Of a stretch of DNA of 64,000 bases, positions 1 to 64,000 are shown piece by piece. The stretch is taken from the NCBI GenBank assembly GCA_034520885.1, contig JAXHNE010000005.1, positions 77,748-141,747 of the forward strand, given 5' to 3'. The notes under the pieces were generated by a model. That model had not been told where the DNA came from, did no database searches, and saw nothing but the letters and a program-made list of their open reading frames with translations. A program made the translations under genes and the position numbers. Origin of the DNA: Candidatus Saccharimonadota bacterium (GTDB lineage: Bacteria; Patescibacteriota; Saccharimonadia; Saccharimonadales; JAXHNE01). The first letter of the stretch is position 1, and each line of letters opens with the position of its first letter.

Positions 1-81
1 CAACTGGTTGGTGACCATTCGGGCGACCGCGTCGGCGGTGCGACCCTTTCGTACGCTGCCAATTACCACTAATGTTTTGAT
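1..81 (-). CDS. NAD(P)H-dependent FMN reductase-like flavoprotein, N-terminal fragment running off the left edge
   Basis: Reverse translation reads IKTLVVIGSVRKGRTADAVARMVTNQL. AGGAGG lies at 87-92. The start codon is unclear (ATC at 79-81). Confidence 0.4.
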   Translation of the reverse strand, partial: MKTLVVIGSVRKGRTADAVARMVTNQL

Positions 82-98
82 AAAAACCTCCTTTGTTT

Positions 99-404
99 TT
101 ATAGTTTGTTTACGTCAATTCCCGCGCGGAGCAGGGCATCACGATTAAGGCGGTAGTAGCGTTCCTTACCGCGCTTGGTACTAGTGAGAACGCCGGCTTC
201 TACTAACCGTTTAAAATGATGGCTTTTGGCCGGCTGGCTCAACTCCGAGCAGCTCCCGGCCTCCGAACAACTTACCTCACAGCCTTTTTCCGACAGGGAA
301 CGGACGATATCCAGCCTGGTGCTATCGGAAAGAGCCTTTAAAACGGTAATGAGCCGTGCATCGGACATGTGTTCACTATACATCCAAACATTTAAATATG
401 TCAA
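99..404 (-). CDS. ArsR/SmtB-family winged-helix regulator
   Basis: LKALSDSTRLDIVRSL...ELSQPAKSHHFKRLVEAGVL...KRGKERYYRLN is the ArsR HTH pattern. The true start may be the internal Met at 368. Confidence 0.8.
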   Translation of the reverse strand: MTYLNVWMYSEHMSDARLITVLKALSDSTRLDIVRSLSEKGCEVSCSEAGSCSELSQPAKSHHFKRLVEAGVLTSTKRGKERYYRLNRDALLRAGIDVNKL

Positions 405-516
405 TGCAATGATTCATATTTTGGTTTCGTTGGCCGGTAAACCGGTCGTTCGTTAAGTTGGTGATTTGTTAGTCGTAGGTGATTGTCGTATCTGTCGGGA
501 TGCTATACTTGATAGC

Positions 517-1218
517 ATGAAAAAGAGCGTGGAGCGATTGCGAGCCAACCCTGCCCGGCGGGTGGTGGCCGCGTTAGTGATGTCACACGCCGCCAGCGTG
601 TTATTGCTCGCCGCCCGCACCGCGGAAGCCGGCACACCGCGGTATCACTTTTTGCTGTGGAACATGTTTTTGGCAATCGTGCCGTTGGTTTTTAGTCTTT
701 GGCTGAGAAGCCGGCTAAAACACGGTTCTTGGCTGGCCTGGAAAAACCTGGCCATTACCGGTTTGTGGCTGATGTTTCTACCCAACAGTTTTTATTTGGT
801 GACCGATCTGATCCACTTGCACCAAACCTACGAGGTCAACATTTACTACGACATAGTGTTGTTCACCGGCTTTATCGTGAACGGCTTGTTCACCGGATTT
901 ATGAGCCTGTACCTGGTTCACGTGGAGCTCGCCAAGCGAGTTCGCCGGTGGGACGCCCACATGGTTATGGCCGGCGTTTTGCTGCTGGCCAGCTTCGCGA
1001 TTTTTTTGGGCCGCTTTCTACGCTGGAATAGCTGGGACTTATTTTTGCACCCGGCCGGCGTGTTATTTGACGTGAGTAATCAATTTATCGACCCGGCCAG
1101 CCCTAGCGCGTTGGTCACCACGGGCAGCTTTTTCGTGATGCTGACCACGTCCTACGCGGTGGTGTGGACGTTGGCTTCGTACGCCCGTGCTCAACACGCG
1201 CAACGTGACGCATCCTAA
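517..1218 (+). CDS. DUF1361-family integral membrane protein
   Basis: Multi-TM ORF with LLWNMFLAIVPL and FLPNSFYLVTDLIHL blocks. ATG 517 lies 7 nt after TATACT (504-509). The ORF-track start at 466 is upstream of that -10. Confidence 0.7.
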   Translation: MKKSVERLRANPARRVVAALVMSHAASVLLLAARTAEAGTPRYHFLLWNMFLAIVPLVFSLWLRSRLKHGSWLAWKNLAITGLWLMFLPNSFYLVTDLIHLHQTYEVNIYYDIVLFTGFIVNGLFTGFMSLYLVHVELAKRVRRWDAHMVMAGVLLLASFAIFLGRFLRWNSWDLFLHPAGVLFDVSNQFIDPASPSALVTTGSFFVMLTTSYAVVWTLASYARAQHAQRDAS

Positions 1219-1296
1219 GTCGAGCAAAGCTTGGAGGAAAACGGTGCGTGGTCGTATCACGGGAGTTTATTCTGTCCTTCAAAAGTGTGAAGCTGG

Positions 1297-1313
1297 TATA
1301 CTAAGAAGTAATG
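1297..1313 (+). promoter_or_regulatory. -10 TATACT 8 nt before the argS ATG (leaderless-type start)
   Basis: TGgTATACT-aagaagta-ATG. Confidence 0.5.
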
Positions 1314-2984
1314 TACGAGAAACTTATTCACCACATTGTAGCCGACTGCAAAGAATTGTTCAATGCTGACGTTCAGCCTATCGTCTCCCGTCCGGATGAA
1401 CAATTCGGTGATTATGCCTGCAACGTGGCCATGCAACTGGCCAAGGAACTGGGGCAAAATCCACGGGAGATAGCCGCGGCACTCCGTGAAAAGCTACAAG
1501 TGGTTGACGGCGTAAAACACGTTGAAATCGCCGGCCCCGGTTTTATTAATATTTTCGTGGAAGACGAGGTGCTGGTAGGTGACGCGTCCAATATCTCCCC
1601 GTATCAGCATCACGAAGGCAAAGAGGTGTTGGTAGAGTTCGGGAATTTTAACCCGCTAAAAACCGTACACCTCGGCCACTTGTACCAAACGGTCGTCTAC
1701 AGTGCCATTGCCCGGCTGTTTGAGCGCTCCGGCGCGACGGTTCATACGATTAGTTATCACGGCGACGTCGGTATGCACATTGCCAAGGCCATTTGGGCGA
1801 TCGGGGAAGAAGTCGGCTGGAAGCCACAAGATCTGAAAGCCCTTGAAGACGGCGAAGAGTCCGACGTCTCTATGCGGAACATGAAAACTATCTTCGGATC
1901 GTATTACGCCAAGGGCAATGAAGCTTACGATGCCGATTCGTCGGCCGCCGAAAGTATTCGCGAAGTGAACCGCCACATATACGACCGCGACAACCAGGCA
2001 GTCAACGACATTCACGCTTTGTGCGTAAAACGCAGCATGCAGTACTTTGACACCATTTATGACGAACTGGGCGTGAGCTTCGAAAAACACTACATGGAAA
2101 GCGAAACCGCGCCGATCGGTACCGAGGTAGTCAAGAAAAACATCGGGAACGTGTTCGAAGAAAGCGACGGCGCGATCATCTACAAGGGCGAAAAAGACGA
2201 TTTGCATACTCGCGTATTTTTGAATTCCGAAGGGCTGCCCACGTACGAAGCCAAAGATCTCGGGCTAATAGAACTCAAGCGCCGGGACTATCCGGGCGCG
2301 GACAAATCGGTGATCATTACCGGCAATGAACAACAGCAGTACTTCAAAGTAATGTTGGCCGCGCTCAAGCACATTCATCCCGAGGAAGCCGCCAAAACCG
2401 AACACATGACCCACGGGTTATTAAGTTTGACCACCGGAAAAATGAGCAGCCGCACCGGTAATGTGTTCGGCGCCCAAAGTTTAATGGACGCTACCCGCGC
2501 GGCCGTTAGTAAGGCTTTCGTGGATTCCGAAGTGCAACGTGACATCTATCTCGCGGCGCTCAAGTATACGTTTTTAAAAAGCCGGATCGGCGGAGATATC
2601 GTGTTTGACGTGCAGGAATCGGTCAGCCTGGAAGGCAACTCCGGCCCGTATATCCAATACGCCTACGCCCGGGCACGCAGTATTTTGCGCAAAAAAGCCG
2701 CTAGCGAGGACGAGATTACCGGACTGGAAGCCGACGAGCGAAGCCTGGTGCGCAAAATAAGTGAATACGAAGAGGTACTGGAAAAGGCCACCAAAGAGCG
2801 CCTGCCGCATCATATCTGCACGTATTTGTATGAACTGGCGCAAAAATTTAACGCTTTTTACGAGAAAAATCGTGTTTTGGAACACGAACGCGAAGCGCAG
2901 CGCCTAGGGATCGTGCATTTTTACGCCGAGGTTTTAAAAGACGGCCTGGAAACCCTGGGTATTCCCGCGCCGGAAAAGATGTAA
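1311..2984 (+). CDS. argS: arginyl-tRNA synthetase
   Basis: 557 aa. Class I signatures HLGH (HIGH-type) and GKMSSRTG (KMSKS-type), with an ArgRS-like N-terminal domain and C-terminal anticodon-binding region. Confidence 0.93.
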   Translation: MYEKLIHHIVADCKELFNADVQPIVSRPDEQFGDYACNVAMQLAKELGQNPREIAAALREKLQVVDGVKHVEIAGPGFINIFVEDEVLVGDASNISPYQHHEGKEVLVEFGNFNPLKTVHLGHLYQTVVYSAIARLFERSGATVHTISYHGDVGMHIAKAIWAIGEEVGWKPQDLKALEDGEESDVSMRNMKTIFGSYYAKGNEAYDADSSAAESIREVNRHIYDRDNQAVNDIHALCVKRSMQYFDTIYDELGVSFEKHYMESETAPIGTEVVKKNIGNVFEESDGAIIYKGEKDDLHTRVFLNSEGLPTYEAKDLGLIELKRRDYPGADKSVIITGNEQQQYFKVMLAALKHIHPEEAAKTEHMTHGLLSLTTGKMSSRTGNVFGAQSLMDATRAAVSKAFVDSEVQRDIYLAALKYTFLKSRIGGDIVFDVQESVSLEGNSGPYIQYAYARARSILRKKAASEDEITGLEADERSLVRKISEYEEVLEKATKERLPHHICTYLYELAQKFNAFYEKNRVLEHEREAQRLGIVHFYAEVLKDGLETLGIPAPEKM

Positions 2985-3037
2985 CCGGTGTTACCGGCAG
3001 TGTGTTACCGAACGCAAGGGTGTATGCTGGAGGTGCT

Positions 3038-4249
3038 ATGCTAAAAAGTGCTCAAGAACTTGTTCGTAGCGTGGGGCAGTCAATGGGGCTGACTTCACAT
3101 CAACTGGAATATGTGCTCACCCCGCAGGCGACGCATCGTTTTGAAGTGACCTTGAACAATAAAACGTACCCGGCTTTCCGGGTGCAACACAACAATGCCC
3201 GCGGGCCGTTCAAGGGCGGTATTCGGTTTCATTCCCATGTGGAGGCGGACGAAGTGCGCGCGTTGGCGCTACTGATGTCGCTCAAAACCGCGGCGGTAAA
3301 CATTCCGTTCGGCGGCGGGAAGGGCGGCGTGGCAATCGACCCCAAACCACTTTCGGAATCCAAATTGGAAGAGCTTTCCCGGCAGTATGTCCGCGGGGTG
3401 TGGCACCACCTCGGCCCCAAAAAAGACGTGCCCGCGCCGGACGTTAACACCGACGCGCGCATTATTGACTGGATGACGGACGAATACGAAAAACTTTCCG
3501 GGGACACCACCCACGCTAGTTTTACCGGCAAAAGCCTAAAGAACGGCGGCTCGGAAGGCCGCGTGGAAGCCACCGGCCGCGGCGGGGCGATCGTGCTTAG
3601 CGAGCTCCTTGCCCAAAAAAATATCACGGCTCCCGCTTACGCCGTGCAGGGGTTCGGTAACGTCGGCAGCTACTTCGCTTTGAGTATGCGGGAATTTTTA
3701 CCCGACGCCGGGCTGGTTGCCGTAAGTGACAGCCGCGCGACAGTACTGTGTCGTGATGGGTTGGACGCCAAAGAACTCATGGCCTTTAAAGACCAAGGCG
3801 GCTCGTTCAAGGACTTTAAGAAGCCGGGTGTTAGCGTAGAAAGTGCCGAAGCCGTGCTTACGCAACGAGTCGATGTCCTCGCGTTGGCGGCGCTGGGCGG
3901 CGTAGTGACCGAAGAAAACGCCGCCGCACTCAATACGGATTTTATTTTGGAGCTGGCCAACGGCCCGGTTACCGATGATGCCCATGACCGGCTGAGCGAA
4001 GCCGGTACAACGATCATTCCGGACATTCTGGCCAACGCCGGAGGCGTGACGGTCAGTTATTTCGAGTGGCTGCAAAATAGTAAAAACCAGCGGTGGGAGC
4101 TCTCAAAAGTGCGCGAAAATTTGCGGGAATATCTCACCCGGGCCATGGACGATTGCTTGGATACGAGCCAACGGGATGAGTGTTCCCTGAAAGATGCCAC
4201 CGTCAAGCTTGCGATTCAGCGTATACTGGATGCCAAAGGCAAGGAGTAG
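3038..4249 (+). CDS. glutamate dehydrogenase (Glu/Leu/Phe/Val dehydrogenase family)
   Basis: Contains FKGGIRFH, PFGGGKGGV and GFGNVGS (Rossmann). GGAGGTG lies just before ATG 3038. The ORF-track GTG at 3002 is less likely. Confidence 0.9.
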   Translation: MLKSAQELVRSVGQSMGLTSHQLEYVLTPQATHRFEVTLNNKTYPAFRVQHNNARGPFKGGIRFHSHVEADEVRALALLMSLKTAAVNIPFGGGKGGVAIDPKPLSESKLEELSRQYVRGVWHHLGPKKDVPAPDVNTDARIIDWMTDEYEKLSGDTTHASFTGKSLKNGGSEGRVEATGRGGAIVLSELLAQKNITAPAYAVQGFGNVGSYFALSMREFLPDAGLVAVSDSRATVLCRDGLDAKELMAFKDQGGSFKDFKKPGVSVESAEAVLTQRVDVLALAALGGVVTEENAAALNTDFILELANGPVTDDAHDRLSEAGTTIIPDILANAGGVTVSYFEWLQNSKNQRWELSKVRENLREYLTRAMDDCLDTSQRDECSLKDATVKLAIQRILDAKGKE

Positions 4250-4297
4250 ATTATTTCTCGGAAGAAGACTAATTTAAGTGACGAACAAAAACGGGTT

Positions 4298-4648
4298 TTG
4301 TTCGATAAAGGTACTGAAACTCCCGGAACCGGGGAGTACCTTAATCATGACGAAACGGGCGTATATACCTGCGCCAATTGTGAAGCCGAGCTGTTTCGTT
4401 CCTCGGCCAAGTACGAATCGACTATGCCGGGGCTCATTGGTTGGCCCAGTTTTCACCAAGCAGCCAACAATAAGGCCTTGAAGCTGCTACCGGACAATTC
4501 CATGGGAATGAAGCGCACTGAGGTCACGTGTGCCCAGTGCGGCGGCCACCTCGGCCATTTGTTCGAAGGAGACCCGTCAGCACCCAACGGCAAGCATTAC
4601 TGTATTAATTCTGCCAGCCTGGGATTTACTCCGCGGGAAGAAACGTAA
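4298..4648 (+). CDS. msrB: peptide-methionine (R)-S-oxide reductase MsrB
   Basis: CANCEAELF...GWPSF...CAQCGGHLGHLF is the SelR pattern. A conserved-looking LSDEQKRVLF lies in frame upstream of TTG 4298, so the real (non-ATG) start is probably at 4250-4274. Confidence 0.85.
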   Translation: MFDKGTETPGTGEYLNHDETGVYTCANCEAELFRSSAKYESTMPGLIGWPSFHQAANNKALKLLPDNSMGMKRTEVTCAQCGGHLGHLFEGDPSAPNGKHYCINSASLGFTPREET

Positions 4649-5850
4649 TGCATCTTTCCAAAAAACACGTACTGATTGCCTGCGTAAGCGTAGCGGTCGT
4701 TGCCTGCGGTGTTATAGCCGGCACGTATTACCGCGATAACGTAGTTTCAAAATCCCAAGAAGCCGAGCAACGATCCGCGCGGGAACCAACTGTCGAGCCG
4801 CAAAAATCCACCGTCCGTTTGTTGGCGACCGGCGACATGATCGCCCACGATTCCATCAATCAAAACGCCAAACAGGGCGACAAGTATGATTACGCGGCGC
4901 TTATGAGTGACATGAAACCCTACTTCCAAAAGGGCGATATTAACTTTTGTAATCAGGCTACTCCGGCGGGCGGTTCGTCGTTCGGTATTTCCGGATATCC
5001 GATTTTTAACGCGCCGCTCGCGTTTCCCCGCGGTATCGAGGAAGTCGGCTGCAATCTTATAAATATCGGCACCAACCACACCTACGATAAGGGCAAAGAT
5101 TTGGTGGACGCTACCGTCAAAGCCTGGGACGACCGCGACGTGTTGGCCGTGGCCGGAGCCAATCGTAACCAAAGCGAACAAAACCAACCGCGTATTTTCG
5201 AGGTGAATGGGATGACCTTTGCATTCGTTAGCTATACCAACTACACCAACGAACCGATTGCCAACGACTACAGCGTGAATCAGTACTCCAAGGCTTTGGC
5301 CGAGCAACAAATCAACACCGTGCGCGACGAAGCGGATTTGGTTATCGCCAGTATGCGGTGGGGGACGGAGTACGCGGATCGCATAAACGACACGCAGGAG
5401 AAAATCGCCCGGGACTTGGCGAACTTCGGCGCGGACGTTGTTTTGGGGCACGGTACGCACGTGTTGCAGCCGGTCAAAAAACTCACCAGTAATGACGGGC
5501 GTGAAGTATACGTGTGGTACGGCTTGGGGAATTTCCTAAACTCCCAACTGGAAGCCGAGGCCTTAATCGGCGGATTCGCCTCCATGGATATAGACATCGA
5601 GACGGCCAGTATCACCGAAGTCGGTTTTTTGCCGGTGTATCAACACTACGAATGGACGCCCGCGCAAAAAGCGGCGGGTAATTTATTGGCGCGCACTAAC
5701 TTTCGTATGGTTCCGCTGGACGAAGCCGGCGACTTGCTGGCCAAACCCAACGCCCACCTGGATACGAACGTCAAAGCCCAGACCGACCGCGTACGCCAAA
5801 TACTCAACCGCCACACGGACATTCCCATTTTAAAATCTGGGGATTTTTAG
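4648..5850 (+). CDS. CapA/PGA_cap-family protein, membrane anchored
   Basis: Blocks ATGDMIAHDS, NIGTNHTYDKG, LGHGTHVLQP and GLGNF. The ATG overlaps the msrB stop (TAATG). Confidence 0.8.
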   Translation: MHLSKKHVLIACVSVAVVACGVIAGTYYRDNVVSKSQEAEQRSAREPTVEPQKSTVRLLATGDMIAHDSINQNAKQGDKYDYAALMSDMKPYFQKGDINFCNQATPAGGSSFGISGYPIFNAPLAFPRGIEEVGCNLINIGTNHTYDKGKDLVDATVKAWDDRDVLAVAGANRNQSEQNQPRIFEVNGMTFAFVSYTNYTNEPIANDYSVNQYSKALAEQQINTVRDEADLVIASMRWGTEYADRINDTQEKIARDLANFGADVVLGHGTHVLQPVKKLTSNDGREVYVWYGLGNFLNSQLEAEALIGGFASMDIDIETASITEVGFLPVYQHYEWTPAQKAAGNLLARTNFRMVPLDEAGDLLAKPNAHLDTNVKAQTDRVRQILNRHTDIPILKSGDF

Positions 5851-6614
5851 TCGGTTAGCTTAAAGTATTCTTCCAGGGTTTGGTCGCTGGCGTGGACTTT
5901 TCGGGCCAGGTCTTTGCCGATAAAGCGGAAGTGCCAGGGCTCGTATTGGTAACCGGTGATGGCCTCCTTGCCGGGGAGGTAGCGCATAATAAACCCGTAT
6001 TCGTGCGCATGTCCGTCCAGCCACTCTCCCTGAGGCGTATCCTCAAAACAGATTTGTAAATGACAGGTTTGTGACGGACTGGTGGCGTCAAACGACAAGC
6101 CGGTTTGGTGTTCGCTGGTGCCCGGACGGGCGGAGTAACGATCGGCCGTCTCCCGGCCGTCACGCGCAACGTAGCTTTCGTAAAATTGTTTTTGCAGTGC
6201 GTACGATCGATACCCGCTGCCAAATACCAGCTGCACATCGTCGGCTTCGGCGGCCGCGAACATGGCCTTTAGTTGATCGTGAGCCACGCGGCGGAACCGC
6301 ATTTGTTCCGCACTTGGAGCGAGCCGCAAACGAACATCGGGGGTTATTAAATCCTCCGGCACGTAATCGGCGGGCAAGGGCGGCCGGGTTTTATTGACGA
6401 TCACGGTCAAGCTGCTCGGGCTGGAAAGGTCATACGACGGCTCTTCCTCCGGCCGAGGTGTTTGACTTTGTTCGGATCGGGACCGTGAGTCGGTTTGGTT
6501 GTTCGCTTGTTGGTCGTCTTGTTGGGACTCATGGCGTGTGAATACAAAAATAACGCCCGCCAGAATAAAACACGATAGCAAGAACCCGATGCCAAAAATA
6601 CGGCGCTTCATCAC
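5847..6614 (-). CDS. VanY/M15B-family D-alanyl-D-alanine carboxypeptidase, membrane anchored
   Basis: SGYRSYALQ...PGTSEHQTGLSFD...YEPWHFRF zinc-peptidase motifs, with an N-terminal TM segment. Confidence 0.88.
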   Translation of the reverse strand: MMKRRIFGIGFLLSCFILAGVIFVFTRHESQQDDQQANNQTDSRSRSEQSQTPRPEEEPSYDLSSPSSLTVIVNKTRPPLPADYVPEDLITPDVRLRLAPSAEQMRFRRVAHDQLKAMFAAAEADDVQLVFGSGYRSYALQKQFYESYVARDGRETADRYSARPGTSEHQTGLSFDATSPSQTCHLQICFEDTPQGEWLDGHAHEYGFIMRYLPGKEAITGYQYEPWHFRFIGKDLARKVHASDQTLEEYFKLTD

Positions 6615-7513
6615 GGTGATTCCGCAACATCAAGCCGTTCATATAATTGCCCGGCAAGATCGGCCATGGCTCGCGGGCCGACGCCATCGGTCAGAACGCT
6701 CACGACGTAGTGGCGGCCATTCGACAATTCGAGAATGCCGACATCGTGATATTCGTTCGATCCGCGAAATCCGACCTTATTATAAAACGTGCCGCGCTTG
6801 AACCCTTCCGCCAAGGCATCGCGGTAAATTTGATTTTCCAGTGACGCTAACAATTTTTGTTTGTTCGCGGCTGATAATTCCTCTCCGTGCCATATCCGGG
6901 TAAGCATAGTGGCGGCATCCTCCGCGGTGGTAGTGATAGCGGTCATCGAGGTGTCGTTAATGCCGTAACTTTCCAGCTGCGCCGTGGTGTCGGCTTTGCC
7001 CAGTTCGTTCCATAGTTTTTCGGCGCACGGGCTGTCGGATTCGCGGAGCATTTTATCCAAACATTGCCCGAAGGTGTTCCCGCTTTGGTACGGCTCGCTT
7101 GCTTGGTACTCCCCGCGCTGCAAGGCAAGGTAGCCCTCGTAAGCCACGTATAATTTGTACAAACTGGCGGCGAAGTAAACCTCGTCTTCATTATGAGTAC
7201 CGATTACTTCTTCGTTTTCCAGATCGTATACCACAATGGAATACGTGCCGCTTTGTTGTTCGCCCCACGCATCAATTACCGGTTGGGCGTTGAGTAATCG
7301 TGGCGGCTCGGGCTCCGGTTCGGGTTCTTCCTCCGGCGCTTGCCGGGTTTGCTCGGCGGATTGCCGTGGGCTTTCGGCGGTTTCCGGCGCAAAAAGTAAA
7401 TACACCACGAAAAAAATAATGGACAGCGCGATCATTCCTAAACCGATAAGCAATTTATGCGAACGCATATCTGATACTATACTACTACGGTGAGAGCAAA
7501 AAAATATATTCAC
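6611..7513 (-). CDS. class A beta-lactamase-like serine hydrolase, membrane anchored
   Basis: S-x-x-K appears as ASLYK, SDN-like as ESDS, and KTG-like as NKVG. The likely true start is Met 7468, before the TM segment. Confidence 0.6.
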   Translation of the reverse strand: MNIFFCSHRSSIVSDMRSHKLLIGLGMIALSIIFFVVYLLFAPETAESPRQSAEQTRQAPEEEPEPEPEPPRLLNAQPVIDAWGEQQSGTYSIVVYDLENEEVIGTHNEDEVYFAASLYKLYVAYEGYLALQRGEYQASEPYQSGNTFGQCLDKMLRESDSPCAEKLWNELGKADTTAQLESYGINDTSMTAITTTAEDAATMLTRIWHGEELSAANKQKLLASLENQIYRDALAEGFKRGTFYNKVGFRGSNEYHDVGILELSNGRHYVVSVLTDGVGPRAMADLAGQLYERLDVAESP

Positions 7514-8719
7514 GATGTCGGTTCACACCCTGAGCGCCTGAAAGCCGCGTTACTCGGAGTACTGATTTTACTGATTGGCGGCGGGGTGTTTTGGTGGCAA
7601 AACCGGCCTCCCCAAGAAGAAGCTAGTCCTTCCGAGTCGGCCGTGCAGCAACGTACGGAACCGGAAGAATCCACGGTCACCGAATTAAAAGGAAAATATT
7701 TGTTCAGTGGCACCGTAGTACCGGCCCGGGCGGTGGAAAACGAAGCGCGGAGAGCTGACGGCACGGTGGATTACGCACAACCCTTCAGCAAACTCGATAC
7801 CTTTAACCCCGAGCAATACGATGGCTGGCTGATCGACTTTGAATGCCCCATGACCACGGACGACATTCCGTACCGAACCCAGGTGCAAAACACGGTGTTT
7901 AATTGCCCGGACGAGTTCGCTCCGGAAATGGCCGAATATTTCACTCACGCCAACGTGGCCAACAATCATACTCGTGATCAAGGCGATGACGGGTTCACGG
8001 AAACCGTGGAGCATTTGGAGCAAGCCGAAATCCAAACCATCGGCCACTGGGATCCGCGGGAAACGGACGAAATTTGCGAAGTGGTGGAGCTCGGCGTACG
8101 CTTGCAAAAATCCGCTGGCGCGGAAGAGAAGGGAACGCTCCCCATTGCCATGTGCACCTGGCACTACTTTGAAAAGGACGCCACCGACGAAGAGCTGGCC
8201 GTCATGGACGAATACGCCGACATCATGCCGGTGTTCGCGTTCATGCAAGTCGGCACCGAATACCGGGCCGGTCCGGATCAAAAACAGATCGATCTGGCGC
8301 ATCGTTTAGTTGATAATCACGATCCGGAATTTTTAATTCAAAACAGTGCGCATTGGGTGCAAAATACCGAAAGTTATAAAGGCAAACTGGTCGTTTACTC
8401 CACCGGGAACTTCATTTTCGACCAGCTCGACGATGAAACCAACCGCGGGTTAAATATCGAAGCCGAAATGACCGTCCCCTACGATCAAAACGTGCAAGAG
8501 TGGCTGGATCTCGGCAAAACCTGCAAGCCACGCGGTGATAATTGTTTACGAATTGCCCGCGAACTGGGTCTGGAAAAAGTCGATATTTCGCTTAGCTACG
8601 ACGCTATCGGCAGCAGTACCGGCTACCAACGGCTTACCCAAAAAGCCGCTCCGGATTTACAGGCGGCAATCGAACAACGCGCCGATTGGGAAGAAACCAT
8701 CAACGGGCTCAGTAATTAG
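7490..8719 (+). CDS. second CapA/PGA_cap-family protein
   Basis: N-terminal TM segment, plus VANNHTRDQGDDGF and STGNFIFDQ blocks. Same architecture as 4648-5850. Confidence 0.65.
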   Translation: MRAKKYIHDVGSHPERLKAALLGVLILLIGGGVFWWQNRPPQEEASPSESAVQQRTEPEESTVTELKGKYLFSGTVVPARAVENEARRADGTVDYAQPFSKLDTFNPEQYDGWLIDFECPMTTDDIPYRTQVQNTVFNCPDEFAPEMAEYFTHANVANNHTRDQGDDGFTETVEHLEQAEIQTIGHWDPRETDEICEVVELGVRLQKSAGAEEKGTLPIAMCTWHYFEKDATDEELAVMDEYADIMPVFAFMQVGTEYRAGPDQKQIDLAHRLVDNHDPEFLIQNSAHWVQNTESYKGKLVVYSTGNFIFDQLDDETNRGLNIEAEMTVPYDQNVQEWLDLGKTCKPRGDNCLRIARELGLEKVDISLSYDAIGSSTGYQRLTQKAAPDLQAAIEQRADWEETINGLSN

Positions 8720-9045
8720 TTAACGGTTTGCGGAGTACGTGTTTGACGGGGAGATTCCTCAACCACTAACGCACCGATGCTTATGGCGAAATTTTCAGCA
8801 ATTGAATCAAAGTCACTTCCTTCGATGAAACAATCGTCCATATAGCCGATTTCGGTGCGGGGGTCGGTGCCATCCTCTTCTGTGACCAAACGAGCGACAT
8901 ATGGCGCCCGGTCGACAACACCTTTAATAAAATGATGCGGTAAATCTTTGCATTGCTCCATGTGCAGCGGCGGTCGCACCTCCATGGTGTACCAACCACC
9001 TCTTTTGATCTTTTTGATTTCTTGTTGGTTTGTCTCCACTTCCAT
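8716..9045 (-). CDS. hypothetical protein
   Basis: 109-aa ORF with no recognisable motif. Confidence 0.45.
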   Translation of the reverse strand: MEVETNQQEIKKIKRGGWYTMEVRPPLHMEQCKDLPHHFIKGVVDRAPYVARLVTEEDGTDPRTEIGYMDDCFIEGSDFDSIAENFAISIGALVVEESPRQTRTPQTVN

Positions 9046-9215
9046 GTATGCACTATGCTCCCTCTAAAAGCGTTTTGCAACCCCGATTAGAGGTTAGTAG
9101 TTAGAGGTTCTAAGCTCTAACTGACCAGCTTTACCCTCAGCTACTTTTTGCATGGGTCAAAAAGTACCCCAAAGTATGTTTTTTCGGAGCAAAGCTTCGC
9201 TTTTGCTTTCCCGAC

Positions 9216-9433
9216 TATCTTTTTGGTTCGGCAAAGAGATAACAAGAAGCCGACAGGCGGCTCCTAAATCGTGACTGGCCGCCACCTCAGGCAAGCAGCG
9301 TGTCCTTTGCGGGAACGACCCTAAAGGGCTCGGCCTTGGCTGCTTTATCTAAAGCAGGCAGCCAAAACTGTCCTCGGACAACGATTCGCTGCTTGCCCGG
9401 GCGTCGCCCAATCAGTTTGAGGAGAGCCTGGAA
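9216..9433 (+). ncRNA. unclassified structured RNA, copy A
   Basis: Shares identical cores with copy B. Four helices differ between the copies by fully compensatory changes (for example 9291-9300 pairs with 9387-9396). No ORF. Confidence 0.65.
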
Positions 9434-9439
9434 CCCCTC

Positions 9440-9650
9440 GCCACCTACTTTTTGCTTATTACTTTCCCCATCTTCCATCTTCTATTTTCCAGCCGCTGCA
9501 TTCAATCCCCATTCCCCAATCTTCCATCTGTCATAACTATCACCTATCATCTATTAATCCTCATCTATCATCTATTGCGACGAAGTCGCTTGCCATCTTC
9601 CAACTACCATCTTCCACCTTCCAGAAACCCCCTAGCCCCTAAACTCTACT
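9440..9650 (-). repeat. inverted copy of the rpoD-type tract (C-poor strand = minus)
   Basis: The reverse complement matches 16860-17045 (GGAAGATGGCAAGCGAC..GTCGCAAT.GATGATAG). Confidence 0.8.
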
Positions 9651-9655
9651 CCCTG

Positions 9656-9729
9656 TATACTGCAAAGCAATGAAGCAAAAAACGTTCCCGCAAAAACTAT
9701 CCCGGGTTGATTTAGGATCTAACTGTTAG
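9656..9729 (+). pseudogene. orphaned copy of the orn promoter plus first ~18 codons
   Basis: TATACT at 9656-9661, then 8 nt, then ATG 9670 giving MKQKTFPQKLSRVDLGSNC stop. Compare real Orn MKKNNKLPTKLFWVDLEMTG. Confidence 0.6.
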
Positions 9730-10541
9730 ACTGGATCAAAACCAAGAGGTGGCGTGGCGTCTTTTTGGTGGGCGTAAATAGTGTAGTCGCCTGGTTCATT
9801 TCGTACAAAATTATGCATTGCGGGAGCCAACTTTTCAGTTCCTTGCCAGATAAGGCTTGTAGTATCAGGTATCAGCATTGCTTCGTGAATGTCAGTGCTC
9901 ACAGGTAAGTCACGATTAAAAATAAGACGTAGCGAACCATGATATTGCGGGGTTTCAAATTTTTCTGCAGCGATCCGAGCTCGTGCATCAGCTAAAAGAT
10001 CGTCTCTTTCTTCATTCGAGTATGGTAATTTTTCGATTGTATCCGCTGCTTCTACGTAGGTCGCAAATGCTGACCCAGCCATATGCCTCGCCTGTAAAAC
10101 ACCCCCACCACGTTCGTTATGATGGACTATCCATGGTAAAAAGCCACCATTAAAGTAGGTATCAAAGTGTGGGCCTACGGACATCTCGCCAGCTCTTGAA
10201 GAGCGAACATTGACACCTTGCTGTCCATTAACAGCGTGCAGTACACCATCAAGCGTGAGTTTAGAACTTACAACATAGGCGGGGAAGACTGGTTTTTCAC
10301 GTCTGTTTGCTGTAGTTGAGGCTACTTCCTCAAGTGTTTTCAAAACTGGGATTTTCCCCGCAGCTTTGGCTATCCTATTTAATGTTTCAGTAACTTTTTG
10401 GTCATACTCTCTTTTCGCAGCCCGAGATTCTTGTTGGCGTAACCTTTGTCCACCAGCATCAACAATACGTCTTGCTCCTAGTTGTTGACGTCTCCGCATT
10501 GATCTACCCACACCGTTTCGTATTGGATTGTTCCCAAGCAT
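9726..10541 (-). CDS. hypothetical protein, sole cargo of the segment inserted between two copies of the orn 5' end
   Basis: 271-aa intact ORF with a basic N-terminus and no motif I recognise. Confidence 0.6.
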   Translation of the reverse strand: MLGNNPIRNGVGRSMRRRQQLGARRIVDAGGQRLRQQESRAAKREYDQKVTETLNRIAKAAGKIPVLKTLEEVASTTANRREKPVFPAYVVSSKLTLDGVLHAVNGQQGVNVRSSRAGEMSVGPHFDTYFNGGFLPWIVHHNERGGGVLQARHMAGSAFATYVEAADTIEKLPYSNEERDDLLADARARIAAEKFETPQYHGSLRLIFNRDLPVSTDIHEAMLIPDTTSLIWQGTEKLAPAMHNFVRNEPGDYTIYAHQKDATPPLGFDPV

Positions 10542-10575
10542 GAACCCATTATAACAGCCCTCATTATATTACTGC

Positions 10576-10723
10576 TATACTGCTACTAATGAAAAAGACA
10601 GAGAAGCTACCTGAGAAGTTGTTTTGGGTTGATTTGGGAATGGCCCCGCACCAAACTCTTGAAGCTACACAATCTGATTGCTTACTGCTCCGCTCAGGAG
10701 TTGGTGCGGGGCAGGCCGGGTAA
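10576..10723 (+). other. second orn promoter/5' copy, opening a 44-codon uORF through hairpin E1
   Basis: TATACT at 10576-10581, then 7 nt, then ATG 10589 giving MKKTEKLPEKLFWVDLGMA.... Stop at 10721-10723, 4 nt before the real ATG. Confidence 0.65.
10644..10711 (+). repeat. MITE-like hairpin element E1
   Basis: CCCCGCACCAAACTC...GGAGTTGGTGCGGGG terminal inverted repeats. Sits 16 nt upstream of the orn ATG. Confidence 0.8.
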
Positions 10724-10727
10724 AGCT

Positions 10728-11282
10728 ATGAAAAAGAATAACAAGCTACCAACTAAACTTTTTTGGGTAGATTTAGAAATGACTGGTTTGGATCCGGAAA
10801 AGGATGTCATCCTGGAAGTTGCCGCGGAAATCACCGACTTTAAGTTCAAAACCCTGGAAAGCTATGAGGCCATGGTGCGGGGCGGTAATCGCAAAACGGT
10901 GGTGCAGCGCATGCAGGCCAACACCTGGTGGGCGGATTTTCCGGGTAATCGCGATACTTTCGTTGACGGGCTAGAGGAAGCCACGCCGCTGGGAGTGGTA
11001 GAGGACGAACTCATTGATTTACTCAAAAAACACTTCGGCAACGAACCGGCCATTTTAGCGGGTAACTCCATTCATTCCGACCGCGCATTCATTAAAAAGT
11101 GGTGGCCGTCGCTTGACCTGAAATTACATTACCGCATGCTAGATGTCAGTAGTTTTAAGGTGTTGATGCAGGGCAAGTACGGGGAAGAGTTCGAAAAAGA
11201 CAACCCCCACCGCGCTTACGACGACATCCAAGCCTCGATTGCCGAATTAGAACACTACATTGAATTTATGAAAACTAGCTAA
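10728..11282 (+). CDS. orn: oligoribonuclease (DEDDh exonuclease)
   Basis: FWVDLEMTGLD, GNSIHSDRAF and HRAYDDIQASI. The ORF-track start at 10629 reads through hairpin element E1 and is not the real start. Confidence 0.9.
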   Translation: MKKNNKLPTKLFWVDLEMTGLDPEKDVILEVAAEITDFKFKTLESYEAMVRGGNRKTVVQRMQANTWWADFPGNRDTFVDGLEEATPLGVVEDELIDLLKKHFGNEPAILAGNSIHSDRAFIKKWWPSLDLKLHYRMLDVSSFKVLMQGKYGEEFEKDNPHRAYDDIQASIAELEHYIEFMKTS

Positions 11283-11328
11283 AACGTACATGCTTGCAAT
11301 TTTATGAGCTGCAAGGGATGCTTGAATC

Positions 11329-11862
11329 ATGAAAACTTACTACCATGCGGTTCATCCCCCGTATGAAAACGACCGATTAGGTCTAGAATCAATTCGCGAT
11401 GACTTTGAGGCTGATCCGGTCCTTTCGCAAGACAGGGATCGCTTGATTGTTATTGGAGGTGCAAACCTTGTATTGCGTGGCATCATTGATCACACACCAG
11501 ATGTTGATGTGCTCGCACCAAAAACTTTCTTAGAAATCATGGCAATCTATGACCACGTCGAAGAGCTACCCGTACCACGCCGTGCACGGGAGGCAGGAGC
11601 TACCAATACGAGCATTCGCTTTAAAACACAACTGGGTGGTAATTGGGTCTGCGCAACCGATGCACTTGGGGATGGATATTATCCAATGTCTTACGATGGG
11701 CTAAACCAGCAACCTGGATCTACAGAAATGATTGAGGGAGTTCGTTGCTTGTCTTTAGGTAGGGTGATTTCCTCGAAAAGGGCCCTTGGGCGGGAGAGAG
11801 ATCTGGTACATCTCGAAGCCATCAAATACTACCAATCAGAAAATTGGGGTGAACCGTTTTAG
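11329..11862 (+). CDS. hypothetical protein (weak nucleotidyltransferase-fold resemblance)
   Basis: 177 aa. GGANLVLRG...TPDVDVL resembles minimal nucleotidyltransferase motifs, but the call is weak. Confidence 0.45.
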   Translation: MKTYYHAVHPPYENDRLGLESIRDDFEADPVLSQDRDRLIVIGGANLVLRGIIDHTPDVDVLAPKTFLEIMAIYDHVEELPVPRRAREAGATNTSIRFKTQLGGNWVCATDALGDGYYPMSYDGLNQQPGSTEMIEGVRCLSLGRVISSKRALGRERDLVHLEAIKYYQSENWGEPF

Positions 11863-11879
11863 TACGCTACTATTGATTC

Positions 11880-12404
11880 ATGAATCATAAACAAGTTGAA
11901 GAATATGTACTCAGTATGCCAAACACAGTGTTGGATTATCCGTTTGGCGAAGAAGTCGCCGTCTACAAAGTATTTGTTCCTGCAGAGTCCAGCGCCTCGC
12001 ACATGGATGCAGCGCAAGGAAGCAAGGAGGAGCAAGCGAGCCGTACTGGCGGTACGGTGAGTGAGAGACAGACGCCAGCTGACGCAGCGATGCGCCATGA
12101 GCCTGGACGGGCTGCTGGCTCTGCCAGCGGGCAAGACCAGGCGGTGCGTGGCGACTGGAAGATGTTTGCTTTAATTCCGGAAGGCAAGGATCCGGTGCGG
12201 ATTAGCCTTAAGTGCGACCCCAAGCTTTCCGAAGTCTTGCGCGAACGCTACGAAACGGTCATGGAAGGCTATCACCTCAACAAAAAACACTGGAACACCA
12301 TTGTGCTTACCGGCCAATTACCGTGGAAGGACATAGAGGCGTTGATAAATCACAGTTACGATTTGGTCACTAAATCTGGCGGCGAAGTTCCCACGATTGA
12401 ATAA
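11880..12404 (+). CDS. MmcQ/YjbR-family protein carrying a ~55-aa low-complexity in-frame insertion
   Basis: VLDYPFGEEVAVYKV...[insert]...KMFALI...ISLKCDP...GYHLNKKHWNTIVL. Confidence 0.75.
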   Translation: MNHKQVEEYVLSMPNTVLDYPFGEEVAVYKVFVPAESSASHMDAAQGSKEEQASRTGGTVSERQTPADAAMRHEPGRAAGSASGQDQAVRGDWKMFALIPEGKDPVRISLKCDPKLSEVLRERYETVMEGYHLNKKHWNTIVLTGQLPWKDIEALINHSYDLVTKSGGEVPTIE

Positions 12405-12434
12405 ACTGTTATATAACTAGTTATATAACAGTTT
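12403..12434 (+). terminator. 15-bp perfect hairpin after the YjbR-like gene
   Basis: AAACTGTTATATAAC-TA-GTTATATAACAGTTT overlaps the stop codon. The T-run is weak. Confidence 0.5.
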
Positions 12435-12546
12435 ATAGTTGTCAGTGTTCAATTGTCCGTTCTCAGTCTTCAGTGAGCAGATTACGGACACCAAATCACG
12501 GATAACAATTCAAAATATGAAAACTGGCGCCAAACGACTTGATAAG

Positions 12547-12572
12547 TAATACTAGAGTTAATTCTAGTATTA
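12547..12572. repeat. 26-bp palindrome TAATACTAGAGTTAATTCTAGTATTA
   Basis: One-mismatch copy of the perfect palindrome at 23787-23812. Confidence 0.8.
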
Positions 12573-12669
12573 TTGTTCCGTAACGGAGGAGTAGCGACCG
12601 TAACTATGCAGCTAAAGTTGCAGTTAACTACCAATTATAGAAAGCTGTCTGTTCAGCTTCATCCCCAGC

Positions 12670-12887
12670 AATCTTTTGAGTCGGCAAAAGATTGCAACAA
12701 AAGCCGACAGGCGGCTGCCCGGAACCGGACTGCCCGCAGAACATAAAACGAGTGTGCTTCCTGCGGGAACGACCCTAAAGGGCTCGGCCACGCTGCTTTA
12801 TCTAAAGCAGGCAGCTTAGGCTGTCCTCAAGCAATGACTCACTCGTTTTATGCCCTCCGAACAATCTGTCCGGGCAGAGCCTGGAAG
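12670..12887 (+). ncRNA. unclassified structured RNA, copy B
   Basis: Same cores as copy A. The long-range helix 12742-12754/12840-12852 replaces the copy A helix with an unrelated but complementary sequence. Confidence 0.65.
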
Positions 12888-12989
12888 CCAGGTGAACAAC
12901 TGCTCCAAAGCAGTTGTAACTATATAAAAAACAAGCTTGAAGCTTGTTTACTGGTTTTACCCGGATCACCCAATAAGTTTAAGCAGAGC

Positions 12990-13209
12990 TTGGAATTCCT
13001 TTGTCATTATTTCTCATCTTCATTCTTCAATTCTCATTCCCCGATCTGCCAACTACCACCCACTAACTTCCACCCCCCTAATCCCTATAACCTAGCCACT
13101 AAAACCTAAAACCTGCTTTTAACCTATGAACTATGAACCCAGAACTCTTTCCTCAATCCTCAATCCCCGATCTCCTATCTACTACCTACCAACTACGAAC
13201 TTCTAACTC
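12990..13209 (-). repeat. C-poor (minus-strand) word tract 3' of gene 13210-13800
   Basis: The plus strand is almost G-free, with CCATC, CTAAC and CTACC words. Confidence 0.7.
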
Positions 13210-13800
13210 CTACTCCGTCGTTTCAACGATTTTCCGTAAATCATCATACAGGTTGCTATAGACCTCTTTGTTGCTACTGGAACTCGAAGCTTCGTGGGCG
13301 GCTTGTAATTCGCCCTGGTATTCTTGAATCTCCTCGATTAACAGGGGAATGAATACTTCGTCGAACCGGCTGCGTTGTTCGGCCTGGGTGAGCGTCTCGT
13401 CCGTTTCGGTATCTTGGCCGGCGGCCAGTAGTTTGGAGGAAATATCTTGGTTTCTTTCGGCAATGGCAATAATATCCGCTTGGTCCGACAGCAAAGTGAG
13501 CCGCGTACCATTGGCCAGATTTTTGGCGTCCTGTCCGCGGGCTTTGTCGGTGCCGACTTCACTGACGCGTACCAGTTCGGTATGCATTTGGGCCAGGCGC
13601 AAGGTGCGTTCCGGCGAATCACCGCCGCTACCGCCGAAAATAAGCGAAAACAACATAATCACTACGAACAAAAGCACCGCTCCGCCACCGGCAACGATCA
13701 TAATGCGCCGTTTTTTACTCGGTCCTTGTTTGGTGGGCGCTCCGGACAAAAAAGAGTAATCCGGCTTGTTGTCACTCGGTTGCATAAGCATAAGTATCAA
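13210..13800 (-). CDS. hypothetical membrane-anchored protein
   Basis: 196 aa with a single TM segment (IMIVAGGGAVLLFVVIMLFSLIF). Confidence 0.5.
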   Translation of the reverse strand: MILMLMQPSDNKPDYSFLSGAPTKQGPSKKRRIMIVAGGGAVLLFVVIMLFSLIFGGSGGDSPERTLRLAQMHTELVRVSEVGTDKARGQDAKNLANGTRLTLLSDQADIIAIAERNQDISSKLLAAGQDTETDETLTQAEQRSRFDEVFIPLLIEEIQEYQGELQAAHEASSSSSNKEVYSNLYDDLRKIVETTE

Positions 13801-13912
13801 GTATCACGCCTCAAGTATCAAGAGCAAAACGCGAGCAATAGCTTGAACTCATGCCAAGAACGAACTACTAAATACTATCTACGAACTACTGTCCAGTGTA
13901 CACTGGAGTTAT

Positions 13913-15676
13913 ATGAATGCCGTGGATGACATTAAAGATCGCGTGGCGATTGAGGACGTAGTGGGTGACTACGTGGAGCTCAAGCGTTCCGGCCGTAATT
14001 ACAAAGGCCTAAGTCCGTTCACCGGCGAAAAAACCGCCAGTTTCATGGTCAGTCCGGAAAAGCAGATTTGGCACGACTTTTCCTCCGGCAAGGGCGGAAA
14101 TATGTTCAGCTTCGTTATGGAAATGGAAGGCGTGGAATTCAAGGGGGCGCTGGAACTTTTGGCCCGCAAAGCCGGCATTGATTTAAGCCAGTACCGCAGC
14201 AGCCAGTATAAAGATTCCGCCAAGTTAAAGGAGCGGCTTTTAAAAGCGCACGAGCTGGCCACCAAGTTTTACCAGGTGCAATTTTCTAAACACCAAGACG
14301 CACTTAATTATGTGTTCAAAACCCGGGGGTTCAGCAAAGACGTCGCCTTGGAGTTTAAGCTCGGTTACGCGCCGAATAACGGCACCGCACTGGCGGATTA
14401 CCTCACCAAACAGGGGTTTTCCAAAGAGGAAATGGGCAAGGCCGGATTGGTCAGCACGCGTTTTAAAAACCCCAGCGATATGTTCCGCGGGCGGATCATG
14501 GTGCCGCTTATGGATTCGTTCGGGAAGGTCATCGGTTTTACCGGGCGTATTTTAGAGGACGCCCATTCGCCGGCCAGCGAAGCGCCCAAATACCTCAACA
14601 CGCCGCAAACCATGCTTTACGACAAAGGGCGGCATATTTTCGGCTTGCATTTGGCCAAGGAATCGATCCGTAAGAAAAAGCGGGCGGTCATGGTGGAGGG
14701 CAACCTGGATGTGATTGCCAGCCACCAGGCGGGCGTCAAGGAAGTCGTAGCTACCGCGGGCACGGCCATGACGCCCATGCACTTAAAAGCCATTGGCCGT
14801 TTGACCGATGACGTGCGCATCGCCTTTGACCAGGACGACGCCGGCCTGCGTGCCGCGGAACGTACCATCCCTTTGGCCAGCCAAGCCGGCGTTAATTTGA
14901 GTATCATCACCGTCCCGGAAGGCAAAGACCCCGACGATTTGATCAAAAAAGACCCTTCGGCGTGGGAGAAAGCCATTAAAAAGAACCAATACGCGCTGGA
15001 TTGGCTCATAAAGCGAAAGAAAGAGGAGTTCGATATTACCGGCGCGGAAGGCAAGCGGCGGTTCACCGATTCACTGATGCAAACCATTCGTGAATTAAAA
15101 GATCCGGTAGAACAGGATCACTATATCCAAGTGTTGGCCAAGGAGATTAACGTCAGTGCGGAAGCCCTGCGCAGTAAGTTCGAGGACGCCCCGCAAAAAA
15201 CCGCCCGGCGTAAAAAAGAACCGCCGCCAAACAAGGACGAACACATCGTTCAGGAGCAAATGAAGCTGCTGAAAATCCAGGATCACTTGCTGTGCTTAAT
15301 TTTGCTGCAACCCGCGCTCAGATATCACATTGACGAATTCGGCGATAACGTGCTGGTCACCGACCAAGCCAAACAACTTCACGGCTTTCTTAAGGGCAAT
15401 CAAAATTTTACCGGCGACCCCAAAGAGGCCGAGGAATTGAAGGACATCGCTGATTATGTTAAAATTTTAGGATTGCAATACGAGGAATTGTATCAGGGAC
15501 TAGAGCTCCTAGAACTTCGGAATGAAGTTGCTCGCCTGAAACTTCGTTTGACGGATCAATACGTAAAAACCAAAAAGGCCACGATCACCAAAGAGTTGGA
15601 GACGGCCGATGAAACTCGAACCAAAGAGTTGCTGGAAGAAGCCAAGCGGCTCGACGAAATGCGCATCAATCAATAG
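13913..15676 (+). CDS. dnaG: DNA primase
   Basis: Zinc-ribbon region SPFTGEKTASFMVSPEKQIWHDFSSGKGGN and Toprim block VMVEGNLDVIASHQAG...FDQDDAG. Confidence 0.95.
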   Translation: MNAVDDIKDRVAIEDVVGDYVELKRSGRNYKGLSPFTGEKTASFMVSPEKQIWHDFSSGKGGNMFSFVMEMEGVEFKGALELLARKAGIDLSQYRSSQYKDSAKLKERLLKAHELATKFYQVQFSKHQDALNYVFKTRGFSKDVALEFKLGYAPNNGTALADYLTKQGFSKEEMGKAGLVSTRFKNPSDMFRGRIMVPLMDSFGKVIGFTGRILEDAHSPASEAPKYLNTPQTMLYDKGRHIFGLHLAKESIRKKKRAVMVEGNLDVIASHQAGVKEVVATAGTAMTPMHLKAIGRLTDDVRIAFDQDDAGLRAAERTIPLASQAGVNLSIITVPEGKDPDDLIKKDPSAWEKAIKKNQYALDWLIKRKKEEFDITGAEGKRRFTDSLMQTIRELKDPVEQDHYIQVLAKEINVSAEALRSKFEDAPQKTARRKKEPPPNKDEHIVQEQMKLLKIQDHLLCLILLQPALRYHIDEFGDNVLVTDQAKQLHGFLKGNQNFTGDPKEAEELKDIADYVKILGLQYEELYQGLELLELRNEVARLKLRLTDQYVKTKKATITKELETADETRTKELLEEAKRLDEMRINQ

Positions 15677-15688
15677 AGGAGGCAACAC

Positions 15689-16828
15689 GTGCCAAAGAGT
15701 AAAAAGACCAAGAAGGTAAAGGTCGAACAGGCCGAAGCCGCCTTGCAACAAATCAAGGACGAGCTGTACAAAAAAGCCAAAAAAGAAGGGACGATTGACC
15801 AAAAAGAGATTTTTCAGGTTATCCCTGATACACCGGCCAACGCCGAAATCTTGGACGAATTGTATACCCAGCTGGCCGATAAGAACATCGACATCACCAG
15901 CGGCAAAGAGAAGGACATCAAAGACGGCTGGGAAGACGGCGAAGACGACGAGGAAGATATCGACGAAAAGTCCGCCAAAAAGGCTTACTTGGATGATATT
16001 TCCGATGACTCCGTCCGGCTTTACTTGCGTGAAATCGGAAAAATTCCACTGCTTACGGCCGAGGAAGAGCTGGAGTTGGCCAATAAAGTGGTCGCCGGCG
16101 ATAAACGCGCCAAAGACCAAATGGCGGAAGCTAACATGCGCTTGGTGGTGTCTATCGCCAAACGCTACGTCGGGCGTGGACTCGACCTTCTGGACTTGAT
16201 TCAAGAAGGAAATACCGGTTTGCTACGCGCCGTGGAGAAGTTCGACCCCGACAAGGGCTTTAAGTTTTCCACCTACGCCACCTGGTGGATTCGCCAGGCC
16301 ATTACCCGTGCCATTGCCGACCAGGCGCGCACCATTCGTATTCCGGTGCACATGGTGGAAACCATCAACAAACTGCTGCGTACCCAACGCCGCTTGACGC
16401 AGGAAATGAACCGCGAACCGACCAACGAAGAGATCGCCAAGGCCATGGATATCGAGGTGGAAAAAGTCGTACACATCATGAAGATCAAGCAGGACATTTC
16501 CTCACTCGACGCCAGCGTGCGTGATGACGAGGAAGATTCCGTGCTCGGTGACTTCATTGAAGACGAAGACACTGTCACGCCGGAAGAATCCGCCACCGGC
16601 CAGCTGTTGAAGGAACACGTCAAAGATATGCTAGGCAGCTTGACCGAGCGCGAGCAAAAGATCTTAAAACTGCGCTTTGGCTTAGAAGACGGCAAAAGCC
16701 ATACGCTGGAAGAAGTCGGGCAGGAATTCAGCGTCACGCGTGAGCGTATTCGCCAAATCGAAGCCAAGGCACTGACCAAGCTGCGCAAACATCGTGATAG
16801 TAAGCGTTTGCATGACTACATCAAATAG
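15689..16828 (+). CDS. rpoD: primary RNA polymerase sigma factor
   Basis: [18 protein letters not shown] and [30 protein letters not shown], plus region 4 [25 protein letters not shown] start follows GAGGAGG. Confidence 0.97.
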
Positions 16829-16830
16829 AC

Positions 16831-17033
16831 GTTAGAGGGTAGAAGGTGGAAGTTGGAAGATGGTAGGTGGAAGGTGGAAGATGGCAAGCGACTTTGTCGC
16901 AATGGATGATAGGTGAGGATTAATAGGTAATAGGTGGTATGTGGGTGGAAGATGGAATTTGGAAGATAGAAGATGGAAGATGGTAGGTGGTAGGTGGAAG
17001 TTTGGGAAAAAGTAATAAGTAATAAGTAATAAG
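16831..17033 (+). repeat. C-free G/A/T word tract 3' of rpoD
   Basis: No C at 16831-16884 or at 16901-17033. Built from GGAAGATGG, GGTAGGTGG and GTAATAAGT words. The only interruption is the GCGAC-TTT-GTCGC hairpin. Confidence 0.85.
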
Positions 17034-17139
17034 CAAAAAGTAGAGTGTACTTCTACTCGACCCCCCTAACCTCCAACGTCTAACCTCGAGCCTCAAACAT
17101 CTAACTTCCACTCTGATCCTATGATATGATTTTAAGCGA

Positions 17140-17745
17140 ATGAAACATGTGAAAATTATCGGGATTGGCGGTCTGCCGCGGAGCGGAAAAGATTCTTTGG
17201 CCGAGCATTTTATGAAAGCCGGTTTTTTCGGCGTGTCGCTGGGTGATATCAATCGCGAATACACACGGGAACGACACGCGGGCAAGCCCGACCCGATTTC
17301 GGTAGAAAACATGACGGAAACCTCCAACTGGTTGCGCAAAGAACACGGCGCAGACTTCTTTTTACAAGAAGCTTTGCGGCGCTACGAAGCGCATGATAAA
17401 CCCTCCGAAGGGTTGGTGCTTTTTAGTATTCGCGCGCCAATTGAAGTCGATTTCATCTTGGAGCGCGGTGGGGAGCTAATTTGGGTAGAAGCCAGCGCGG
17501 AAGTCCGCCACGACCGCGGCCGTGCTCATTTACGCGACGGCGAAGTACCCATAAGTTTGGAAGAATTTAAGCGCCAAGAAGCCAAGCAGTGGGAGCCGCA
17601 ACCCGGACAAGACAGCGAAAGCCAAATGAATATTTCCTACGTCAAGCAAAAGGCCACCCTTACCTTTGAAAATAACGGCAATAGTTTTCGTGCATTTCAC
17701 GAACAAGCTGACGAACTCGTTAAACGGCTGACCGGTCTCCAATAA
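17140..17745 (+). CDS. P-loop nucleotide/nucleoside kinase-like protein
   Basis: Walker A motif GIGGLPRSGKDS at the N-terminus. 201 aa. Confidence 0.55.
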   Translation: MKHVKIIGIGGLPRSGKDSLAEHFMKAGFFGVSLGDINREYTRERHAGKPDPISVENMTETSNWLRKEHGADFFLQEALRRYEAHDKPSEGLVLFSIRAPIEVDFILERGGELIWVEASAEVRHDRGRAHLRDGEVPISLEEFKRQEAKQWEPQPGQDSESQMNISYVKQKATLTFENNGNSFRAFHEQADELVKRLTGLQ

Positions 17746-17747
17746 TG

Positions 17748-17764
17748 TATACTGGTAGATAATG
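17748..17764 (+). promoter_or_regulatory. -10 TATACT 8 nt before the polyprenyl synthase ATG
   Basis: TATACT-ggtagata-ATG. Confidence 0.5.
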
Positions 17765-18868
17765 ACGCGTGAAACTTTGGAAGCCAACAAATCGGTGTTC
17801 CAGTCCCGGCTTAAAGACTATAAGACACTGATCGACGATGACATTGCCGCGTACGCCAAAAGGGTGAGCGCCCGGACGTTGCAGGATTATGGGAAGTACT
17901 CGCGCGTGGCGTCGGACGCGTATTTTGATATTTTGGCCCGCGGCGGCAAACGGATCCGCGGAGCTTTGGTGCTTTTGGGTTATGAAATGAGCGGTGGCAA
18001 AAATCGGGACTTAGCACTGGAGGCGGCCCGCGCAATAGAAATGATGCACGCCTACATTTTGATTATCGATGACATTCAAGATCGTTCCAGCATTCGCCGC
18101 GGCGGCCCGGCGGCGCATAAAATTTTAGAACAATACCACCGCGACAAATACTTGGCGGGCGAGGCCGAACACTTCGGCGTGGCCGTGGCGCTCAACTCCG
18201 CCCTGGGCGGAGCGCACGCCGCGCAAATGATCTTGGCTACCTTGGATTGCGACGAAGAAATCCGCACCAAAGTACTCGGCATCATGAACCGCACCATGTT
18301 AGTGACCGCGCACGGCCAAACCAACGATATCGTTAACGAACTGATTGCCGATGTCGACGAACAGGCGGTAGAGCGCGTACTGGAATGGAAAACCGCGCAC
18401 TACACGTTTTTGAACCCGCTGCACGTGGGTATGGTGTTAGCCGGGGCGGATTGCCACGACACGGACGCCGTTACCGATTACGCCATGTTCGCCGGCAAAG
18501 CCTTCCAAATTACCGATGATATTTTGGGGACGTTCGGCGCGGAGCAAGAAAGCGGCAAAAGCCCCATGGATGACATCCGCGAAGGTAAGCGTACACTGCT
18601 TACCGTGTACGCCCTGGAACATGCCGGCCAGGCCGATCAGAACTTTTTGATCCAGACTTTGGGCAATCAACATATCACGCCGGCGGAGTTCGAGCGTTGT
18701 AAACATATACTGCAAGATTCCGGCGCACTGGACTACGCCCGCAAGCAAGCCGAGCATAACGCCACCAAGGCCATCGAATCGCTTACGTCGCACGCCACGC
18801 GTTGGTCCGAAGAAGGCGTTGCCTTTTTATCCGGTTTGGCGCAATATTTACTTACCAGAACCACATGA
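17762..18868 (+). CDS. polyprenyl diphosphate synthase (trans-IPPS, FPP/GGPP type)
   Basis: Two Asp-rich motifs, LIIDDIQD and FQITDDILG. Confidence 0.9.
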   Translation: MTRETLEANKSVFQSRLKDYKTLIDDDIAAYAKRVSARTLQDYGKYSRVASDAYFDILARGGKRIRGALVLLGYEMSGGKNRDLALEAARAIEMMHAYILIIDDIQDRSSIRRGGPAAHKILEQYHRDKYLAGEAEHFGVAVALNSALGGAHAAQMILATLDCDEEIRTKVLGIMNRTMLVTAHGQTNDIVNELIADVDEQAVERVLEWKTAHYTFLNPLHVGMVLAGADCHDTDAVTDYAMFAGKAFQITDDILGTFGAEQESGKSPMDDIREGKRTLLTVYALEHAGQADQNFLIQTLGNQHITPAEFERCKHILQDSGALDYARKQAEHNATKAIESLTSHATRWSEEGVAFLSGLAQYLLTRTT

Positions 18869-18886
18869 CGAAGGGACGTATATTTT

Positions 18887-19867
18887 ATGCCAAAGACAAC
18901 CGGTAAACTAGAAAAACGGATTTTCAAGAAGGGGAGTACCACGTACTACTGGAGTAGCCGCTTATTTCCCAAAAAATACCGGGATGATGTTTTTGCGCTG
19001 TATAGTTTTGTGCGCACGGCGGACGATTACGTCGACGAAGAGCCTCCGCAGCCCAAAAAATTACTCCAGCTGGAAAAAGATTGGCACAAGGCCATTAACG
19101 ATCCGTCGTTCGAACAAATCGCCCACAGCTGGGACGATATAGATGAAATTGCCATTAAGCACATCGTACGCCTGACCCATAAATACAAGTTCGATCCGGC
19201 GTGGGTGCAAAGTTTTTTCGACGCCATGAAACAAGACATCGATCACTCGGGCTACGCTAACATTAATGAATCGCTCAAGTACGTCTACGGATCCGCCGAG
19301 GTCGTAGGGTTAATGATGGCCCGAATAATGGGAGTCGATAATCCTGAAAATGTAAGGCGAGTTTTGCATTTGGATGAAGCGCAAGGCGTTCGCGAGAAGC
19401 AGGTCACTGCGGTGCAAAACCTCGCCCGGGCTCAGGGGCGTGCCATGCAGTGGATCAACTTCATTCGTGATGTCGACGAAGATAATCGACTCGGCCGAAC
19501 ATACTTCCCCCGTAATGATTTACGCAAATATAACCTCAAGGATTTATCCAAAGAAACCGCCCGGGCGCAAAAAGCGGATTTTGAACGGTTTATGCGCTAT
19601 CAACTTAAACGTTACGAAAAGTGGCAGGCGGAGGCCGACAAAGGCGTGGAATATATCCCCAAGCGCTTACGTAGCGGGTTAAAAACAGCGGTGGAAATGT
19701 ACAACTGGACCGCCAAAAAAATCGATAAAAATCCGCTGATTGTTTTTGATAAAAAGATAAAACCCAAAAAAATTCGCTTTCTATGGAGCGGCACCAAACG
19801 GGTAAGCAATAAAGCCGCGCGCCTGTTTGCTTCACAGGAAACGCCCGCCAAAAAACAAAAAAAGTAA
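18887..19867 (+). CDS. phytoene/squalene synthase-family protein
   Basis: YYWSSRLFP, FVRTADDYVDE and INFIRDVDED are head-to-head trans-IPPS motifs. Confidence 0.8.
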   Translation: MPKTTGKLEKRIFKKGSTTYYWSSRLFPKKYRDDVFALYSFVRTADDYVDEEPPQPKKLLQLEKDWHKAINDPSFEQIAHSWDDIDEIAIKHIVRLTHKYKFDPAWVQSFFDAMKQDIDHSGYANINESLKYVYGSAEVVGLMMARIMGVDNPENVRRVLHLDEAQGVREKQVTAVQNLARAQGRAMQWINFIRDVDEDNRLGRTYFPRNDLRKYNLKDLSKETARAQKADFERFMRYQLKRYEKWQAEADKGVEYIPKRLRSGLKTAVEMYNWTAKKIDKNPLIVFDKKIKPKKIRFLWSGTKRVSNKAARLFASQETPAKKQKK

Positions 19868-20103
19868 AACGAGCAAGGGGTGCTTAAAACATATCTTTTC
19901 CCTGATTCCCAAGAGCCTCGCAAAGCCAGCTAGCGCGGGAGTTTATTGTTGTCAGGCGTGTTTTGCAAAGTAGCTTGCCGTAGAAGCAAAGTAGTTGATT
20001 TGTCCAAAAACCCCGGTCAGTTTCGTGAATTTTACGTCCATTCGTTGGAGATTTCCGTAAAAACGGATAAGCGCTAGCAATATATGCTGCCATGTTCAGA
20101 GTG

Positions 20104-20120
20104 TATACTGTTAGGTAATG
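20104..20120 (+). promoter_or_regulatory. -10 TATACT 8 nt before the polA ATG
   Basis: TATACT-gttaggta-ATG. Confidence 0.5.
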
Positions 20121-22775
20121 GGAGATAGTAAAAAGCCCAAGAAGTTAGCAATTATTGATGGTAAGTCCGTTTTTTACCGCGGATATTACGCCATGTCGCA
20201 GCTGGCGACCAAGGATGGCACGCCCACCGGCGGGGTGTTCGGCTTCGCCACCATGGCGCTGGAGGTGATCCGCAAACTAAAACCGGATTACGTGTGCGTG
20301 GCGTGGGACAAACCCAAAACCAATATCCGAAAACGCCTAGAGATTTATCCCGAATACAAAGCCGGCCGTAAACCCGCGCCACCGGATTTTTACGAACAAA
20401 TTCCCGTATTGCACGAGCTTTTGGAGGCCTTCGGGTGGCCGCTTTACGAACTGGACGATTACGAAGCCGATGACATTATGGGCGCGCTGGCCGTGCAAGC
20501 CCGCGAAAAGGGACTGCAAACTCTCCTGGTCACGTCCGACCTGGACATGCTTCAACTTATTAACGGCGGCGTTAAAGTCTTCGCACTTAAAAAAGGCCTT
20601 AGTAATATCGAACTGTTCAGCCCGGAAAGCTTTCAAGCCAAGTACGGGTTAAGAACCGATCAGTTTTTGGAACTAAAAGCATTGATGGGCGATAGCTCGG
20701 ATAACATTCCCGGCGCCGCCGGGATCGGTAAAAAGACGGCGACCGAACTGCTACAAAAATACGATACGATCGAAGGAATTTACGATAATTTAGAATTGAT
20801 CAAAGACAGTACCCGTAAAAAGTTGGAAGCGGACAAAGAAATGGTTCACTTGAGCAAAAAGCTGGCAAGTATCATGACGGACGCGCCGCTCAAACTGGAT
20901 CTCAAAGAAGTTGACGGCAGTAAAGCCGATCCGGAAAAGATCCGCGACATCCTCCAAAAACTGGAATTCAAAAGCCTGGTACGCCAGCTGCCGGAAGTCA
21001 TGCGAGTCGAGGAACACCACAACGACCCCGCGCAATTCGTTCACGACCCCAAAGCCAAAACCGTGTTAGTAGAATCGGACAAGGAATTAGATCAGCTAAA
21101 CAAAATAGGGAAGACCGCCTACGTGTTCGGTCGCTCCGCGGGCACGCACGGCCGCAAGCCGACTTGGCTACTACTAAGTGGTGACGGCAAAACCACCTAC
21201 GCCGTAAACTTACAAAAAATATCCGCCAAAGCTCTTAGCTCACAGCTCTCGGCTCTCAGCTCGGTAATCGGGTATAACGTCAAAAACGATCTGCAGATTT
21301 TCATTGAACTGGGATTACCGCTGCCGGAGGTGGCGCACGACGTACTTATCGGTTCGTTTTTAATTAACTGCCTGCGCCGGGAGCAGTCTCTCACCGAACT
21401 GGCCAGTGCGGACATTGGCTATGAAGGTTCGCCGCTGGAGGAGCTCAGCGACGACGAACTGGTGCAAAAAGCCGGGGAAATCATCGCCATTGTAAAGGCG
21501 CTACATAAAGACCAAGAAGCTTCGCTGAAAGATATGCCCAAAGTCGCCAAGCTGGCCCGGGAAATCGAATGGCCGGTTATTCCGGTGCTGGCGCGGATGG
21601 AGTACGAAGGTATCAAGCTAGACGTCGGTTACTTGGAAGCCTTTAACACCGAGCTGGAAGATCAAATCAGCGACTTGGAACAAGAAATTTACGGGCACGC
21701 CAACAAGGAATTCAACATCGGCTCGCCCGCGCAACTTTCTGAGGTGTTGTTTGATGGTCTAGGCCTACCCACCCAAAACATCAAAAAAGGGAAGAGTGCC
21801 TACTCTACCGCCGCCAGTGAGCTGGACAAATTACGCGGCCAGCACCCTATCATTGATTTGATTACTCAGTACCGCGAGGTCACCAAACTCAAAAGTACCT
21901 ACGTGGACACTTTACCCAAACAGGTGGACGATGATTCGCGGCTGCACACCACCTTCGCGCTTACCGTGGCGCAAACCGGGCGCTTGAGTTCTAACGATCC
22001 GAACTTACAAAATATTCCGGTACGCACGGACTTGGGCCGGCGGATTCGTACCGCCTTTACCGCCCGGCCGAAACACATGTTAATTAGCGCTGATTATTCA
22101 CAGTTCGAACTCCGCCTGGCCGCGTTTTTGGCGGGGGATAAAGAATTAATCAGGATGTTCAACGAAGGCGCGGACATTCACGCCGCCACCGCCGCGCAAG
22201 TGTACGGCCGCGAACCGGAAGACATTACCAAACAGATGCGCCGCGACGCCAAAGTCATTAATTTCGGGGTGCTGTACGGCATGAGCCCGCACGGGTTGGT
22301 GCAGGCCACCGGCATGACGTACGACGCCGCCAAAACCTATATCGACAAATACTTTCAACTGCGAAAACCCTTGCTGGAATACATGAATTCGCTTAAAGAA
22401 AAGGCCAAAACCGACGGCTACGTGGAAACGCTGTTCGGCCGCCGCCGACCCATGCCGGATATTAAATCCAGCAATTTCATGGTGCGCTCGGCCGCGGAAC
22501 GCGCGGCGATTAACATGCCGATTCAGGGCACGGAAGCCGATTTAATGAAAATGGCGATGGTCGCGGTAGACCGCGAGCTCAAAGCTCAAAGCTCAAAGCT
22601 GAAAGAACTGCCCAAACAGCTTTTGCAAATTCATGATTCCATTTTAGTGGAGTGCCACGAGGACGACGCCGAAGCCGTCGCCAAAGACTTAAAGCGAACT
22701 ATGGAAGGGGTGTATGAGCTGCCCGTCAAGCTAACGGTAGATACTACAATAGGTCGCAACTGGGGCGAACTGTAA
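20118..22775 (+). CDS. polA: DNA polymerase I
   Basis: 885 aa with a 5' nuclease N-terminus. Polymerase motif A ADYSQFELR, motif B RRDAKVINFGVLYG, motif C QIHDSILVE. Confidence 0.97.
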   Translation: MGDSKKPKKLAIIDGKSVFYRGYYAMSQLATKDGTPTGGVFGFATMALEVIRKLKPDYVCVAWDKPKTNIRKRLEIYPEYKAGRKPAPPDFYEQIPVLHELLEAFGWPLYELDDYEADDIMGALAVQAREKGLQTLLVTSDLDMLQLINGGVKVFALKKGLSNIELFSPESFQAKYGLRTDQFLELKALMGDSSDNIPGAAGIGKKTATELLQKYDTIEGIYDNLELIKDSTRKKLEADKEMVHLSKKLASIMTDAPLKLDLKEVDGSKADPEKIRDILQKLEFKSLVRQLPEVMRVEEHHNDPAQFVHDPKAKTVLVESDKELDQLNKIGKTAYVFGRSAGTHGRKPTWLLLSGDGKTTYAVNLQKISAKALSSQLSALSSVIGYNVKNDLQIFIELGLPLPEVAHDVLIGSFLINCLRREQSLTELASADIGYEGSPLEELSDDELVQKAGEIIAIVKALHKDQEASLKDMPKVAKLAREIEWPVIPVLARMEYEGIKLDVGYLEAFNTELEDQISDLEQEIYGHANKEFNIGSPAQLSEVLFDGLGLPTQNIKKGKSAYSTAASELDKLRGQHPIIDLITQYREVTKLKSTYVDTLPKQVDDDSRLHTTFALTVAQTGRLSSNDPNLQNIPVRTDLGRRIRTAFTARPKHMLISADYSQFELRLAAFLAGDKELIRMFNEGADIHAATAAQVYGREPEDITKQMRRDAKVINFGVLYGMSPHGLVQATGMTYDAAKTYIDKYFQLRKPLLEYMNSLKEKAKTDGYVETLFGRRRPMPDIKSSNFMVRSAAERAAINMPIQGTEADLMKMAMVAVDRELKAQSSKLKELPKQLLQIHDSILVECHEDDAEAVAKDLKRTMEGVYELPVKLTVDTTIGRNWGEL

Positions 22776-22944
22776 CGCACGCACCACATCAGTCTGCCAA
22801 CCAGCATAGCTGGTTGCGCTACTGATGCTCTTGGCACATTTTGACTGTTTTTGCTGTGGTTCACAGTCAATGTATAGAGCGTATACATCTCTTTTGCGGT
22901 CCTCGCAAAGAACAGCCAAACTGCACTCAAGTGCGTGCGTTACA
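22771..22944. repeat. 14-bp perfect inverted repeat pair flanking 146 bp just after polA
   Basis: TGTAACGCACGCAC (22771-22784, includes the polA stop) pairs with GTGCGTGCGTTACA (22931-22944). A third half-site lies at 22991-23007. Confidence 0.7.
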
Positions 22945-23087
22945 GCCAACTCTTCGAGTAAAGTGCAGAGAAATTGCACTGGAGCCTAAAGTGTGTCCGT
23001 TACAGCCCTACTCGCCGAAGCAATGAATAGCTAAATTGAACTCAGTACGCTCGTGCTACACTTCCTCCACTGTTAGAGATATACTAT

Positions 23088-23789
23088 TTGTTGACTATGA
23101 ATGATTATGGCAGAAAGTACGCGGAGTTCGCCAAAGAATCTTTTAGCTGGCGTTATATTGAGCGCCCAGCACTAGAGCGTGTCTTACCGGGCGATGCATA
23201 CAGTGACGAGACCGAAGTACTGGATATTGGTTGTTCGGCAGGGAGGGTTGTTGATTTTCACTTACGAACCAGTTGTCGTGAATCAAATGTAACTGGCATT
23301 GATCCGGATGAGACAACTATAGAAATGGCAAAGGAGAATTTTCCAGAAGCTACCTTTATTAATAAGCGCATCCAAGATGTTGACCTAGCAGACCGTACTT
23401 ACGATATCGTAACGGCACAGCTAAGCTTACGGTATCTTGATAATAGTGAGCTTGCTCAGGTACTAGGGAGTGTGGCTTCATCACTGAAGCCGAATGGTAT
23501 ATTCGTCATGCTCGACACGCATCCCGCCAGACATGCCTTAACGGATGGTTTTGAACGGTATAGCGAAGAAGGTGTGCGCACAGCAGCAACACCGTGGGGT
23601 GGAAGTGAGTCGTTTTACTACCGCACCATTTCTACTTACATTAATTCCATAATTGAAGCTAGCTTGAGCATAGGTCGGTTTGATGAATGTCCCATCGAAT
23701 CCGAAGCAAAAGAAGATTACCCAGACGAATATAAACGATATAACAGATCACCGGCACGCTTTATGATCATGGCTCGCAAATCTAATTAA
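23088..23789 (+). CDS. class I SAM-dependent methyltransferase
   Basis: Motif I is VLDIGCSAGR. ATG 23097 is the more likely start. Confidence 0.8.
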   Translation: MLTMNDYGRKYAEFAKESFSWRYIERPALERVLPGDAYSDETEVLDIGCSAGRVVDFHLRTSCRESNVTGIDPDETTIEMAKENFPEATFINKRIQDVDLADRTYDIVTAQLSLRYLDNSELAQVLGSVASSLKPNGIFVMLDTHPARHALTDGFERYSEEGVRTAATPWGGSESFYYRTISTYINSIIEASLSIGRFDECPIESEAKEDYPDEYKRYNRSPARFMIMARKSN

Positions 23790-23812
23790 TACTAGAATTA
23801 ATTCTAGTATTA
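23787..23812. promoter_or_regulatory. perfect 26-bp palindrome TAATACTAGAATTAATTCTAGTATTA, candidate operator
   Basis: Starts at the methyltransferase stop codon, about 50 bp upstream of the AbrB-like gene. Confidence 0.5.
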
Positions 23813-23863
23813 ATGCTAGTATTATTAACAGATATAAATTTTAAATTCGGGGAGGGAAGTTAT

Positions 23864-24037
23864 ATGGCCAATAAAGCGCATAATGAACGCAACGTTCGAA
23901 ATCTTCAAAACTCTAACGGCACGTATTACGTCACGCTGCCGATCGAGTTAGTCAAAGAACTTAAGTGGCGCGAACGCCAAAAAGTAGTCGTGGAAAAGTT
24001 CGGCGAAGACCTAAAAATAACCGACTGGAAGAAATAG
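23864..24037 (+). CDS. AbrB/SpoVT-type DNA-binding protein
   Basis: 57 aa. YYVTLPIELVKELKWRERQKVVVE is a swapped-hairpin pattern. GGGGAGGGAAG lies before the ATG. Confidence 0.6.
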   Translation: MANKAHNERNVRNLQNSNGTYYVTLPIELVKELKWRERQKVVVEKFGEDLKITDWKK

Positions 24038-24041
24038 CGGC

Positions 24042-24070
24042 TTGACGTCAAAACGTCAAAACGTTAATCT
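24042..24070 (+). promoter_or_regulatory. sigma70-type promoter with repeat operator for the RelBE-like operon
   Basis: TTGACG-N17-TAATCT. The spacer contains the GTCAAAAC direct repeat and the TTGACGTCAA palindrome. Confidence 0.5.
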
Positions 24071-24076
24071 GAGTGC

Positions 24077-24337
24077 ATGACCAAGCTTACGCCCAAAGAC
24101 ACCAAAGAAAAGCTGGAAAAGCAGACCGTATACTTGCCAAAGGAGTTCCGGCGTTATGTTCGTATGCAAGCCGCGCGCCAGCAAATGACTATTTCGGACT
24201 ATTTCATTCAAAAAATCGAGGAAGATCTCCAGGATTTAGAGGACATAAAAGCCATTGAAGAAGCAAAAAACTCCAAAGAAGACTACTATTCTTTGGAGGA
24301 ATTCACCAGGTTGTTAAAGCAAGATGGCATCTTATAA
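24077..24337 (+). CDS. type II antitoxin, ribbon-helix-helix type
   Basis: TVYLPKEFRRYVRMQAARQQMTISDYF. Overlaps the toxin gene by 14 nt. Confidence 0.65.
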   Translation: MTKLTPKDTKEKLEKQTVYLPKEFRRYVRMQAARQQMTISDYFIQKIEEDLQDLEDIKAIEEAKNSKEDYYSLEEFTRLLKQDGIL

Positions 24338-24584
24338 ATTACGAATTGCCAAACGGTTTTACAAAGATATAAAAAAGATCGACCAAAAGGACGCGGCAAG
24401 AATTTACAAAGCGGTGGTCAAGTTGGCGAATAACCCTGATCCTCCGGCAGCGAAACAGTTGCGAAATACTACTATGCGTAGTTTGCGAGTCGGGCAGTAC
24501 CGGGTGCTTTTTGAAATCCAGCGAGCCGAGCTGATAGTTTATGTTTTTAAAGCAGGACACAGAAAGGACGTTTACAGGAAATGA
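24324..24584 (+). CDS. RelE/ParE-superfamily toxin
   Basis: 86 aa with LRVGQYRVLFEIQRAELIVYVFKAGHRKDVYR. Confidence 0.88.
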   Translation: MASYKLRIAKRFYKDIKKIDQKDAARIYKAVVKLANNPDPPAAKQLRNTTMRSLRVGQYRVLFEIQRAELIVYVFKAGHRKDVYRK

Positions 24585-25198
24585 CCAACTGGAAACAGGT
24601 GACAGTTGATACTTACAATAAGTCTGCAAAAGAACTGGCTGAGTATTTTCGAGGTATTGGTTCGCGGGTAAAAGACATAGAAAAGGCCTTGGAGCTTGCT
24701 GGAAACACCAACAACCCAAAAGTTCTTGAAATTGGGTGCGGTGATGGGCGTGATGCTAAAGAAATCGTCAAGCGGACTAAAAGTTACTTAGGCTTCGATA
24801 TTTCAGAAGAGCTCATCAAGCTTGCTAAAGTTCACGCACCAGGAGGTAAGTTTGTTGTTGCGGACGCAGTACGTTTTAATTATGGAAAAGACAACTACGA
24901 CGTTGTTTTTGCGTTTGCCTCATTACTGCACCTCAACAAAAGTGAGGTAGGTGATGTTTTGCAAAAGGTTCATGTCGCACTAAAAGAGAATGGCGTGTTT
25001 TACGTGTCACTTAAACTAGCGAATACCTACGAGGAAAAAGTAAAGGACGATAAGTTTGGAAAGCGGATGTTTTACTTCTACAACCCGCAAGTCATCAAAG
25101 AGCTAGCCGGAGATGCGTATGAGGTAGTCGATGAAGACGGCGGTTTTGTGACAGTCGGCAACACAAAGTGGTTTGAGATGGCGCTGCGTAAAAGATGA
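24581..25198 (+). CDS. class I SAM-dependent methyltransferase
   Basis: Motif I is VLEIGCGDGRD. Overlaps the toxin stop by 4 nt. Confidence 0.82.
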   Translation: MTNWKQVTVDTYNKSAKELAEYFRGIGSRVKDIEKALELAGNTNNPKVLEIGCGDGRDAKEIVKRTKSYLGFDISEELIKLAKVHAPGGKFVVADAVRFNYGKDNYDVVFAFASLLHLNKSEVGDVLQKVHVALKENGVFYVSLKLANTYEEKVKDDKFGKRMFYFYNPQVIKELAGDAYEVVDEDGGFVTVGNTKWFEMALRKR

Positions 25199-25234
25199 CA
25201 GAGCATCTGGCACCTTATTGATACAATTAATCTA

Positions 25235-25636
25235 ATGAAGACGTTTCATATTGGCGTGAAGGCAATAATTGTTGACCAAGATAAAACCTTGCTACTCAAA
25301 ACCAACGAAGAGCGGGGCAGTAGGTGGGAGGTGCCCGGTGGCAGAATTGATGATAACGAATCGATCCCGGAGACTCTTAAGCGCGAGCTTGAAGAAGAAA
25401 TTCTAAATATTCGCTCCATCGAAGTAAAAGAAATAGTGCACGTCCACCGCCTACAAAAAGACATAGAGGGCAGCATTAGCCTTACGCTGTTATTTTATGA
25501 AGTGACGGCAACTTTTGACGGTGCTATTGCCTTGAGCGACGAACACGTAGACTATAAGTGGTGCACAAGGGAAGAAGTAGCAGAATTCGTCCAACCGGAG
25601 TTAGCAGAAATCATTCAAAAGGCTTTTGATGAGTGA
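25235..25636 (+). CDS. Nudix hydrolase
   Basis: Nudix box GGRIDDNESIPETLKRELEEEI. Confidence 0.88.
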   Translation: MKTFHIGVKAIIVDQDKTLLLKTNEERGSRWEVPGGRIDDNESIPETLKRELEEEILNIRSIEVKEIVHVHRLQKDIEGSISLTLLFYEVTATFDGAIALSDEHVDYKWCTREEVAEFVQPELAEIIQKAFDE

Positions 25637-26141
25637 TATTGAATATTTTGATGTAGTTGATGAAAATGACCGGCCTAACGGTGAAAAAACTACGAAGGCC
25701 GAAGCTCACGAACATAGAATTATACATCGTTGCGCGGCGGTGTTCGTTTTTAATCAAAACGGTAACTTGTACGTGCAGGAACATCTAAAGCACAACAACA
25801 AGCTAGATCACACCGTCGGTGGTCATGTGTCGGCAGGCGAGGATTACGAAACGGCAGCTTACCGTGAAATGGCGGAGGAAATCGGCTTGAGTGGCGTTAA
25901 ACTACAAGAAGTAGCAACTGGCTATTATTCTGACGAAGGAGTGTATATCCATATGTTCGGGATTTTTAAATGTACTGCTCCCAAAGCGTGGGAATTTACC
26001 CCCAACGATGAAGTCGAAGTTATCTACCCGATGCCGGTTGAGAAAATCGTAAAACAAATGCAAAGTCACCCCGAAAAATTCACCGGCGGGTTCATAAATA
26101 CCATGAAAAAATACTTGGGAGCAACGAGCGAGAAATCCTAG
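25626..26141 (+). CDS. Nudix hydrolase
   Basis: Nudix box GGHVSAGEDYETAAYREMAEEIGL. Confidence 0.85.
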   Translation: MMSDIEYFDVVDENDRPNGEKTTKAEAHEHRIIHRCAAVFVFNQNGNLYVQEHLKHNNKLDHTVGGHVSAGEDYETAAYREMAEEIGLSGVKLQEVATGYYSDEGVYIHMFGIFKCTAPKAWEFTPNDEVEVIYPMPVEKIVKQMQSHPEKFTGGFINTMKKYLGATSEKS

Positions 26142-27046
26142 CGGCGTTGTTCGCGGGCGGCGGCTTTGTCTAGCTGATTGAGTCGTTTGTGGATTTTATC
26201 GCGGGCTTCTTTGGCTTCGTCACTTAAGTCCTCAATTTCGTCGATATGCCACTTTTCGAATGTAGGGTCGACCACATTCTTTTTGAACTTAGTGAAGTTA
26301 TAAATACCGGTTTTTTGGATGGCTCGGGCGTGGTCACGAAAACCGGGTATGCCGGTTCCGGGCATATCGAAGCCCCGAAGTTGCCGCTCGGCGGCGATCA
26401 TCATGGCCGAAGGATCCAGAGCGAACGCGGCTCGCGCTAAGTCACGGTAAAAGATGTGATGCAACTGTTCGTCACCAGCCACGTGGGACATGACATCGAA
26501 CCCACCGAATTCGTCGCCAAGGATGCGGCCAGTACCGCTATGCGCGACGCGAGTGGCAAGTTCTTGCAAAGAAGTGTATACAAGCATGTCCGTTAGGTCG
26601 TCCGGCTGAGGAACTTCGCCGCTTTTGATTTGTACGCTCCGGGCTTTGTCCAGCTTTAGCGGGTCAATCGCTCGAGTCACGTGTATCCATTCCCGAATAA
26701 CGGTCGCGTGGTTGTCTTCTTCGCTCGTCCACTGGCGCGCCCATTCGCTCCACGGATGCTCACGGTTCGGCGGGCTCCAGCGATGGATAGTTTCGTAATA
26801 ATACGGAAGATTGTCTTCCGTTAGTAGATTCACGAAGAGCGCGCTTCGCACGCCATCCGACAAATCGTATTCGTCCGGCCGCCACTCATCGCCGGACTGG
26901 TAATCGCGGCCATGAGAGTAGGGTACGAGCTCGTACGGATGCCATTCGCCCTTCTTTTCTTTGCTTTCCAGGTGTCTGTCGTACAAACGTTCTACTTCCG
27001 GTGTAAGGTCTTCTAATAGCTTGATGTTGGGATCAATTTCCGTCAT
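26138..27046 (-). CDS. soluble diiron acyl-ACP desaturase family protein
   Basis: Two E-x-x-H diiron motifs (SEEDNHATVI and GDEQLHHIF), plus TSLQELATRV. Confidence 0.85.
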   Translation of the reverse strand: MTEIDPNIKLLEDLTPEVERLYDRHLESKEKKGEWHPYELVPYSHGRDYQSGDEWRPDEYDLSDGVRSALFVNLLTEDNLPYYYETIHRWSPPNREHPWSEWARQWTSEEDNHATVIREWIHVTRAIDPLKLDKARSVQIKSGEVPQPDDLTDMLVYTSLQELATRVAHSGTGRILGDEFGGFDVMSHVAGDEQLHHIFYRDLARAAFALDPSAMMIAAERQLRGFDMPGTGIPGFRDHARAIQKTGIYNFTKFKKNVVDPTFEKWHIDEIEDLSDEAKEARDKIHKRLNQLDKAAAREQRR

Positions 27047-27139
27047 AAGAACTCCTTATTTGTATCTATGGTACAACAAGTCAATGTCAAGCGTAAGGGT
27101 GTTGCAATAATTAGGTAATTATGCTATAATTACAATGTT

Positions 27140-27697
27140 ATGAGATACATTTTAGGTGTTTTGGCCACTATATTTATTCTGATTGCCGTTATTTTTTGGG
27201 CATTGAGTGGCGGTCCTTCAGAGGTCGTAGAAGAAGATGACGCTGCAAAGCTTTCTACTTATGCGGACTCGTCTGCAAAAGTAAGCTACGAAGTAAGAGG
27301 TGAAATTGTTGCTAACGAAGAGCACCAATCTATTCGCTTTACGATTGATCGAAATCAGCGTGTATTTGAGGTATTTGATGGATATCAGAAAAAGGTAATC
27401 AAGAAAAAGACATTTTCAAATAACTCCAAAGCTTATGAGGAATTTATATATGCGCTCGACCGAGCAGGTTTTATTAACCAGCAAGAGGCCGATTTTGATA
27501 CCGAAAAGGGTGTGTGTCCTGAAGGAAATGTCATGGTATATAAACTTGCCGACCAAGGCGAAGATATTTCACGATTATGGTCAGGATCGTGCGATGACGA
27601 AGCCGGAACTTTCGGCGGCGATGACGACGACGTGGAAGATTTGTTCGAAGCCCAGATCCCCGATTACCGGGATATCGCCCGCGACGTTAATCTGTAA
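27140..27697 (+). CDS. hypothetical membrane-anchored protein
   Basis: 185 aa with an N-terminal TM segment and an acidic C-terminus. Confidence 0.5.
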   Translation: MRYILGVLATIFILIAVIFWALSGGPSEVVEEDDAAKLSTYADSSAKVSYEVRGEIVANEEHQSIRFTIDRNQRVFEVFDGYQKKVIKKKTFSNNSKAYEEFIYALDRAGFINQQEADFDTEKGVCPEGNVMVYKLADQGEDISRLWSGSCDDEAGTFGGDDDDVEDLFEAQIPDYRDIARDVNL

Positions 27698-27716
27698 GTC
27701 AGCTTACTCGGGCTGC

Positions 27717-27852
27717 TACAATATCAGCAATGATTAAAGCCATTATTTTTGACCCGCGCACCAAAATCTTTGCGCTCCACAATCTGATTACGGACTATTG
27801 CGCCCGGGATTTGGTGCGGGGCAAGTCTTTTTGGGGTAAGTATGGCAATTAA
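27717..27852 (+). other. decoy HAD start (TACAAT-7nt-ATG) opening a 40-codon uORF through hairpin E2
   Basis: ATGATTAAAGCCATTATTTTTGAC at 27730 compares with the real ATGGCAATTAAAGCCATTATTTTTGAT at 27842. The uORF stop at 27850-27852 overlaps the real start region. Confidence 0.65.
27753..27821 (+). repeat. MITE-like hairpin element E2 (diverged family member)
   Basis: CCCGCGCACCAAAATC...GATTTGGTGCGGGG, with the shared internal CACAATCTGATT. Sits 20 nt upstream of the HAD ATG. Confidence 0.75.
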
Positions 27853-28408
27853 AGCCATTATTTTTGATTTCTTCGGGGTGATTTGTTCCGACCAGTACTG
27901 GAATTACGTTAAGGCCGACCGCCAATCGGCAGGCACGTTTCGGGAGTATGCCGAGGAAGTGAACCTGGGCGAAATGTCGTGGTCCGATTTCGTAGCTAAG
28001 ATCGCGCAGGCCACGCACACCTCGGTTGACGAAGTAAAGGAGCTATATCGCTCCGAACGCATTAATCCGCGTATGGCGGAATGGATCGCCGACCTGCACG
28101 GTCGCTACAAAACCGGGCTGATTACCAACGCGCATCACGAATTCATTGACCCGCTCCTGAAAAGAAGCCACCTGGCCAAACACCTGGATAGCGTGGTCGT
28201 GTCTTCTCGGCTGGGAGTAATAAAACCCGATCCGGCGATTTTTGAAGCCGCCTTGGAGGAGCTTGGCTGCGCGCCGGAGGAAGTGATATTCATGGATGAT
28301 CTGGATCGGCACGTGGAGGCCGCGCGGAAGGTTGGCATTCAAGCCTTCCGATTCGACGATTTTACGCGGGCCAAACAACGTGTAGACCGACTTTTAAATC
28401 ACACGTGA
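27842..28408 (+). CDS. HAD-superfamily hydrolase
   Basis: N-terminal IKAIIFDFFGVI, with LITNA and FMDDLDRHV blocks. Confidence 0.82.
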   Translation: MAIKAIIFDFFGVICSDQYWNYVKADRQSAGTFREYAEEVNLGEMSWSDFVAKIAQATHTSVDEVKELYRSERINPRMAEWIADLHGRYKTGLITNAHHEFIDPLLKRSHLAKHLDSVVVSSRLGVIKPDPAIFEAALEELGCAPEEVIFMDDLDRHVEAARKVGIQAFRFDDFTRAKQRVDRLLNHT

Positions 28409-28513
28409 TATAAATAAAACTAAAATGTTTTCACACGGGAAAAGTCTATTGACTTTCACGGATTTAAGAGTGTAATGAGGGTATCTTTTCAAAATAAAAG
28501 AAAGGAAAACAAA

Positions 28514-28717
28514 ATGAATTTATACGAAATTGACGAGCCCGGTCGAGCACCAATGATTATTGGCGGTAGTGCGTTCGGGGTAGAAGACGCAAGGTATCTT
28601 CAGGAATCTATCAGAGAAGATGGACGGCGTCCCGAAGAAACCGTCGTAGGTATCGATACGCAAACGCTCGAACGGACACTTCCTGTCGCTGATCTTGCGA
28701 TCACACAATACGAATAA
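28514..28717 (+). CDS. hypothetical small protein
   Basis: 67 aa from ATG 28514, after AAAGGAAAAC. Confidence 0.4.
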   Translation: MNLYEIDEPGRAPMIIGGSAFGVEDARYLQESIREDGRRPEETVVGIDTQTLERTLPVADLAITQYE

Positions 28718-28940
28718 ATAAGCGCTTTTTTGTTTGACACATTTCTTTGAGCGTATGCAAATGCATACGAAGTGTGCCGGCCAAAGCGGCGCTGTCCACG
28801 ATGATCGTAATGCCGCGATCGTTCATTTTTACCAAGCAGTCGACACCGAACTCTTTGCGCACGAAGGATTTGATAATCTGAATTTCTTTGGGTTCGTGGA
28901 ATTCGCGGTTTCCTAAAATGTCAGCGACGGAATTACTCAT
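28701..28940 (-). CDS. DUF721/DciA-like small protein
   Basis: 79 aa. ITIIVDSAALAGTLRMHLHTLKE resembles the DUF721 core. Call is tentative. Confidence 0.45.
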   Translation of the reverse strand: MSNSVADILGNREFHEPKEIQIIKSFVRKEFGVDCLVKMNDRGITIIVDSAALAGTLRMHLHTLKEMCQTKKRLFIRIV

Positions 28941-29016
28941 ACCCCTCAGTGTAGCAGTGGATCAAACGGGGGAGAAGCGGGTACAATGGGAGCATGCCAG
29001 AACTACCGGAGGCTTG

Positions 29017-29082
29017 CCCCGCACCAACTCCTGAGCGGAGCAGTAAGCAATCAGATTGTGGAGCTTCAAGAGTTTGGTGCGG
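29017..29082 (-). repeat. MITE-like hairpin element E3a (inverted relative to E1, 1 mismatch in the core)
   Basis: CCCCGCACCAACTCC...GAGTTTGGTGCGG. Confidence 0.8.
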
Positions 29083-29102
29083 AATACATAGGGAGAATAA
29101 GT

Positions 29103-29219
29103 ATGCCAGAACTACCGGAGGCTTGCCCCGCACCAACTCCTGAGCGGAGCAGTAAGCAATCAGATTGTGGAGCTTCAAGAGTTTGGTGCGGAATACATAG
29201 GGAGAATAAGTATGCCTGA
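29103..29219 (+). other. decoy mutM start opening a 38-codon uORF through hairpin E3b
   Basis: MPELPEACPAPTPERSS.... The TGA at 29217-29219 overlaps the real ATG at 29212 (ATGCCTGA). Confidence 0.65.
29126..29191 (-). repeat. MITE-like hairpin element E3b
   Basis: Identical to E3a, 109 bp downstream. Sits 20 nt upstream of the mutM ATG. Confidence 0.8.
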
Positions 29220-30126
29220 ATTACCAGAGGTCGAAACGGTCAAAAGAGGCCTGGATCAGCTCATCGTTGGTAAGATTGTCGCTGACGTTACTTCCGACTG
29301 GGTAAAATCCTTTCCGAACGCCCAAACTGACGTAAACCAATTTTTAATGGGTGCAACCGTGCAGAAGTTACGCCGCCGTGGCAAGGCGTTGATTATTGAT
29401 CTGAATTCAAAGTATTCGCTCGTCATTCACTTGAAAATGACCGGACAGTTGGTTTTTGTTGGCCAACAAAAAAATGAGCAAAAAGCAAAAAGCAAAAAGC
29501 AAAAAGAGGTAAGATTTGGCGCGGGACATCCGACGGATAGCTTGGTAGGTGAACTGCCCGATAAGTCCACTCGCGTAACATTCACTTTTAAGGATAAATC
29601 TCGATTATTTTTTAACGATCAACGCAAATTTGGCTGGGTCAGACTACTCCCGACTATAGAAATTGAGAACCTGGACTTTATGAAAAAGCTAGGCCCAGAA
29701 CCATTGGAAAATGACTTTACGAACACAAAATTTGTTCAACGGCTACAACGCCGCAAAAACAGTGGTATAAAAGCCGTTTTATTGGATCAAACCGTGGTCG
29801 CGGGCGTTGGAAATATCTACGCGGACGAGTCGTTGTACGCCGCCAAAATCCATCCGGCAACGTTGGTAAAAGACGTTCCCCGGAACGAGTTAAAGGTACT
29901 TTTTAAAGAGCTTATAAAAGTTTTGCGCCGCGCCATAGAAAGTGGTGGCAGTACCGACAAAAACTACGTTGATGCCGAAGGTAAAAAGGGAAGTTATTTA
30001 ACATTCGCTAGGGTTTTCCGCCGGGAAGGCAAGGCGTGTGAACGCTGTGGTGATATCATCATAAAGACGAAAGTCGCCGGACGCGGCACCCACACGTGCC
30101 CGACTTGCCAAAGGAGCCACTCATGA
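29212..30126 (+). CDS. mutM: formamidopyrimidine-DNA glycosylase
   Basis: MPELPEVETVKRGL N-terminus, an H2TH region, and a zinc finger CERCG...CPTCQ. The real start is the third ATGCC(A/T)GAA copy. Confidence 0.95.
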   Translation: MPELPEVETVKRGLDQLIVGKIVADVTSDWVKSFPNAQTDVNQFLMGATVQKLRRRGKALIIDLNSKYSLVIHLKMTGQLVFVGQQKNEQKAKSKKQKEVRFGAGHPTDSLVGELPDKSTRVTFTFKDKSRLFFNDQRKFGWVRLLPTIEIENLDFMKKLGPEPLENDFTNTKFVQRLQRRKNSGIKAVLLDQTVVAGVGNIYADESLYAAKIHPATLVKDVPRNELKVLFKELIKVLRRAIESGGSTDKNYVDAEGKKGSYLTFARVFRREGKACERCGDIIIKTKVAGRGTHTCPTCQRSHS

Positions 30127-31046
30127 TTCATGTGCTAACCGGACCCAATGATTTTTTGCGTATGCAGCGAAAACGCGAACTTATCGAATCATTCGTAAAA
30201 GAACACGGAGACTTGGCGCTGGAGCGTTTTGAAGGGGAAGAGACCGAACCGGCGAAAATCCGGGAGTCGCTGGAAAGTTTGCCGTTTTTAGCCGCCAAAA
30301 AGCTGGTGGTATTGCGCGAGCCGGGCGCTAACAAAGATTTTGCGGAGTCCGCGGAAAGCTTGCTGGAAAATGTACCGGAAACGACCGATTTGATCATTGA
30401 GGAGCCGAAGTTCGATAAACGCTCCCGTTACTTTACGTATTGTAAAAAGCTCGGTGGGTTTAAGGAATTCGATCATCTCCCCGAACCGGCGCTAAAAAAA
30501 TGGGCGCCCGATTACGTGAAGAAATGGCAGGCGAGAATTGAACCGCAAGCCGCGGGGGAGCTTATTCGTCGCGCTGGCACCGATCAACTTAAATTGGCCA
30601 ACGAGCTGGATAAGTTATGCATGTTTACCGCCGACATCGACGTGGAAGCCGTGAATCAACTGGTTATGGCCACGCCGTCAAGCACTATTTTCGAGCTCAT
30701 CGACGCCGCGTTTTCAGGGGATGTCCAACGTGCGGTTCGTCTGTATGATGAGCAACGGGCGCTGCAGGTAGAGCCTTTGCATATCGTGGCTATGTTCGCC
30801 TGGCAATTTCACGTACTAGCCATCGTGAAAGCCGCGGATGATATGCCACCGGGCGAAATTGCCAAACGGGCCAAGCTAAATCCTTATGTGGTACAAAAAA
30901 CCGGGCGAATTGCCCGCAAGCTCAGCCTTGGCGAGATAAAAACTTACGTACGAGCATTGCGTCGATTGGACGAAAAGTTGAAAAGCACGCGCATGAACGC
31001 CGACGACGCGCTAAAAAGCTTTATTATTTCTTTGCCCGCCCGGTAG
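30123..31046 (+). CDS. holA: DNA polymerase III delta subunit
   Basis: 307 aa from ATG 30123 after AAAGGAG. ATGA overlap with mutM. Delta-like LPFLAAKKLVVL and STIFELIDA blocks. Confidence 0.8.
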   Translation: MIHVLTGPNDFLRMQRKRELIESFVKEHGDLALERFEGEETEPAKIRESLESLPFLAAKKLVVLREPGANKDFAESAESLLENVPETTDLIIEEPKFDKRSRYFTYCKKLGGFKEFDHLPEPALKKWAPDYVKKWQARIEPQAAGELIRRAGTDQLKLANELDKLCMFTADIDVEAVNQLVMATPSSTIFELIDAAFSGDVQRAVRLYDEQRALQVEPLHIVAMFAWQFHVLAIVKAADDMPPGEIAKRAKLNPYVVQKTGRIARKLSLGEIKTYVRALRRLDEKLKSTRMNADDALKSFIISLPAR

Positions 31047-31467
31047 TCTTTTTCGTGGTAGATTTTTTGGCGGTGGTTTTCTTGGCGGCCGGCTTTTTCG
31101 CGGCGGGTTTTGCGGGAGCCGCTTTTTTCTTGGTGGAAGCCGAACTCTTCGCGGAAGTCTTTTTAGCCGGTGTCTTGGCGGTGGACTTCTTGGTGCTTGC
31201 GGCCGGCTTTATCCCGGCGGCTTTGGCCGCGGCGGCGAGCTGCGTCTTTTTACGAGCCACTTTGTTCTTGTGTAAGATGTTCTTCTTGGCGGCGGTGTCC
31301 AGCGCGCTTTGGGCGGCGTTAAGCGCTTCGGCGACCTTCTTTTTGGACTTTACGGCGGCGTCGAAATCCTTCAACGCCTGTTTAAGATCACGCTTGGTTT
31401 TACGGTTACGAATGGCGGCCTTTTGGGCCACTTTGACACGCTTGCGTGCCGACTTAATGATTGGCAT
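31024..31467 (-). CDS. rpsT: 30S ribosomal protein S20 with a ~60-aa Ala/Lys-rich C-terminal tail
   Basis: SARKRVKVAQKAAIRNRKTKRDLK...HKNKVARKK, then the AAKKPAAKK tail. Confidence 0.9.
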   Translation of the reverse strand: MPIIKSARKRVKVAQKAAIRNRKTKRDLKQALKDFDAAVKSKKKVAEALNAAQSALDTAAKKNILHKNKVARKKTQLAAAAKAAGIKPAASTKKSTAKTPAKKTSAKSSASTKKKAAPAKPAAKKPAAKKTTAKKSTTKKTTGRAKK

Positions 31468-31547
31468 TCATGCTCCTTCAATTACTGACTGCTAAAAGAT
31501 TAATAAAAGTCGGATTTGACTGTAACAGCATCCCCCCTGTTTGTAAA

Positions 31548-31629
31548 CCCAGTAGTGAGCCTTCGAGACTCCGCCCGTAGGGCGGACTGGCTCGCTGTTC
31601 GCGAGCCCACTCGAAGATCTACTACGGGG
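31548..31629. other. Y-shaped structured element between rpsT and the NrnA-like gene
   Basis: Outer stem CTTCGAG/CTCGAAG encloses the hairpins CCGCCC-GTA-GGGCGG and GGCTCGC-TGTTC-GCGAGCC, extended by CCCAGTAGT/ACTACGGGG. Confidence 0.5.
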
Positions 31630-31732
31630 TAATTTCCCGATGAAGTAAAGGCCAGATTCCTTCATCTTGCCGACTATAGTGGACAGCCGTAAGCGTTTAT
31701 GATATCTTTTGATTAAGGATTAGAAAATAAAA

Positions 31733-33784
31733 ATGGAAAATCAAAAAACAGAAGTAATCCAAACCATAAAAGACGCACAAAACGTGTTGGTTACCGTCAG
31801 CAAGGATCCTTCGATCGACCAACTGGCCGCGGCCATCGGTATGACGCTGATACTTAATAAAATGGGCAAACACGGCACGGCGGTGTTCAGCGGCACGGCG
31901 CCATCCACGTTAGAGTTTCTAAAACCGGAAGAAACACTGGAGAAGAACACCGACAGCCTACGGGATTTTATTATTTCGCTGGACAAATCCAAGGCCGACA
32001 AGCTGCGCTATAAAGTGGAAGACCAGCACGTAAAAATCTTCATTACCCCTTATCGTACGACGATTGGCGAGCAAGATTTGGTGTTTAGCCACGGTGATTT
32101 TAACGTTGACGTGGTATTGGCGCTCGGCGTGCACCAGCAAAACGAACTCGACCAGGCTATCACCGCTCACGGGCGGATTTTGCACGACGCCAAGATCGTG
32201 TCCGTAAATGCCGGCAAACCGGGCGAGCTCGGCGGAATTAACTTGAACGAACAAAACGTTAGTAGCTTGTCGGAAGTAATGGCCGACATGAGCTTGGAGA
32301 TTCAAAAAGACGTTTTTGATCAGCAGATCGCTACGGCGCTTCTAACGGGAATCGTGGCCGAGACCGAGCGGTTCAGTAACGAAAAAACCAAACCGGAAAC
32401 CATGTCGATTAGCGCCAAACTCATGGCCGCCGGTGCCAATCAGCAGTTAGTCGCTACTAAACTACAAGTCCAACCGGAGCCTTCGGAACCGACTCCACAA
32501 CAGGGGCAAGCCGAGCAAGCGGAAGGTGAAGGTAAAAATCCGAACGAATCGGCGGACTCCATTAAGCACGAGGACGGGTCTTTACAAATAAAGCACACCG
32601 AACCTCCAAAAAAGCAGCAAACGAGTGAACAATCACAAAATGCGGGCGACCCCCCGCAAAGCGACAATGAAGTCCACGTCGACGAAGAAGGCAATTTCAA
32701 ATCCGCGCACATGGACGAACTACCGCCCATAAAAACCGAAAATAAAGCCGGTACTTTGGAAAAGGAAGCCGGTACCAACGAACCTCCGAAAAACGACAAC
32801 GAGCCACTTAAACGCAAGCGCATGATTTTGGATCCGCCGTCCAGCGGCAGTACGCTCACTGCCAGTGGTAAGGACGAGCCGGAAGGCACCAGTGACCCGC
32901 TAAGCAAACCGGTAAACGAAGGGCCGATGCTCACGCACGACGATCAAAAGTCCCGGCCGCCGGAATCAGGTAATACGAATGATCAATCCACGCCACCAAA
33001 GGCGGCGGAGGCGCCCGCGGAAAACGCTCCGGCTCTCCCCAAAGCGGATAATCAAACACCGGGTAACTCTCCGACACCCGCTTCGAGCACGCCCAAGGAA
33101 CCCGAAGAAAACCCGAAAACGGCTCCGTCCGAGACATCGAAAGATACGTCAAAACAGCCGCTTAACGGAAACCAAACGCTTGATTCTTTGGAAAAACGCG
33201 TGGACAGCCCACACCAACACCAAACGGAGAAAAAAGCCCAAAGTCCGCCGGAACCACCGGCAACGAATAACCAACCTGGCGGCGGTGGTAAAGCCCCGGA
33301 TTCTTCGGATTCGGTCTCCGAAACGGCAAACCAGTCCGATACCGACAAAGCCGAAGCGCCGGATATCGGTCAATTGCAAAATGCCGTAGACAAAGCGCTG
33401 GCTAATTCCGGTGATCAAAAACCGCAGGAGCCAATTAAAGCCCTTAACGCCAACCCCGTGGATTTGGACTTAGGGCATGATGATCAGCAAAACGGCAATC
33501 AACCCGCCACCTCTGGCGATAATAGCGATGATGGCTACCTGGACGTCAATAAGTTGGACGAGCAAACCGGTCTGGAAAAGAGTTCATCCTCAGATCCGGC
33601 GCAACCCGAACAACCCCAAAACCAACAAAAACCGAAGTTTCCGCCGGATCCTAAACCCGCTCCGTCAACTGACGCCGCCTCGCCGGCTTCTTCGCCGCCG
33701 CCAGTACCGCCGCCGATGATGCCACCCAAGCAAGGTCAAGATGACAACGGCGACGATCTGAATTTGCCACCCGTACAGCGGTAG
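31733..33784 (+). CDS. NrnA/DHH-family-like protein with degenerate catalytic motifs, fused to a ~440-aa disordered tail
   Basis: The first ~240 aa align by eye to NrnA (ALLTGIVAETERFSN in place of TDTGxF; VSKDPSIDQLAAAIG in place of HxxPDGDxxGS). The rest is P/Q/E/S/N/K-rich. Confidence 0.6.
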   Translation: MENQKTEVIQTIKDAQNVLVTVSKDPSIDQLAAAIGMTLILNKMGKHGTAVFSGTAPSTLEFLKPEETLEKNTDSLRDFIISLDKSKADKLRYKVEDQHVKIFITPYRTTIGEQDLVFSHGDFNVDVVLALGVHQQNELDQAITAHGRILHDAKIVSVNAGKPGELGGINLNEQNVSSLSEVMADMSLEIQKDVFDQQIATALLTGIVAETERFSNEKTKPETMSISAKLMAAGANQQLVATKLQVQPEPSEPTPQQGQAEQAEGEGKNPNESADSIKHEDGSLQIKHTEPPKKQQTSEQSQNAGDPPQSDNEVHVDEEGNFKSAHMDELPPIKTENKAGTLEKEAGTNEPPKNDNEPLKRKRMILDPPSSGSTLTASGKDEPEGTSDPLSKPVNEGPMLTHDDQKSRPPESGNTNDQSTPPKAAEAPAENAPALPKADNQTPGNSPTPASSTPKEPEENPKTAPSETSKDTSKQPLNGNQTLDSLEKRVDSPHQHQTEKKAQSPPEPPATNNQPGGGGKAPDSSDSVSETANQSDTDKAEAPDIGQLQNAVDKALANSGDQKPQEPIKALNANPVDLDLGHDDQQNGNQPATSGDNSDDGYLDVNKLDEQTGLEKSSSSDPAQPEQPQNQQKPKFPPDPKPAPSTDAASPASSPPPVPPPMMPPKQGQDDNGDDLNLPPVQR

Positions 33785-33843
33785 TTGTTAGAAGTTAGAA
33801 GTTAGTTGTTAGAAGTTGGAAGTTAGAAGATGGAAGATAAGAT
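33780..33843 (+). repeat. C-free GTTAGAAG word tract 3' of the NrnA-like gene
   Basis: 64 nt without C, followed by the hairpin GAAGATA-AGATC-TATCTTC. Confidence 0.8.
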
Positions 33844-33958
33844 CTATCTTCTGACGTCTAGATTCTAACGTCTATTTAGTATGGTCGTGCAAGGAAAGTA
33901 CGCTACATTTACCAAGAGTTTTCAGTACTTGAATACTCGAGCTGGTACACTTTAGATT

Positions 33959-34702
33959 ATGTTTGACGGACTGTTATTAATAGATAAGGAAAAAGGCTGG
34001 ACGAGCCACGACGTAGTAGCCAAAATCCGTGGCGCTCTGCGCCACGAGCTAAAAGCTCGTAGCCAGTCAACGGACAACGCTCAACAAACAACGCCGGCCA
34101 AGCGTCGGGTGAAGGTGGGTCATACGGGAACGCTCGACCCGGCCGCAACCGGTTTATTAGTGCTCGTGGTCGGCAGCTATTGCAAGCGGGCACAAGAGTT
34201 CTCCAAGCTGGACAAAACCTACGAAGTCACCATGAAGTTGGGCTACACCTCGACCACCGGCGATAGCGAAGGCGTTATTAGTAAAAAGCAAAACGTAAAA
34301 AGCAAAAAACCGACAGAACAGGATTTAAGGCGGGTATGCGCCGATTTTATGGGTGAAATCAAACAAACGCCGCCGGCTTATAGCGCGGTAAAAGTAAACG
34401 GCCAGCGGGCTTATGCGCTTGCTCGCGCCGGAAAAGAAGTAAACCTAGAACCCAGAAAAGTGACTATCTATCAACTATCAATTACCAACTATGCTTACCC
34501 AGAGGTACGTTTCACTTGCCGGGTAAGTAGCGGCACCTACATTCGTAGTTTGGTAGAAGATATCGGCGAAAAACACGGAACCGGCGCCTACATGACGGAT
34601 TTAAGACGCCTACGCGTCGGCTCGTTCGACCTGAAAGACGCGTACACGGTTGACCAGCTGCAAAACAAGCCAATTAGAGAAATTTTGAAGGCAACGGTAT
34701 GA
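33959..34702 (+). CDS. truB: tRNA pseudouridine(55) synthase
   Basis: GLLLIDKEKGWTSHDVV and VGHTGTLDPAATGLLVL (catalytic Asp). Confidence 0.95.
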   Translation: MFDGLLLIDKEKGWTSHDVVAKIRGALRHELKARSQSTDNAQQTTPAKRRVKVGHTGTLDPAATGLLVLVVGSYCKRAQEFSKLDKTYEVTMKLGYTSTTGDSEGVISKKQNVKSKKPTEQDLRRVCADFMGEIKQTPPAYSAVKVNGQRAYALARAGKEVNLEPRKVTIYQLSITNYAYPEVRFTCRVSSGTYIRSLVEDIGEKHGTGAYMTDLRRLRVGSFDLKDAYTVDQLQNKPIREILKATV

Positions 34703-36363
34703 TCGCTAACATCAACATCGAAGAAAAATCGTTCGGCAATAACCTTTTGTACGAGAATTTGTCGCTCAAAATCCAAGCCGGCGAAAAACTGGGATTTATC
34801 GGGCGTAACGGTACGGGCAAAACCACCCTGTTTCATATGCTCACCGGCGAGGATAAAGATTTTGCGGGTGATATTGAGTTCCAGCGAAACTTAATAGTGG
34901 CGAGTTCCCGCCAGGAACACCACGGGTTCGAAGATTCGCCCGTTTTGCCGTTTATTTTAGAGGATTTGCCGCAGTACAAACGCCTTAAAAACATTATAGA
35001 TACCTATCCGGAGCACATGGGCAGCAACCCCAAAAAGATGGAAGTGTTCAGCGAAGCTCTGGAACAGTTCAGCTCGCTGGGATATTACCAAGTAGAGGAA
35101 GAAATCCGGCGAAGCCTCCAAGCGTACGGGCTGCAAGAGAGCCACATCGAGGGTACAATCGGGCAACTTTCCGGCGGGCAGAAACGTTTCGTAGAGCTGG
35201 CAAAACTGCAACACAGCAAAGCGGATTTAATTTTGATCGATGAGCCGACCAACCACATGGATTACGCCGCAAAAGAGCTTTTTCTGGAGTGGCTTAAACA
35301 CGAGAAAGCCGCGGTGATGGTGATTACGCACGATCGCGACGTACTGAAAGCGGTGGATAGAATTATCGAAATACGGGACGGCAAAAGCTACAGTTTCCGC
35401 GGCAATTATGACGATTATTTGCGCACCAACACCTCGCAAATTACCAGTGAAGTCAATGAATACGAGGTTACCCAGCGGCGGATTTCCAACTTAAAAGACG
35501 AAGTGTTGCGGTTTCAGCGCTTAAAGGAGAAAGCCCGCAATCCCGGCACTATCCAGCGCTTTAAAAGCCAGGAACAACGCGCGCGGAAGGAACTCGAGCG
35601 GCTAAGCAAACAAGCCAAGCCAAGTTTTTGGATAGACAAAGAATCCGTCCAAGGACTCAACAACAAGCTGGCGGACGCTTATGACGAACACAAAGCCCGC
35701 AATATTCGCATACGGGCGCGCACCAGCGAGACAAAATCACGCAGATTACTGGTAGAGGCGCACAAAGTAGTGCTGAGCTATGGCGACGAACCGCTGTTTG
35801 ATGAAGTTTCGTTTCAGCTGCGCGAAGGTGAGCGTTTGCGCCTGCATGGACGTAACGGAGCCGGAAAAACCACTTTGGTAAACGCGATTTTGGCCGAAAA
35901 CCGTGGCGCTTCAACGAAGAGCAACGTCTTGAGCGGATACATCTCTACCGAAAAAGGGCTCAAAATCGGTGACTACAAACAAGAAATCGATGGAACGTAC
36001 TTAAACCGCAAACTTAAAGACGCGGTAGAACACGTTTTGTTAAAAAAGAACGTAAATGCCAGCGATCAGAAAATACGCCAGTTACTGAGCGACTACTTAT
36101 TCCAGCCGGAAAGTGACGGAGAAATGCCGGTGTCGCGCTTAAGCGGCGGCCAAAAAGCCCGTTTTCAGCTAATGAGCATGCTGGCGGATGACCCCATGGT
36201 GTTGATTTTAGACGAACCCACCAACCATCTGGATTTGCCAAGCATTGAGGAACTGGAACAAGCTCTCAAGCAATATCACGGCGCGATTATCTATATTTCC
36301 CACGACAGTTACTTCACCCAAAACATCGGTGGGGAACAAGTAAACATTGACAAAATAGTATAA
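34699..36363 (+). CDS. ABC-F family ATPase
   Basis: Two ABC cassettes (GRNGTGKTT/LSGGQKRF/LILIDEPTNHMD and GRNGAGKTT/LSGGQKARF/LILDEPTNHLD) with a charged linker and no TM segment. Confidence 0.93.
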   Translation: MIANINIEEKSFGNNLLYENLSLKIQAGEKLGFIGRNGTGKTTLFHMLTGEDKDFAGDIEFQRNLIVASSRQEHHGFEDSPVLPFILEDLPQYKRLKNIIDTYPEHMGSNPKKMEVFSEALEQFSSLGYYQVEEEIRRSLQAYGLQESHIEGTIGQLSGGQKRFVELAKLQHSKADLILIDEPTNHMDYAAKELFLEWLKHEKAAVMVITHDRDVLKAVDRIIEIRDGKSYSFRGNYDDYLRTNTSQITSEVNEYEVTQRRISNLKDEVLRFQRLKEKARNPGTIQRFKSQEQRARKELERLSKQAKPSFWIDKESVQGLNNKLADAYDEHKARNIRIRARTSETKSRRLLVEAHKVVLSYGDEPLFDEVSFQLREGERLRLHGRNGAGKTTLVNAILAENRGASTKSNVLSGYISTEKGLKIGDYKQEIDGTYLNRKLKDAVEHVLLKKNVNASDQKIRQLLSDYLFQPESDGEMPVSRLSGGQKARFQLMSMLADDPMVLILDEPTNHLDLPSIEELEQALKQYHGAIIYISHDSYFTQNIGGEQVNIDKIV

Positions 36364-36414
36364 GTAGTGTTATAATAAAATTATTCGACAAGTTATTTTA
36401 TTTGGAGGTTAATT

Positions 36415-36744
36415 ATGTCAAGACACAATGAATTTCCCAACTGGGGTGAGTTTGCCGCACCAGAAGAAATCGGGGTAATACAAGCACGGGTTGACGGGCT
36501 CAAAGCTGGGCTCAAAGCGGGTGGACTGCCTGGAATTGAAGTAAGTTTTATAGATGACCCAGACGCGGCAGGAGCAATGCATGCAAACATAGCGAGAACG
36601 CTCGGTAATAACTATAGCCCTAAGGGATGGGCTTCAACTGCGCATGAAAAGGTTAGTGCTGGTGAAGTATATGTCAATTTTACCGGAACCCCTGCAGCAA
36701 TGAGTGCATATAGAGAAGCAGAAAAGTCAGAACAAGACATCTAA
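36415..36744 (+). CDS. hypothetical protein
   Basis: 109 aa, with GGAGG before the ATG. Confidence 0.5.
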   Translation: MSRHNEFPNWGEFAAPEEIGVIQARVDGLKAGLKAGGLPGIEVSFIDDPDAAGAMHANIARTLGNNYSPKGWASTAHEKVSAGEVYVNFTGTPAAMSAYREAEKSEQDI

Positions 36745-36897
36745 AAAAGAATCTACCGCCCTTAAAGTCTCATAATCCGCAAGTCGATAAAAAGTGGTTA
36801 CTCGACATCTTTGTTGCATAACTGGGGTAGGTGTGGTATATTCTTCTCTAACGCCATCCATCTCTTAATAAATTACACCGAGGAAGAGGAGAATTAA

Positions 36898-37164
36898 TTG
36901 ATTTCAGCGGAGAAGAAAAGCAAAGTTGTCAAAGACAACCAACGAAAGAAAGAAGATACCGGAAGCCCGGAAGTGCAAGTCGCGATTTTAACGGAGCGCA
37001 TTACCGAACTGACCGATCATCTAAAGGCCAACAAGCACGATTATATGGCTCGCCGCGGACTATTGCAGGCCGTTGGCAAGCGTAAGCGATTGCTGAAGTA
37101 CCTGGCCCAAGAAGACGGCGAGGCCTACCTAAAGCTAATCAAAAAGCTCGGTATTCGCCGCTAA
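36898..37164 (+). CDS. rpsO: 30S ribosomal protein S15
   Basis: [51 protein letters not shown] start. Confidence 0.95.
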
Positions 37165-37373
37165 ACGTAATTTAACAGAGAACAGATGACAGATTCCAGA
37201 AATTTAACAGAGAACAAGTGCCAAACAACTTTTAAACCGAGTCGTTTGTAGTTTGTAACCCGATAAATTTCTGATCCTTCATCCACCGCCCTTCGCAATA
37301 ATTATTTTTTGCCAGAATCGTTTTTATAAAATATTATAATTTAGAATGAATAAAAACAAGCCAATGGTAAAAA

Positions 37374-37622
37374 TACAATCGAGTGGTTGTAAATTTACAA
37401 TCGGACAATCGGGTCGGGGCAACAGGTGTTACAATCTGTACCCCAGATGAATGGGACAATCCATAAGCGGACATTCATCGCCCCATCGAATAGGACATTG
37501 CCACAGGACAATCATAATATTATATGGCGTACAATGCCTATTGCCAGAGACCGTACAATGATGTGCTACGTATCTTTGCATTGCTGTCGGTCTACTGGTG
37601 GACAATGCGACAGCGGACATTG
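37374..37622 (+). repeat. iteron array: 12 same-orientation copies of (G/T)(G/T)ACA(A/T)T(C/G)
   Basis: GGACAATC, GTACAATG, GGACATTG or TTACAATC at 37374, 37395, 37403, 37429, 37454, 37469, 37493, 37506, 37529, 37553, 37600 and 37615. Confidence 0.8.
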
Positions 37623-37706
37623 CTGTAGCACGGAGTCTACTCGGTCTATGTCGTGGCGCAACAGTTACAACTACTATGAATATGTTGTGATTTTGTTCTT
37701 GTTATG

Positions 37707-37733
37707 TATACGAAGAATAATTTAAAAGGTTAC
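37707..37733 (-). promoter_or_regulatory. cassette promoter, weak variant (CGTATACA)
   Basis: -10 at 37707-37712, -35 GTAACC at 37728-37733, N16. Fires toward the iteron array. Confidence 0.35.
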
Positions 37734-37816
37734 ATTAGTATTGTACAATGATGATTATTAATTATTTTTATTATCTTTGTAACATAAAAAATAATTGTAA
37801 TATAAAATAAGTAATT

Positions 37817-37994
37817 ATGGCAGAATTTAAAATTGGAGACGTCAGTATGTCTCAAGTCAGGTAGTGTTCCATTAACCATTGAAGAGTTATCCAATGGTAT
37901 TGCTCATGTTGTGTGGTTCAACGACAACAAGGAATTAAATAATGTGTATGTTAATGTTAAGACATTGAAGACTTACATTGAACCAAAAGACTAA
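37817..37994 (+). CDS. DUF2158/YodC-like small protein, frame broken by one extra nucleotide
   Basis: MAEFKIGDV then, after removing one nt near 37843, VCLKSGSVPLTIEELSNGIAHVVWFNDNKEL.... The span is 178 nt, not a multiple of 3. Confidence 0.55.
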
Positions 37995-38307
37995 TGAAAA
38001 ACCCAGAGGGTAACCACTCCCTCTGGGCATTACTAACCAATAAACACAATTTGTAAGGGGTCACAAGTCCCTCACGATTTGCCTGTCTAACGAACGACAG
38101 GTCTTTTGAAGTGTCTTTAAAACTGAATCGTTTCGGTATCTGGAATTCAATTGAGAATCCATTTATGACATCACCAACCCTAAAGGTATAGGTTGTATAC
38201 TGTGGCATACGGAGCACTGACCTCTTGGGAATGTATTTCAGTGGGTATAGTACTACATTCAATATCTTCACTGCTACTGGTATACTTTTGGGTTTTGTCC
38301 TTGCCAA
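37957..38307 (-). CDS. hypothetical protein
   Basis: 116-aa ORF. It is in the same frame as 38314-38862, separated only by a TAG at 38314-38316. Confidence 0.35.
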   Translation of the reverse strand: MARTKPKSIPVAVKILNVVLYPLKYIPKRSVLRMPQYTTYTFRVGDVINGFSIEFQIPKRFSFKDTSKDLSFVRQANREGLVTPYKLCLLVSNAQREWLPSGFFISLLVQCKSSMS

Positions 38308-38313
38308 GGAGTT

Positions 38314-38862
38314 CTACAACCCAGAGTTTTTTATTAAAAGTCTTCGGGGCGAACTGACTACCGTACTTATACCTATAGAAGTCCCACCAGTGTTTGTCGT
38401 TAACGCCTTGGTCATCGAATATTGTTGTTTGTATTGCTCTGCAAGGTCTTTGTTATTAATTAAAACATAGAACATTATCAGGTCTTCGACTTTAACCAGA
38501 TGTGGTCTTCCCATGCCTTTGAGGTTATCTGCACTGAGTTTACCCGTGGTATAATACCTTTGCATGGCTTCATGAGTCCCATAACATGTTTTATAGTTCA
38601 GGGCGAGGTATTTCTCGAAGTGGGACATGTCTTGGTCTCTGAGGATATCGCTACGGGTTCTAACGTAACCCACAAGGAATTCATAATTCCTGAAATCCTT
38701 ATCGTGCTCTTTCGTCCTGATGGGATGTTCACAGTCTTCATTATATTCTCTTATGAGTCTGGCATTGCAACCAGCAGCCAGTGCTTTGCGTAGACTTAGT
38801 GTGGCTGCGAGTATATTTGTTTTGGGACTGTCCCAATTGGTATTTATGTCTGTCTCCGTCAT
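38314..38862 (-). CDS. hypothetical phage protein
   Basis: 182-aa ORF preceded by the promoter cassette at 38903-38929. Confidence 0.55.
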   Translation of the reverse strand: MTETDINTNWDSPKTNILAATLSLRKALAAGCNARLIREYNEDCEHPIRTKEHDKDFRNYEFLVGYVRTRSDILRDQDMSHFEKYLALNYKTCYGTHEAMQRYYTTGKLSADNLKGMGRPHLVKVEDLIMFYVLINNKDLAEQYKQQYSMTKALTTNTGGTSIGISTVVSSPRRLLIKNSGL

Positions 38863-38902
38863 TTTTATATTGTGTTTGGTTAATATTCTTCTTGTGTTAT
38901 TA

Positions 38903-38929
38903 TATACGATGACGGCTTCGAAAGGTTAC
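38903..38929 (-). promoter_or_regulatory. cassette promoter GTAAC-N16-CGTATA
   Basis: -10 at 38903-38908, -35 at 38924-38929. Drives 38314-38862. Confidence 0.6.
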
Positions 38930-39107
38930 AGTAGCATCGTACAATGGCATAGTTTAGAATCATTGTAGATAAGCGTACAATGACTGAACTTATTTTAATT
39001 AAAAGAACCCCGTACAATCTCTTGCACGGGGTTCAGGTATTCCCCTCCAATTGTACATTACGTACAATGCTTTAATACGTTTTAGTCTCTTGGGTCTCCA
39101 GTGAACA

Positions 39108-39473
39108 TCATCTGGGGTTTTCAATATCTGTGTCCCAGATTGTCAGGAGTTGCCACTGGTTGTCATCGTTACCAGTCAGCATCTGATGTGCTTGTTTGAG
39201 ACTATACACAGATGAACTGTCTTCCATTAAAGGATGTGTTAGACCTTCCTGTGTAGTGCCGTCTTCACCGAAGACCTGAAAGCCTATTACCTTGGCATCT
39301 TCATTGAGTTCAACTGCTTCAATAACAGCGTGTAGTTGTTCATCACAGCACCATCCCACTTCTTCACCGATTTCTTCTTGGTATTCGTTATTGCGATTGG
39401 GTTTAACCCATGCTTTGACTTCAACATTATCGCTGTTGCAATTCTGGCATACATAAACTGTTTTTGTCATCAT
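39108..39473 (-). CDS. hypothetical phage protein (N-terminal CxxC)
   Basis: 121-aa ORF. Confidence 0.5.
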   Translation of the reverse strand: MMTKTVYVCQNCNSDNVEVKAWVKPNRNNEYQEEIGEEVGWCCDEQLHAVIEAVELNEDAKVIGFQVFGEDGTTQEGLTHPLMEDSSSVYSLKQAHQMLTGNDDNQWQLLTIWDTDIENPR

Positions 39474-39505
39474 AATTTCTATGTGTTTGGGTTAAATGTT
39501 TTTAA

Positions 39506-39668
39506 TTAATATAGTTCTTCATCATCGAAATCGAAATCCATTACTTCGCCCTTTGGGGTTCGAATTCGTCTTCATTGAATCTCATTAGTTCAGTGGTACT
39601 CAGGGATTCCAAGAAGGCACGATTAGTGGCTTCGTATTTGATATCATCACTTTTATACTTAGTGGACA
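39506..39668 (-). CDS. small acidic protein, one frame break
   Basis: MSTKYKSDDIKYEATNRAFLESLSTTELMRFNEDEFEPQ, then shifted to KGEVMDFDFDDEELY. The ATG overlaps the upstream stop (ATGTCCACTAA). Confidence 0.4.
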
Positions 39669-39907
39669 TTATCGGAATCGATTAATGATTCTTTACTGGA
39701 TTTCTTTGTCATAGTTTTAGGTATTAGTGTTACATTCTTATACGATTTCCACTTGGATTTGTTACGATTTATTTCACCAAACATTGTGTTTATTTGTTCC
39801 CTGACGATAATAGCGTCTTCCAGAGTCTTGCGTTCTGCAATACCCAAGGGCATTGTTTCATCATAACCTGTTTCGGTGTCTTCGATTGTTACGTATACTT
39901 TATACAT
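39659..39907 (-). CDS. hypothetical phage protein
   Basis: 82-aa ORF. Confidence 0.5.
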   Translation of the reverse strand: MYKVYVTIEDTETGYDETMPLGIAERKTLEDAIIVREQINTMFGEINRNKSKWKSYKNVTLIPKTMTKKSSKESLIDSDNVH

Positions 39908-39930
39908 GATATCTGTTTTTAATTAAAATC

Positions 39931-40137
39931 TTATTGGTTACCGCATTCATTACAGAACCCGTCATCATCACAACTCTGGAGATGCTGTCCTGATTTCTTG
40001 CATTCCTGAACGTCTTCTGATTCTTCGAAGTCTGCCCACTTGTCTTCTGGCAATGAGTGTTTCAGTACCTCATAAGGTAATCTATTCAGGAGTTCATCCA
40101 GAACCGTCTGGTCGCCATGATAATAGTCGTCCATCAA
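39931..40137 (-). CDS. hypothetical small acidic protein (C-terminal CxxC)
   Basis: 68-aa ORF. Confidence 0.45.
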   Translation of the reverse strand: MMDDYYHGDQTVLDELLNRLPYEVLKHSLPEDKWADFEESEDVQECKKSGQHLQSCDDDGFCNECGNQ

Positions 40138-40531
40138 TTGCCTTTATAACGGCATCAACCAGTTCAATCTTATCTCTGGTATCTGGTTCAGCGTTATCCA
40201 TCTGACAGAACCTCACTTCTTGGACAATGGTGTCATCAGTAAGGCGTATATTCTCAATGACATCGACATTCATTGGGAACAGGTCTTCTACGTCTCCTGT
40301 TTCGGTGTCAATTGTTTGAACACAGAGTTGGTCGTGGTCATCGAGGTCTCTGAGGATGTGTCTCGAGTTGACCAACGGTATCAATGCGTTCACCGTACAT
40401 TGGTACTTGCTGTAGTTGGCATTGCTTTGCGTACATATCTCAAACGCTTCAACGGCTTTCTGTTCACCGTGTGCGCTTAATACATTAAGGATATATTGAA
40501 TATCCATGTGAAGTTGTTTTACTTTTCCCAT
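40094..40531 (-). CDS. hypothetical phage protein
   Basis: 145-aa ORF preceded by the cassette at 40563-40589. Confidence 0.55.
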   Translation of the reverse strand: MGKVKQLHMDIQYILNVLSAHGEQKAVEAFEICTQSNANYSKYQCTVNALIPLVNSRHILRDLDDHDQLCVQTIDTETGDVEDLFPMNVDVIENIRLTDDTIVQEVRFCQMDNAEPDTRDKIELVDAVIKAIDGRLLSWRPDGSG

Positions 40532-40562
40532 TGTGTTATTTTTATTGGTTTGTGTACAATCT

Positions 40563-40589
40563 TATACGAACATTCTCTGTAAAGGTTAC
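40563..40589 (-). promoter_or_regulatory. cassette promoter GTAAC-N16-CGTATA
   Basis: -10 at 40563-40568, -35 at 40584-40589. GTACAAT motif in the leader. Confidence 0.6.
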
Positions 40590-40946
40590 ACCTTATCGGG
40601 GTTTAATACGATTTCAAGGGTCTCAGTAATGAAGTCACATCCACAATCATCACAACTGCTCATTGTATCAGGGAAGTCGTAATCCAGTCTTGTGTTTTGG
40701 CTTCCACAATGTGGACAATCAGCAACTGATTTGATTTTAAGTGGGTCTGAGTTCATTCTGACCACAGATAAGACATTCAGTACAGAAGTGTGGGGTCTTG
40801 GCATCGCAACCCGTACAATGCTTATAACTGACGTTGCTGTTTGGGTGTTCATCCATGTACTGGTTACAATAGGTATAAACAGCCGTTGCTCCTTGTTTTT
40901 CGTAGGATTTCTTTACAGGTCTGTGTAATATGTTTTAACTTTTTCA
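40586..40946 (-). CDS. zinc-ribbon protein, frame broken
   Basis: ATG 40946 follows the cassette. Cys-pair segments HCTGCDAKTPHFCTECLICGQ and CPHCGSQN...CDDCGCDF lie in different frames. Confidence 0.4.
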
Positions 40947-40973
40947 TTGGTTTGTGTTTTTGGTGTACAATCT

Positions 40974-41000
40974 TATACGAATAATATCGATTAGGGTTAC
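40974..41000 (-). promoter_or_regulatory. cassette promoter GTAAC-N16-CGTATA
   Basis: -10 at 40974-40979, -35 at 40995-41000. Confidence 0.6.
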
Positions 41001-41114
41001 AAAGGCGAATAACCATGCGATGATTAACATAGTTATTCACCTTATGTTTTGCGGTGATTAGACATTGACTCCGAGTTCCTGTAAATTGGTACTCAGGATA
41101 AGCATCACCGTGTT

Positions 41115-41555
41115 TCATTTCTCTTTGATACATTCGACATTCATTTGCAATATTGTTGCTGATACCTCGGACAATGGACGCTTGAAATTGTAATAACTGT
41201 ATGTCATTGCATCAGGTTTGCCAACCAATATACATGTCTTCATGCGCTTCTCTAATTTCTTTTGTTCCTTGGCTTTGAGAAAGTCTTCGAACAAAATGTC
41301 AATAGTATTTTCAAGACTGTTTTTAATCTTAAATGTACCATAGTCGATATCAGGTAAGGTCTTGCAATAGGCTTCTGCCTGTGCTATGACTTCATTGTCC
41401 TGTTTTGAGTTTCCTCGATCAGTCTGTGCAACCACCGTGACCATCATTTTTAACGTAGCCGACATTCTTACCACCAATATACAGGTCAGCGACAAAACAG
41501 TTAGTCTCTTCAGACATTCGTTCGCTAAATTCAACTTTTTTAATTCGATTTTCAT
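41115..41555 (-). CDS. hypothetical phage protein
   Basis: 146-aa ORF. Confidence 0.5.
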   Translation of the reverse strand: MKIELKKLNLANECLKRLTVLSLTCILVVRMSATLKMMVTVVAQTDRGNSKQDNEVIAQAEAYCKTLPDIDYGTFKIKNSLENTIDILFEDFLKAKEQKKLEKRMKTCILVGKPDAMTYSYYNFKRPLSEVSATILQMNVECIKEK

Positions 41556-41600
41556 TGTGTTATATTTTATTGGTTTTAATTAAAGTTGTTGTTATCGATT

Positions 41601-41627
41601 AAAAACTGGTTGCTATACCGCAACCAG
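41601..41627 (-). terminator. intrinsic terminator
   Basis: CTGGTTGC-GGTATA-GCAACCAG followed by T5, at the end of the GP88-family gene. Confidence 0.6.
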
Positions 41628-42457
41628 TTCTAATTTTTGTACATTGCTAACATCGGCTTTCAGTTGAGCAGGACTAATAACAAAACAACTGTTTAATACC
41701 TGTTTTTCAACTTGCCTGTTTGCAATACGTTTCCATTTTCAGACCTATTATAATACCATCGGCATCATCAACCCTATAGTCGGTAAGGTCGCCATTTACC
41801 ACGTTATAGCCACTATATTGAGCAGGTAATTCACTTTCTTTTTTGACATCGAATACCGTTGCTACATTGTGACCACGTTCAAGCATTGCTTCACATGAGT
41901 TCCAGTTCCTGCCTGTGTATGAGAGACGTTAAGTGGTAGTTAGGTGCAAGGTTATTGAATTTATTGGCGTTTTTCGTATAGTCGTAAAACTGTACATCAG
42001 GAAATATTTCGAAAATGTTTTGACCGTTAACTCTAACATTTTCCCAGTCGATATCCGAAGTACAATTTAATCTAACTGAAAAGAAATAACCATCTTTTTG
42101 TGCTTTTACCTGTTTTGCTTCGATATCAGCAATAAGCCACTGCATAAAAAATTCAGGTTGTTCATAAAACAATTTAGTTTTTTTGATACGTGCATTTAAG
42201 ATAGTGCATTTACCGCTAAACTCTTCAACGGCAACCCTACCGCTTGTATTTAAGCAACCCATACGGCATTCAGGTGTGCTATGTGAACACGTATTATAAC
42301 CACTTGTTTTGGCGGGTGCAAGGTGTAAGCCGTAGGTATACTGGTTGCTTACCTACCGCTTTTAAGCAGTTTTGCGCTTGCATTGATACTACCTAAATAG
42401 GGATAAACCTGTTTGTCTTTTTGCGTCTGCGATACTCTTAAAATTCATTGCTTTCAT
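41613..42457 (-). CDS. GP88-family phage protein, reading frame interrupted >=4 times
   Basis: Pieces in three frames read MKAMNFKSIADAKRQTGLS / YLGSINASAKLLKSG / VSNQYTYGLHLAPAKTSGYNTCSHSTPECRMGCLNTSGR... / EAMLERGHNVATVFD...VNGDLTDYRVDD. Confidence 0.6.
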
Positions 42458-42483
42458 TGTGTTATGGTTTTGGTTATGGTTAT

Positions 42484-42510
42484 TATACGAAAATAAGTTG
42501 TAATAGTTAC
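42484..42510 (-). promoter_or_regulatory. cassette promoter GTAAC-N16-CGTATAAT
   Basis: Drives the GP88-family gene (ATG 42457). Confidence 0.6.
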
Positions 42511-42576
42511 ATCTTAATTAAAATCTTTTTGGTTATTTACAATTTATTTTCGTGTGTGTCTGTGTGTGATAGTTAT

Positions 42577-42603
42577 TATACGAAAATAAGGTGTGAAAGT
42601 TAC
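42577..42603 (-). promoter_or_regulatory. cassette promoter GTAAC-N16-CGTATAAT, tandem to the previous
   Basis: No ORF before the next promoter, about 95 bp downstream. Confidence 0.5.
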
Positions 42604-42612
42604 GACCTGTGC

Positions 42613-42695
42613 TTATTTAGAACGGTTCTAAACTCAGAGTATCGGGTAGGGTTGCGATTACCGCACTGAGGTTATACCCTCCGTTGTTGTCTTAT
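42613..42695 (-). ncRNA. promoter-driven small RNA candidate, copy 1
   Basis: About 80 nt between a cassette promoter and the hairpin TTTAGAA-CCG-TTCTAAA. No ORF. Homologous to copy 2. Confidence 0.5.
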
Positions 42696-42701
42696 ACTTA
42701 T

Positions 42702-42728
42702 TATACGAAATAAATTAAAAAAGGTTAC
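42702..42728 (-). promoter_or_regulatory. cassette promoter driving small RNA copy 1
   Basis: -35 lies in the 3' arm of the hairpin AAGGTTGCG-AAAAA-CGTAACCTT. Confidence 0.6.
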
Positions 42729-42756
42729 GTTTTTCGCAACCTTTTTTAATTAAAAT

Positions 42757-43068
42757 CTAAACTTCTAATTCAAATACGCATTCCAGCATCAACTCAATTT
42801 CTTCACCCTCTGTTATCCATTTGTCGATTTGTTTCATGGTATAGCCATAAGCCATACAAGCATCAAGGATTTCACGATAACTGTAATCATCGTAGTCCAT
42901 TTCCTGCTCAAATACTTCGGTTTCCCCTGTTAAGGGGTCGATACAACGGTCTTCACGAAAAGCATATGTTTTGTCTTCAATGATTTCTTTTCGCATTTGG
43001 TTACAACTGGGGTCAGTTACTACCCAACCGTCTTGTTCCAGTTTTTTGATTTCGTCTTTTGTTGTCAT
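42757..43068 (-). CDS. hypothetical small acidic protein
   Basis: 103 aa with its own cassette and terminator. Confidence 0.55.
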   Translation of the reverse strand: MTTKDEIKKLEQDGWVVTDPSCNQMRKEIIEDKTYAFREDRCIDPLTGETEVFEQEMDYDDYSYREILDACMAYGYTMKQIDKWITEGEEIELMLECVFELEV

Positions 43069-43093
43069 TGCTTTGTGTTTTGGTTATAGTTAT

Positions 43094-43121
43094 TATACGT
43101 AAAAACCCCTGCAAAGGTTAC
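43094..43121 (-). promoter_or_regulatory. cassette promoter GTAAC-N17-CGTATAAT
   Basis: -35 lies in the loop of the CCCCTG/CAGGGG terminator hairpin. Confidence 0.65.
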
Positions 43122-43149
43122 ACTTCACAGGGGTTTTAATTAAAATCTT

Positions 43150-43365
43150 TTACTTAATCATTGGAATGTAATTCATTACTTCCAGTACTGCGTCTTCATC
43201 TTCCTCTGAAAGGTCAACGCTGAATACGTCTTCTGACTTGTCACAGGGTTGAACATCAAATTGCCAATCACTGTTTTTATCCTGCAACCATTTCTGAATT
43301 TCTTTTGCTGCTTCGAGCGGACTATCCGCATCGACTTCGATTTCCAATACTACTCTGTTTGTCAT
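43150..43365 (-). CDS. hypothetical small acidic protein
   Basis: 71 aa with its own cassette. Confidence 0.55.
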   Translation of the reverse strand: MTNRVVLEIEVDADSPLEAAKEIQKWLQDKNSDWQFDVQPCDKSEDVFSVDLSEEDEDAVLEVMNYIPMIK

Positions 43366-43393
43366 AATTTTTGTGTGTTTTGGTTATAGTTAT

Positions 43394-43420
43394 TATACGA
43401 TATTAATTAAAAAAGGTTAC
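43394..43420 (-). promoter_or_regulatory. cassette promoter GTAAC-N16-CGTATAAT
   Basis: Drives 43150-43365. Confidence 0.65.
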
Positions 43421-43427
43421 GTTTTAA

Positions 43428-43459
43428 ATAAAAAAACCCCCGTGTAACCAGCACGGGGG
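43428..43459 (-). terminator. intrinsic terminator
   Basis: CCCCCGTG-CTGGTTA-CACGGGGG followed by T7. Confidence 0.8.
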
Positions 43460-43504
43460 CATAACCCATAACCATAAATCACAATCAAATATTTTAAATT
43501 TCGT

Positions 43505-43825
43505 CTACAACGGCTCGGAAACCACCTTCATCTTCTCTATACATTTGGAGTTTGGGTGAAAAACTCTTACAAGATGACCGTTTATTTGTGTGTAGTATCC
43601 GAAGTAACTACCGTCTGTTAGAATATCGGTTTTATTTTTCTTTAAATACGTTATAAAATCTTCTTCTTTGTCTCCAAGTGGATAACCAGTTTCGTGTTCG
43701 ACTTTCAATTCGCTGAACGGAATTGTTCTCGGACTCAGATTCTTTGTGGTTTTGGTTATCCTGATAGCGAATCTACCAAAGGGTTCTAACTTGAATTCCT
43801 GTGATTTTGTTAATGTGATTTCCAT
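43505..43825 (-). CDS. hypothetical phage protein
   Basis: 106 aa with its own cassette and a strong terminator. Confidence 0.55.
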   Translation of the reverse strand: MEITLTKSQEFKLEPFGRFAIRITKTTKNLSPRTIPFSELKVEHETGYPLGDKEEDFITYLKKNKTDILTDGSYFGYYTQINGHLVRVFHPNSKCIEKMKVVSEPL

Positions 43826-43850
43826 CGCTTTGTGTTTTGGTTATAGTTAT

Positions 43851-43877
43851 TATACGAATAATTTCAGTCAGGGTTAC
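43851..43877 (-). promoter_or_regulatory. cassette promoter GTAAC-N16-CGTATAAT
   Basis: Drives 43505-43825. Confidence 0.65.
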
Positions 43878-43923
43878 ACACCCATGAGTTTTAATTTTTG
43901 ACCTGAATTAAATGGGTCATAAA

Positions 43924-44082
43924 TTACAGGTCTTTGTCATCATCGAAGTTCTGTTCTAAGTATGAACTATCAATAGTAAACATTCCACCTGATTGCTCAT
44001 GCTTAAAAACGGACATTGATACTTCTGCCTTTGTGTCGGGGTCTGTTACTGTGATTTCCTGTACGAATTTTGCTGTGTTCAT
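43924..44082 (-). CDS. hypothetical small protein
   Basis: 52 aa (MNTAKFVQEITVTDPDTKAEV...). Below the ORF-track cutoff. Confidence 0.4.
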   Translation of the reverse strand: MNTAKFVQEITVTDPDTKAEVSMSVFKHEQSGGMFTIDSSYLEQNFDDDKDL

Positions 44083-44104
44083 TGCTTTGTGTTTTAATTA
44101 AAAC

Positions 44105-44353
44105 TTAACTATGATAATCAATTCCATCGGTATTCATACCTGTACAATCGGCTTTCTTTTCATAGTCCAGAAGAAATGACCAATGCATTGCAGGTAGTTC
44201 TTCATCATTCTGTGCTTTGAAATAATCAGGCACGGAATAATAGGTTGTTTCTTCACACTCTACAATTTCTTCGTAGGTGCTTGATTGGTCGATACCATTA
44301 CCTGTTTCGGTTGGCACGACTGCTACTCTTAAATCTCTTAAGTCTGGGTTCAT
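44105..44353 (-). CDS. hypothetical small acidic protein
   Basis: 82 aa with its own cassette. Confidence 0.55.
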   Translation of the reverse strand: MNPDLRDLRVAVVPTETGNGIDQSSTYEEIVECEETTYYSVPDYFKAQNDEELPAMHWSFLLDYEKKADCTGMNTDGIDYHS

Positions 44354-44379
44354 TGCTTTGTGTTTTGGTTATAGTTATT

Positions 44380-44406
44380 ATACGAAAAAACCCCTGAAAG
44401 GTTACG
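44380..44406 (-). promoter_or_regulatory. cassette promoter GTAAC-N16-CGTATAAT
   Basis: -35 lies inside the CCCCTG/CAGGGG hairpin (44392-44418). Confidence 0.65.
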
Positions 44407-44431
44407 TTATTCAGGGGTTTTAATTAAAATC

Positions 44432-44709
44432 TTATCTTCTTTCGTAGTACAGTTTCCTGATTTTCCATAAATGGTCTTCGGTGTAATCTTTACCCATTAC
44501 CTTATTATAGAATTTCAGAGCAGGAAGTAAATCATTGACGTTCTTCTCGCCTTCGTAGTCTGTGAACCCATCTGAACTAAACGTATAGTCCAGAATATCA
44601 ACTGCTGCAAGTAGACAAGCCACAACAAGCAGGTCATAAGGTTTACGTGCTGTCTTACAGAAATTCCAACGGCTGTCTTCATTGATTCTGTCAATGAAAA
44701 ATGTTTCAT
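44432..44709 (-). CDS. hypothetical protein, one frame break
   Basis: ORFs 44515-44709 and 44432-44623 overlap in different frames. ATG 44709 lies 3 nt after the upstream stop. Confidence 0.4.
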
Positions 44710-44712
44710 GGT

Positions 44713-44973
44713 CTAAATCACGTTCGGCATTCCCATTAAACCAGACCGCATCTGCTGTGAATTCGGGTTCGTTATCTCCCTGACCACCTCGGATTTCGAG
44801 AGGGTCATCTGAACAATAACCACCTGCTGTATCTGTGGTTTTGGGTAGTTCGCCATGTAATTTTCTACATGCTTTTGAGAATTCCTTAAAGTCTTCTTTA
44901 GTATTCTCGGCTTTTGGTATCCAATAATGTGTGTATCCGATAATTGTAACGCCCTTTTGGGGTCGCCCTCCAT
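44713..44973 (-). CDS. hypothetical phage protein
   Basis: 86 aa with its own cassette. Confidence 0.5.
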   Translation of the reverse strand: MEGDPKRALQLSDTHIIGYQKPRILKKTLRNSQKHVENYMANYPKPQIQQVVIVQMTLSKSEVVREITNPNSQQMRSGLMGMPNVI

Positions 44974-45006
44974 TTTTTGGTTAATAATTTGGTTTCTTAT
45001 ACTTAT

Positions 45007-45034
45007 TATACGATATTAATTAAAAAAAGGTTAC
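45007..45034 (-). promoter_or_regulatory. cassette promoter GTAAC-N17-CGTATAAT
   Basis: Drives 44713-44973. Confidence 0.6.
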
Positions 45035-45071
45035 GTTATTCATGGGTTTTTTTAATTAAAATCTTTGTACA

Positions 45072-45275
45072 TTAGTCTTCATCCTCTTCATTATTTGTAA
45101 TCTCAATATCATCATCATCAATTGCACTAACGAAGATTTGTGGTTGTTCATCACTAAACCTTTGCTGTAAAACTGTGTTGATTTCTTCAAGCATATCTAA
45201 TGCCGTGTGTTTGTCTGCTCCATCATCGAAACTATCAAACTGAATTTGAATGTTTTTTACGATTATTGATTTCAT
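45072..45275 (-). CDS. hypothetical small, very acidic protein
   Basis: 67 aa ending in NNEEDED, with its own cassette. Confidence 0.55.
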   Translation of the reverse strand: MKSIIVKNIQIQFDSFDDGADKHTALDMLEEINTVLQQRFSDEQPQIFVSAIDDDDIEITNNEEDED

Positions 45276-45300
45276 TGTGTTTGGTTTTGGTTATAGTTAT

Positions 45301-45327
45301 TATACGTGTTTTAATTAAAAAGGTTAC
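45301..45327 (-). promoter_or_regulatory. cassette promoter GTAAC-N16-CGTATAAT
   Basis: The upstream gene's stop codon lies inside the -35 (ACG TAA CC). Confidence 0.65.
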
Positions 45328-45630
45328 GTTTTTAACCTGATTTGATTTTCATAAATAAAACCCTCATCATTCTCATTGTCGTAAAACTCCAAATCGTTAG
45401 CCACAAATACAGGAATATTACCATGCCAATCGTAAACTGGTGAGGCTTTGCAGTATGTTCTGGTCACCCTTACAATAACAATTGGATAGGGTTTATGTCT
45501 TGCGCCATTGTCGGGATGAATCGTTCTGACATCCAGAACCTCACCCTCACGCCATTCGTTAAGGTTCTCATTTCTGGGGTTGTTGATTAACACCTCAACG
45601 ACATCACCCTTTATAATTTTTTAGTTTCAT
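45324..45630 (-). CDS. hypothetical protein, frame break near the start
   Basis: ATG 45630 gives MKLKNYKG, then an extra G, then DVVEVLINNPRNENLNEW.... Confidence 0.45.
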
Positions 45631-45655
45631 TGTGTTTGGTTTTGGTTATAGTTAT

Positions 45656-45682
45656 TATACGAAAAAACCCTGCAAAGGTTAC
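45656..45682 (-). promoter_or_regulatory. cassette promoter GTAAC-N16-CGTATAAT
   Basis: -35 lies in the CCCTG/CAGGG hairpin. Confidence 0.65.
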
Positions 45683-45800
45683 AGGGTTTTTAATTAAAAT
45701 CTATATATTATTCTCATATTATTTTATCTATAGTGTGTCTTAGGGCGAACCTTTGTTTAGCGTTTCCATCGTTTACGGTTTTAATTAAAATCTCTATACA

Positions 45801-46007
45801 TTAGTCTTCTCTGACTTCGACATTATCTGCATCGACTTCGAATGCTTCTCCGCATTGGTCTTCGACAATCACCGTGCCACGGGATTCCAGAATACCATCT
45901 TTTACAATGATTCCGACAAAACTGTGATTATGCATATCACTTTTTCTGGGTGCTCCGACTTCAACTGTTTGGAATTCTTCGAGTAGTGTGCCTGTTTTTT
46001 CTAACAT
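45801..46007 (-). CDS. hypothetical small protein
   Basis: 68 aa. Confidence 0.5.
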   Translation of the reverse strand: MLEKTGTLLEEFQTVEVGAPRKSDMHNHSFVGIIVKDGILESRGTVIVEDQCGEAFEVDADNVEVRED

Positions 46008-46025
46008 GATTTTTGGTTTTAATGA

Positions 46026-46238
46026 TTATACGATATAGAACATTGTTGTTTCAGTGAATTGTTCACTAACTACGATTTTTGTCAGACCCACATTTTCGTT
46101 TTCCACTGGTGAAATGAAGCCATTTTCTGCCCTATCACTTAACGCTGATAAAGTGTTTTCAACAACTTCTTTAATCTCTTCGTCATCAGTGATTTTGTTG
46201 TCGAATTCAAGACTAACTACTAATTGAATTGTTTTCAT
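46026..46238 (-). CDS. hypothetical small acidic protein
   Basis: 70 aa. Confidence 0.5.
   Translation of the reverse strand: MKTIQLVVSLEFDNKITDDEEIKEVVENTLSALSDRAENGFISPVENENVGLTKIVVSEQFTETTMFYIV
46027..46052 (-). promoter_or_regulatory. cassette promoter variant GAAAC-N15-CGTATAAT
   Basis: The -10 overlaps the upstream stop (ATC GTA TAA). Confidence 0.45.
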
Positions 46239-46264
46239 GATTTCTGTGTTTTGGTTATAGTTAT

Positions 46265-46291
46265 TATACGAACAATATCTGAAAAGGTTTC
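46265..46291 (-). promoter_or_regulatory. cassette promoter variant GAAACC-N16-CGTATAAT
   Basis: Drives 46026-46238. Confidence 0.55.
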
Positions 46292-46365
46292 AGTTTATGG
46301 ACATTATATCAATAAAAAACCCCACAATATTGTTGCAGGGTTTTGTTTAGGACATTGTGTTGTTG

Positions 46366-47250
46366 TTAATCCTCAACTCTTTTGATGATGAACAATAACG
46401 TCTTTACCCTTGTATCTTTGTAGGGAAACTTAACCACAATCTCATAACCTGCATTGCTGTTAACTAAAAAGTTAACCAAGTCATTTGTTACTTCTGCCCC
46501 AGTTGGTTCTTTACCAGCATAACAGTTTTTGATATACTTATTACTATAACTGTTCATGCGGAGCGAATGATTTAAAACCCTGTCATTTTCTGATAGTGTT
46601 AAGGTAATGTACCCACCTTTTTTAACTAAATTGCGTTTCATCACATCATTGATTTCATCATAAAAAGTGTCGATGAAACCGCAGTAATCCAAAATAGCAC
46701 TACTATATGTGTCTTCGGCATCATTCACAATATGTTCACCAACGGTTTTGTTACGTAGTGGAAATAACTGAATCAAATAACTTGTCATTAGCCGTCAGAT
46801 TCCTAACCATTTCCTTATAGGTTTCTTTGTCACGTTCAACCGCAGTGAATTTATAACCACTTTTTTGTTTGAGGATGTTTTTCTCCATTATCCATTCAGC
46901 AGCAGGTAAGGTCAGGATATTACTACTTTGCCGTTTGGTTAACATAATTGATTCAGCAATTAATTGCCTTGCCTTATCTTTGGCTTTTCCATGATAATTA
47001 CTAAAAGTGTTTTTTGCTTCTTTTAACACGTTTTACTGGCTTCTTAGGTGCTTTTTTGGTTGTTGTCCCGTTTGCGGAATTAAGTGCTCTGGCTATCGCA
47101 TTTACTTGCCTAAATGAAGGCAAACCAAGAAGTTCAGCCAATTCGTTGTTGTCCATACTATCATAGTTTTCAATAATAGTATCAATCATTTTAGTTGTTC
47201 TGCCGTCAGTTAATTTAACGCCTTTGTACTTTTCAATTGTCTGTTGTCAT
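46366..47250 (-). CDS. ~295-aa protein in >=4 frame pieces (weak methyltransferase-like resemblance)
   Basis: ORFs 47001-47189, 46751-47029 and 46366-46788 overlap end to end. ATG 47250 follows the cassette. Confidence 0.35.
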
Positions 47251-47297
47251 GGTGTTTGTGATTTTGGTTAAACAATTTGTTTGTTGGTTATGGTTAT

Positions 47298-47324
47298 TAT
47301 ACGACACACACACGCAAAGGTTAC
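47298..47324 (-). promoter_or_regulatory. cassette promoter GTAAC-N16-CGTATAAT
   Basis: Drives the gene starting at 47250. Confidence 0.6.
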
Positions 47325-47356
47325 ACTATATGAAATATAATTTTAATTAAAACGAG

Positions 47357-47438
47357 TTATTTAGAACCATTCTAAACTCAGGATATAAGGTAGGGTCGGA
47401 TTACCGCACTGAGATTTTACTCTCCGTTGTTGTTGTTA
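47357..47438 (-). ncRNA. promoter-driven small RNA candidate, copy 2
   Basis: Shares CTCAGTGCGGTAATC, CCCTACC and CTGAGTTTAGAA. Helix GAGA/TCTC here corresponds to GAGG/CCTC in copy 1. Confidence 0.5.
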
Positions 47439-47444
47439 TACTTA

Positions 47445-47471
47445 TTATACGCAGAAATAAAAAAAAGGTTA
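47445..47471 (-). promoter_or_regulatory. cassette promoter driving small RNA copy 2
   Basis: -35 lies in the hairpin GGTTGCA-GAAA-TGTAACC. Confidence 0.6.
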
Positions 47472-47508
47472 CATTTCTGCAACCCTTTTTTAATTAAAAT
47501 CTTAATTC

Positions 47509-47838
47509 TTAATATGCTCTTGACGGCATTCTCTGGTTCTGTTCGTAACTCTGGCTCTCCCATTCGCTGTCGGGATTAGTGAGTTCAAAGAAATACTTGC
47601 GCAGTTGTTCAGCGATTTCATCGAGTTCCTTACAAACGCTTTCTTCAACGAATGACTGGTTGGCTCTAACTGTGTCGCTACTGCATACTCTGCCCAGCAT
47701 TCCACCACCTAAGTAGTTTTGATACGCTGACATTTTCTCGCCTTCAAAACCCAGTGTGTCGAGACTGATTTCAATTCCACCACCACGACCACCGATTTCC
47801 TGTCTTAATACGATTTCTTCAAAGTTAATGGTTTCCAT
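47509..47838 (-). CDS. hypothetical phage protein
   Basis: 109 aa with its own cassette. Confidence 0.55.
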   Translation of the reverse strand: METINFEEIVLRQEIGGRGGGIEISLDTLGFEGEKMSAYQNYLGGGMLGRVCSSDTVRANQSFVEESVCKELDEIAEQLRKYFFELTNPDSEWESQSYEQNQRMPSRAY

Positions 47839-47864
47839 TGTGTTAATGTTTTGGTTATAGTTAT

Positions 47865-47891
47865 TATACGTGTTTTAATTAAAAAGGTTAC
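47865..47891 (-). promoter_or_regulatory. cassette promoter GTAAC-N16-CGTATAAT
   Basis: Drives 47509-47838. Confidence 0.65.
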
Positions 47892-47892
47892 G

Positions 47893-48036
47893 TTAATTAA
47901 GACGTATTTCAAATATGTTTTCATTGCTGATAAACAAATACTTTGGATTGGTTTTGGCTTTGTACTCCCTAACATCTTCTTGTGTTGGCGGGTGACCTAA
48001 CATCTTTTCGAGTTTCTTAAATTCATAGAGGTTCAT
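47893..48036 (-). CDS. hypothetical small protein
   Basis: 47 aa, MNLYEFKKLEKMLGHPPTQEDVREY.... Confidence 0.35.
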   Translation of the reverse strand: MNLYEFKKLEKMLGHPPTQEDVREYKAKTNPKYLFISNENIFEIRLN

Positions 48037-48096
48037 GTCTTTAGTATTTTAATTACTTATACGTAAATACTCTGAAAACATTGAATTCTGAAATGG

Positions 48097-48124
48097 AAAA
48101 ACCCCCGTGTAACCAGCACGGGGG
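48097..48124 (-). terminator. intrinsic terminator (same hairpin as 43437-43459)
   Basis: CCCCCGTG-CTGGTTA-CACGGGGG followed by T5. Confidence 0.75.
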
Positions 48125-48169
48125 CAACCATGAATTAACTAAAACGACTACTAACTATGAATAATATTT

Positions 48170-48358
48170 TTATCTATTTGTAAACTCTTCCCACAACGCA
48201 TCGGGGTCAATTTCCTGTGTCAGGTCGCCACCTGTTCTTAATATGATGAACTTGGCGAAGTTAATGCGTTTAGTTGCTTCATCTCCATTTGTGTGAGATA
48301 TTATCTCCTGTGCGTCACTGAGGTGCGACATTACTACCATGCTTGCTTTCATTATCAT
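48170..48358 (-). CDS. hypothetical small protein
   Basis: 62 aa with its own cassette and a strong terminator. Confidence 0.5.
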   Translation of the reverse strand: MIMKASMVVMSHLSDAQEIISHTNGDEATKRINFAKFIILRTGGDLTQEIDPDALWEEFTNR

Positions 48359-48384
48359 TGCTTTGTGGTTTTGGTTATAGTTAT

Positions 48385-48411
48385 TATACGGATTCAGATT
48401 AAAAAGGTTAC
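48385..48411 (-). promoter_or_regulatory. cassette promoter GTAAC-N16-CGTATAAT
   Basis: Drives 48170-48358. Confidence 0.65.
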
Positions 48412-48412
48412 A

Positions 48413-48678
48413 CTACATCCAACCTTTTTTGAAATTGGTTTTCTCTTCTATCCAGTCCATTATTTTTTCTGCGTAATAGTATGAAGTCAGTTCTTCGAGA
48501 AATCTCTTATTTGACTTACTACGCCATATTCTTCAGTTGTTGTTGTTCCTTGTTTTACAACTTCTTTGGTGTTGTAGTCCAGTGCCTTTATCTGAATTAC
48601 TTTTACCTTTTATATCAATTCGGATAATTCCACCTATTGCGTATTCTCCGATTTTAAAACTCTTTGTCGCTTGTGCCA
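48413..48678 (-). CDS. hypothetical protein, frame broken
   Basis: MAQATKSFKIGEYAIGGIIRIDIKGK ... RFLEELTSYYYAEKIMDWIEEKTNFKKGWM. Confidence 0.4.
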
Positions 48679-48704
48679 TTGCTCTGTGGTTTTGGTTATA
48701 GTTA

Positions 48705-48731
48705 TTATACGTACATTAGTTAAAAAGGTTA
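48705..48731 (-). promoter_or_regulatory. cassette promoter GTAAC-N16-CGTATAAT
   Basis: Drives the gene starting at 48678. Confidence 0.65.
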
Positions 48732-48733
48732 CA

Positions 48734-48955
48734 CTACATCCAACCCTGTTCAATTATAACAGGTTTTCTCTTGTAATTAAAACCCCAGACTTCTCTCCAT
48801 TCACCCCACTCTCCACGTCTTGAACGAAATACAGTCACCTGCTTATCGGGTGCTTGTTCAATGAGTTCAGATAGTCTTGATTTCAATTCCGCATAGGTCG
48901 GAAACGGTTTCCATTCCTTGCCTACTACTGCTGTGGGTTTTGTCATTCGTGCCAT
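48734..48955 (-). CDS. hypothetical small protein
   Basis: 73 aa, ending in GWM like its neighbour. Confidence 0.5.
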   Translation of the reverse strand: MARMTKPTAVVGKEWKPFPTYAELKSRLSELIEQAPDKQVTVFRSRRGEWGEWREVWGFNYKRKPVIIEQGWM

Positions 48956-48982
48956 TGCTTTGTGGTTATTGGTTATAGTTAT

Positions 48983-49009
48983 TATACGTGTTTTAATTAA
49001 AAAGGTTAC
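48983..49009 (-). promoter_or_regulatory. cassette promoter GTAAC-N16-CGTATAAT
   Basis: Drives 48734-48955. Confidence 0.65.
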
Positions 49010-49010
49010 A

Positions 49011-49252
49011 TTAAACGTAATGATAATGCCACGCTAAAAAACCCTGCCTGTCCATATAAAACGCTGTAACATGATAATGATATTTGTCTTTACTGAATAA
49101 ATTGGTTCTAATATATTCTAAGGCATTTTCCACGGATTCAACCCTGTCGCTTTGCCGTCATCACCAGTCCAGTGTGAATTATTCTGAGTTAAGACCAAAT
49201 ATTTATTGGTTCTTGTGCTACGAATTGCGACCTTATGATACTTTGCTGTCAT
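49011..49252 (-). CDS. hypothetical protein, one frame break
   Basis: MTAKYHKVAIRSTRTNKYLVLTQNNSHWTGDDGKATG, then shifted to ESVENALEYIRTNLFSKDKYHYHVTAFYMDRQGF. Confidence 0.4.
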
Positions 49253-49264
49253 GGTACATTGTGG

Positions 49265-49450
49265 TTATTGGTTTTGAATATCATCAACAATCTTTTGTTG
49301 TATCTTTATTGCCCTGCATATAGCGAAGAACGGCATACCTTTGAGTTTCTTCATTTTATGAAGTTCAGATAGGACATTAACAGCGGTTTCGAGTTTATTA
49401 CCACTTGCTTTTGCAATAGTCAGTGTCGATATTATTGCGGTTGCGTTCAT
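49265..49450 (-). CDS. hypothetical small protein
   Basis: 61 aa from ATG 49450, just after the cassette. The ORF-track start at 49537 reads through the promoter. Confidence 0.45.
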   Translation of the reverse strand: MNATAIISTLTIAKASGNKLETAVNVLSELHKMKKLKGMPFFAICRAIKIQQKIVDDIQNQ

Positions 49451-49477
49451 GGTACATTGTGTTTTGGTTATAGTTAT

Positions 49478-49505
49478 TATACGTATAAATACAAAAAAAG
49501 GTTGC
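49478..49505 (-). promoter_or_regulatory. cassette promoter variant GCAACC-N17-CGTATAAT
   Basis: Drives the gene starting at 49450. Confidence 0.5.
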
Positions 49506-49543
49506 GTTTTACACAACCTTTTTTTAATTAAAATCATTTCTTT

Positions 49544-49878
49544 TTACACGTGACCACCAGACTTTACGGTTTCCATTACATCTGCTAGAGTTCTGGACAA
49601 TGGTTCGAAGTGCATATCTCTCTCAATACCCAAACCGAACATACCCCTAAAATCCTTCAACTCCTGCATTGATACAGTACCACATTCAGCATCTTCGGGA
49701 TAACCCAATGTTGCAAAACACATATAAACATCATCATCGAGTTTTTCGTACAAATACCATGTGCTTGCACCTGCGGGATAAAAGATTTCATGACAATTTT
49801 AATATCCTTTGCGGACTTCTGACTTGTGTCGCCTTGCTTTGCAAATGCTTTTTCGATTTCTTTGGTTATTAGTTTCAT
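49544..49878 (-). CDS. DUF2958-family protein, one frame break
   Basis: MKLITKEIEKAFAKQGDTS...KIVMKSF, then shifted to WYLYEKLDDDVYMCFATLGYPEDAECGTVSMQELKDFRGMFGLGIERDMHFEP. Confidence 0.6.
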
Positions 49879-49904
49879 TGTGTTTATGTTTTCGTTATAG
49901 TTCT

Positions 49905-49931
49905 TATACGGTTTTAATTAAAAAAGGTTAC
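49905..49931 (-). promoter_or_regulatory. cassette promoter GTAAC-N16-CGTATAAG
   Basis: Drives the DUF2958 gene. Confidence 0.6.
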
Positions 49932-50377
49932 ATTATTCGCTCATTTCTCCAATATATTGAAACATTCCCAATAAGGTGACAAAATATATGATTTCCCCAT
50001 GTAAAATATAATCCGAGGTTAACGCCATTATGAATAAGAGGTTTTGTGATTTTCTCAATCTCAAACATACCGATATTTGGAAAACTTTTCGTTTTTCCTT
50101 TCCCCTCATTAATTAAATGAAGTAAAACATCTTTGGCGTTATTAAAATCGGGTGTTGTTTTGGTTTCTTTTCCATAACAACCAACACTATATCTAAGAGT
50201 ATAACCCATTTTATTAACATCACCACGGGGCGAAGCCAATTCTTTTGCATCACAAAGAAAATCAACACCATCAAATCTATCAATGGTTATATAATGCACA
50301 TCATTTAACTCACTGAAAGTAATTACACCTTTGTTAATTAAATCTGAATGTTTGGTTTTAAAATATTCTAATGTCAT
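49928..50377 (-). CDS. hypothetical phage protein
   Basis: 149 aa with its own cassette. Confidence 0.55.
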   Translation of the reverse strand: MTLEYFKTKHSDLINKGVITFSELNDVHYITIDRFDGVDFLCDAKELASPRGDVNKMGYTLRYSVGCYGKETKTTPDFNNAKDVLLHLINEGKGKTKSFPNIGMFEIEKITKPLIHNGVNLGLYFTWGNHIFCHLIGNVSIYWRNERIM

Positions 50378-50402
50378 GGTTTTGCGTTTTGGTTATACTT
50401 AT

Positions 50403-50429
50403 TGTACGTATTTTAATTAAAAAGGTTAC
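50403..50429 (-). promoter_or_regulatory. cassette promoter variant GTAAC-N16-CGTACAAT
   Basis: Drives 49928-50377. Confidence 0.55.
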
Positions 50430-50493
50430 GTTTTATGGACATTATTTTAATTAAAACCATGAACATTATCACCCTGTTATTATGGACATTGCC

Positions 50494-51176
50494 CTATGCT
50501 GTTTGGCGAAGGCTTTGCAGTTGTTCCCTCAACTTGGTTTTACACCTGTTTATAGTTGCTTTAACTGTTCCCAAAGGTATATCAAGTGCAGCACATATTT
50601 CTTCATGACTTAATTTCCTTAAAAAGAACATTGTGGCAATCTTTCTTTGTTTCGCTGAAAGACTACGAAACGCCTCGGCTATGTTTTTACGACTTTCCTC
50701 GGACATCATGTTATCATCGGCTTGTATTGACGTTTGTTGCTCAAACATTGGCTTACCTTTATCATCGACATAATCATCGGTATTCAAATAACGGTCTGCG
50801 TGTTCGGTTCTATGATGGTCAATAACAACGTTTTTCGCAATATGGTATAACCACGTATTGAGTTTAGCAACATTAACATCATAGTTCTGTAAATGCTTTA
50901 TACATTTTCTAAAAACCTCACTTGTTAAATCTTCGGCAACCTCGGTTTCTCCCCTCCAACTCTCGGCAATATGTAGTAAAATATCTGCTTGTTATACTTT
51001 GTGTATATCTCGCTTATCTCATTTTCTTTTGTGCCGTTTTTCGCAATGTTCCAACTCTGACGTAAACAAGTGCTAAACATTTCCATTGTCCTGACTTCCT
51101 GAGCCTTATAGAATTTCCATGCTCTTCTCATTATCAATGACTTGTTGTAGTTGGCTACCAATTTTCTGTTTTTCAT
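50494..51176 (-). CDS. ECF-type (group 4) sigma-70 family factor, frame broken at a C4 run (50951-50954)
   Basis: Region 2 reads EIYTKYNKQIFYYILPRVGG / ETEVAEDLTSEVFRKCIKHLQNYD...LNTWLYHIAKNVVIDHHR. Region 4 reads LSAKQRKIATMFFLRKLSHEEICAALDIPLGTVKATINRCKTKLR. Confidence 0.7.
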
Positions 51177-51319
51177 AGCATATAAAATTAATGGTTAATA
51201 ATTGTGTCGCTTTGTTATTTCTACGCAGGGTTACAAAAAATGTTTCGTTTTTCAAGTTTTTTTTGTTATTTATAATGATTAAAAATAACAAGTGGATGCG
51301 AAAATAAATGCGATTCACT

Positions 51320-51346
51320 ATAACTTTTTTAATTAATCCACGTACA
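51320..51346 (+). promoter_or_regulatory. plus-strand cassette variant ATAAC-N16-CGTACA
   Basis: Leader TCTATAACCAACACACACACGACC, then ATG 51375. Confidence 0.5.
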
Positions 51347-51374
51347 CATATCTATAACCAACACACACACGACC

Positions 51375-51775
51375 ATGACAGCCGAAACCCTAAGTAATAA
51401 AAAGATAGTTGAACACATTAAATATGGTAATGGCACAAAAACAGTTTGCGTTTCGACTTGCTTAAACTATTTGGGTATTGCTCCAGACCAATACAGATAC
51501 ACTTCATCAAATAGAAATATGACCGCTTATATTAATGTATTTGAGAAAAACAGGTTATGCAGTTAGAAGCCGAATAACGAGAGTTTAAGGTAAAGAAATA
51601 TAATACCACCATGACAGCACTAAAAGCCGAAATTAAACGGTCAAAATACACTAAAACAGACTTATTTATTGTTAGTGGAGTGCAACAAAAATCTGCACAC
51701 CTTATGATATTAAACGGTAACGGAGAAACTGTAATAGATACCGCACCCAAAAGAAATGGCGCATACGTGCTGTAA
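51375..51775 (+). CDS. hypothetical protein, frame broken
   Basis: MTAETLSNKKIVEHIKYGNGTKTVCVSTCLNYLGI... continues in other frames to ...NGNGETVIDTAPKRNGAYVL. Confidence 0.4.
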
Positions 51776-51829
51776 ATCAAGTATTTAAGAATTAATTTGT
51801 AAAATAAATGAAAATAAATACGAATTAAT

Positions 51830-51856
51830 GTAACTATTTTCATTTATCCACGTAAT
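51830..51856 (+). promoter_or_regulatory. plus-strand cassette GTAAC-N16-CGTAATAAT
   Basis: Drives the ATG at 51907. Confidence 0.55.
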
Positions 51857-51906
51857 AATAAGAGAAAGACAAACACAAACCATATTAACTAAAAAAAACA
51901 GAAATT

Positions 51907-52622
51907 ATGAAAAACGCACAAACAATTCTTGCAGAGATTCTTAAAGGACAAAACGGTAAAGGTGCTAACTTCATGGGTATCAGCGAGTACACGTCAAAAA
52001 CAAGTGGCGAAGTTGCTAACTTTGTTGTGAATTTTGGTGCATCTTATGGAAATGCTAAAGCCAAAAGTGTTGAGATGCTTAACTCGCTGACCAACAATGA
52101 CTTCAAAGCAATTGCAGAGAAGTTCAAGGTAAATAATGCAGAGGGTGTAAAGTATGCAACCAATGCAGGGGCAACAAAATTTCTTGCAGAGGGTAAACTA
52201 CCAAAGGAAGGTACAAAAGCACGTGAAACCGCTTTAAATGGCGTGAAGGAAACAAAAACCCTTGCAACTGTAAGAGATGAAATGGTAAAAACCATGTTGG
52301 ATAACAAAAATGAGGAAACCCAAAGTGCGCAAAGTATAGCACAACAAGAAAAATATAATCATTTGGGCAGGGGCATTAAACAACACAAAGAAACCGAACA
52401 GTATTATTTCTATGCCAATTCACACGCCAAAGAAGTAATTGTTGAGGGTGAATACAAAAAAAGTAATCCTAACCCCGAAACCGCTCAAAAGAATGCGATT
52501 AGCAGGTATTTCAAGATGTTCTAAAAACCGAATTGCCAGTAGATAAATTCAGAATGTTTGCAATATCCGAGGAACGAATGAAAGAAGTAAATGTAACAGG
52601 TGACACATACCAATTCATTTAA
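51907..52622 (+). CDS. hypothetical phage protein, frame break near the 3' end
   Basis: A 205-aa ORF, then shifted to DVLKTELPVDKFRMFAISEERMKEVNVTGDTYQFI. Followed by a terminator. Confidence 0.5.
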
Positions 52623-52645
52623 CCCAAGAAACCCAACAGAAAAAA

Positions 52646-52671
52646 GGTTACAGTTTGTAGCCTTTTTTTTT
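52646..52671 (+). terminator. intrinsic terminator of the plus-strand pair
   Basis: GGTTACA-GTT-TGTAGCC followed by T9. Confidence 0.7.
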
Positions 52672-52974
52672 GCCCCAATACTTAATTTATAATGATTCTA
52701 AATAAGAACACCATGCTTTTATTTATGGTTTTAAGCCTGTTTAAGACAGTCAACCCCTAAACCATACGACCATACCATTCACCAGCAGATAGTCAGCCAC
52801 AACCCATGCTATACAGTGACAGGGGGAAACCCCGTATCCCACCCCAGAGGGACGGGGGGCATATATGGCTGGGGGTGCTACATGTCGACACCTTCACATA
52901 GGATCAAAAAATTTTCTGGAAAAAAATCCGGTATCCCCTATATACAAAACCCAAAAAAATTCTGGAAAAAATTT

Positions 52975-53443
52975 TCAAAAATCTGATAATGAGGTAGTTA
53001 AAAAATTATTTCGGGTTTTTTCCAGATTCTTGATATTCATCAGCAACAACACCACGCCATTAAGTGCAGCGATTGCCCAACTAATTAATGATTTCCAATC
53101 CACGCCTTGTTGTGGTTGTTGTGGGGGCATCTGAACCACTATTACTTGTTGTTCTGATATCAGTGGTTCTGATTCTTCAGGTAAAGATTCCAATTGTTTT
53201 AGGGGTTCTTCTATCGAAAACGTGTCTCTGATAATAGATTTTCTCTCAAGTCGTAACTGTTTTTCAGCGAGACGTTCTTCGTATCGTTTTTCTGTATCAG
53301 GTGTTACGATTGCCACGGTGTCTATAACATATTGGGTTTCCGTGAGCTTGTTGGCTATCACCAATACCAAAATTAAGCACAACTATTGCCAGCACCGATA
53401 TGCTGAACATCGCAATAACCGCTTTTCTCGTATTGATTTTCAT
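52975..53443 (-). CDS. membrane protein with N- and C-terminal TM segments and a coiled-coil middle, frame broken
   Basis: MKINTRKAVIAMFSISVLAIVVL...EKRYEERLAEKQLRLERK...WAIAALNGVVLLLMNI. Confidence 0.4.
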
Positions 53444-53937
53444 GGTTTTATCATAAATACTACTCAGAGACCCATTTTTTTCCTTAATTAAATCGAAGTT
53501 GTTCAAGCTTTTCCGCACTGAGTTCCCAGTACTGTTCCATGATATCGTTTTTAATCACGGCACAGTATAAGCACCGATTTGAGCTTCGACCCCAGCCATA
53601 GTTAATGTGTCTTCGGCTTCCATTACTTGACCGCAATGTCTACATTTTAAGTTTTTCCATTACGATAATATCTACTTAGTTATTACTACTATCATCATCG
53701 CTATACCATTCTTCACGTTCTTTAACCGCAGCATCAAAATTATCTCCTAATGTTTTATCAAGAATACCTTGCCAATATAAAGTCTGGGGTATCGCTGCCA
53801 TTTTCCTTACTGTACCTGTTTATCAGTTTTACCAGTACTTTTCTAAATCCATTGTCTGCCATTGTCTGTATTTGTTTTTTCATTTTTCTAATTTGTCTTG
53901 ATTTTCTCTATACCGTGTGTCCATACTATATACGACC

Positions 53938-54321
53938 TTATGCGTCTACATTAAATACGTCTTTCATTGGCCACTCAGTACCGATATTTTTTCTCGTTAA
54001 GCTGACTGTCTCCATTTCTATCCCATTGTTTCCATGTTCCGACTTTCCTTGCCCACGCTGTAATACATTTGATATGTCGAGTTGTCCGTTCTGCGTCCAG
54101 ATTTTCCACATACCATGTTTGACTCCATGTAAATACTGGGCTTCGGCAATCAACACGCTACTGGCATTCATGCCCTTGACTTACCATCTAATTCATTGTT
54201 ATTATCGTCTATAGGTCCTGCAACCGTTACTGGTTTTCTTCACCTGTACACCCTGACCACTTGCTGCAATACAAGTCAACAGTAGTATAATCATTAATAA
54301 TTTATGTCCGAGATTTTTCAT
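53938..54321 (-). CDS. YwqK/MORN-repeat-like lipoprotein, frame broken
   Basis: Signal sequence MKNLGHKLLMIILLLTCIAASG, then GVKHGMWKIWTQNGQL. Confidence 0.4.
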
Positions 54322-54998
54322 GTCATTATATTTTAATCAAAACTTAATACTGTTTTAACATAAATACTGATGTAATAGTAATTATAACTGAGAAAAACAA
54401 GTTAATATGAAAACCACGATAATTGCAATTATATTCGTTTTGACATCAATTGGTTATAACAAAACCATTCAAGAATCAACTGTTACTGACGAAAACTTTT
54501 TAAAACCGAACTCCAGAACTCCGTATTGGAATTCTGTAAGGAGTTAGGATCTGTAGAGCCCCGATAGCGTTTATATACCATTTCGACGAGTTATAACTAC
54601 GACGAAATCAGTTCTTCCACACCTATTACGTATTTCCTACGTTTCTTCTCTACACGAACCTCTAATTTGAATTCATCGATGATATCAGTTATTTTTCCAC
54701 TATAGGTCTTAGTATCTCCGACTTTTTTACTGTCGTATAGCATTTCTTTTAGATATTCTGGACTCCAGCAACACACAAAGACCTCGACGTAGTCACCGAC
54801 TGATATTTACTAAATATCCTGCTCCCCCACCGTTATCACAGGGTCTGACTTTACAGAATTTACCACAAGACCTCGCAACGACCACCATCTACACCTGAAC
54901 CACAACATTCACTAACATCACCAGTACCACCGCATTCATCACAGCATCGTGTTAACCTTTTGATTTCTTTATGTTTCGTTTTGAACGCGTTACAGGGT

Positions 54999-55247
54999 TT
55001 ACTTAAACAGTTTCTTGAAGACCCAGTTAAAGCCTTCAATCAAGTAATGCAATGTAAATGCCCCAGCCACAGCGACTAATACCATAAAATGTAGAACAAA
55101 AAGACCCCATAGACCCGCATCTAATCTCGACATAGCCACACCATCGAGTTGCGTTGTTGCTCTGAAGAACGTATCCACACATATCAACGCATAGAGCAAT
55201 GCCGATATAAGCCACCTGTATTTAATTAAGAACCTATTATTTTTCAT
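54999..55247 (-). CDS. small two-TM membrane protein
   Basis: MKNNRFLIKYRWLISALLYALICV...GLFVLHFMVLVAVAGAF. Confidence 0.4.
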   Translation of the reverse strand: MKNNRFLIKYRWLISALLYALICVDTFFRATTQLDGVAMSRLDAGLWGLFVLHFMVLVAVAGAFTLHYLIEGFNWVFKKLFK

Positions 55248-56126
55248 ATTTCTAATTTTATTTGATAACCTACTTATTATGGTATTCATCACAAAATATA
55301 CATTTACCCGTTTTTCTGCTTTTAGATGTGTACTTATTACAGCGTTTGCACCATGCTGGAACTGGTTCACTTGGTTTAGGACTCCACCCGTTATAATTAC
55401 TGGCTACAACACTCATCAACATAGTTTTTCACCGATTGGTCAACAAGCATCTCCCTCTTACACTTAATTGAATGTCTCGTAAATTAATTGGGATTTCAAT
55501 AGTGTTATACCCATTATTTAAATCACCTTCTTCTGGTTCGGTATTTTGATATGACATTAAAGCAATCAATTTACCATCTCTTGTTGAGATGTTTATAATC
55601 TCCATATTTTTTCAAGTTTTCCATTGGTTTAACGCCTTCTATTTATTTGAATACATTCTGTTATTGTATGAAATTCCTGATTTTCTCTGGCTCTATGGGT
55701 TTCCACGACCTTATCGAATCCCACGCCTCTGGTGTGTCCAACATTGGTAATGGCATAATAATATATAATATGGTCTTGGGTTTCCAGCATGTACTTATGC
55801 AAGGCAGTTACTCCCTTGACAACAGAGGTAAAATATCTCCCAAATAATTTTTAACATCATTAATACTCCTACCAATAACCGCTATGTGAATAACATTTTT
55901 GTTTCTGCTGTTCTACCTGTTTTTCAATTCCGAGATTTTACGCTTCAGGTTTTCTTCCAAATCCGCATCAGCTTCTTCGTAGAGTCTGTTTAAATCATTG
56001 GAGTCATACAAACTTCTTACCCTCCTTGGGTCATTGACGTATTCCGTGAATAATGTAATCAAGTTTTTTATTCCGTTTCAACACATCGTCTGACAACCTG
56101 CTTTACAGATAACCATAATCCTTTTG

Positions 56127-56312
56127 TTAGATAAGGATTTTATCGATTTTCAAAGGACTTGCTGGTTCACTCATTGGTTCATCTATACCAACATTAAATG
56201 AACCCCGATTTGATACAATACCATTTCCTTGTAGCATATAAGGTGGTATGTATTGCGGTTCTTCTTCTTGGCATTTACAGCCATCGTCACAACAATTTTT
56301 TTCTTCGTCCAT
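56127..56312 (-). CDS. hypothetical small Cys-rich protein
   Basis: 61-aa ORF. Confidence 0.35.
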   Translation of the reverse strand: MDEEKNCCDDGCKCQEEEPQYIPPYMLQGNGIVSNRGSFNVGIDEPMSEPASPLKIDKILI

Positions 56313-56357
56313 AATATCTGTTTTAATTAATTATTCAGTTTTTTATCGCAATCACAA

Positions 56358-56609
56358 TCATTTTGCATTTATTAAGTCATCACTGGTATCGGTAACAAAT
56401 ATCTCATCAAGATATTCCTGTGTACCTATTGCCATACCCCTCACAATATCATCATCACTGCCATCGTGAACAAGTCCAGTCCCCATATCCAGTGCAGCCA
56501 TAGCCACAATCAAAACTGGGTGGACTTCCTCGCCTTCTCTGAATTTAAGATTCTCGTAGGAGATTTGGTGTCCTTCAAGCATTTTCATCAGTGCTTGCTC
56601 TGGTGTCAT
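56358..56609 (-). CDS. hypothetical protein
   Basis: 83-aa ORF. Confidence 0.4.
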   Translation of the reverse strand: MTPEQALMKMLEGHQISYENLKFREGEEVHPVLIVAMAALDMGTGLVHDGSDDDIVRGMAIGTQEYLDEIFVTDTSDDLINAK

Positions 56610-57539
56610 GTGTTTTGTAATGTGGTCGTAAAGTTCTTTATGTCATAATATCGGTTTTTATAGTTTATGTAATTCTTGTTCGACATCCGAAATAACCTGT
56701 CTTAGCAGTTCCAGAAATCTGGGGAAATGTCTTCCGCAACAACAACTTGTTTATGGTCGTCCTAGCATTCCCCATAGTTTTGACAAAATCTCACATTAAC
56801 GGTGTGAAAATATTCTCTATTTTTTAATAAAGAATCTATTTCTTAAGTTCTTTGATTTCCTCAAGAAGTTCTATCACATGTTTGCTTGTTCTTCGGTCAT
56901 GTCTCTTATTTTTTCTAATTATTTTATTTTCTAGATTGTTTGGGTATGACTCAGACAATCAGCAGGAACGCTGTTTCTCTGTGTCAAAACCCTCGCTTTG
57001 CTTCTCATAAGGGTACAAAGACTTTGATATCCAGAGATTTTCTTCATCCGTGGTCTTGTCTCTAATGGGTTTATTTTTAATAATGACCAGTTAATTTGCT
57101 GATTGCATTACGGCTTCCTGTACGTCCTTGAATCTGTTTTTGTAATGTTTCATATTTTGGGTTGTTCCGCTATGATTTCTCTAAGTCTTATGAGATCATT
57201 GAGGTATTCTCTGATTCACCATAAAAATTTGTTATTCTATCGTGTATCCCATTGCAGGTGTTCTGATTTTATAAGTATGTAACAGTTTTAAATTTTTTCG
57301 TTCTGGTTTCGTTATTGGCTTCCTTATCCATGTTGTTGATATAGGTCTGGCAGTCCTTTAAGCATTCCAGCACGTCATGGAATTCTTTCGCTGCGTTTTC
57401 TGTTCAGGAATTTCCCGATACACTTGGTTCCCCCACATACCATATTTGCCTTTCATCGGTATGTTCTGCAACAAAATCGGTAATCCCGACCGCATAGCAC
57501 CATTAGCAATTGATTCCATGTAGTTTTGGTTTCATTAAT

Positions 57540-57860
57540 CACAGTTCTTTATAGTGTTTATCACATAGGGTTCTGTGCCACCCAAGGTCTCTACGTGTCT
57601 TTCCAGTTTCTCCACAGACCTCACAGGTCTCATAACTAAGTTCTTCGTACCGACTGATAATATGAACACTTCTTGGCTTGCGCTTACAACATAAATCTCA
57701 GACCCCCGAATTTCTCTTTGATTTGGCGAATATCTCTGTCCCAGTCTGTTTTAATTCATTCCTCAAGCAAATCCTGCATGAGACCGTACCAACCCTCACA
57801 ATATCCGTGAGATCTAGCGGTGGCTTGATAATATTCATCTAATTGGATTACCATTGTCAT
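57540..57860 (-). CDS. conserved phage protein of the ...IKEKFGGLRFY...CEVCG... type, 2 frame breaks and 1 in-frame TGA
   Basis: MTMVIQLDEYYQATARSHGYCEGWYGLMQDLLEE[TGA]IKTDWDRDIRQIKEKFGGLRF / YVVSASQEVF / HIISRYEELSYETCEVCGETGKTRRDLGWHRTLCDKHYKEL. Confidence 0.5.
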
Positions 57861-58527
57861 AGAGTATTTGAGTTATATTAGTCTGTTTTATAATACAACA
57901 CATCTTCAGGTCTATGTCCTTAAGATATTGGTTTAATTCCTTTCTGTCATGATTTCAACCTATTAACGTGGTACTTATTTACTAACATCTGCACCGAGTT
58001 GTTGGATGTCAACGCATTTCTCAAAGACTTCAACCCATTTATAGCAGCGTCCACTCAAAACCATAACGAAATATATTATTTTCGAGATGCAATTGGCATC
58101 GTGGCGAGTCTTAATGGTTTTTATTCTGCCTTCACAAATAAAGACCTCCTTTTGTTTTGGTGACCAATTCTCGTCATCGGTTAGTTCGGGATTGTCTGAG
58201 GAGAAAATACACCTTATCGTTTCTGTTGTATTTTGTTAAAATTTCCATAATATTTATAATTTTTATAATCTCTGTAGAAAAGCCAGAAGGCTTTCGCACT
58301 CTGATTTTGTCATCCTTGAATTCCACGAGTCTAACTGATTCGGGGAAATAATTTTGTAATTCGGTTTTAATTGTGTCTATGAGTTCATCACAACCACTTT
58401 TATCGTTTCATAATTCTTCCCAAACATTTCATCATCACCTTCTTCGAACACTATTTCTATTTTATATCTTTTCATGTAATTTACCGTTGATATCCATGTC
58501 GTAATTATTGTCTTTTATTTTGTAGTG

Positions 58528-58869
58528 TCATTGAATCGCCTCGGTTTCATCATAATTCAGATGATATAGTCTAACCTCTTCACCACCATTCCTCACGCTC
58601 AACACGAGTTTAACCCATCTGTTGTAATATTTAGTAATCCATGTAATTCCATTTTTAGTTCTCGTCTTCCCATGAGTTGTAAGTCGTCTTCCATTACTTA
58701 GTATCTCGTTGTCATCACTCATATCATTGCCGTCAATCAAAGATAGTTCTCCGGTTCTGACACCATCAAATACCACAATATCTTTAAGTAAATCATTGGG
58801 AAAACATGTTTCTTCTTTGAAGATTAGTCCTAGTGTTGTTCCGAGTTTTATAATTTCTTTGGTTTTCAT
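58528..58869 (-). CDS. hypothetical protein
   Basis: 113-aa ORF. Confidence 0.4.
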   Translation of the reverse strand: MKTKEIIKLGTTLGLIFKEETCFPNDLLKDIVVFDGVRTGELSLIDGNDMSDDNEILSNGRRLTTHGKTRTKNGITWITKYYNRWVKLVLSVRNGGEEVRLYHLNYDETEAIQ

Positions 58870-59156
58870 AATTTACTTACAATTATTTGGTAGTACTACC
58901 ACTATCCATTTGTTTTTCCAATTGATGTTCGGGCTTACTTACAATATTATGTGCTTGTATTTCAGAATCATAAATTAATTGAAACATATTTTGTTGGTTT
59001 ACCGTAACCTCATATAGTGTATATCTTTTTAACATACCGCGAAATATAAAACAAAGAAATCAGATATGCAAGAAAAGGACAGCCGATTGACTGTCCCATT
59101 TAAAAAATATGTTTATGTGTGATTATAATTCCTTACTCAGTACTTACGCGACAGCA

Positions 59157-59710
59157 TCATGTATGTAATTTACGCACCAAACTGTTTTCATATGTTTTTT
59201 CCACGATGGAATTACCGAACATCTGTTCGACCATACTGTCGCCAAACATTTCCATGACCTTACTGTCTTCATCCATGAAATTAATACGGGCATAATCAAA
59301 CATTTTCTCCACAACAGTCCATTCCCACATTTCTTCGATTATCTGGTAATACATTTCATCTACACGTGATAAATGCTTAAGTCTATCAGCTTTACTTTGG
59401 TCACGCATTTCCAAGACATTACTATCGCCTTTCAGCGCTCCGATTCTCGCATAGTCACGCATTTTCACCGATTTTTGCTCCACCATACATTTTAACCACT
59501 TTACTGTAATCACGCATTTCTTTTGATTTTCGCATATCCCGGCGTTTCTTCGACTTTACTACCGTCTCTCATTATGCCAATAAACGCATCATCTGTCATG
59601 TATTTCACCACAGTGGTTTCATCGATAGCATCTATTCTGGCTTCGTCATACATCGCAAAGACTATGCAGTGTTTGGCTTCTTCGATACGAGTCATTTTAT
59701 TTAGAATCAC
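59157..59710 (-). CDS. repeat protein (about 11/22-residue periodicity), frame broken
   Basis: MRDYARIGALKGDSNVLEMRDQS, MFDYARINFMDEDSKVMEMFGDS and MYDEARIDAIDETTVVKYMTDDA units. Confidence 0.4.
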
Positions 59711-60764
59711 GCCTTCGCTGAAGCAAGAGTTTTTTTCTGCCCTTCACAATCATGGCTTCGATAATTGATTTCGAGTTCAGCCATGACTTTTGTGCAATAA
59801 TTTAACCGTGGTACCAGTCGGGAAAAAAACTTTATTATTCAACAGCGTGTAGTTATTGACATCATCGAGTCTGTGACCATCTTTGGGGCAGTACTTTTTC
59901 CCACGAAGAAATCTTCGGCAGCGATTTCATCTAATGTAAGATATTTATTGATTAAGTCGTTATGAGTCTGAGGCAAATATATCGTGAATAATTGTGCCAT
60001 CTTTTTTTATTATTACGGGATAAAAATGTTTCCATACTGCTTTTATTATAAATAGCTTACAGATATTAATATTGATTATAATATTAATTTATTAAATCTT
60101 TGTTTCCATTCCCTCGATTGCTTGGCAATTCGGGTTGGTCGATATAATCACCTAACTTGCTAATGGGTATACCATCCAGACCTTGGGTTTTTCCATTCGT
60201 TATATGTTAAAGTAATATTTAACTGCAACTCATCATCGTCTTCACGCTGAAAACCAACGTTCCACCATTACCTCCTGGAGAACCGAAATCCGTAACAGTT
60301 ATTGTTTTATCCTTTTGTCGTCTTTTTGCTAGTAAACAGTGTCCCCTCGAAAAAATTCGAACCCATATTTTTTCAATGTTTGTCTTAAATTATTTCATCT
60401 GCTTCTACTTTGAGCATAGATATTTTGAATATGGGTCATCAAGGTCTTCTAACATCCTATCCGAATCATCACTTATTTCCGAATCCATATGATTCGTAAT
60501 CGATATCATTATATCTGGACTTCATAAACAGCATCCGGTGAAAGGTCGATATTATCTTTAACATCTTCTACAAACTCATCGAATGTATTGAATTGTTTCT
60601 CGTTTTCTTCTCATGTATTCCAACATCCTATCAATTGAAAGATTACCGTCATTTACATCAAAAACGATGTCATTAAGTTGTTCTTTTGCCTGGCTCGAGT
60701 TCGGACATCATTTTCAGGGCTTCAGCACGTTCTGCCTAATATGTGTCCATGACAGTTTTCCATA

Positions 60765-60983
60765 TCACGCCGCTCGAAAAAAATCTTTCATCTCCCCGTC
60801 TACCCCAACAAGTTCATATGTTTTTTGTCTGGACACCCCTATTTTTTTGGCAATTTCCTGTATTTTTTTTATGTTGTTGTCACTAAGAACGTTTTGCATA
60901 TAATTCAATTCATCATCATCTGCATAACCATAACTACCATATGCGTCTGATGCCATCGAACTAATGGTATCGGATTCAATCAC
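60765..60983 (-). CDS. HTH-containing small protein
   Basis: IQEIAKKIGVSRQKTYELV is helix-turn-helix-like. Confidence 0.35.
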   Translation of the reverse strand: MIESDTISSMASDAYGSYGYADDDELNYMQNVLSDNNIKKIQEIAKKIGVSRQKTYELVGVDGEMKDFFRAA

Positions 60984-61646
60984 CTAAATCCAGAGCCTCT
61001 TTCATTTCATCCTCACTCATACCGAAGTCAACACTACCATGATATATTTCAACGTTATCTGGTGACGTGTCTTCGCTCACGAAATTACTTTTATTAATGA
61101 CTTCAAGTAGTTCGTCTTTCAGAACCCTCAGTTTTTAAACTCTGTTAGTCTCTTAACGCCTTCTAATAAACCAGCAGCACCCCTAAAATCAATTTAGCTA
61201 TTCTTGCTATTTTACGTTTAGCCAAATAGTTGTTGAATATGTCATAACGACAGATTTTCCTTTATTCTTAACAATTGTATCTAGATTGGTTTGTTTAGTC
61301 ATCTTTTAAAATGTGTTGTTGAAGATTCTGGATTGTCGGAGACGGATCTTGGTTGCCGCCATATCTCTAACTGTCATTTTCTGGTTGATTGAATTCCCAC
61401 ATGTGGAAATATGTTGTTGCCACCTTTTTTGTGTGACCTTCGGTGTGAGGGGTCACGAGCGATCCACCATTGACGGTCAACCATTGTTTTTGATGCGTCA
61501 TGTGACTATTTTGATGATGTGCCATTAGTAATATCTTTATCTGGTGCTACCAGATGCTTAATGCGCACTACTGGTATTTTCTATCTTTTGTTTAATGAGC
61601 TTCATAGTCATCGCCGGATTGGATTCGTGTTATATACGCATCCGAA

Positions 61647-62214
61647 CTATTCATGAATTCTTGGAATGTTCCGATATCCCCTGACTTTCTGAATAAAGAA
61701 ATTCTGTTGTTCTGGTTTTAACTTAATGAAATCAGCAGCGAGTTGTTTCATTTTTTCGTTTGTACGAGCATCGAGTTGTTTTGCCTGGGTTCCAAGATAT
61801 GATGGAAGTTTATCGTAGAGTTTTTTCAATGTTCTACTTTCTCTTCCATACTATCTAAGTCTCTTCTGGATTCCCTATAGGTTTCGTATGTTACAACTGG
61901 TTTACGGTAAGACGGTTAACGTGTTGTTTATTTTCTTTAAGATAATCATATAGTTTTTTTATGTCGTCAATAGGCATTCTCTCATTGACATAGAATTTAG
62001 TTAATAAATTCGTGTACCCATCACCTCTTGGAGCATGATTAATGGTATCCAAGATTTTTTTACCTTCTTGTGATACTTGGGGGTCAACGATTTTTTTCTT
62101 TTGAAGATAATTTGATTGCCTGATTCGGATTTTTTCCAAACAACAAACCCTCGGATATATAATACTTCGAGGCTGAGATAATTGGTGCAATCTTAATTTT
62201 TGTTCCGTTAACAT
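61647..62214 (-). CDS. hypothetical protein in 3 frame pieces
   Basis: ...NRLTVNQL / VTYETYRESRRDLDSMEEKVEH / LKKLYDKLPSYLGTQAKQL.... Each junction is repaired by adding one T. Confidence 0.4.
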
Positions 62215-62247
62215 CAGAATAAGTTTTTCATAAAAATACTTGGCGTT

Positions 62248-62274
62248 GTAACCTTTTTAACTTTTTATCGTATA
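62248..62274 (+). promoter_or_regulatory. plus-strand cassette GTAAC-N16-CGTATAAT
   Basis: Drives the DUF2227-like gene (ATG 62297). Marks the minus-to-plus strand switch. Confidence 0.6.
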
Positions 62275-62296
62275 ATATCGCGAAAAAATAAACGTT

Positions 62297-62636
62297 ATGC
62301 CTAACGGAAGAACACATGACATCATAACATTGCCGCAACGGCACCAATTATTGGTGTTGGTACTCATTATCTTACGCATGATATCAGAACCACAACCACT
62401 TTAACGTCCTGCTTATGTTTTCGCAGCACTGATGTTCAATGGTGATTTGGATCCCGATAGCCGACCATATGATCGGTGGTGGGTTTTTTAAAATGATTTG
62501 GATTCCTTATCAATTGATATTCGAACACCGAAGCGTTTTCACTCACGGTATCATTATTGGGACTGTGGTGAGAACTTTTATATGTGTTGGTGATACCGAT
62601 ATCAATAATAGCATTAAAGGGCATAGGGATGCCTGA
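62297..62636 (+). CDS. DUF2227-like metal-binding protein, frame broken
   Basis: MPNGRTHDIITLP... then FNGDLDPDSRPYDRWW and MIWIPYQLIFEHRSVFTHGIIIGTVVR in other frames. Confidence 0.45.
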
Positions 62637-62737
62637 ATGTGAACTGGAGCGTAGTGATTCCGATGTTAATAGGATTAGTACTTGGCGCTGCAAGTCAGTA
62701 CGATCGCAGATTACTTTATAAATAAATTAGTAAAACT

Positions 62738-62764
62738 GTAACCTTTTAAAATATTTTTCGTATA
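62738..62764 (+). promoter_or_regulatory. plus-strand cassette GTAAC-N16-CGTATAAT
   Basis: Drives the structured leader at 62772-62925. Confidence 0.6.
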
Positions 62765-62771
62765 ATTGCAT

Positions 62772-62925
62772 AGAATAAAGTTCGCTAAACTGATTGTTTA
62801 GGGTCTGGTTCGCCAGACAAGTGGTTCTTTAATAATTAGCTTAACACAACCCGAAGACACGGGAATCTGGTCTTATATAAGGAAGCATAACTGACCGATA
62901 TAGTTCCCGTGTCTTCCTGATTTTT
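62772..62925 (+). promoter_or_regulatory. structured leader / attenuator-like element or stand-alone sRNA
   Basis: GTCTGG-TTCG-CCAGAC (62803-62818). A 13-bp perfect stem GAAGACACGGGAA (62853-62865) pairs with TTCCCGTGTCTTC (62904-62916), followed by T5 and then ATG 62931. Confidence 0.5.
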
Positions 62926-64000
62926 AAATCATGGAAAATAAAAAACAAATTTTGGCGTTCCGTGTAATTCACGAAGAAAAGAAAAGAAAATATTTCGGGT
63001 TCACATTCGGAATGATTTGGGTTACTTTCCGTACAGGTTTATTTGGGGTATGGATGTTTCCATGACAGTTACCAGAGCAATTGATAGAGAAGAATATTAT
63101 ATTCAATTTTATGCTGAATAATTATGGAAAAACAAAAACAAATCGAAGACATTGCTTTGGCAACTGTTTCAAAGGAAATTAGGACTGAGGTTCAAAAGAG
63201 AACTCACTCCCGATGAAAAGAAAAAAATCACTGATGTTGATTCCTATGATGAATATTATCGTCAGGAAGCACTGAAAATCTGCGTTAAAGAAACAGAAAG
63301 CACTTCAGAACAAAAAATATCCAGTAATTGACGTACCTGCCGATGGTGAAAAAAGTTGGATGGGTGGTGCGTATTGTCTGTGTTTTGTGTACAGCAAATA
63401 TGAGGGTAATTTTGTTCTCTAGGGGTTATGTCATGCGAAGGTCGAGGAATTTGAAAAAGAATTACACACATTATTTCTGTAATATAAGTCTTTGGAGTTC
63501 AGGATTCAGATAGGGACATCTGGAAATTCTGGAAAGAAGATGTTGGTATTTTTCATCCAAGTCTTCGTGAGAAGAAAAAACATGGAAAGAAAATCGAAGT
63601 CCGAGCATATGGTTCTTGGTATGAAGACGATACCACCACAGAAGAAAAGAATAAAATGGCATTACATTTCAAACGCATGCCGAAACGCTGGATACCGAAT
63701 TCGATAGATTTTAATTAAAAACAACGACATGGAAAACCCCTTGATGTTTGATAAGAGATTCGTTAATCTCGAAGAAGTGAAATCGCTTTTACGTCAGAAA
63801 GAAAAGATAGAAAAGATGTTGTCACAAGCACCAGCAATATCATTGTCATGTTTGTGGAGATACAAAACCTCTACATAAATTTGATGCGATAATGGGAATG
63901 GCTTTTGGTGAGGGTATTTATCAGACCTCTGCTAACATCTGTCATAGGTGTGCACTCAGTGATGAACAGTATGAAGAAGTATTTGGTGCACCAAAAGAGA

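Follow-up and report, generated by a model that had tools for sequence, protein, structure and literature searches.

Promoters of the ECF class of sigma factors follow published rules: an AAC motif in the −35 element, CGT in the −10 element (CGTA in SigW promoters) and a −35 of the form tGAAACnTTTt with a stimulatory T-tract (PMC5758882). The gp36 protein of coliphage phiEco32 is a distant sigma homologue with two domains, one sigma-2-like and one sigma-4-like, which binds the host core polymerase and reads middle and late promoters recognizable mainly by AATGTA centred at −11.5. It needs the cofactor gp79, and the early genes, presumably also the sigma gene, depend on the host primary sigma (PMC12276001). 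In T4-like phages, promoter-early stem-loops (PeSLs) join early promoters for the host sigma-70 to terminators (PMC2839356, PMC4122927). A phage sigma regulon and composite terminator-promoter cassettes are both, then, already known in kind. Here we analyse an array of such cassettes beside an ECF-type sigma gene in a 64,000-nt stretch of DNA (hereafter the window).

The cassette array

The window joins two kinds of DNA, a Saccharibacteria chromosome of 50% GC (1-37.2 kb) and a phage part of 36% GC, which are physically contiguous in the deposited 145-kb contig. The adjoining bacterial DNA is probably not that of the phage's host, which is probably a member of the Bacteroidota. All catalogued cassettes lie in the phage part, and none was found in the chromosome of window 1-37.2 kb.

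The array is a genuine feature of this DNA. The pattern GTAAC-N16-CGTATAAT, with at most one mismatch, has 22 matches against 0.12 expected, a number reached in none of 100 shuffles. An unsupervised dyad scan of 37.2-64 kb returned GTAAC-N16-CGTAT as its top dyad (22 observed, 0.08 expected), and a PWM scan found 25 high-scoring sites, compared with 0-2 in shuffled sequence; both scans, of a kind that a prior sequence-only reading had proposed, recover the array. The PWM scan gave no high-scoring site in 1-37 kb or in 50.5-62.2 kb, in keeping with that reading's remark that the 53.5-62.2 kb block lacks cassettes; the separate temporal class proposed for this block is a guess. The palindrome TTTAATTAAA occurs 20 times (0.49 expected). 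Sigma-70-type TTGACA/TATAAT promoters show no excess in the region (78 found, 73.8 expected).

Our catalogue, in which a site is named by its 5′ coordinate, holds 26 minus-strand and four plus-strand sites, together with a weaker variant before the sigma gene at 51246; the earlier count had the four plus-strand copies right and one minus-strand copy too few. The −35 and −10 elements are 16 nt apart at 26 sites (25 in that count), 17 nt at three (49505, 45034 and 43121) and 15 nt at one (46052), the last two classes as counted before.

On the minus strand, the first unit past the sigma gene has the core GTAAC-N16-CGTACAAT (50401-50429) and would drive a 149-aa ORF; the next, GTAAC-N16-CGTATAAG (49903-49931), would drive a DUF2958 homologue. 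The core at 48981-49009 has N16 spacing and carries the palindrome within its spacer. N16 cores also lie at 48704-48732, 48383-48411, 47863-47891, 47296-47324 and 43849-43877, and an N17 core at 45005-45034. Two cores have separate terminators upstream: GAAAC-N16-CGTATAAT at 46263-46291 (terminator at 46316-46344) and the N16 core at 43392-43420 (a strong one at 43436-43460). The N16 core at 42575-42603 is followed by a short CA-repeat leader, with no ORF up to the next cassette, also N16 (42482-42510), which would drive a frameshifted GP88-family gene. GTAAC-N16-CGTATAAG recurs at 40972-41000 and 40561-40589. Three weaker copies close the series: GTAACA-N16-CGTATAAG (39737-39765), within an ORF or at its end; GTAAC-N16-CGTATATA (38901-38929), before a 182-aa ORF; and GTAAC-N16-CGTATACA (37705-37733), the last, which points into an ATTGTCC/ATTGTAC repeat region without ORFs.

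On the plus strand, the variants ATAAC-N16-CGTACACA (51320-51348) and GTAAC-N16-CGTAATAA (51830-51858) precede a frameshifted gene for a 161-aa homologue and a 205-aa ORF (51907-52524), respectively. A canonical cassette at 62248-62276 stands before a frameshifted gene that is likely DUF2227-like, a call made by eye from its N-terminal motif MPNGRTHD and from the DUF2227 gene in the related contig L085. Another at 62738-62766 is followed by a leader of ~165 nt with predicted structure and an ATG at 62931.

Cassette anatomy

Six cassettes have their −35 embedded in a terminator hairpin, in line with the sequence-only reading, which had placed it in the loop or 3′ arm in several. It forms the 3′ arm of hairpins 49492-49526 (core GCAAC-N17-CGTATAAT, 49476-49505) and 42713-42751 (N16, 42700-42728), and lies in the 3′ arm of hairpin 47460-47491 (N16, 47444-47472). 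It falls in the loop of the hairpins at ~44387-44421 (N16, 44377-44405), where a T6 tract makes up the spacer, and ~43103-43136 (N17, 43092-43121), and within the hairpin at ~45663-45691 (N16, 45654-45682), whose U-tract is the spacer. Only about 10 of the 26 cassettes carry a strong GC hairpin with a T-run; such hairpins had been described as frequent. The others have at most weak A/T hairpins, formed by the palindrome. Because so few carry a strong terminator, the earlier picture of insulated, individually terminated single-gene units holds for roughly one third and is overstated as a general claim. As noted before, and as the coordinates verify, the upstream stop codon falls twice inside a promoter element, at 45324-45326 in a −35 (N16, 45299-45327) and at 46026-46028 in the −10 of the weak cassette GAAAC-N15-CGTATAAT (46025-46052).

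The −10 element contains a perfect TATAAT, with an invariant CG at −14/−13. The ATG lies 17-31 nt past the last T of the −10, mostly 23-25. The leaders are 58% A, 25% C, 4% G and 12% T, with an SD-like word absent in 20 of 20 cases; the C/A-rich, G-poor and SD-less leaders of the first reading are thus borne out. In the transcripts these leaders would be short (~17-19 nt).

Two cassettes would drive the two copies of a conserved non-coding RNA on the minus strand: 47472, in place of an ORF, copy 1 (47355-47443), and 42728 copy 2 (42612-42699; ends approximate). An alignment of these copies with two from L089 and one each from L004 and L176 shows invariant blocks and a conserved terminal hairpin; Rfam held no matching family. 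Since these units encode RNA only, the element appears tied to transcription and not to translation.

The sigma factor gene

By its profile matches, the minus-strand gene at 50494-51176 encodes a sigma-70 family protein of ECF type with regions 2 and 4 only, as the first reading had it. The repaired product matches Sigma70_r2 (5.7e-12) and Sigma70_r4_2 (9.6e-9) in Pfam, and intact homologues score 90-98 bits on TIGR02937 (NCBIfam sigma70-ECF; cutoff 42.9). The repair concerns a +1 frameshift in a G-run at ~50951-50954, located with homologues P0002-P0011. An N-terminal extension of ~45 aa is kept in most homologues. Frameshifts also affect at least 12 positions in neighbouring genes. The window's phage copy may be defective or may carry many assembly errors.

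The variant before the sigma gene (minus strand, 51218-51246), GAAAC-N16-CGTAGAAA or, in another notation, GAAAC-N16-CGTAGA, is possibly an autoregulatory promoter. The form GAAAC/GCAAC-TTTTTTGTAAC-N5-CGTA.A is kept upstream of the sigma gene in L089, L207, L186, L104, L213 and L215. Five other sigma genes (L004, L085, L211 and two in L101) are preceded by TTTG-N18-20-TAnnTTTG, and these five are among just 22 matches in 174 kb, such positions making up ~0.5% of the sequence. This Bacteroidota-type promoter suggests that host sigma-A makes the phage sigma, which would then read the cassettes. L157 and L117, two distant lineages, have a canonical cassette before the sigma gene itself. This would call for another reader, or for autoregulation in which the first sigma molecules come from a different source.

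Related phages

The pairing of sigma gene and cassettes recurs in related phages, as the sequence-only reading had expected. All seven contigs retrieved by sigma homology alone (L085, L089 and L211-L215; sigma 37-74% identical, GC 26-35%) carry cassettes that start directly after the sigma gene. A motif scan of IMG/VR found further arrays in contigs of 30-365 kb, at a density of 5-13 sites per ~10 kb, and sigma homologues lie within the fetched stretches of L104, L186, L201, L207, L101 (two), L157, L108 and L117. As these loci were chosen by the motif itself, their consensus is biased, and the seven sigma-first contigs are the sole unbiased sample. One relative is binned in a Patescibacteria MAG. 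Taken together, the comparative evidence supports a sigma-promoter pairing and, judged by these sequences, the promoter type is common to a broad set of uncultured phages, and not private to this phage as first proposed.

Two short blocks are kept across genomes of 26-37% GC while their flanks, including the sequence downstream of the −10, diverge. The consensus drifts with lineage: the P0005-7 lineage has GAAAC and CGTATACT, the window GTAAC and CGTATAAT. The core hardly changes among phages whose sigmas share only 25-40% identity, which a conserved host factor would also explain. A search for covariation of a recognition-helix residue with a −35 base gave no clean case.

Between the window and L089, 13 of 16 synteny breakpoints are no more than 60 nt from the centre of a cassette, and gene replacements and indels are bounded by cassettes. 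Because near-identical repeats flank single genes, the cassettes may serve as points of exchange where related phages swap, gain or lose genes.

Discussion

We consider it probable, from motif and gene content, that the cassettes act as bipartite ECF-class promoters, read by the host core RNA polymerase with the phage ECF-type sigma (50494-51176 and its homologues). Each would consist of a −35 (T)GTAACC with a T-tract behind it and, across a 16-nt spacer, the extended −10 element CGTATAAT(A). The strict 16-nt spacing, the freely variable spacer and the motif statistics are what sigma-type recognition of two elements predicts, and the ECF hallmarks of the motif (a −35 with AAC, a −10 with CGT, 16-17 nt between them and a T-tract adjoining the −35) agree with the published rules (PMC5758882). 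The sequence-only reading had already assigned the cassettes to this sigma, and the assignment passed every in silico test which that reading had put forward; the initiating holoenzyme itself, like the start sites, the timing and the host, we infer.

Transcription of the sigma gene would come first, driven in some lineages by a Bacteroidota-type promoter for host sigma-A (TTTG-N19-20-TAnnTTTG) and in that of the window by the weaker GAAAC-N16-CGTAGA promoter, perhaps with positive autoregulation. Sigma would then turn on ~30 units, mostly of one small gene each and two of them the non-coding RNA copies. In about one third, an intrinsic-terminator hairpin would be fused to the promoter, its loop or 3′ arm supplying the −35 and its U-tract the spacer, so that ~45 nt would serve both to end one transcript and to begin the next. 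If cassette transcription needs a phage-made sigma, the genes are unlikely to be early, as they had been called; delayed-early or middle fits better.

Other readers of the cassettes were considered. A host ECF or other alternative sigma could do so, with the phage sigma acting elsewhere, for example on late genes beyond the window. The motif is indeed a generic ECF-class promoter, nearly invariant despite the divergence of the phage sigmas, and in L157 and L117 it precedes the sigma gene itself. Yet cassettes directly follow the sigma gene in every sigma-bearing contig, the consensus shifts with phage lineage, and dependence of ~30 genes on a stress-induced host sigma would be fragile; the adjacent bacterial DNA also lacks cassettes, though it is probably not the host's. 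We regard this explanation as unlikely. Reading by the host primary sigma through TATAAT, with GTAACC as an activator or UP-like site, is more improbable still. Bacteroidota sigma-A is known not to use TATAAT; in another host, a TATAAT-reading primary sigma could use it. The idea would be most credible with the Saccharibacteria joined to the phage DNA as host, whose genes in the window use TGnTATACT/TATAAT boxes, and the Patescibacteria bin points the same way. Those genes, however, are leaderless and lack a −35; a fixed −35 and leaders of ~20 nt mark the cassettes. The invariant CG does not supply the TG that an extended −10 would have, promoters of the sigma-70 type show no enrichment, relatives have Bacteroidota-type promoters before sigma, and contigs of up to 365 kb are implausibly large for phages of epibionts with ~1-Mb genomes.

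There is very little probability, in our view, that the repeats chiefly serve recombination or mobility, their promoter look being secondary. The cassette-bounded differences from L089 and the documented precedent of PeSLs (PMC2839356, PMC4122927) speak for it, but promoter function stays compatible, PeSLs themselves being promoters and terminators, and conserved blocks in diverged flanks indicate selection for recognition by a protein, not for length of homology. The slimmest chance goes to an RNA polymerase of the phage's own, encoded in its genome or brought in with the virion as in crAss-like, N4-like or T7-like phages, that would recognize a conserved ~45-nt element. Phages of the crAss-like type, which include the best database matches of the sigma, carry a virion polymerase, and the conserved stretch is very long (CGTATAATAACTATAACCAAAAC). 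Against this, a pair of short invariant blocks, set at constant distance around a free spacer, is the signature of a sigma and not of a single-block polymerase promoter, the sequence past the −10 varies among relatives, no polymerase gene was seen in the fetched DNA, and the crAss-like cr10_1 lacks the dyad. All relatives that carry this sigma also have these promoters, and a programme run by the phage, of a known kind and in an undescribed, widespread group of uncultured phages, is therefore the most likely reading of these genomes.

Compared with known systems, the cassettes resemble the promoters of Bacillus subtilis SigW, SigX, SigM and SigV in their AAC −35, CGT(A) −10 and 16-17 nt spacing, and the T-tract directly after the −35 is alike (tGAAACnTTTt in B. 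subtilis, GTAACCTTTTT in the phage; PMC5758882). SigW and SigM are the best sub-threshold profile matches of the phage sigma, which is nonetheless no equivalog of these four (92 bits against cutoffs of 209-243). Unlike in B. subtilis, the −10 has the longer form CGTATAAT(A), an anti-sigma gene is not apparent and the regulon is an array of phage genes, not of envelope-stress genes. In the cultured and curated phage collection, the best matches are sigmas of crAss-like gut phages (cr10_1, cr50_1, cr118_1 and others; 26-32% identity), which have genomes of ~100 kb, presumed Bacteroidota hosts and, as here, a sigma among small genes. The GTAAC/CGTAT dyad is not enriched in 40 kb around the cr10_1 sigma gene, and we found no evidence that the window phage belongs to the Crassvirales. 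With phiEco32 the locus shares a phage-encoded two-domain sigma and a phage-specific promoter class, here read from sequence. In contrast to gp36, the window sigma is a bona fide member of the ECF superfamily with a classic AAC/CGT bipartite promoter; a gp79-like partner was not identified, and the host is probably of the Bacteroidota. As with PeSLs, the repeats are small, combine a terminator with a promoter and lie on either side of single small ORFs without known function in a plastic region, and they bound the differences among close relatives. The cassettes differ from PeSLs in their ECF-type promoter, presumably dependent on the phage sigma, and in the −35 that lies physically inside the terminator hairpin in six units.

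A repeated bipartite element with the grammar of ECF-class promoters

The phage-like part of the window carries a repeated bipartite cassette, in which a GTAAC block is followed after 16 nt by a second conserved block. Matches to GTAAC-N16-CGTATAAT with at most one mismatch number 22, against 0.12 expected, and an unsupervised dyad count over 37.2-64 kb ranked GTAAC-N16-CGTAT first (22 versus 0.08 expected). A position weight matrix trained on the exact sites recovered 25 strong sites, compared with 0-2 in shuffled sequence; the bacterial part has none of them, nor has the interval from 50.5 to 62.2 kb. When weaker members are included, there are 26 minus-strand sites (37733 to 50429, named by the coordinate of the -35 block) and four plus-strand sites (51320, 51830, 62248 and 62738). 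A variant, GAAAC-N16-CGTAGA, is found at 51246, before the sigma gene.

AAC and CGTA are present in 30/30 sites, the two blocks being separated by 16 nt in 26 sites, by 17 nt in three and by 15 nt in one, and the -35 consensus, with its adjoining T-tract, is GTAACcTTTt. Promoters of the ECF class combine AAC in the -35 with CGT in the -10 at a distance of 16-17 nt, and a T-tract often adjoins the -35 (PMC5758882); by these features the cassettes belong to that class. Sigma-dependent initiation downstream of the -10 is predicted. The stop codon of the preceding gene lies within the -35 at 45324-45326 and within the -10 at 46026-46028. The leaders consist of 58% A, 25% C and 4% G, an SD-like word occurs in 0/20 of them, and the ATG is mostly placed 23-25 nt past the -10.

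These cassettes had been proposed in a sequence-only reading of the window, and the motif counts, the dyad ranking and the weight matrix all confirm their existence as repeated ECF-type elements. The spacing distribution, the two stop codons inside promoter blocks, the C/A-rich, G-poor leaders without SD and the absence of cassettes across 53.5-62.2 kb were likewise described correctly; its four plus-strand copies stand, while the 25 minus-strand copies become 26 on recounting.

The phage encodes an ECF-type sigma factor outside the named subgroups

The gene at 50494-51176 (minus strand), once repaired for a +1 frameshift in a G-run (~50951-50954), encodes a protein in which Pfam recognises only Sigma70_r2 (residues 63-124) and Sigma70_r4_2 (residues 164-215), regions 1.1 and 3 being absent; in contrast, the adjacent bacterial RpoD is full-length, with r1.1, r1.2, r2, r3 and r4. 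In the protein database the window's own copy is annotated in truncated form (P0001, 162 aa; its source is an NCBI contig of 145,094 bp with the label Candidatus Saccharibacteria), so the frameshift belongs to the deposited sequence. The homologues P0002-P0011 are intact and 37-74% identical to the window protein. Against TIGR02937, the sigma70-ECF superfamily model, intact family members (P0002, P0004 and P0008; the window copy is frameshifted) score 90-98 bits, with a cutoff of 42.9. The SigW, SigM and SigX equivalog cutoffs were not reached, the best score being 91.8 versus 209 bits for PRK09641 (SigW), with 88.6 versus 243 for TIGR02948 and 90.9 versus 148 for the SigM family. The protein is therefore an ECF-type sigma outside every named subgroup, and the earlier assignment of this gene to a sigma factor is upheld by both domain content and profile scores.

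Region 2 is preceded by an N-terminal extension of ~45 aa (window 51040-51176; NKSxIMxRAWKxFK..EVRTMEMF..CLRQSWNIAKNG), which lies outside the standard ECF fold and is not recognised by Pfam. It is kept in most family members (P0002, P0003 and P0005-P0009) and absent in P0004, P0010 and the sigma of L004, a related contig stretch. The next gene downstream (49928-50377) carries its own cassette, and a non-homologous gene occupies this position in L089, a close syntenic relative. No anti-sigma domain was recognised beside the sigma gene, the PHROG scan at this position covering the L089 gene (no match). In a curated phage collection, the best kind of match was the sigma of the crAss-like phage cr10_1, ~30% identical. 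Identities of 26-32% to crAss-like sigmas are the only link to Crassvirales, structural genes lying outside the window and the fetched loci.

Sigma gene and cassettes occur together in related phages

The unbiased sample consisted of the contigs found solely through the sigma protein (L085, L089 and L211-L215), among them L085 (17.4 kb, GC 26%, sigma 37% identical) and L089 (a 16-kb contig with intact genes, a sigma 74% identical and at least 23 cassettes). The bipartite element is present in 7/7 of these contigs, beginning directly downstream of the sigma gene, so the pairing proposed for this phage recurs in its relatives. A scan of IMG/VR with TGTAAC-N16-CGTATAATA returned, among the matches listed, chance singletons and arrays of 5-13 sites per ~10 kb on contigs of 30-365 kb. 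Sigma homologues lie within the fetched stretches of eight array loci, one of which (L101) has two. Across relatives two short blocks are constant and the remainder varies, including the sequence past the -10; P0005-P0007 belong to a lineage whose consensus has shifted to GAAAC and CGTATACT.

Two further ideas were set aside. The dyad was dropped as a general crAss-like feature, cr10_1 having none in the 40 kb around its sigma gene. A recognition-helix residue that tracks the -35 base (INR with GTAAC, ISR or IYR with GAAAC) was suggestive, but a single clade accounts for the pattern, and L215 and L101 depart from it.

The phage part matched none of 50,697 phage records by megablast or sensitive blastn, and an exact cassette 23-mer had no match in 185,579 species-representative genomes. 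We did not find this sigma/promoter pair described in the searchable literature on crAss-like, Saccharibacteria or huge phages.

Transcription units, terminators and a repeated palindrome

Most cassettes drive one small ORF of 40-180 aa; among ten intact L089 proteins scanned against PHROGs, the only matches were those of the DUF932 and GP88 proteins, each to a family without assigned function. Cassettes 47472 and 42728 drive a conserved ~85-nt RNA without an ORF (window 47355-47443 and 42612-42699, minus strand), copies of which were retrieved from L089 (6730-6840 and 10775-10885), L004 (2594-2708) and L176 (5699-5814); besides its two retrieved copies, L089 has a third cassette, at 5549, with the same RNA start. 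The invariant block of the RNA is CCTACC..ATA..CTGAGTTTAGA...TCTAAATAA, and its terminal hairpin is conserved as well. Rfam gave nothing credible on the whole window, nor on the small-RNA region at a relaxed threshold, the best match being Bacteroidetes FopS (22 bits versus a gathering score of 56). The existence of cassettes that drive non-coding RNAs is an argument for a role of the element as a transcription signal. Cassette 42603 is followed by a short CA-repeat leader only and then by the next cassette. The plus-strand cassette 62738 has a ~165-nt leader (62767-62930, ATG at 62931), which contains a long hairpin whose arms are 62853-62865 and 62904-62916, has no Rfam match and may be a regulatory 5' UTR.

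A strong GC hairpin with a T-run accompanies only ~10 cassettes, and the other units have no convincing terminator. In six (49505, 47472, 45682, 44405, 43121 and 42728) the -35 lies in the loop or 3' arm of the hairpin and the T-run forms the promoter spacer. The embedding of the -35 in a terminator hairpin, which the sequence-only reading described for several cassettes, holds at these six sites; full insulation of individually terminated units is not borne out, and the 'early' timing given to the cassette genes is unsupported.

The palindrome TTTAATTAAA occurs 20 times, versus 0.5 expected (38994-50455 and 63710). Its sites lie upstream of hairpins, after stop codons, within promoter spacers and at some gene junctions without a promoter, such as 44093, 41575 and 39918. 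It could provide multi-frame stop codons, act as a bend or A/T element, or be bound by a protein.

Several other stretches of the phage-like part drew attention. Between 53500 and 62200 (minus strand) lie tightly packed small ORFs with strongly negative GC skew and no cassettes, several apparently frameshifted; this block has no similarity to any record of the phage collection. Downstream of the last cassette, the ORF-less stretch 37330-37700 holds ~13 irregularly spaced copies of ATTGTCC, ATTGTAC or AATGTCC and may be a binding-site array, for example a genome end, packaging site or regulator site; words of the ATTGTCC type also occur just upstream of the -35 at 50429, 46291, 38929 and 37733, and around +1 in L004 and L085 (TAATGTAC). 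The non-coding region 52760-53000, with repeated TTTTTCCAGAATTTTTT words and G-rich or C-rich tracts, is a candidate replication origin or genome terminus, and its position upstream of the sigma region is conserved between the window and the 26% GC contig L085 (~9300-9700). Many members of the family share the motif TTATTTAGAAT(G/C)A.TA.AAAT, which recurs in the non-coding DNA that lies upstream of the sigma region (window 52690-52720, 51270-51290 and 37340-37360; also L004, L207, L211, L213, L214 and L085).

Expression of the sigma gene and reading of the cassettes

The motif TTTG-N18-20-TAnnTTTG precedes the sigma gene in L004 (6941-6971, minus strand), L085 (9899-9930), L101 (both paralogues, 7530 and 10928) and L211 (350). 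It corresponds to the -33/-7 promoter type of the Bacteroidota primary sigma. In 174 kb of family DNA there are 22 matches, versus 7.7 expected, and five of them fall within ~100 nt upstream of a sigma gene, where only ~0.5% of the sequence lies. Promoters of this type are not enriched in the phage part of the window and are absent before the window's sigma gene, so a host-sigma-A step is suggested by the relatives only. The -33/-7 promoters before the sigma gene, together with the SD-less A/C-rich leaders, point to Bacteroidota as the probable host. In the lineage of the window (the window, L089, L207, L186, L104, L213 and L215) the sequence upstream of the sigma gene is GAAAC/GCAAC-TTTTTTGTAAC-N5-CGTA.A, a putative weaker ECF-type promoter; positive autoregulation would fit this arrangement and would leave the first round of expression unexplained. 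In the proposed cascade, host sigma-A would transcribe the phage sigma gene, and the phage sigma would then activate the cassettes.

It is well established that sigma factors of phages can direct the host core polymerase to promoters specific to the phage. Comparative genomics gives good support to the interpretation of the cassettes as an ECF-type promoter regulon that the phage's own sigma would read. An ECF sigma of the host is a live alternative reader: the core is near-constant across very divergent phage sigmas, and a canonical cassette stands upstream of the sigma gene itself in L157 and L117. If the true host were the adjacent Saccharibacteria, recognition by a TATAAT-reading primary sigma would be conceivable, but the CG does not fall in the register of an extended -10, the region shows no enrichment of sigma-70-type promoters, and the promoter architecture of the adjacent Saccharibacteria genes is different: many of them look leaderless, the ATG being preceded at 6-8 nt by a TGnTATACT/TATAAT box, while a -35 is not visible. 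A phage polymerase is an unlikely reader of an element made of two short blocks with a free spacer.

The join between bacterial and phage-like DNA

The window is a composite, with ~50% GC bacterial sequence at 1-37,164 and ~36% GC phage-like sequence from ~37.2 kb to the end. The bacterial part encodes ArgS, glutamate dehydrogenase, CapA, DnaG, RpoD, polyprenyl synthetase, PolA, Fpg, an ABC-F protein and, read off the junction sequence, rpsO. Its PolA is 61-69% identical to those of dozens of Candidatus Saccharibacteria (TM7) MAGs, and this part is a Candidatus Saccharibacteria chromosome segment. The phage-like part, in which the whole cassette finding sits, contains dense small ORFs without assigned function, mostly on the minus strand. 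The switch is abrupt (37165-37350), within ~150 nt of the rpsO stop codon, and phage-family motifs extend to ~37.3 kb (TTATTTAGAATGA plus a TTTTTGCCAGAATCGTTTTT word that resembles the TTTTTCCAGAATTTTTT repeats at 52.9 kb and in L085). The junction has neither an integrase nor a tRNA nor an obvious att repeat, and a tRNA search also gave none.

At least 12 frameshifts were detected in the phage part relative to L089 proteins (in the region 37200-52000, for example, at 50951-50954, 51308-51792, 49774-49789, 46760-47065 and 41683-41927). The broken genes include those for the sigma, DUF2958, a 288-aa protein, GP88 and a 161-aa protein. Long bacterial ORFs, up to 885 aa, are intact, and the confinement of frameshifts to the phage part suggests a low-quality consensus or a decaying copy.

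The join is most likely an assembly chimera, and a public Saccharibacteria MAG contig probably includes a chimeric join to phage DNA. A genuine join would imply a ~100 kb phage or prophage of a CPR/Patescibacteria bacterium with its own ECF sigma and a private promoter/leader grammar, entering a host whose genes are leaderless with extended -10 boxes. Consistent with this possibility are a relative binned in a Patescibacteria MAG and the deposit itself, a single continuous 145-kb contig labelled Saccharibacteria. The jump in GC, the Bacteroidota-type promoters before the sigma gene in relatives, the size of relatives (up to 365 kb), a junction that lacks both integrase and att site, and the restriction of frameshifts to the phage part all make it less likely, and we regard it as very improbable.

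Cassettes as probable recombination joints and relation to known systems

Comparison of window 41580-51834 with L089 661-11895 revealed blocks of 77-89% nucleotide identity, broken by replacement, insertion or loss of single genes; examples are window 49938-50374 versus L089 2030-2441 and window 45064-45639 versus L089 8280-8437. Syntenic block ends lie within 60 nt of a cassette centre in 13/16 cases, whereas ~28% would be expected from cassette density. The composite terminator/promoter motifs of T4-like phages known as PeSLs show the same breakpoint behaviour (PMC2839356, PMC4122927). Both systems fuse a stem-loop terminator to a promoter between small ORFs (here ~10 strong hairpins, six overlapping the -35), and in both the repeats bound indels or replacements between close relatives. 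However, the PeSL promoter is of the host sigma-70 early type of T4-like phages, while the cassettes have no TTGACA-type -35, and no T4-like genes were seen. If confirmed, the cassettes would be a second, independent case, after the T4-type PeSLs, of regulatory cassettes as joints for single-gene shuffling.

Confirmation would also provide a clean, compact sigma/promoter pair from large uncultured phages that are apparently widespread and probably infect Bacteroidota. The two-step transcription cascade would be simple and readable straight from sequence, and the cassettes would be a natural case in which a terminator overlaps maximally with the promoter that follows it. As an orthogonal ECF sigma that comes with ~30 natural promoters of graded match, the pair would make a useful expression toolkit, suited to organisms with promoters unlike the E. 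coli type.

The closest documented case to the proposed system is gp36 of phiEco32: the early genes of that phage use sigma-70, and its middle and late genes are read by gp36 from AATGTA promoters, with the help of gp79 (PMC12276001). The cassette grammar, including the T-tract beside the -35, is shared with the SigW/X/M/V promoters of B. subtilis (PMC5758882). New with respect to these systems are the sigma family described here, its -10 extended to CGTATAAT, the position of the -35 physically inside a terminator hairpin, and how broadly the system is shared among uncultured phages.

Follow-up and report, generated by a model that had tools for sequence, protein, structure and literature searches.

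Does the frame break in the phage-like ECF-type sigma gene at 50494-51176 reflect a recoding signal, a decaying gene or a fault in the deposited sequence? Within the window, i.e. the whole stretch of 64,000 nucleotides that was analysed, an uninterrupted coding sequence, as expected of an ECF-type sigma factor, is missing, and the gene occupies two minus-strand frames offset by one base. The original prediction had described ORFs at 50925-51176 and, with an upstream extension, at 50494-50787 in frames displaced by 1, and both frames were confirmed. The gene is made up as follows.

50925..51176, minus strand: upstream piece of the sigma gene, an 83-aa ORF with the N-terminal module and the first helix of region 2
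50494..50991, minus strand: downstream piece, an open frame with the remainder of region 2, the linker and region 4
50928..50991, minus strand: zone with both frames open, delimited by the stops in each frame, which must contain the frame change
50946..50954, minus strand: likeliest lesion site, coding-strand GGGGAGAAA (plus strand TTT-CT-CCCC), placed by comparison with the related contig L001 and the homologues

The 83-aa ORF (51176..50925, minus strand) reads MKNRKLVANYNKSLIMRRAWKFYKAQ...IYTKYNKQIFYYILPRVGGEKPRLPKI, followed by a stop codon; it leaves the sigma frame after ...PRVGG and has the C-terminal end ...YTKYNKQIFYYILPRVGGEKPRLPKI before the stop. In the intact homologues P0002, P0003 and P0005-P0011 it aligns with residues 1-75, and it also aligns with L003/L004. 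The downstream frame (50991 to 50494, minus strand) contains ...ESWRGETEVAEDLTSEVFRKCIKHLQNYD...WLYHIAKNVVIDHHR... and then the region-4 helix-turn-helix; it can also be shown as ...ESWRGETEVAEDLTSEVFRKCIKHLQNYDVNVAKLNTWLYHIAKNVVIDHHR..., running on through region 4. Its earliest ATG, GTG or TTG codon lies at 50787. For the NCBI product MDZ7785984.1 (50494-50982, 162 aa, MLLHIAESWRG...), the only possible start is the ATT codon at 50982.

Addition of one G results in a protein of 227 aa that matches Sigma70_r2 (PF04542, 2.8e-11), a domain that is whole only after joining the frames, as well as Sigma70_r4_2 (PF08281, 9.7e-9). On the TIGR02937 sigma70-ECF model, for which the curated cut-off is 42.9 bits, the repaired protein reaches 95.2 bits and matches positions 3-165 of the 165 in the model. 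Its scores on equivalog and subfamily models all fell short of their cut-offs, and it gave no match to sigma region 3 or region 1 domains. In the AF2 secondary structure, a disordered linker connects a sigma2-type helical domain to a sigma4-type one. The expectation that one inserted G fuses the pieces into a region 2 plus region 4 ECF sigma, recognised by both Sigma70_r2 and Sigma70_r4_2, is borne out by these domain matches, and both pieces belong to one ECF-type sigma gene. Each of the 13 homologues (identity 33-71%) is a single ORF, and so are the sigma genes of L001 and L003-L006. A recognisable anti-sigma domain was not found among the ORFs neighbouring the sigma gene.

Where the frame changes can be narrowed down by comparison with the closest relative L001, a 16-kb ENA contig with about 85% DNA identity that is syntenic with the window from 41.6 to 51.8 kb. 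At the junction, the window has GGAGAA (6 nt) and L001 has AATA (4 nt). Thus, the window carries two bases too many or one too few at this position, where the close homologues read PRVGG-K/I-TE(I/V)AE(E/D)L. The frame can be restored by a two-base deletion, of GA or of the bracketed Gs in GGG[G]A[G]AAA, where loss of the Gs gives GGKTEV, the family consensus; by extension of G4 to G5, giving GGGETEV; or by extension of A3 to A4, giving GGEKTEV. Lesions in G4, (GA)2 and A3 all fit, and the site can be placed to 50946-50954 and no more finely. Homologue length favours two extra bases over one missing G: the +G repair leaves the loop one residue longer than in 12/12 homologues aligning there without large gaps, and deleting two bases brings it back to homologue length. 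The original prediction had assigned the break to a single base in the C4/G4 run (plus-strand C4 at 50951-50954). The break itself stands, but three lesions are equally possible and the one in this run is just one of them. HMM scores were tried as a means of locating the break and rejected. The out-of-frame peptide ILLHIAESWRG scores on Sigma70_r2 as the in-frame one does, and HMM scores alone therefore cannot locate the break.

The offset corresponds to -1 in the ribosomal sense, and the frames would be fused if one base were read twice at GGG-G or AAA-C. Programmed -1 frameshifting, transcriptional slippage or phase variation at G4/A3 could then gate the regulon via full-length sigma made at a controlled rate, a proposal that we regard as exceedingly improbable. 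The 64-nt doubly open zone at 50928-50991 holds zero X XXY YYZ heptamers, and the 111 nt from the site onward have a minimum free energy of -16.6 kcal/mol compared with a shuffle mean of -17.9 (z = +0.48). Transcriptional slippage and phase variation usually need runs of 7-9 or more, and the runs at the break, only G4 and A3, are too short for either. The break is shared by 0/13 homologues and 0/5 related loci. Moreover, at least eight other genes have breaks whose sequence contexts are unrelated, several of them with +1/-1 pairs enclosing stop codons. Programmed -1 sites such as those of dnaX, IS elements and the phage tail-assembly chaperone G/GT resemble the sigma locus in having two overlapping frames offset by -1. 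In contrast to them, the sigma break comes without a slippery heptamer, downstream stimulatory structure or conservation, in agreement with the earlier ranking of -1 slippage as less likely.

The two pieces might also be functional as they stand, the 162-aa ATT-start product as a truncated sigma and the 83-aa ORF as a separate small N-module protein. The 162-aa protein is annotated by NCBI and still reaches 94.5 bits on TIGR02937, stand-alone small N-module proteins are common, and module-less relatives exist (L001, L005, L006). However, the first region-2 helix (IYxKYxxQIFYFIL), which is present in every homologue, is replaced by an out-of-frame peptide in this product. Its translation would require the rare ATT start, and a cassette or leader of its own is absent. 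Even the module-less L001 gene, which begins at the same MKN codon, retains the first region-2 helix. Such a division of labour is very improbable.

The original prediction had treated the break as specific to the sigma gene, where it might gate a regulon. This view did not hold, as the break is one of about 20 small frame-breaking indels, all in the low-GC phage-like part of the window. Split genes were scored against intact orthologues in six related contigs, and the L001 proteins were searched against the window by tblastn. Besides the sigma gene, at least eight genes between 41.6 and 62.6 kb are split across frames.

41619..51792, no strand assigned: stretch of synteny with L001 that holds six further frame-split genes, as judged by intact orthologues (the six genes, from tblastn with L001, follow)
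51308-51792: 161-aa gene divergent from the sigma gene, in four frame pieces
49878-49547: DUF2958 gene, in two pieces
80-aa gene, in two pieces
47228-46369: 288-aa gene, in three pieces
42457-41619: GP88 gene, in three pieces
88-aa gene, with a +1/-1 pair 100 nt apart and a stop codon in between
59160..62573, no strand assigned: region with two more split genes, as judged by intact orthologues in L003 and L004
60034-59160: split gene with a 312-aa orthologue in L003
62294-62573: split gene with a 142-aa orthologue in L004

The splits in the GP88 and DUF2958 genes were confirmed by intact orthologues in independent IMG/VR phage contigs (L003-L006, L009). Gene-by-gene DNA alignment of 14 genes (about 5.3 kb of coding sequence) gave 16 single-base indels, made up of 11 insertions and 5 deletions. 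The affected base of the longer allele stands alone in six cases; in the others it belongs to a run, of 2 bases (one case), 3 bases (four), 4 bases (four) or 5 bases (one). With about 8 runs of at least 5 bases available per kb of this region, the process is not homopolymer-driven. The spectrum is unlike replication slippage. The explanation proposed earlier, a homopolymer base-calling error, survives in part only: a sequence error remains the likeliest cause, but 6/16 indels lie outside any run and only 1/16 in a run of at least 5. Apart from the indels, the genes are well preserved. In 1756 frame-corrected codons, dS is 0.455, dN 0.079 and dN/dS 0.17, and the only in-frame stops are two in a badly aligned patch of GP88. 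Synteny with L001 and gene lengths are retained, and there are no large deletions.

The window falls into two parts. From 1 to about 37.2 kb, GC is near 50% and the genes are bacterial housekeeping genes (ArgRS, glutamate dehydrogenase, DnaG, RpoD, PolA, Fpg, HolA, an ABC-F ATPase, methyltransferases, ParDE, S15). The remainder, beginning at about 37.2 kb, carries phage-like genes at a GC of about 36%. Twelve bacterial genes, which make up about 13.9 kb within 1-37.2 kb, have full-length domain matches and zero frame breaks; at the indel rate of the phage part, these 13.9 kb would hold about 40 breaks. Runs of 4 or more number 19 per kb in the bacterial part versus 24 per kb in the phage-like part. 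The clean bacterial part and the similar run density together exclude a uniform base-calling error, and the consensus-error reading therefore needs the added assumption of a quality that is specific to the region. A uniform homopolymer error in particular was rejected, as run density is about equal in the clean part and most indels lie outside runs. Whatever produced the indels affected only the foreign segment.

The drop in GC from 50% to 36% comes immediately after rpsO (36898-37164). An integrase, a tRNA or an att-type repeat was not seen near this left junction (the right end lies beyond the window), and Rfam and tRNA scans of the window gave no matches. Related viral contigs are 128-366 kb in size. 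Either integration or a mis-join during assembly could have created the junction. Within the junction stretch (36898-37700), many GGACAAT/GTACAAT/GGACATT repeats occur at 37380-37660. Elsewhere in the bacterial part, a toxin-antitoxin pair of a ParD-like (DUF6290) and a ParE protein at 24077-24584 is flanked by two methyltransferase genes. At the starts of the bacterial genes at 1311, 13913, 17762, 20118 and 33959 (plus strand), a TAnACT box lies 6-9 nt before the ATG and a Shine-Dalgarno sequence is absent, a pattern that suggests leaderless mRNAs in this Saccharibacteria-labelled genome.

Might the breaks be real? The low-GC segment could be a defective prophage that derives from a large phage integrated downstream of rpsO and decays by small indels, the sigma gene being one of its pseudogenes. 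This is a serious but unlikely explanation. It would account for the restriction of the breaks to the foreign segment next to intact host genes, a contrast that homopolymer content fails to explain, and in the deposited contig the segment is indeed joined to host DNA. On the other hand, the frame-corrected codons contain 0-2 doubtful stops and appear to be under constraint by their dN/dS, large deletions are lacking, the L001 synteny is preserved, and 22/22 promoter cassettes (see below) are still exact. The excess of insertions over deletions and the location of most of them outside long runs are the opposite of the deletion bias and slippage spectrum usually reported from bacterial pseudogenes. 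The left junction is without integrase or att-type site, and the relatives are phage contigs of 128-366 kb, a size class that is usually not temperate. As for the missing nonsense codons, a rough estimate from published bacterial mutation spectra is that 0.2-0.4% indels go with 1-2% substitutions. By this estimate, real decay would predict 2-5 nonsense codons in 1756, and their absence is only moderately improbable.

Taken at its full extent, the idea of genuine indels implies a Saccharibacteria (CPR) genome with a large integrated jumbo-phage-like remnant beside rpsO that decays almost solely by single-base indels, the frameshift in the sigma gene having silenced the sigma/cassette regulon. 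We consider this scenario distinctly unlikely. If true, decay by almost purely single-base indels would be an unusual mutational regime, and the locus would provide the first link of this phage group to a CPR host.

We therefore return to an error of the consensus sequence confined to this region, which is the probable cause of the sigma frame break; in all likelihood the frameshift is not real as a feature, and the indels of the segment would be artefacts rather than mutations. In the deposited contig (an NCBI MAG of Candidatus Saccharibacteria with locus tags U5L95_), an indel of 1 or 2 bases breaks the sigma frame and belongs to a dense small-indel population limited to the low-GC segment (about 37.2-64 kb). 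The likeliest origin of this population is poor consensus quality of the phage-like segment. The segment may have had low or mixed coverage, its polishing may have failed or may have succeeded for the host part only, or a thinly covered phage contig may have been fused into a chimera with a bacterial contig of good coverage. The position of the junction after rpsO without integrase or tRNA and the size of the viral relatives fit a mis-join or a separately covered phage. A near-identical copy was not found by blastn/megablast against 50,697 phage records, nor a close relative in protein-seeded scans of IMG/VR, GTDB genomes and JGI metagenomes, and exact look-ups returned the proteins of the window as singletons. 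The pattern resembles an indel-rich consensus from long-read or hybrid metagenomes, in which many isolated 1-base indels interrupt otherwise well-conserved genes with an excess of insertions, little dependence on run length and no nonsense changes. It differs in that only the low-GC segment is affected here, whereas such errors normally span the whole contig. The phage-like half of the deposited contig is consequently not trustworthy at single-base resolution. NCBI proteins from this half are fragments, for example the 140-aa MDZ7785975.1 and the 162-aa "sigma factor" with its ATT start, and any claim of recoding, pseudogenes or small ORFs in this half needs read-level support.

The genes around the sigma gene share a promoter-like cassette. 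GTAACC-N15/16-CGTA has 22 exact occurrences in the window compared with 0.66 expected, and 20 of these are minus-strand sites between 50429 and 37709. The minus-strand cassettes each precede TATAATAAcTATAACCAAAAC... and then, about 25-30 nt on, an ATG without Shine-Dalgarno sequence. Four more cassettes with one mismatch lie in the phage-like segment. Downstream of their sigma genes, L001, L003 and L005 have 20, 8 and 5 copies of the cassette, respectively. By this association, the sigma factor may be the one that reads the GTAACC-N15/16-CGTA cassettes. The positions closest to the sigma gene are as follows.

50405..50429, minus strand: first cassette downstream of the sigma gene, GTAACC-N15-CGTA, at the head of the minus-strand run of 20
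51177..51307, minus strand: intergenic region upstream of the sigma gene, in which an exact, correctly spaced cassette is absent
51830-51854, plus strand: one-mismatch cassette ahead of a 205-aa gene

Upstream of the sigma gene itself, the conserved element TTTTTTGTAACC-CTG-CGTA has its GTAACC at 51234-51229 and its CGTA at 51225-51222. That a GTAACC is present here without a correctly spaced CGTA had been noticed before, and this is correct: the CGTA comes after only 3 nt, and no exact N15/16 cassette exists in this region. The element, in the form TTTTTTGTAAC-N3-5-CGTA, is common to the window, L001 and L003. A GAAACA (51246-51241), which matches the -35 box in 4/6 positions, lies exactly 15 nt before the upstream CGTA. 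Host-dependent expression of the sigma gene, or expression by another form of the polymerase, is plausible, and weak autoregulation via GAAACA-N15-CGTA is possible. A scan for sigma-70-type promoters upstream of the sigma gene gave sites no more frequent than in shuffled sequence.

Further elements accompany the cassettes. GC-rich terminator-like hairpins (e.g. CCCCTG...CAGGGGTTTTT) at 43096-43146, 44381-44430 and 45658-45707 (minus strand) enclose the -35 box of the following cassette, and termination and the next initiation thus share the same ~50 nt. The spacer measures 16 nt in 2/22 cassettes (43096-43121 and 45009-45034, minus strand) and exactly 15 in 20/20 cassettes of L001; the two longer spacers may be further single-base insertions. 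A conserved non-coding unit of about 80 nt with its own GTAACC-N15-CGTA cassette occurs at 42600-42728 and 47345-47472 (minus strand) of the window and at 5550-5680, 6709-6840 and 10754-10880 of L001. It has three predicted hairpins, with GC-to-AU compensatory changes in the first stem, and gave no Rfam match. This unit is a candidate for a phage small-RNA family.

The N-terminus of the sigma protein raises a question of its own. Its first ~50 aa had been described as not sigma-like; Pfam indeed gives no match there, and this part is a separate module of about 45 aa.

51033..51149, minus strand: N-terminal module, residues 10-48, YNKSxIMxRAW...F..CLRQSWNIAKNG, a predicted helical hairpin

The module is conserved in P0002, P0003, P0005-P0011, L003 and L004. 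P0012 retains its second half only, and it is cleanly missing from L001/P0004, where the same MKN start codon is kept, as well as from L005 and L006. AlphaFold predicts two helices, 12-24 and 31-47, with a pLDDT of 85-89 for residues 11-40. No Pfam relative of the module was found, and a profile search of the PDB with it gave hits at chance level only (best E=0.012, to a HAT-repeat protein). Residues 8-53 of the window protein match phrog_8305 (E=7.8e-6) and phrog_28198 (E=9e-3), and the module of P0002 matches phrog_8305 with E=3.9e-8. The module also matches phrog_12732; none of these three families has an assigned function. A profile search of 1.84 billion cluster representatives identified 513 carriers. 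Among the best hits, about 35 are sigma fusions of 210-250 aa, and most of the other carriers are short proteins (46-160 aa) in which the module occupies one terminus. This distribution points to an optional, mobile phage domain that is widespread and uncharacterised. As to its role, partner binding is a guess.

In summary, the gene would be an ordinary single-ORF ECF-type sigma gene of a large phage, with a helical-hairpin module as an optional N-terminal addition to its product. The presumed role of this sigma in related phages is to steer the host RNA polymerase to about 25 GTAACC-N15-CGTA promoters, which would precede small genes on either side of the sigma gene. It is a phage ECF-type sigma of a known type with an unusual N-terminal fusion. 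Its significance lies in a family of phage ECF-type sigmas from phages of 128-366 kb with a conserved AAC/CGT-type promoter set, some members of which are fused to a hairpin module.

Several known sigma factors invite comparison. With cellular ECF sigmas (TIGR02937; SigW-, SigM- and BldN-type models), the protein shares a full-length superfamily match and the restriction to regions 2 and 4. In contrast to them, it is phage-borne, has an N-terminal extension and stays below every subfamily cut-off. The best annotated phage matches are the sigmas of crAss-like phages (cr50_1, cr10_1, cr1_1 and others, annotated as "RNA polymerase sigma factor" or sigma-W), with 29-32% identity over 77-93% of the window protein. 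They are nevertheless distant, and the matches mostly begin at residue 45 and leave the N-terminal module largely uncovered. The sigma factor of phiEco32/Kuravirus binds E. coli RNA polymerase, as stated in a passage of PMC7881722 that cites Savalia et al. 2008. It is likewise a small phage-encoded sigma of region 2 plus region 4, the likeness drawn here being one of domain layout. A role in redirecting the host RNA polymerase to phage-specific promoters is presumed, and an adjacent anti-sigma was not recognised next to the sigma gene of the window. The family described here differs from the phiEco32/Kuravirus sigma in its optional N-terminal hairpin of the phrog_8305 type, in its candidate promoters GTAACC-N15-CGTA, which have the classic AAC/CGT form of ECF sigmas, and in the size of its relatives, which are phages of 128-366 kb.
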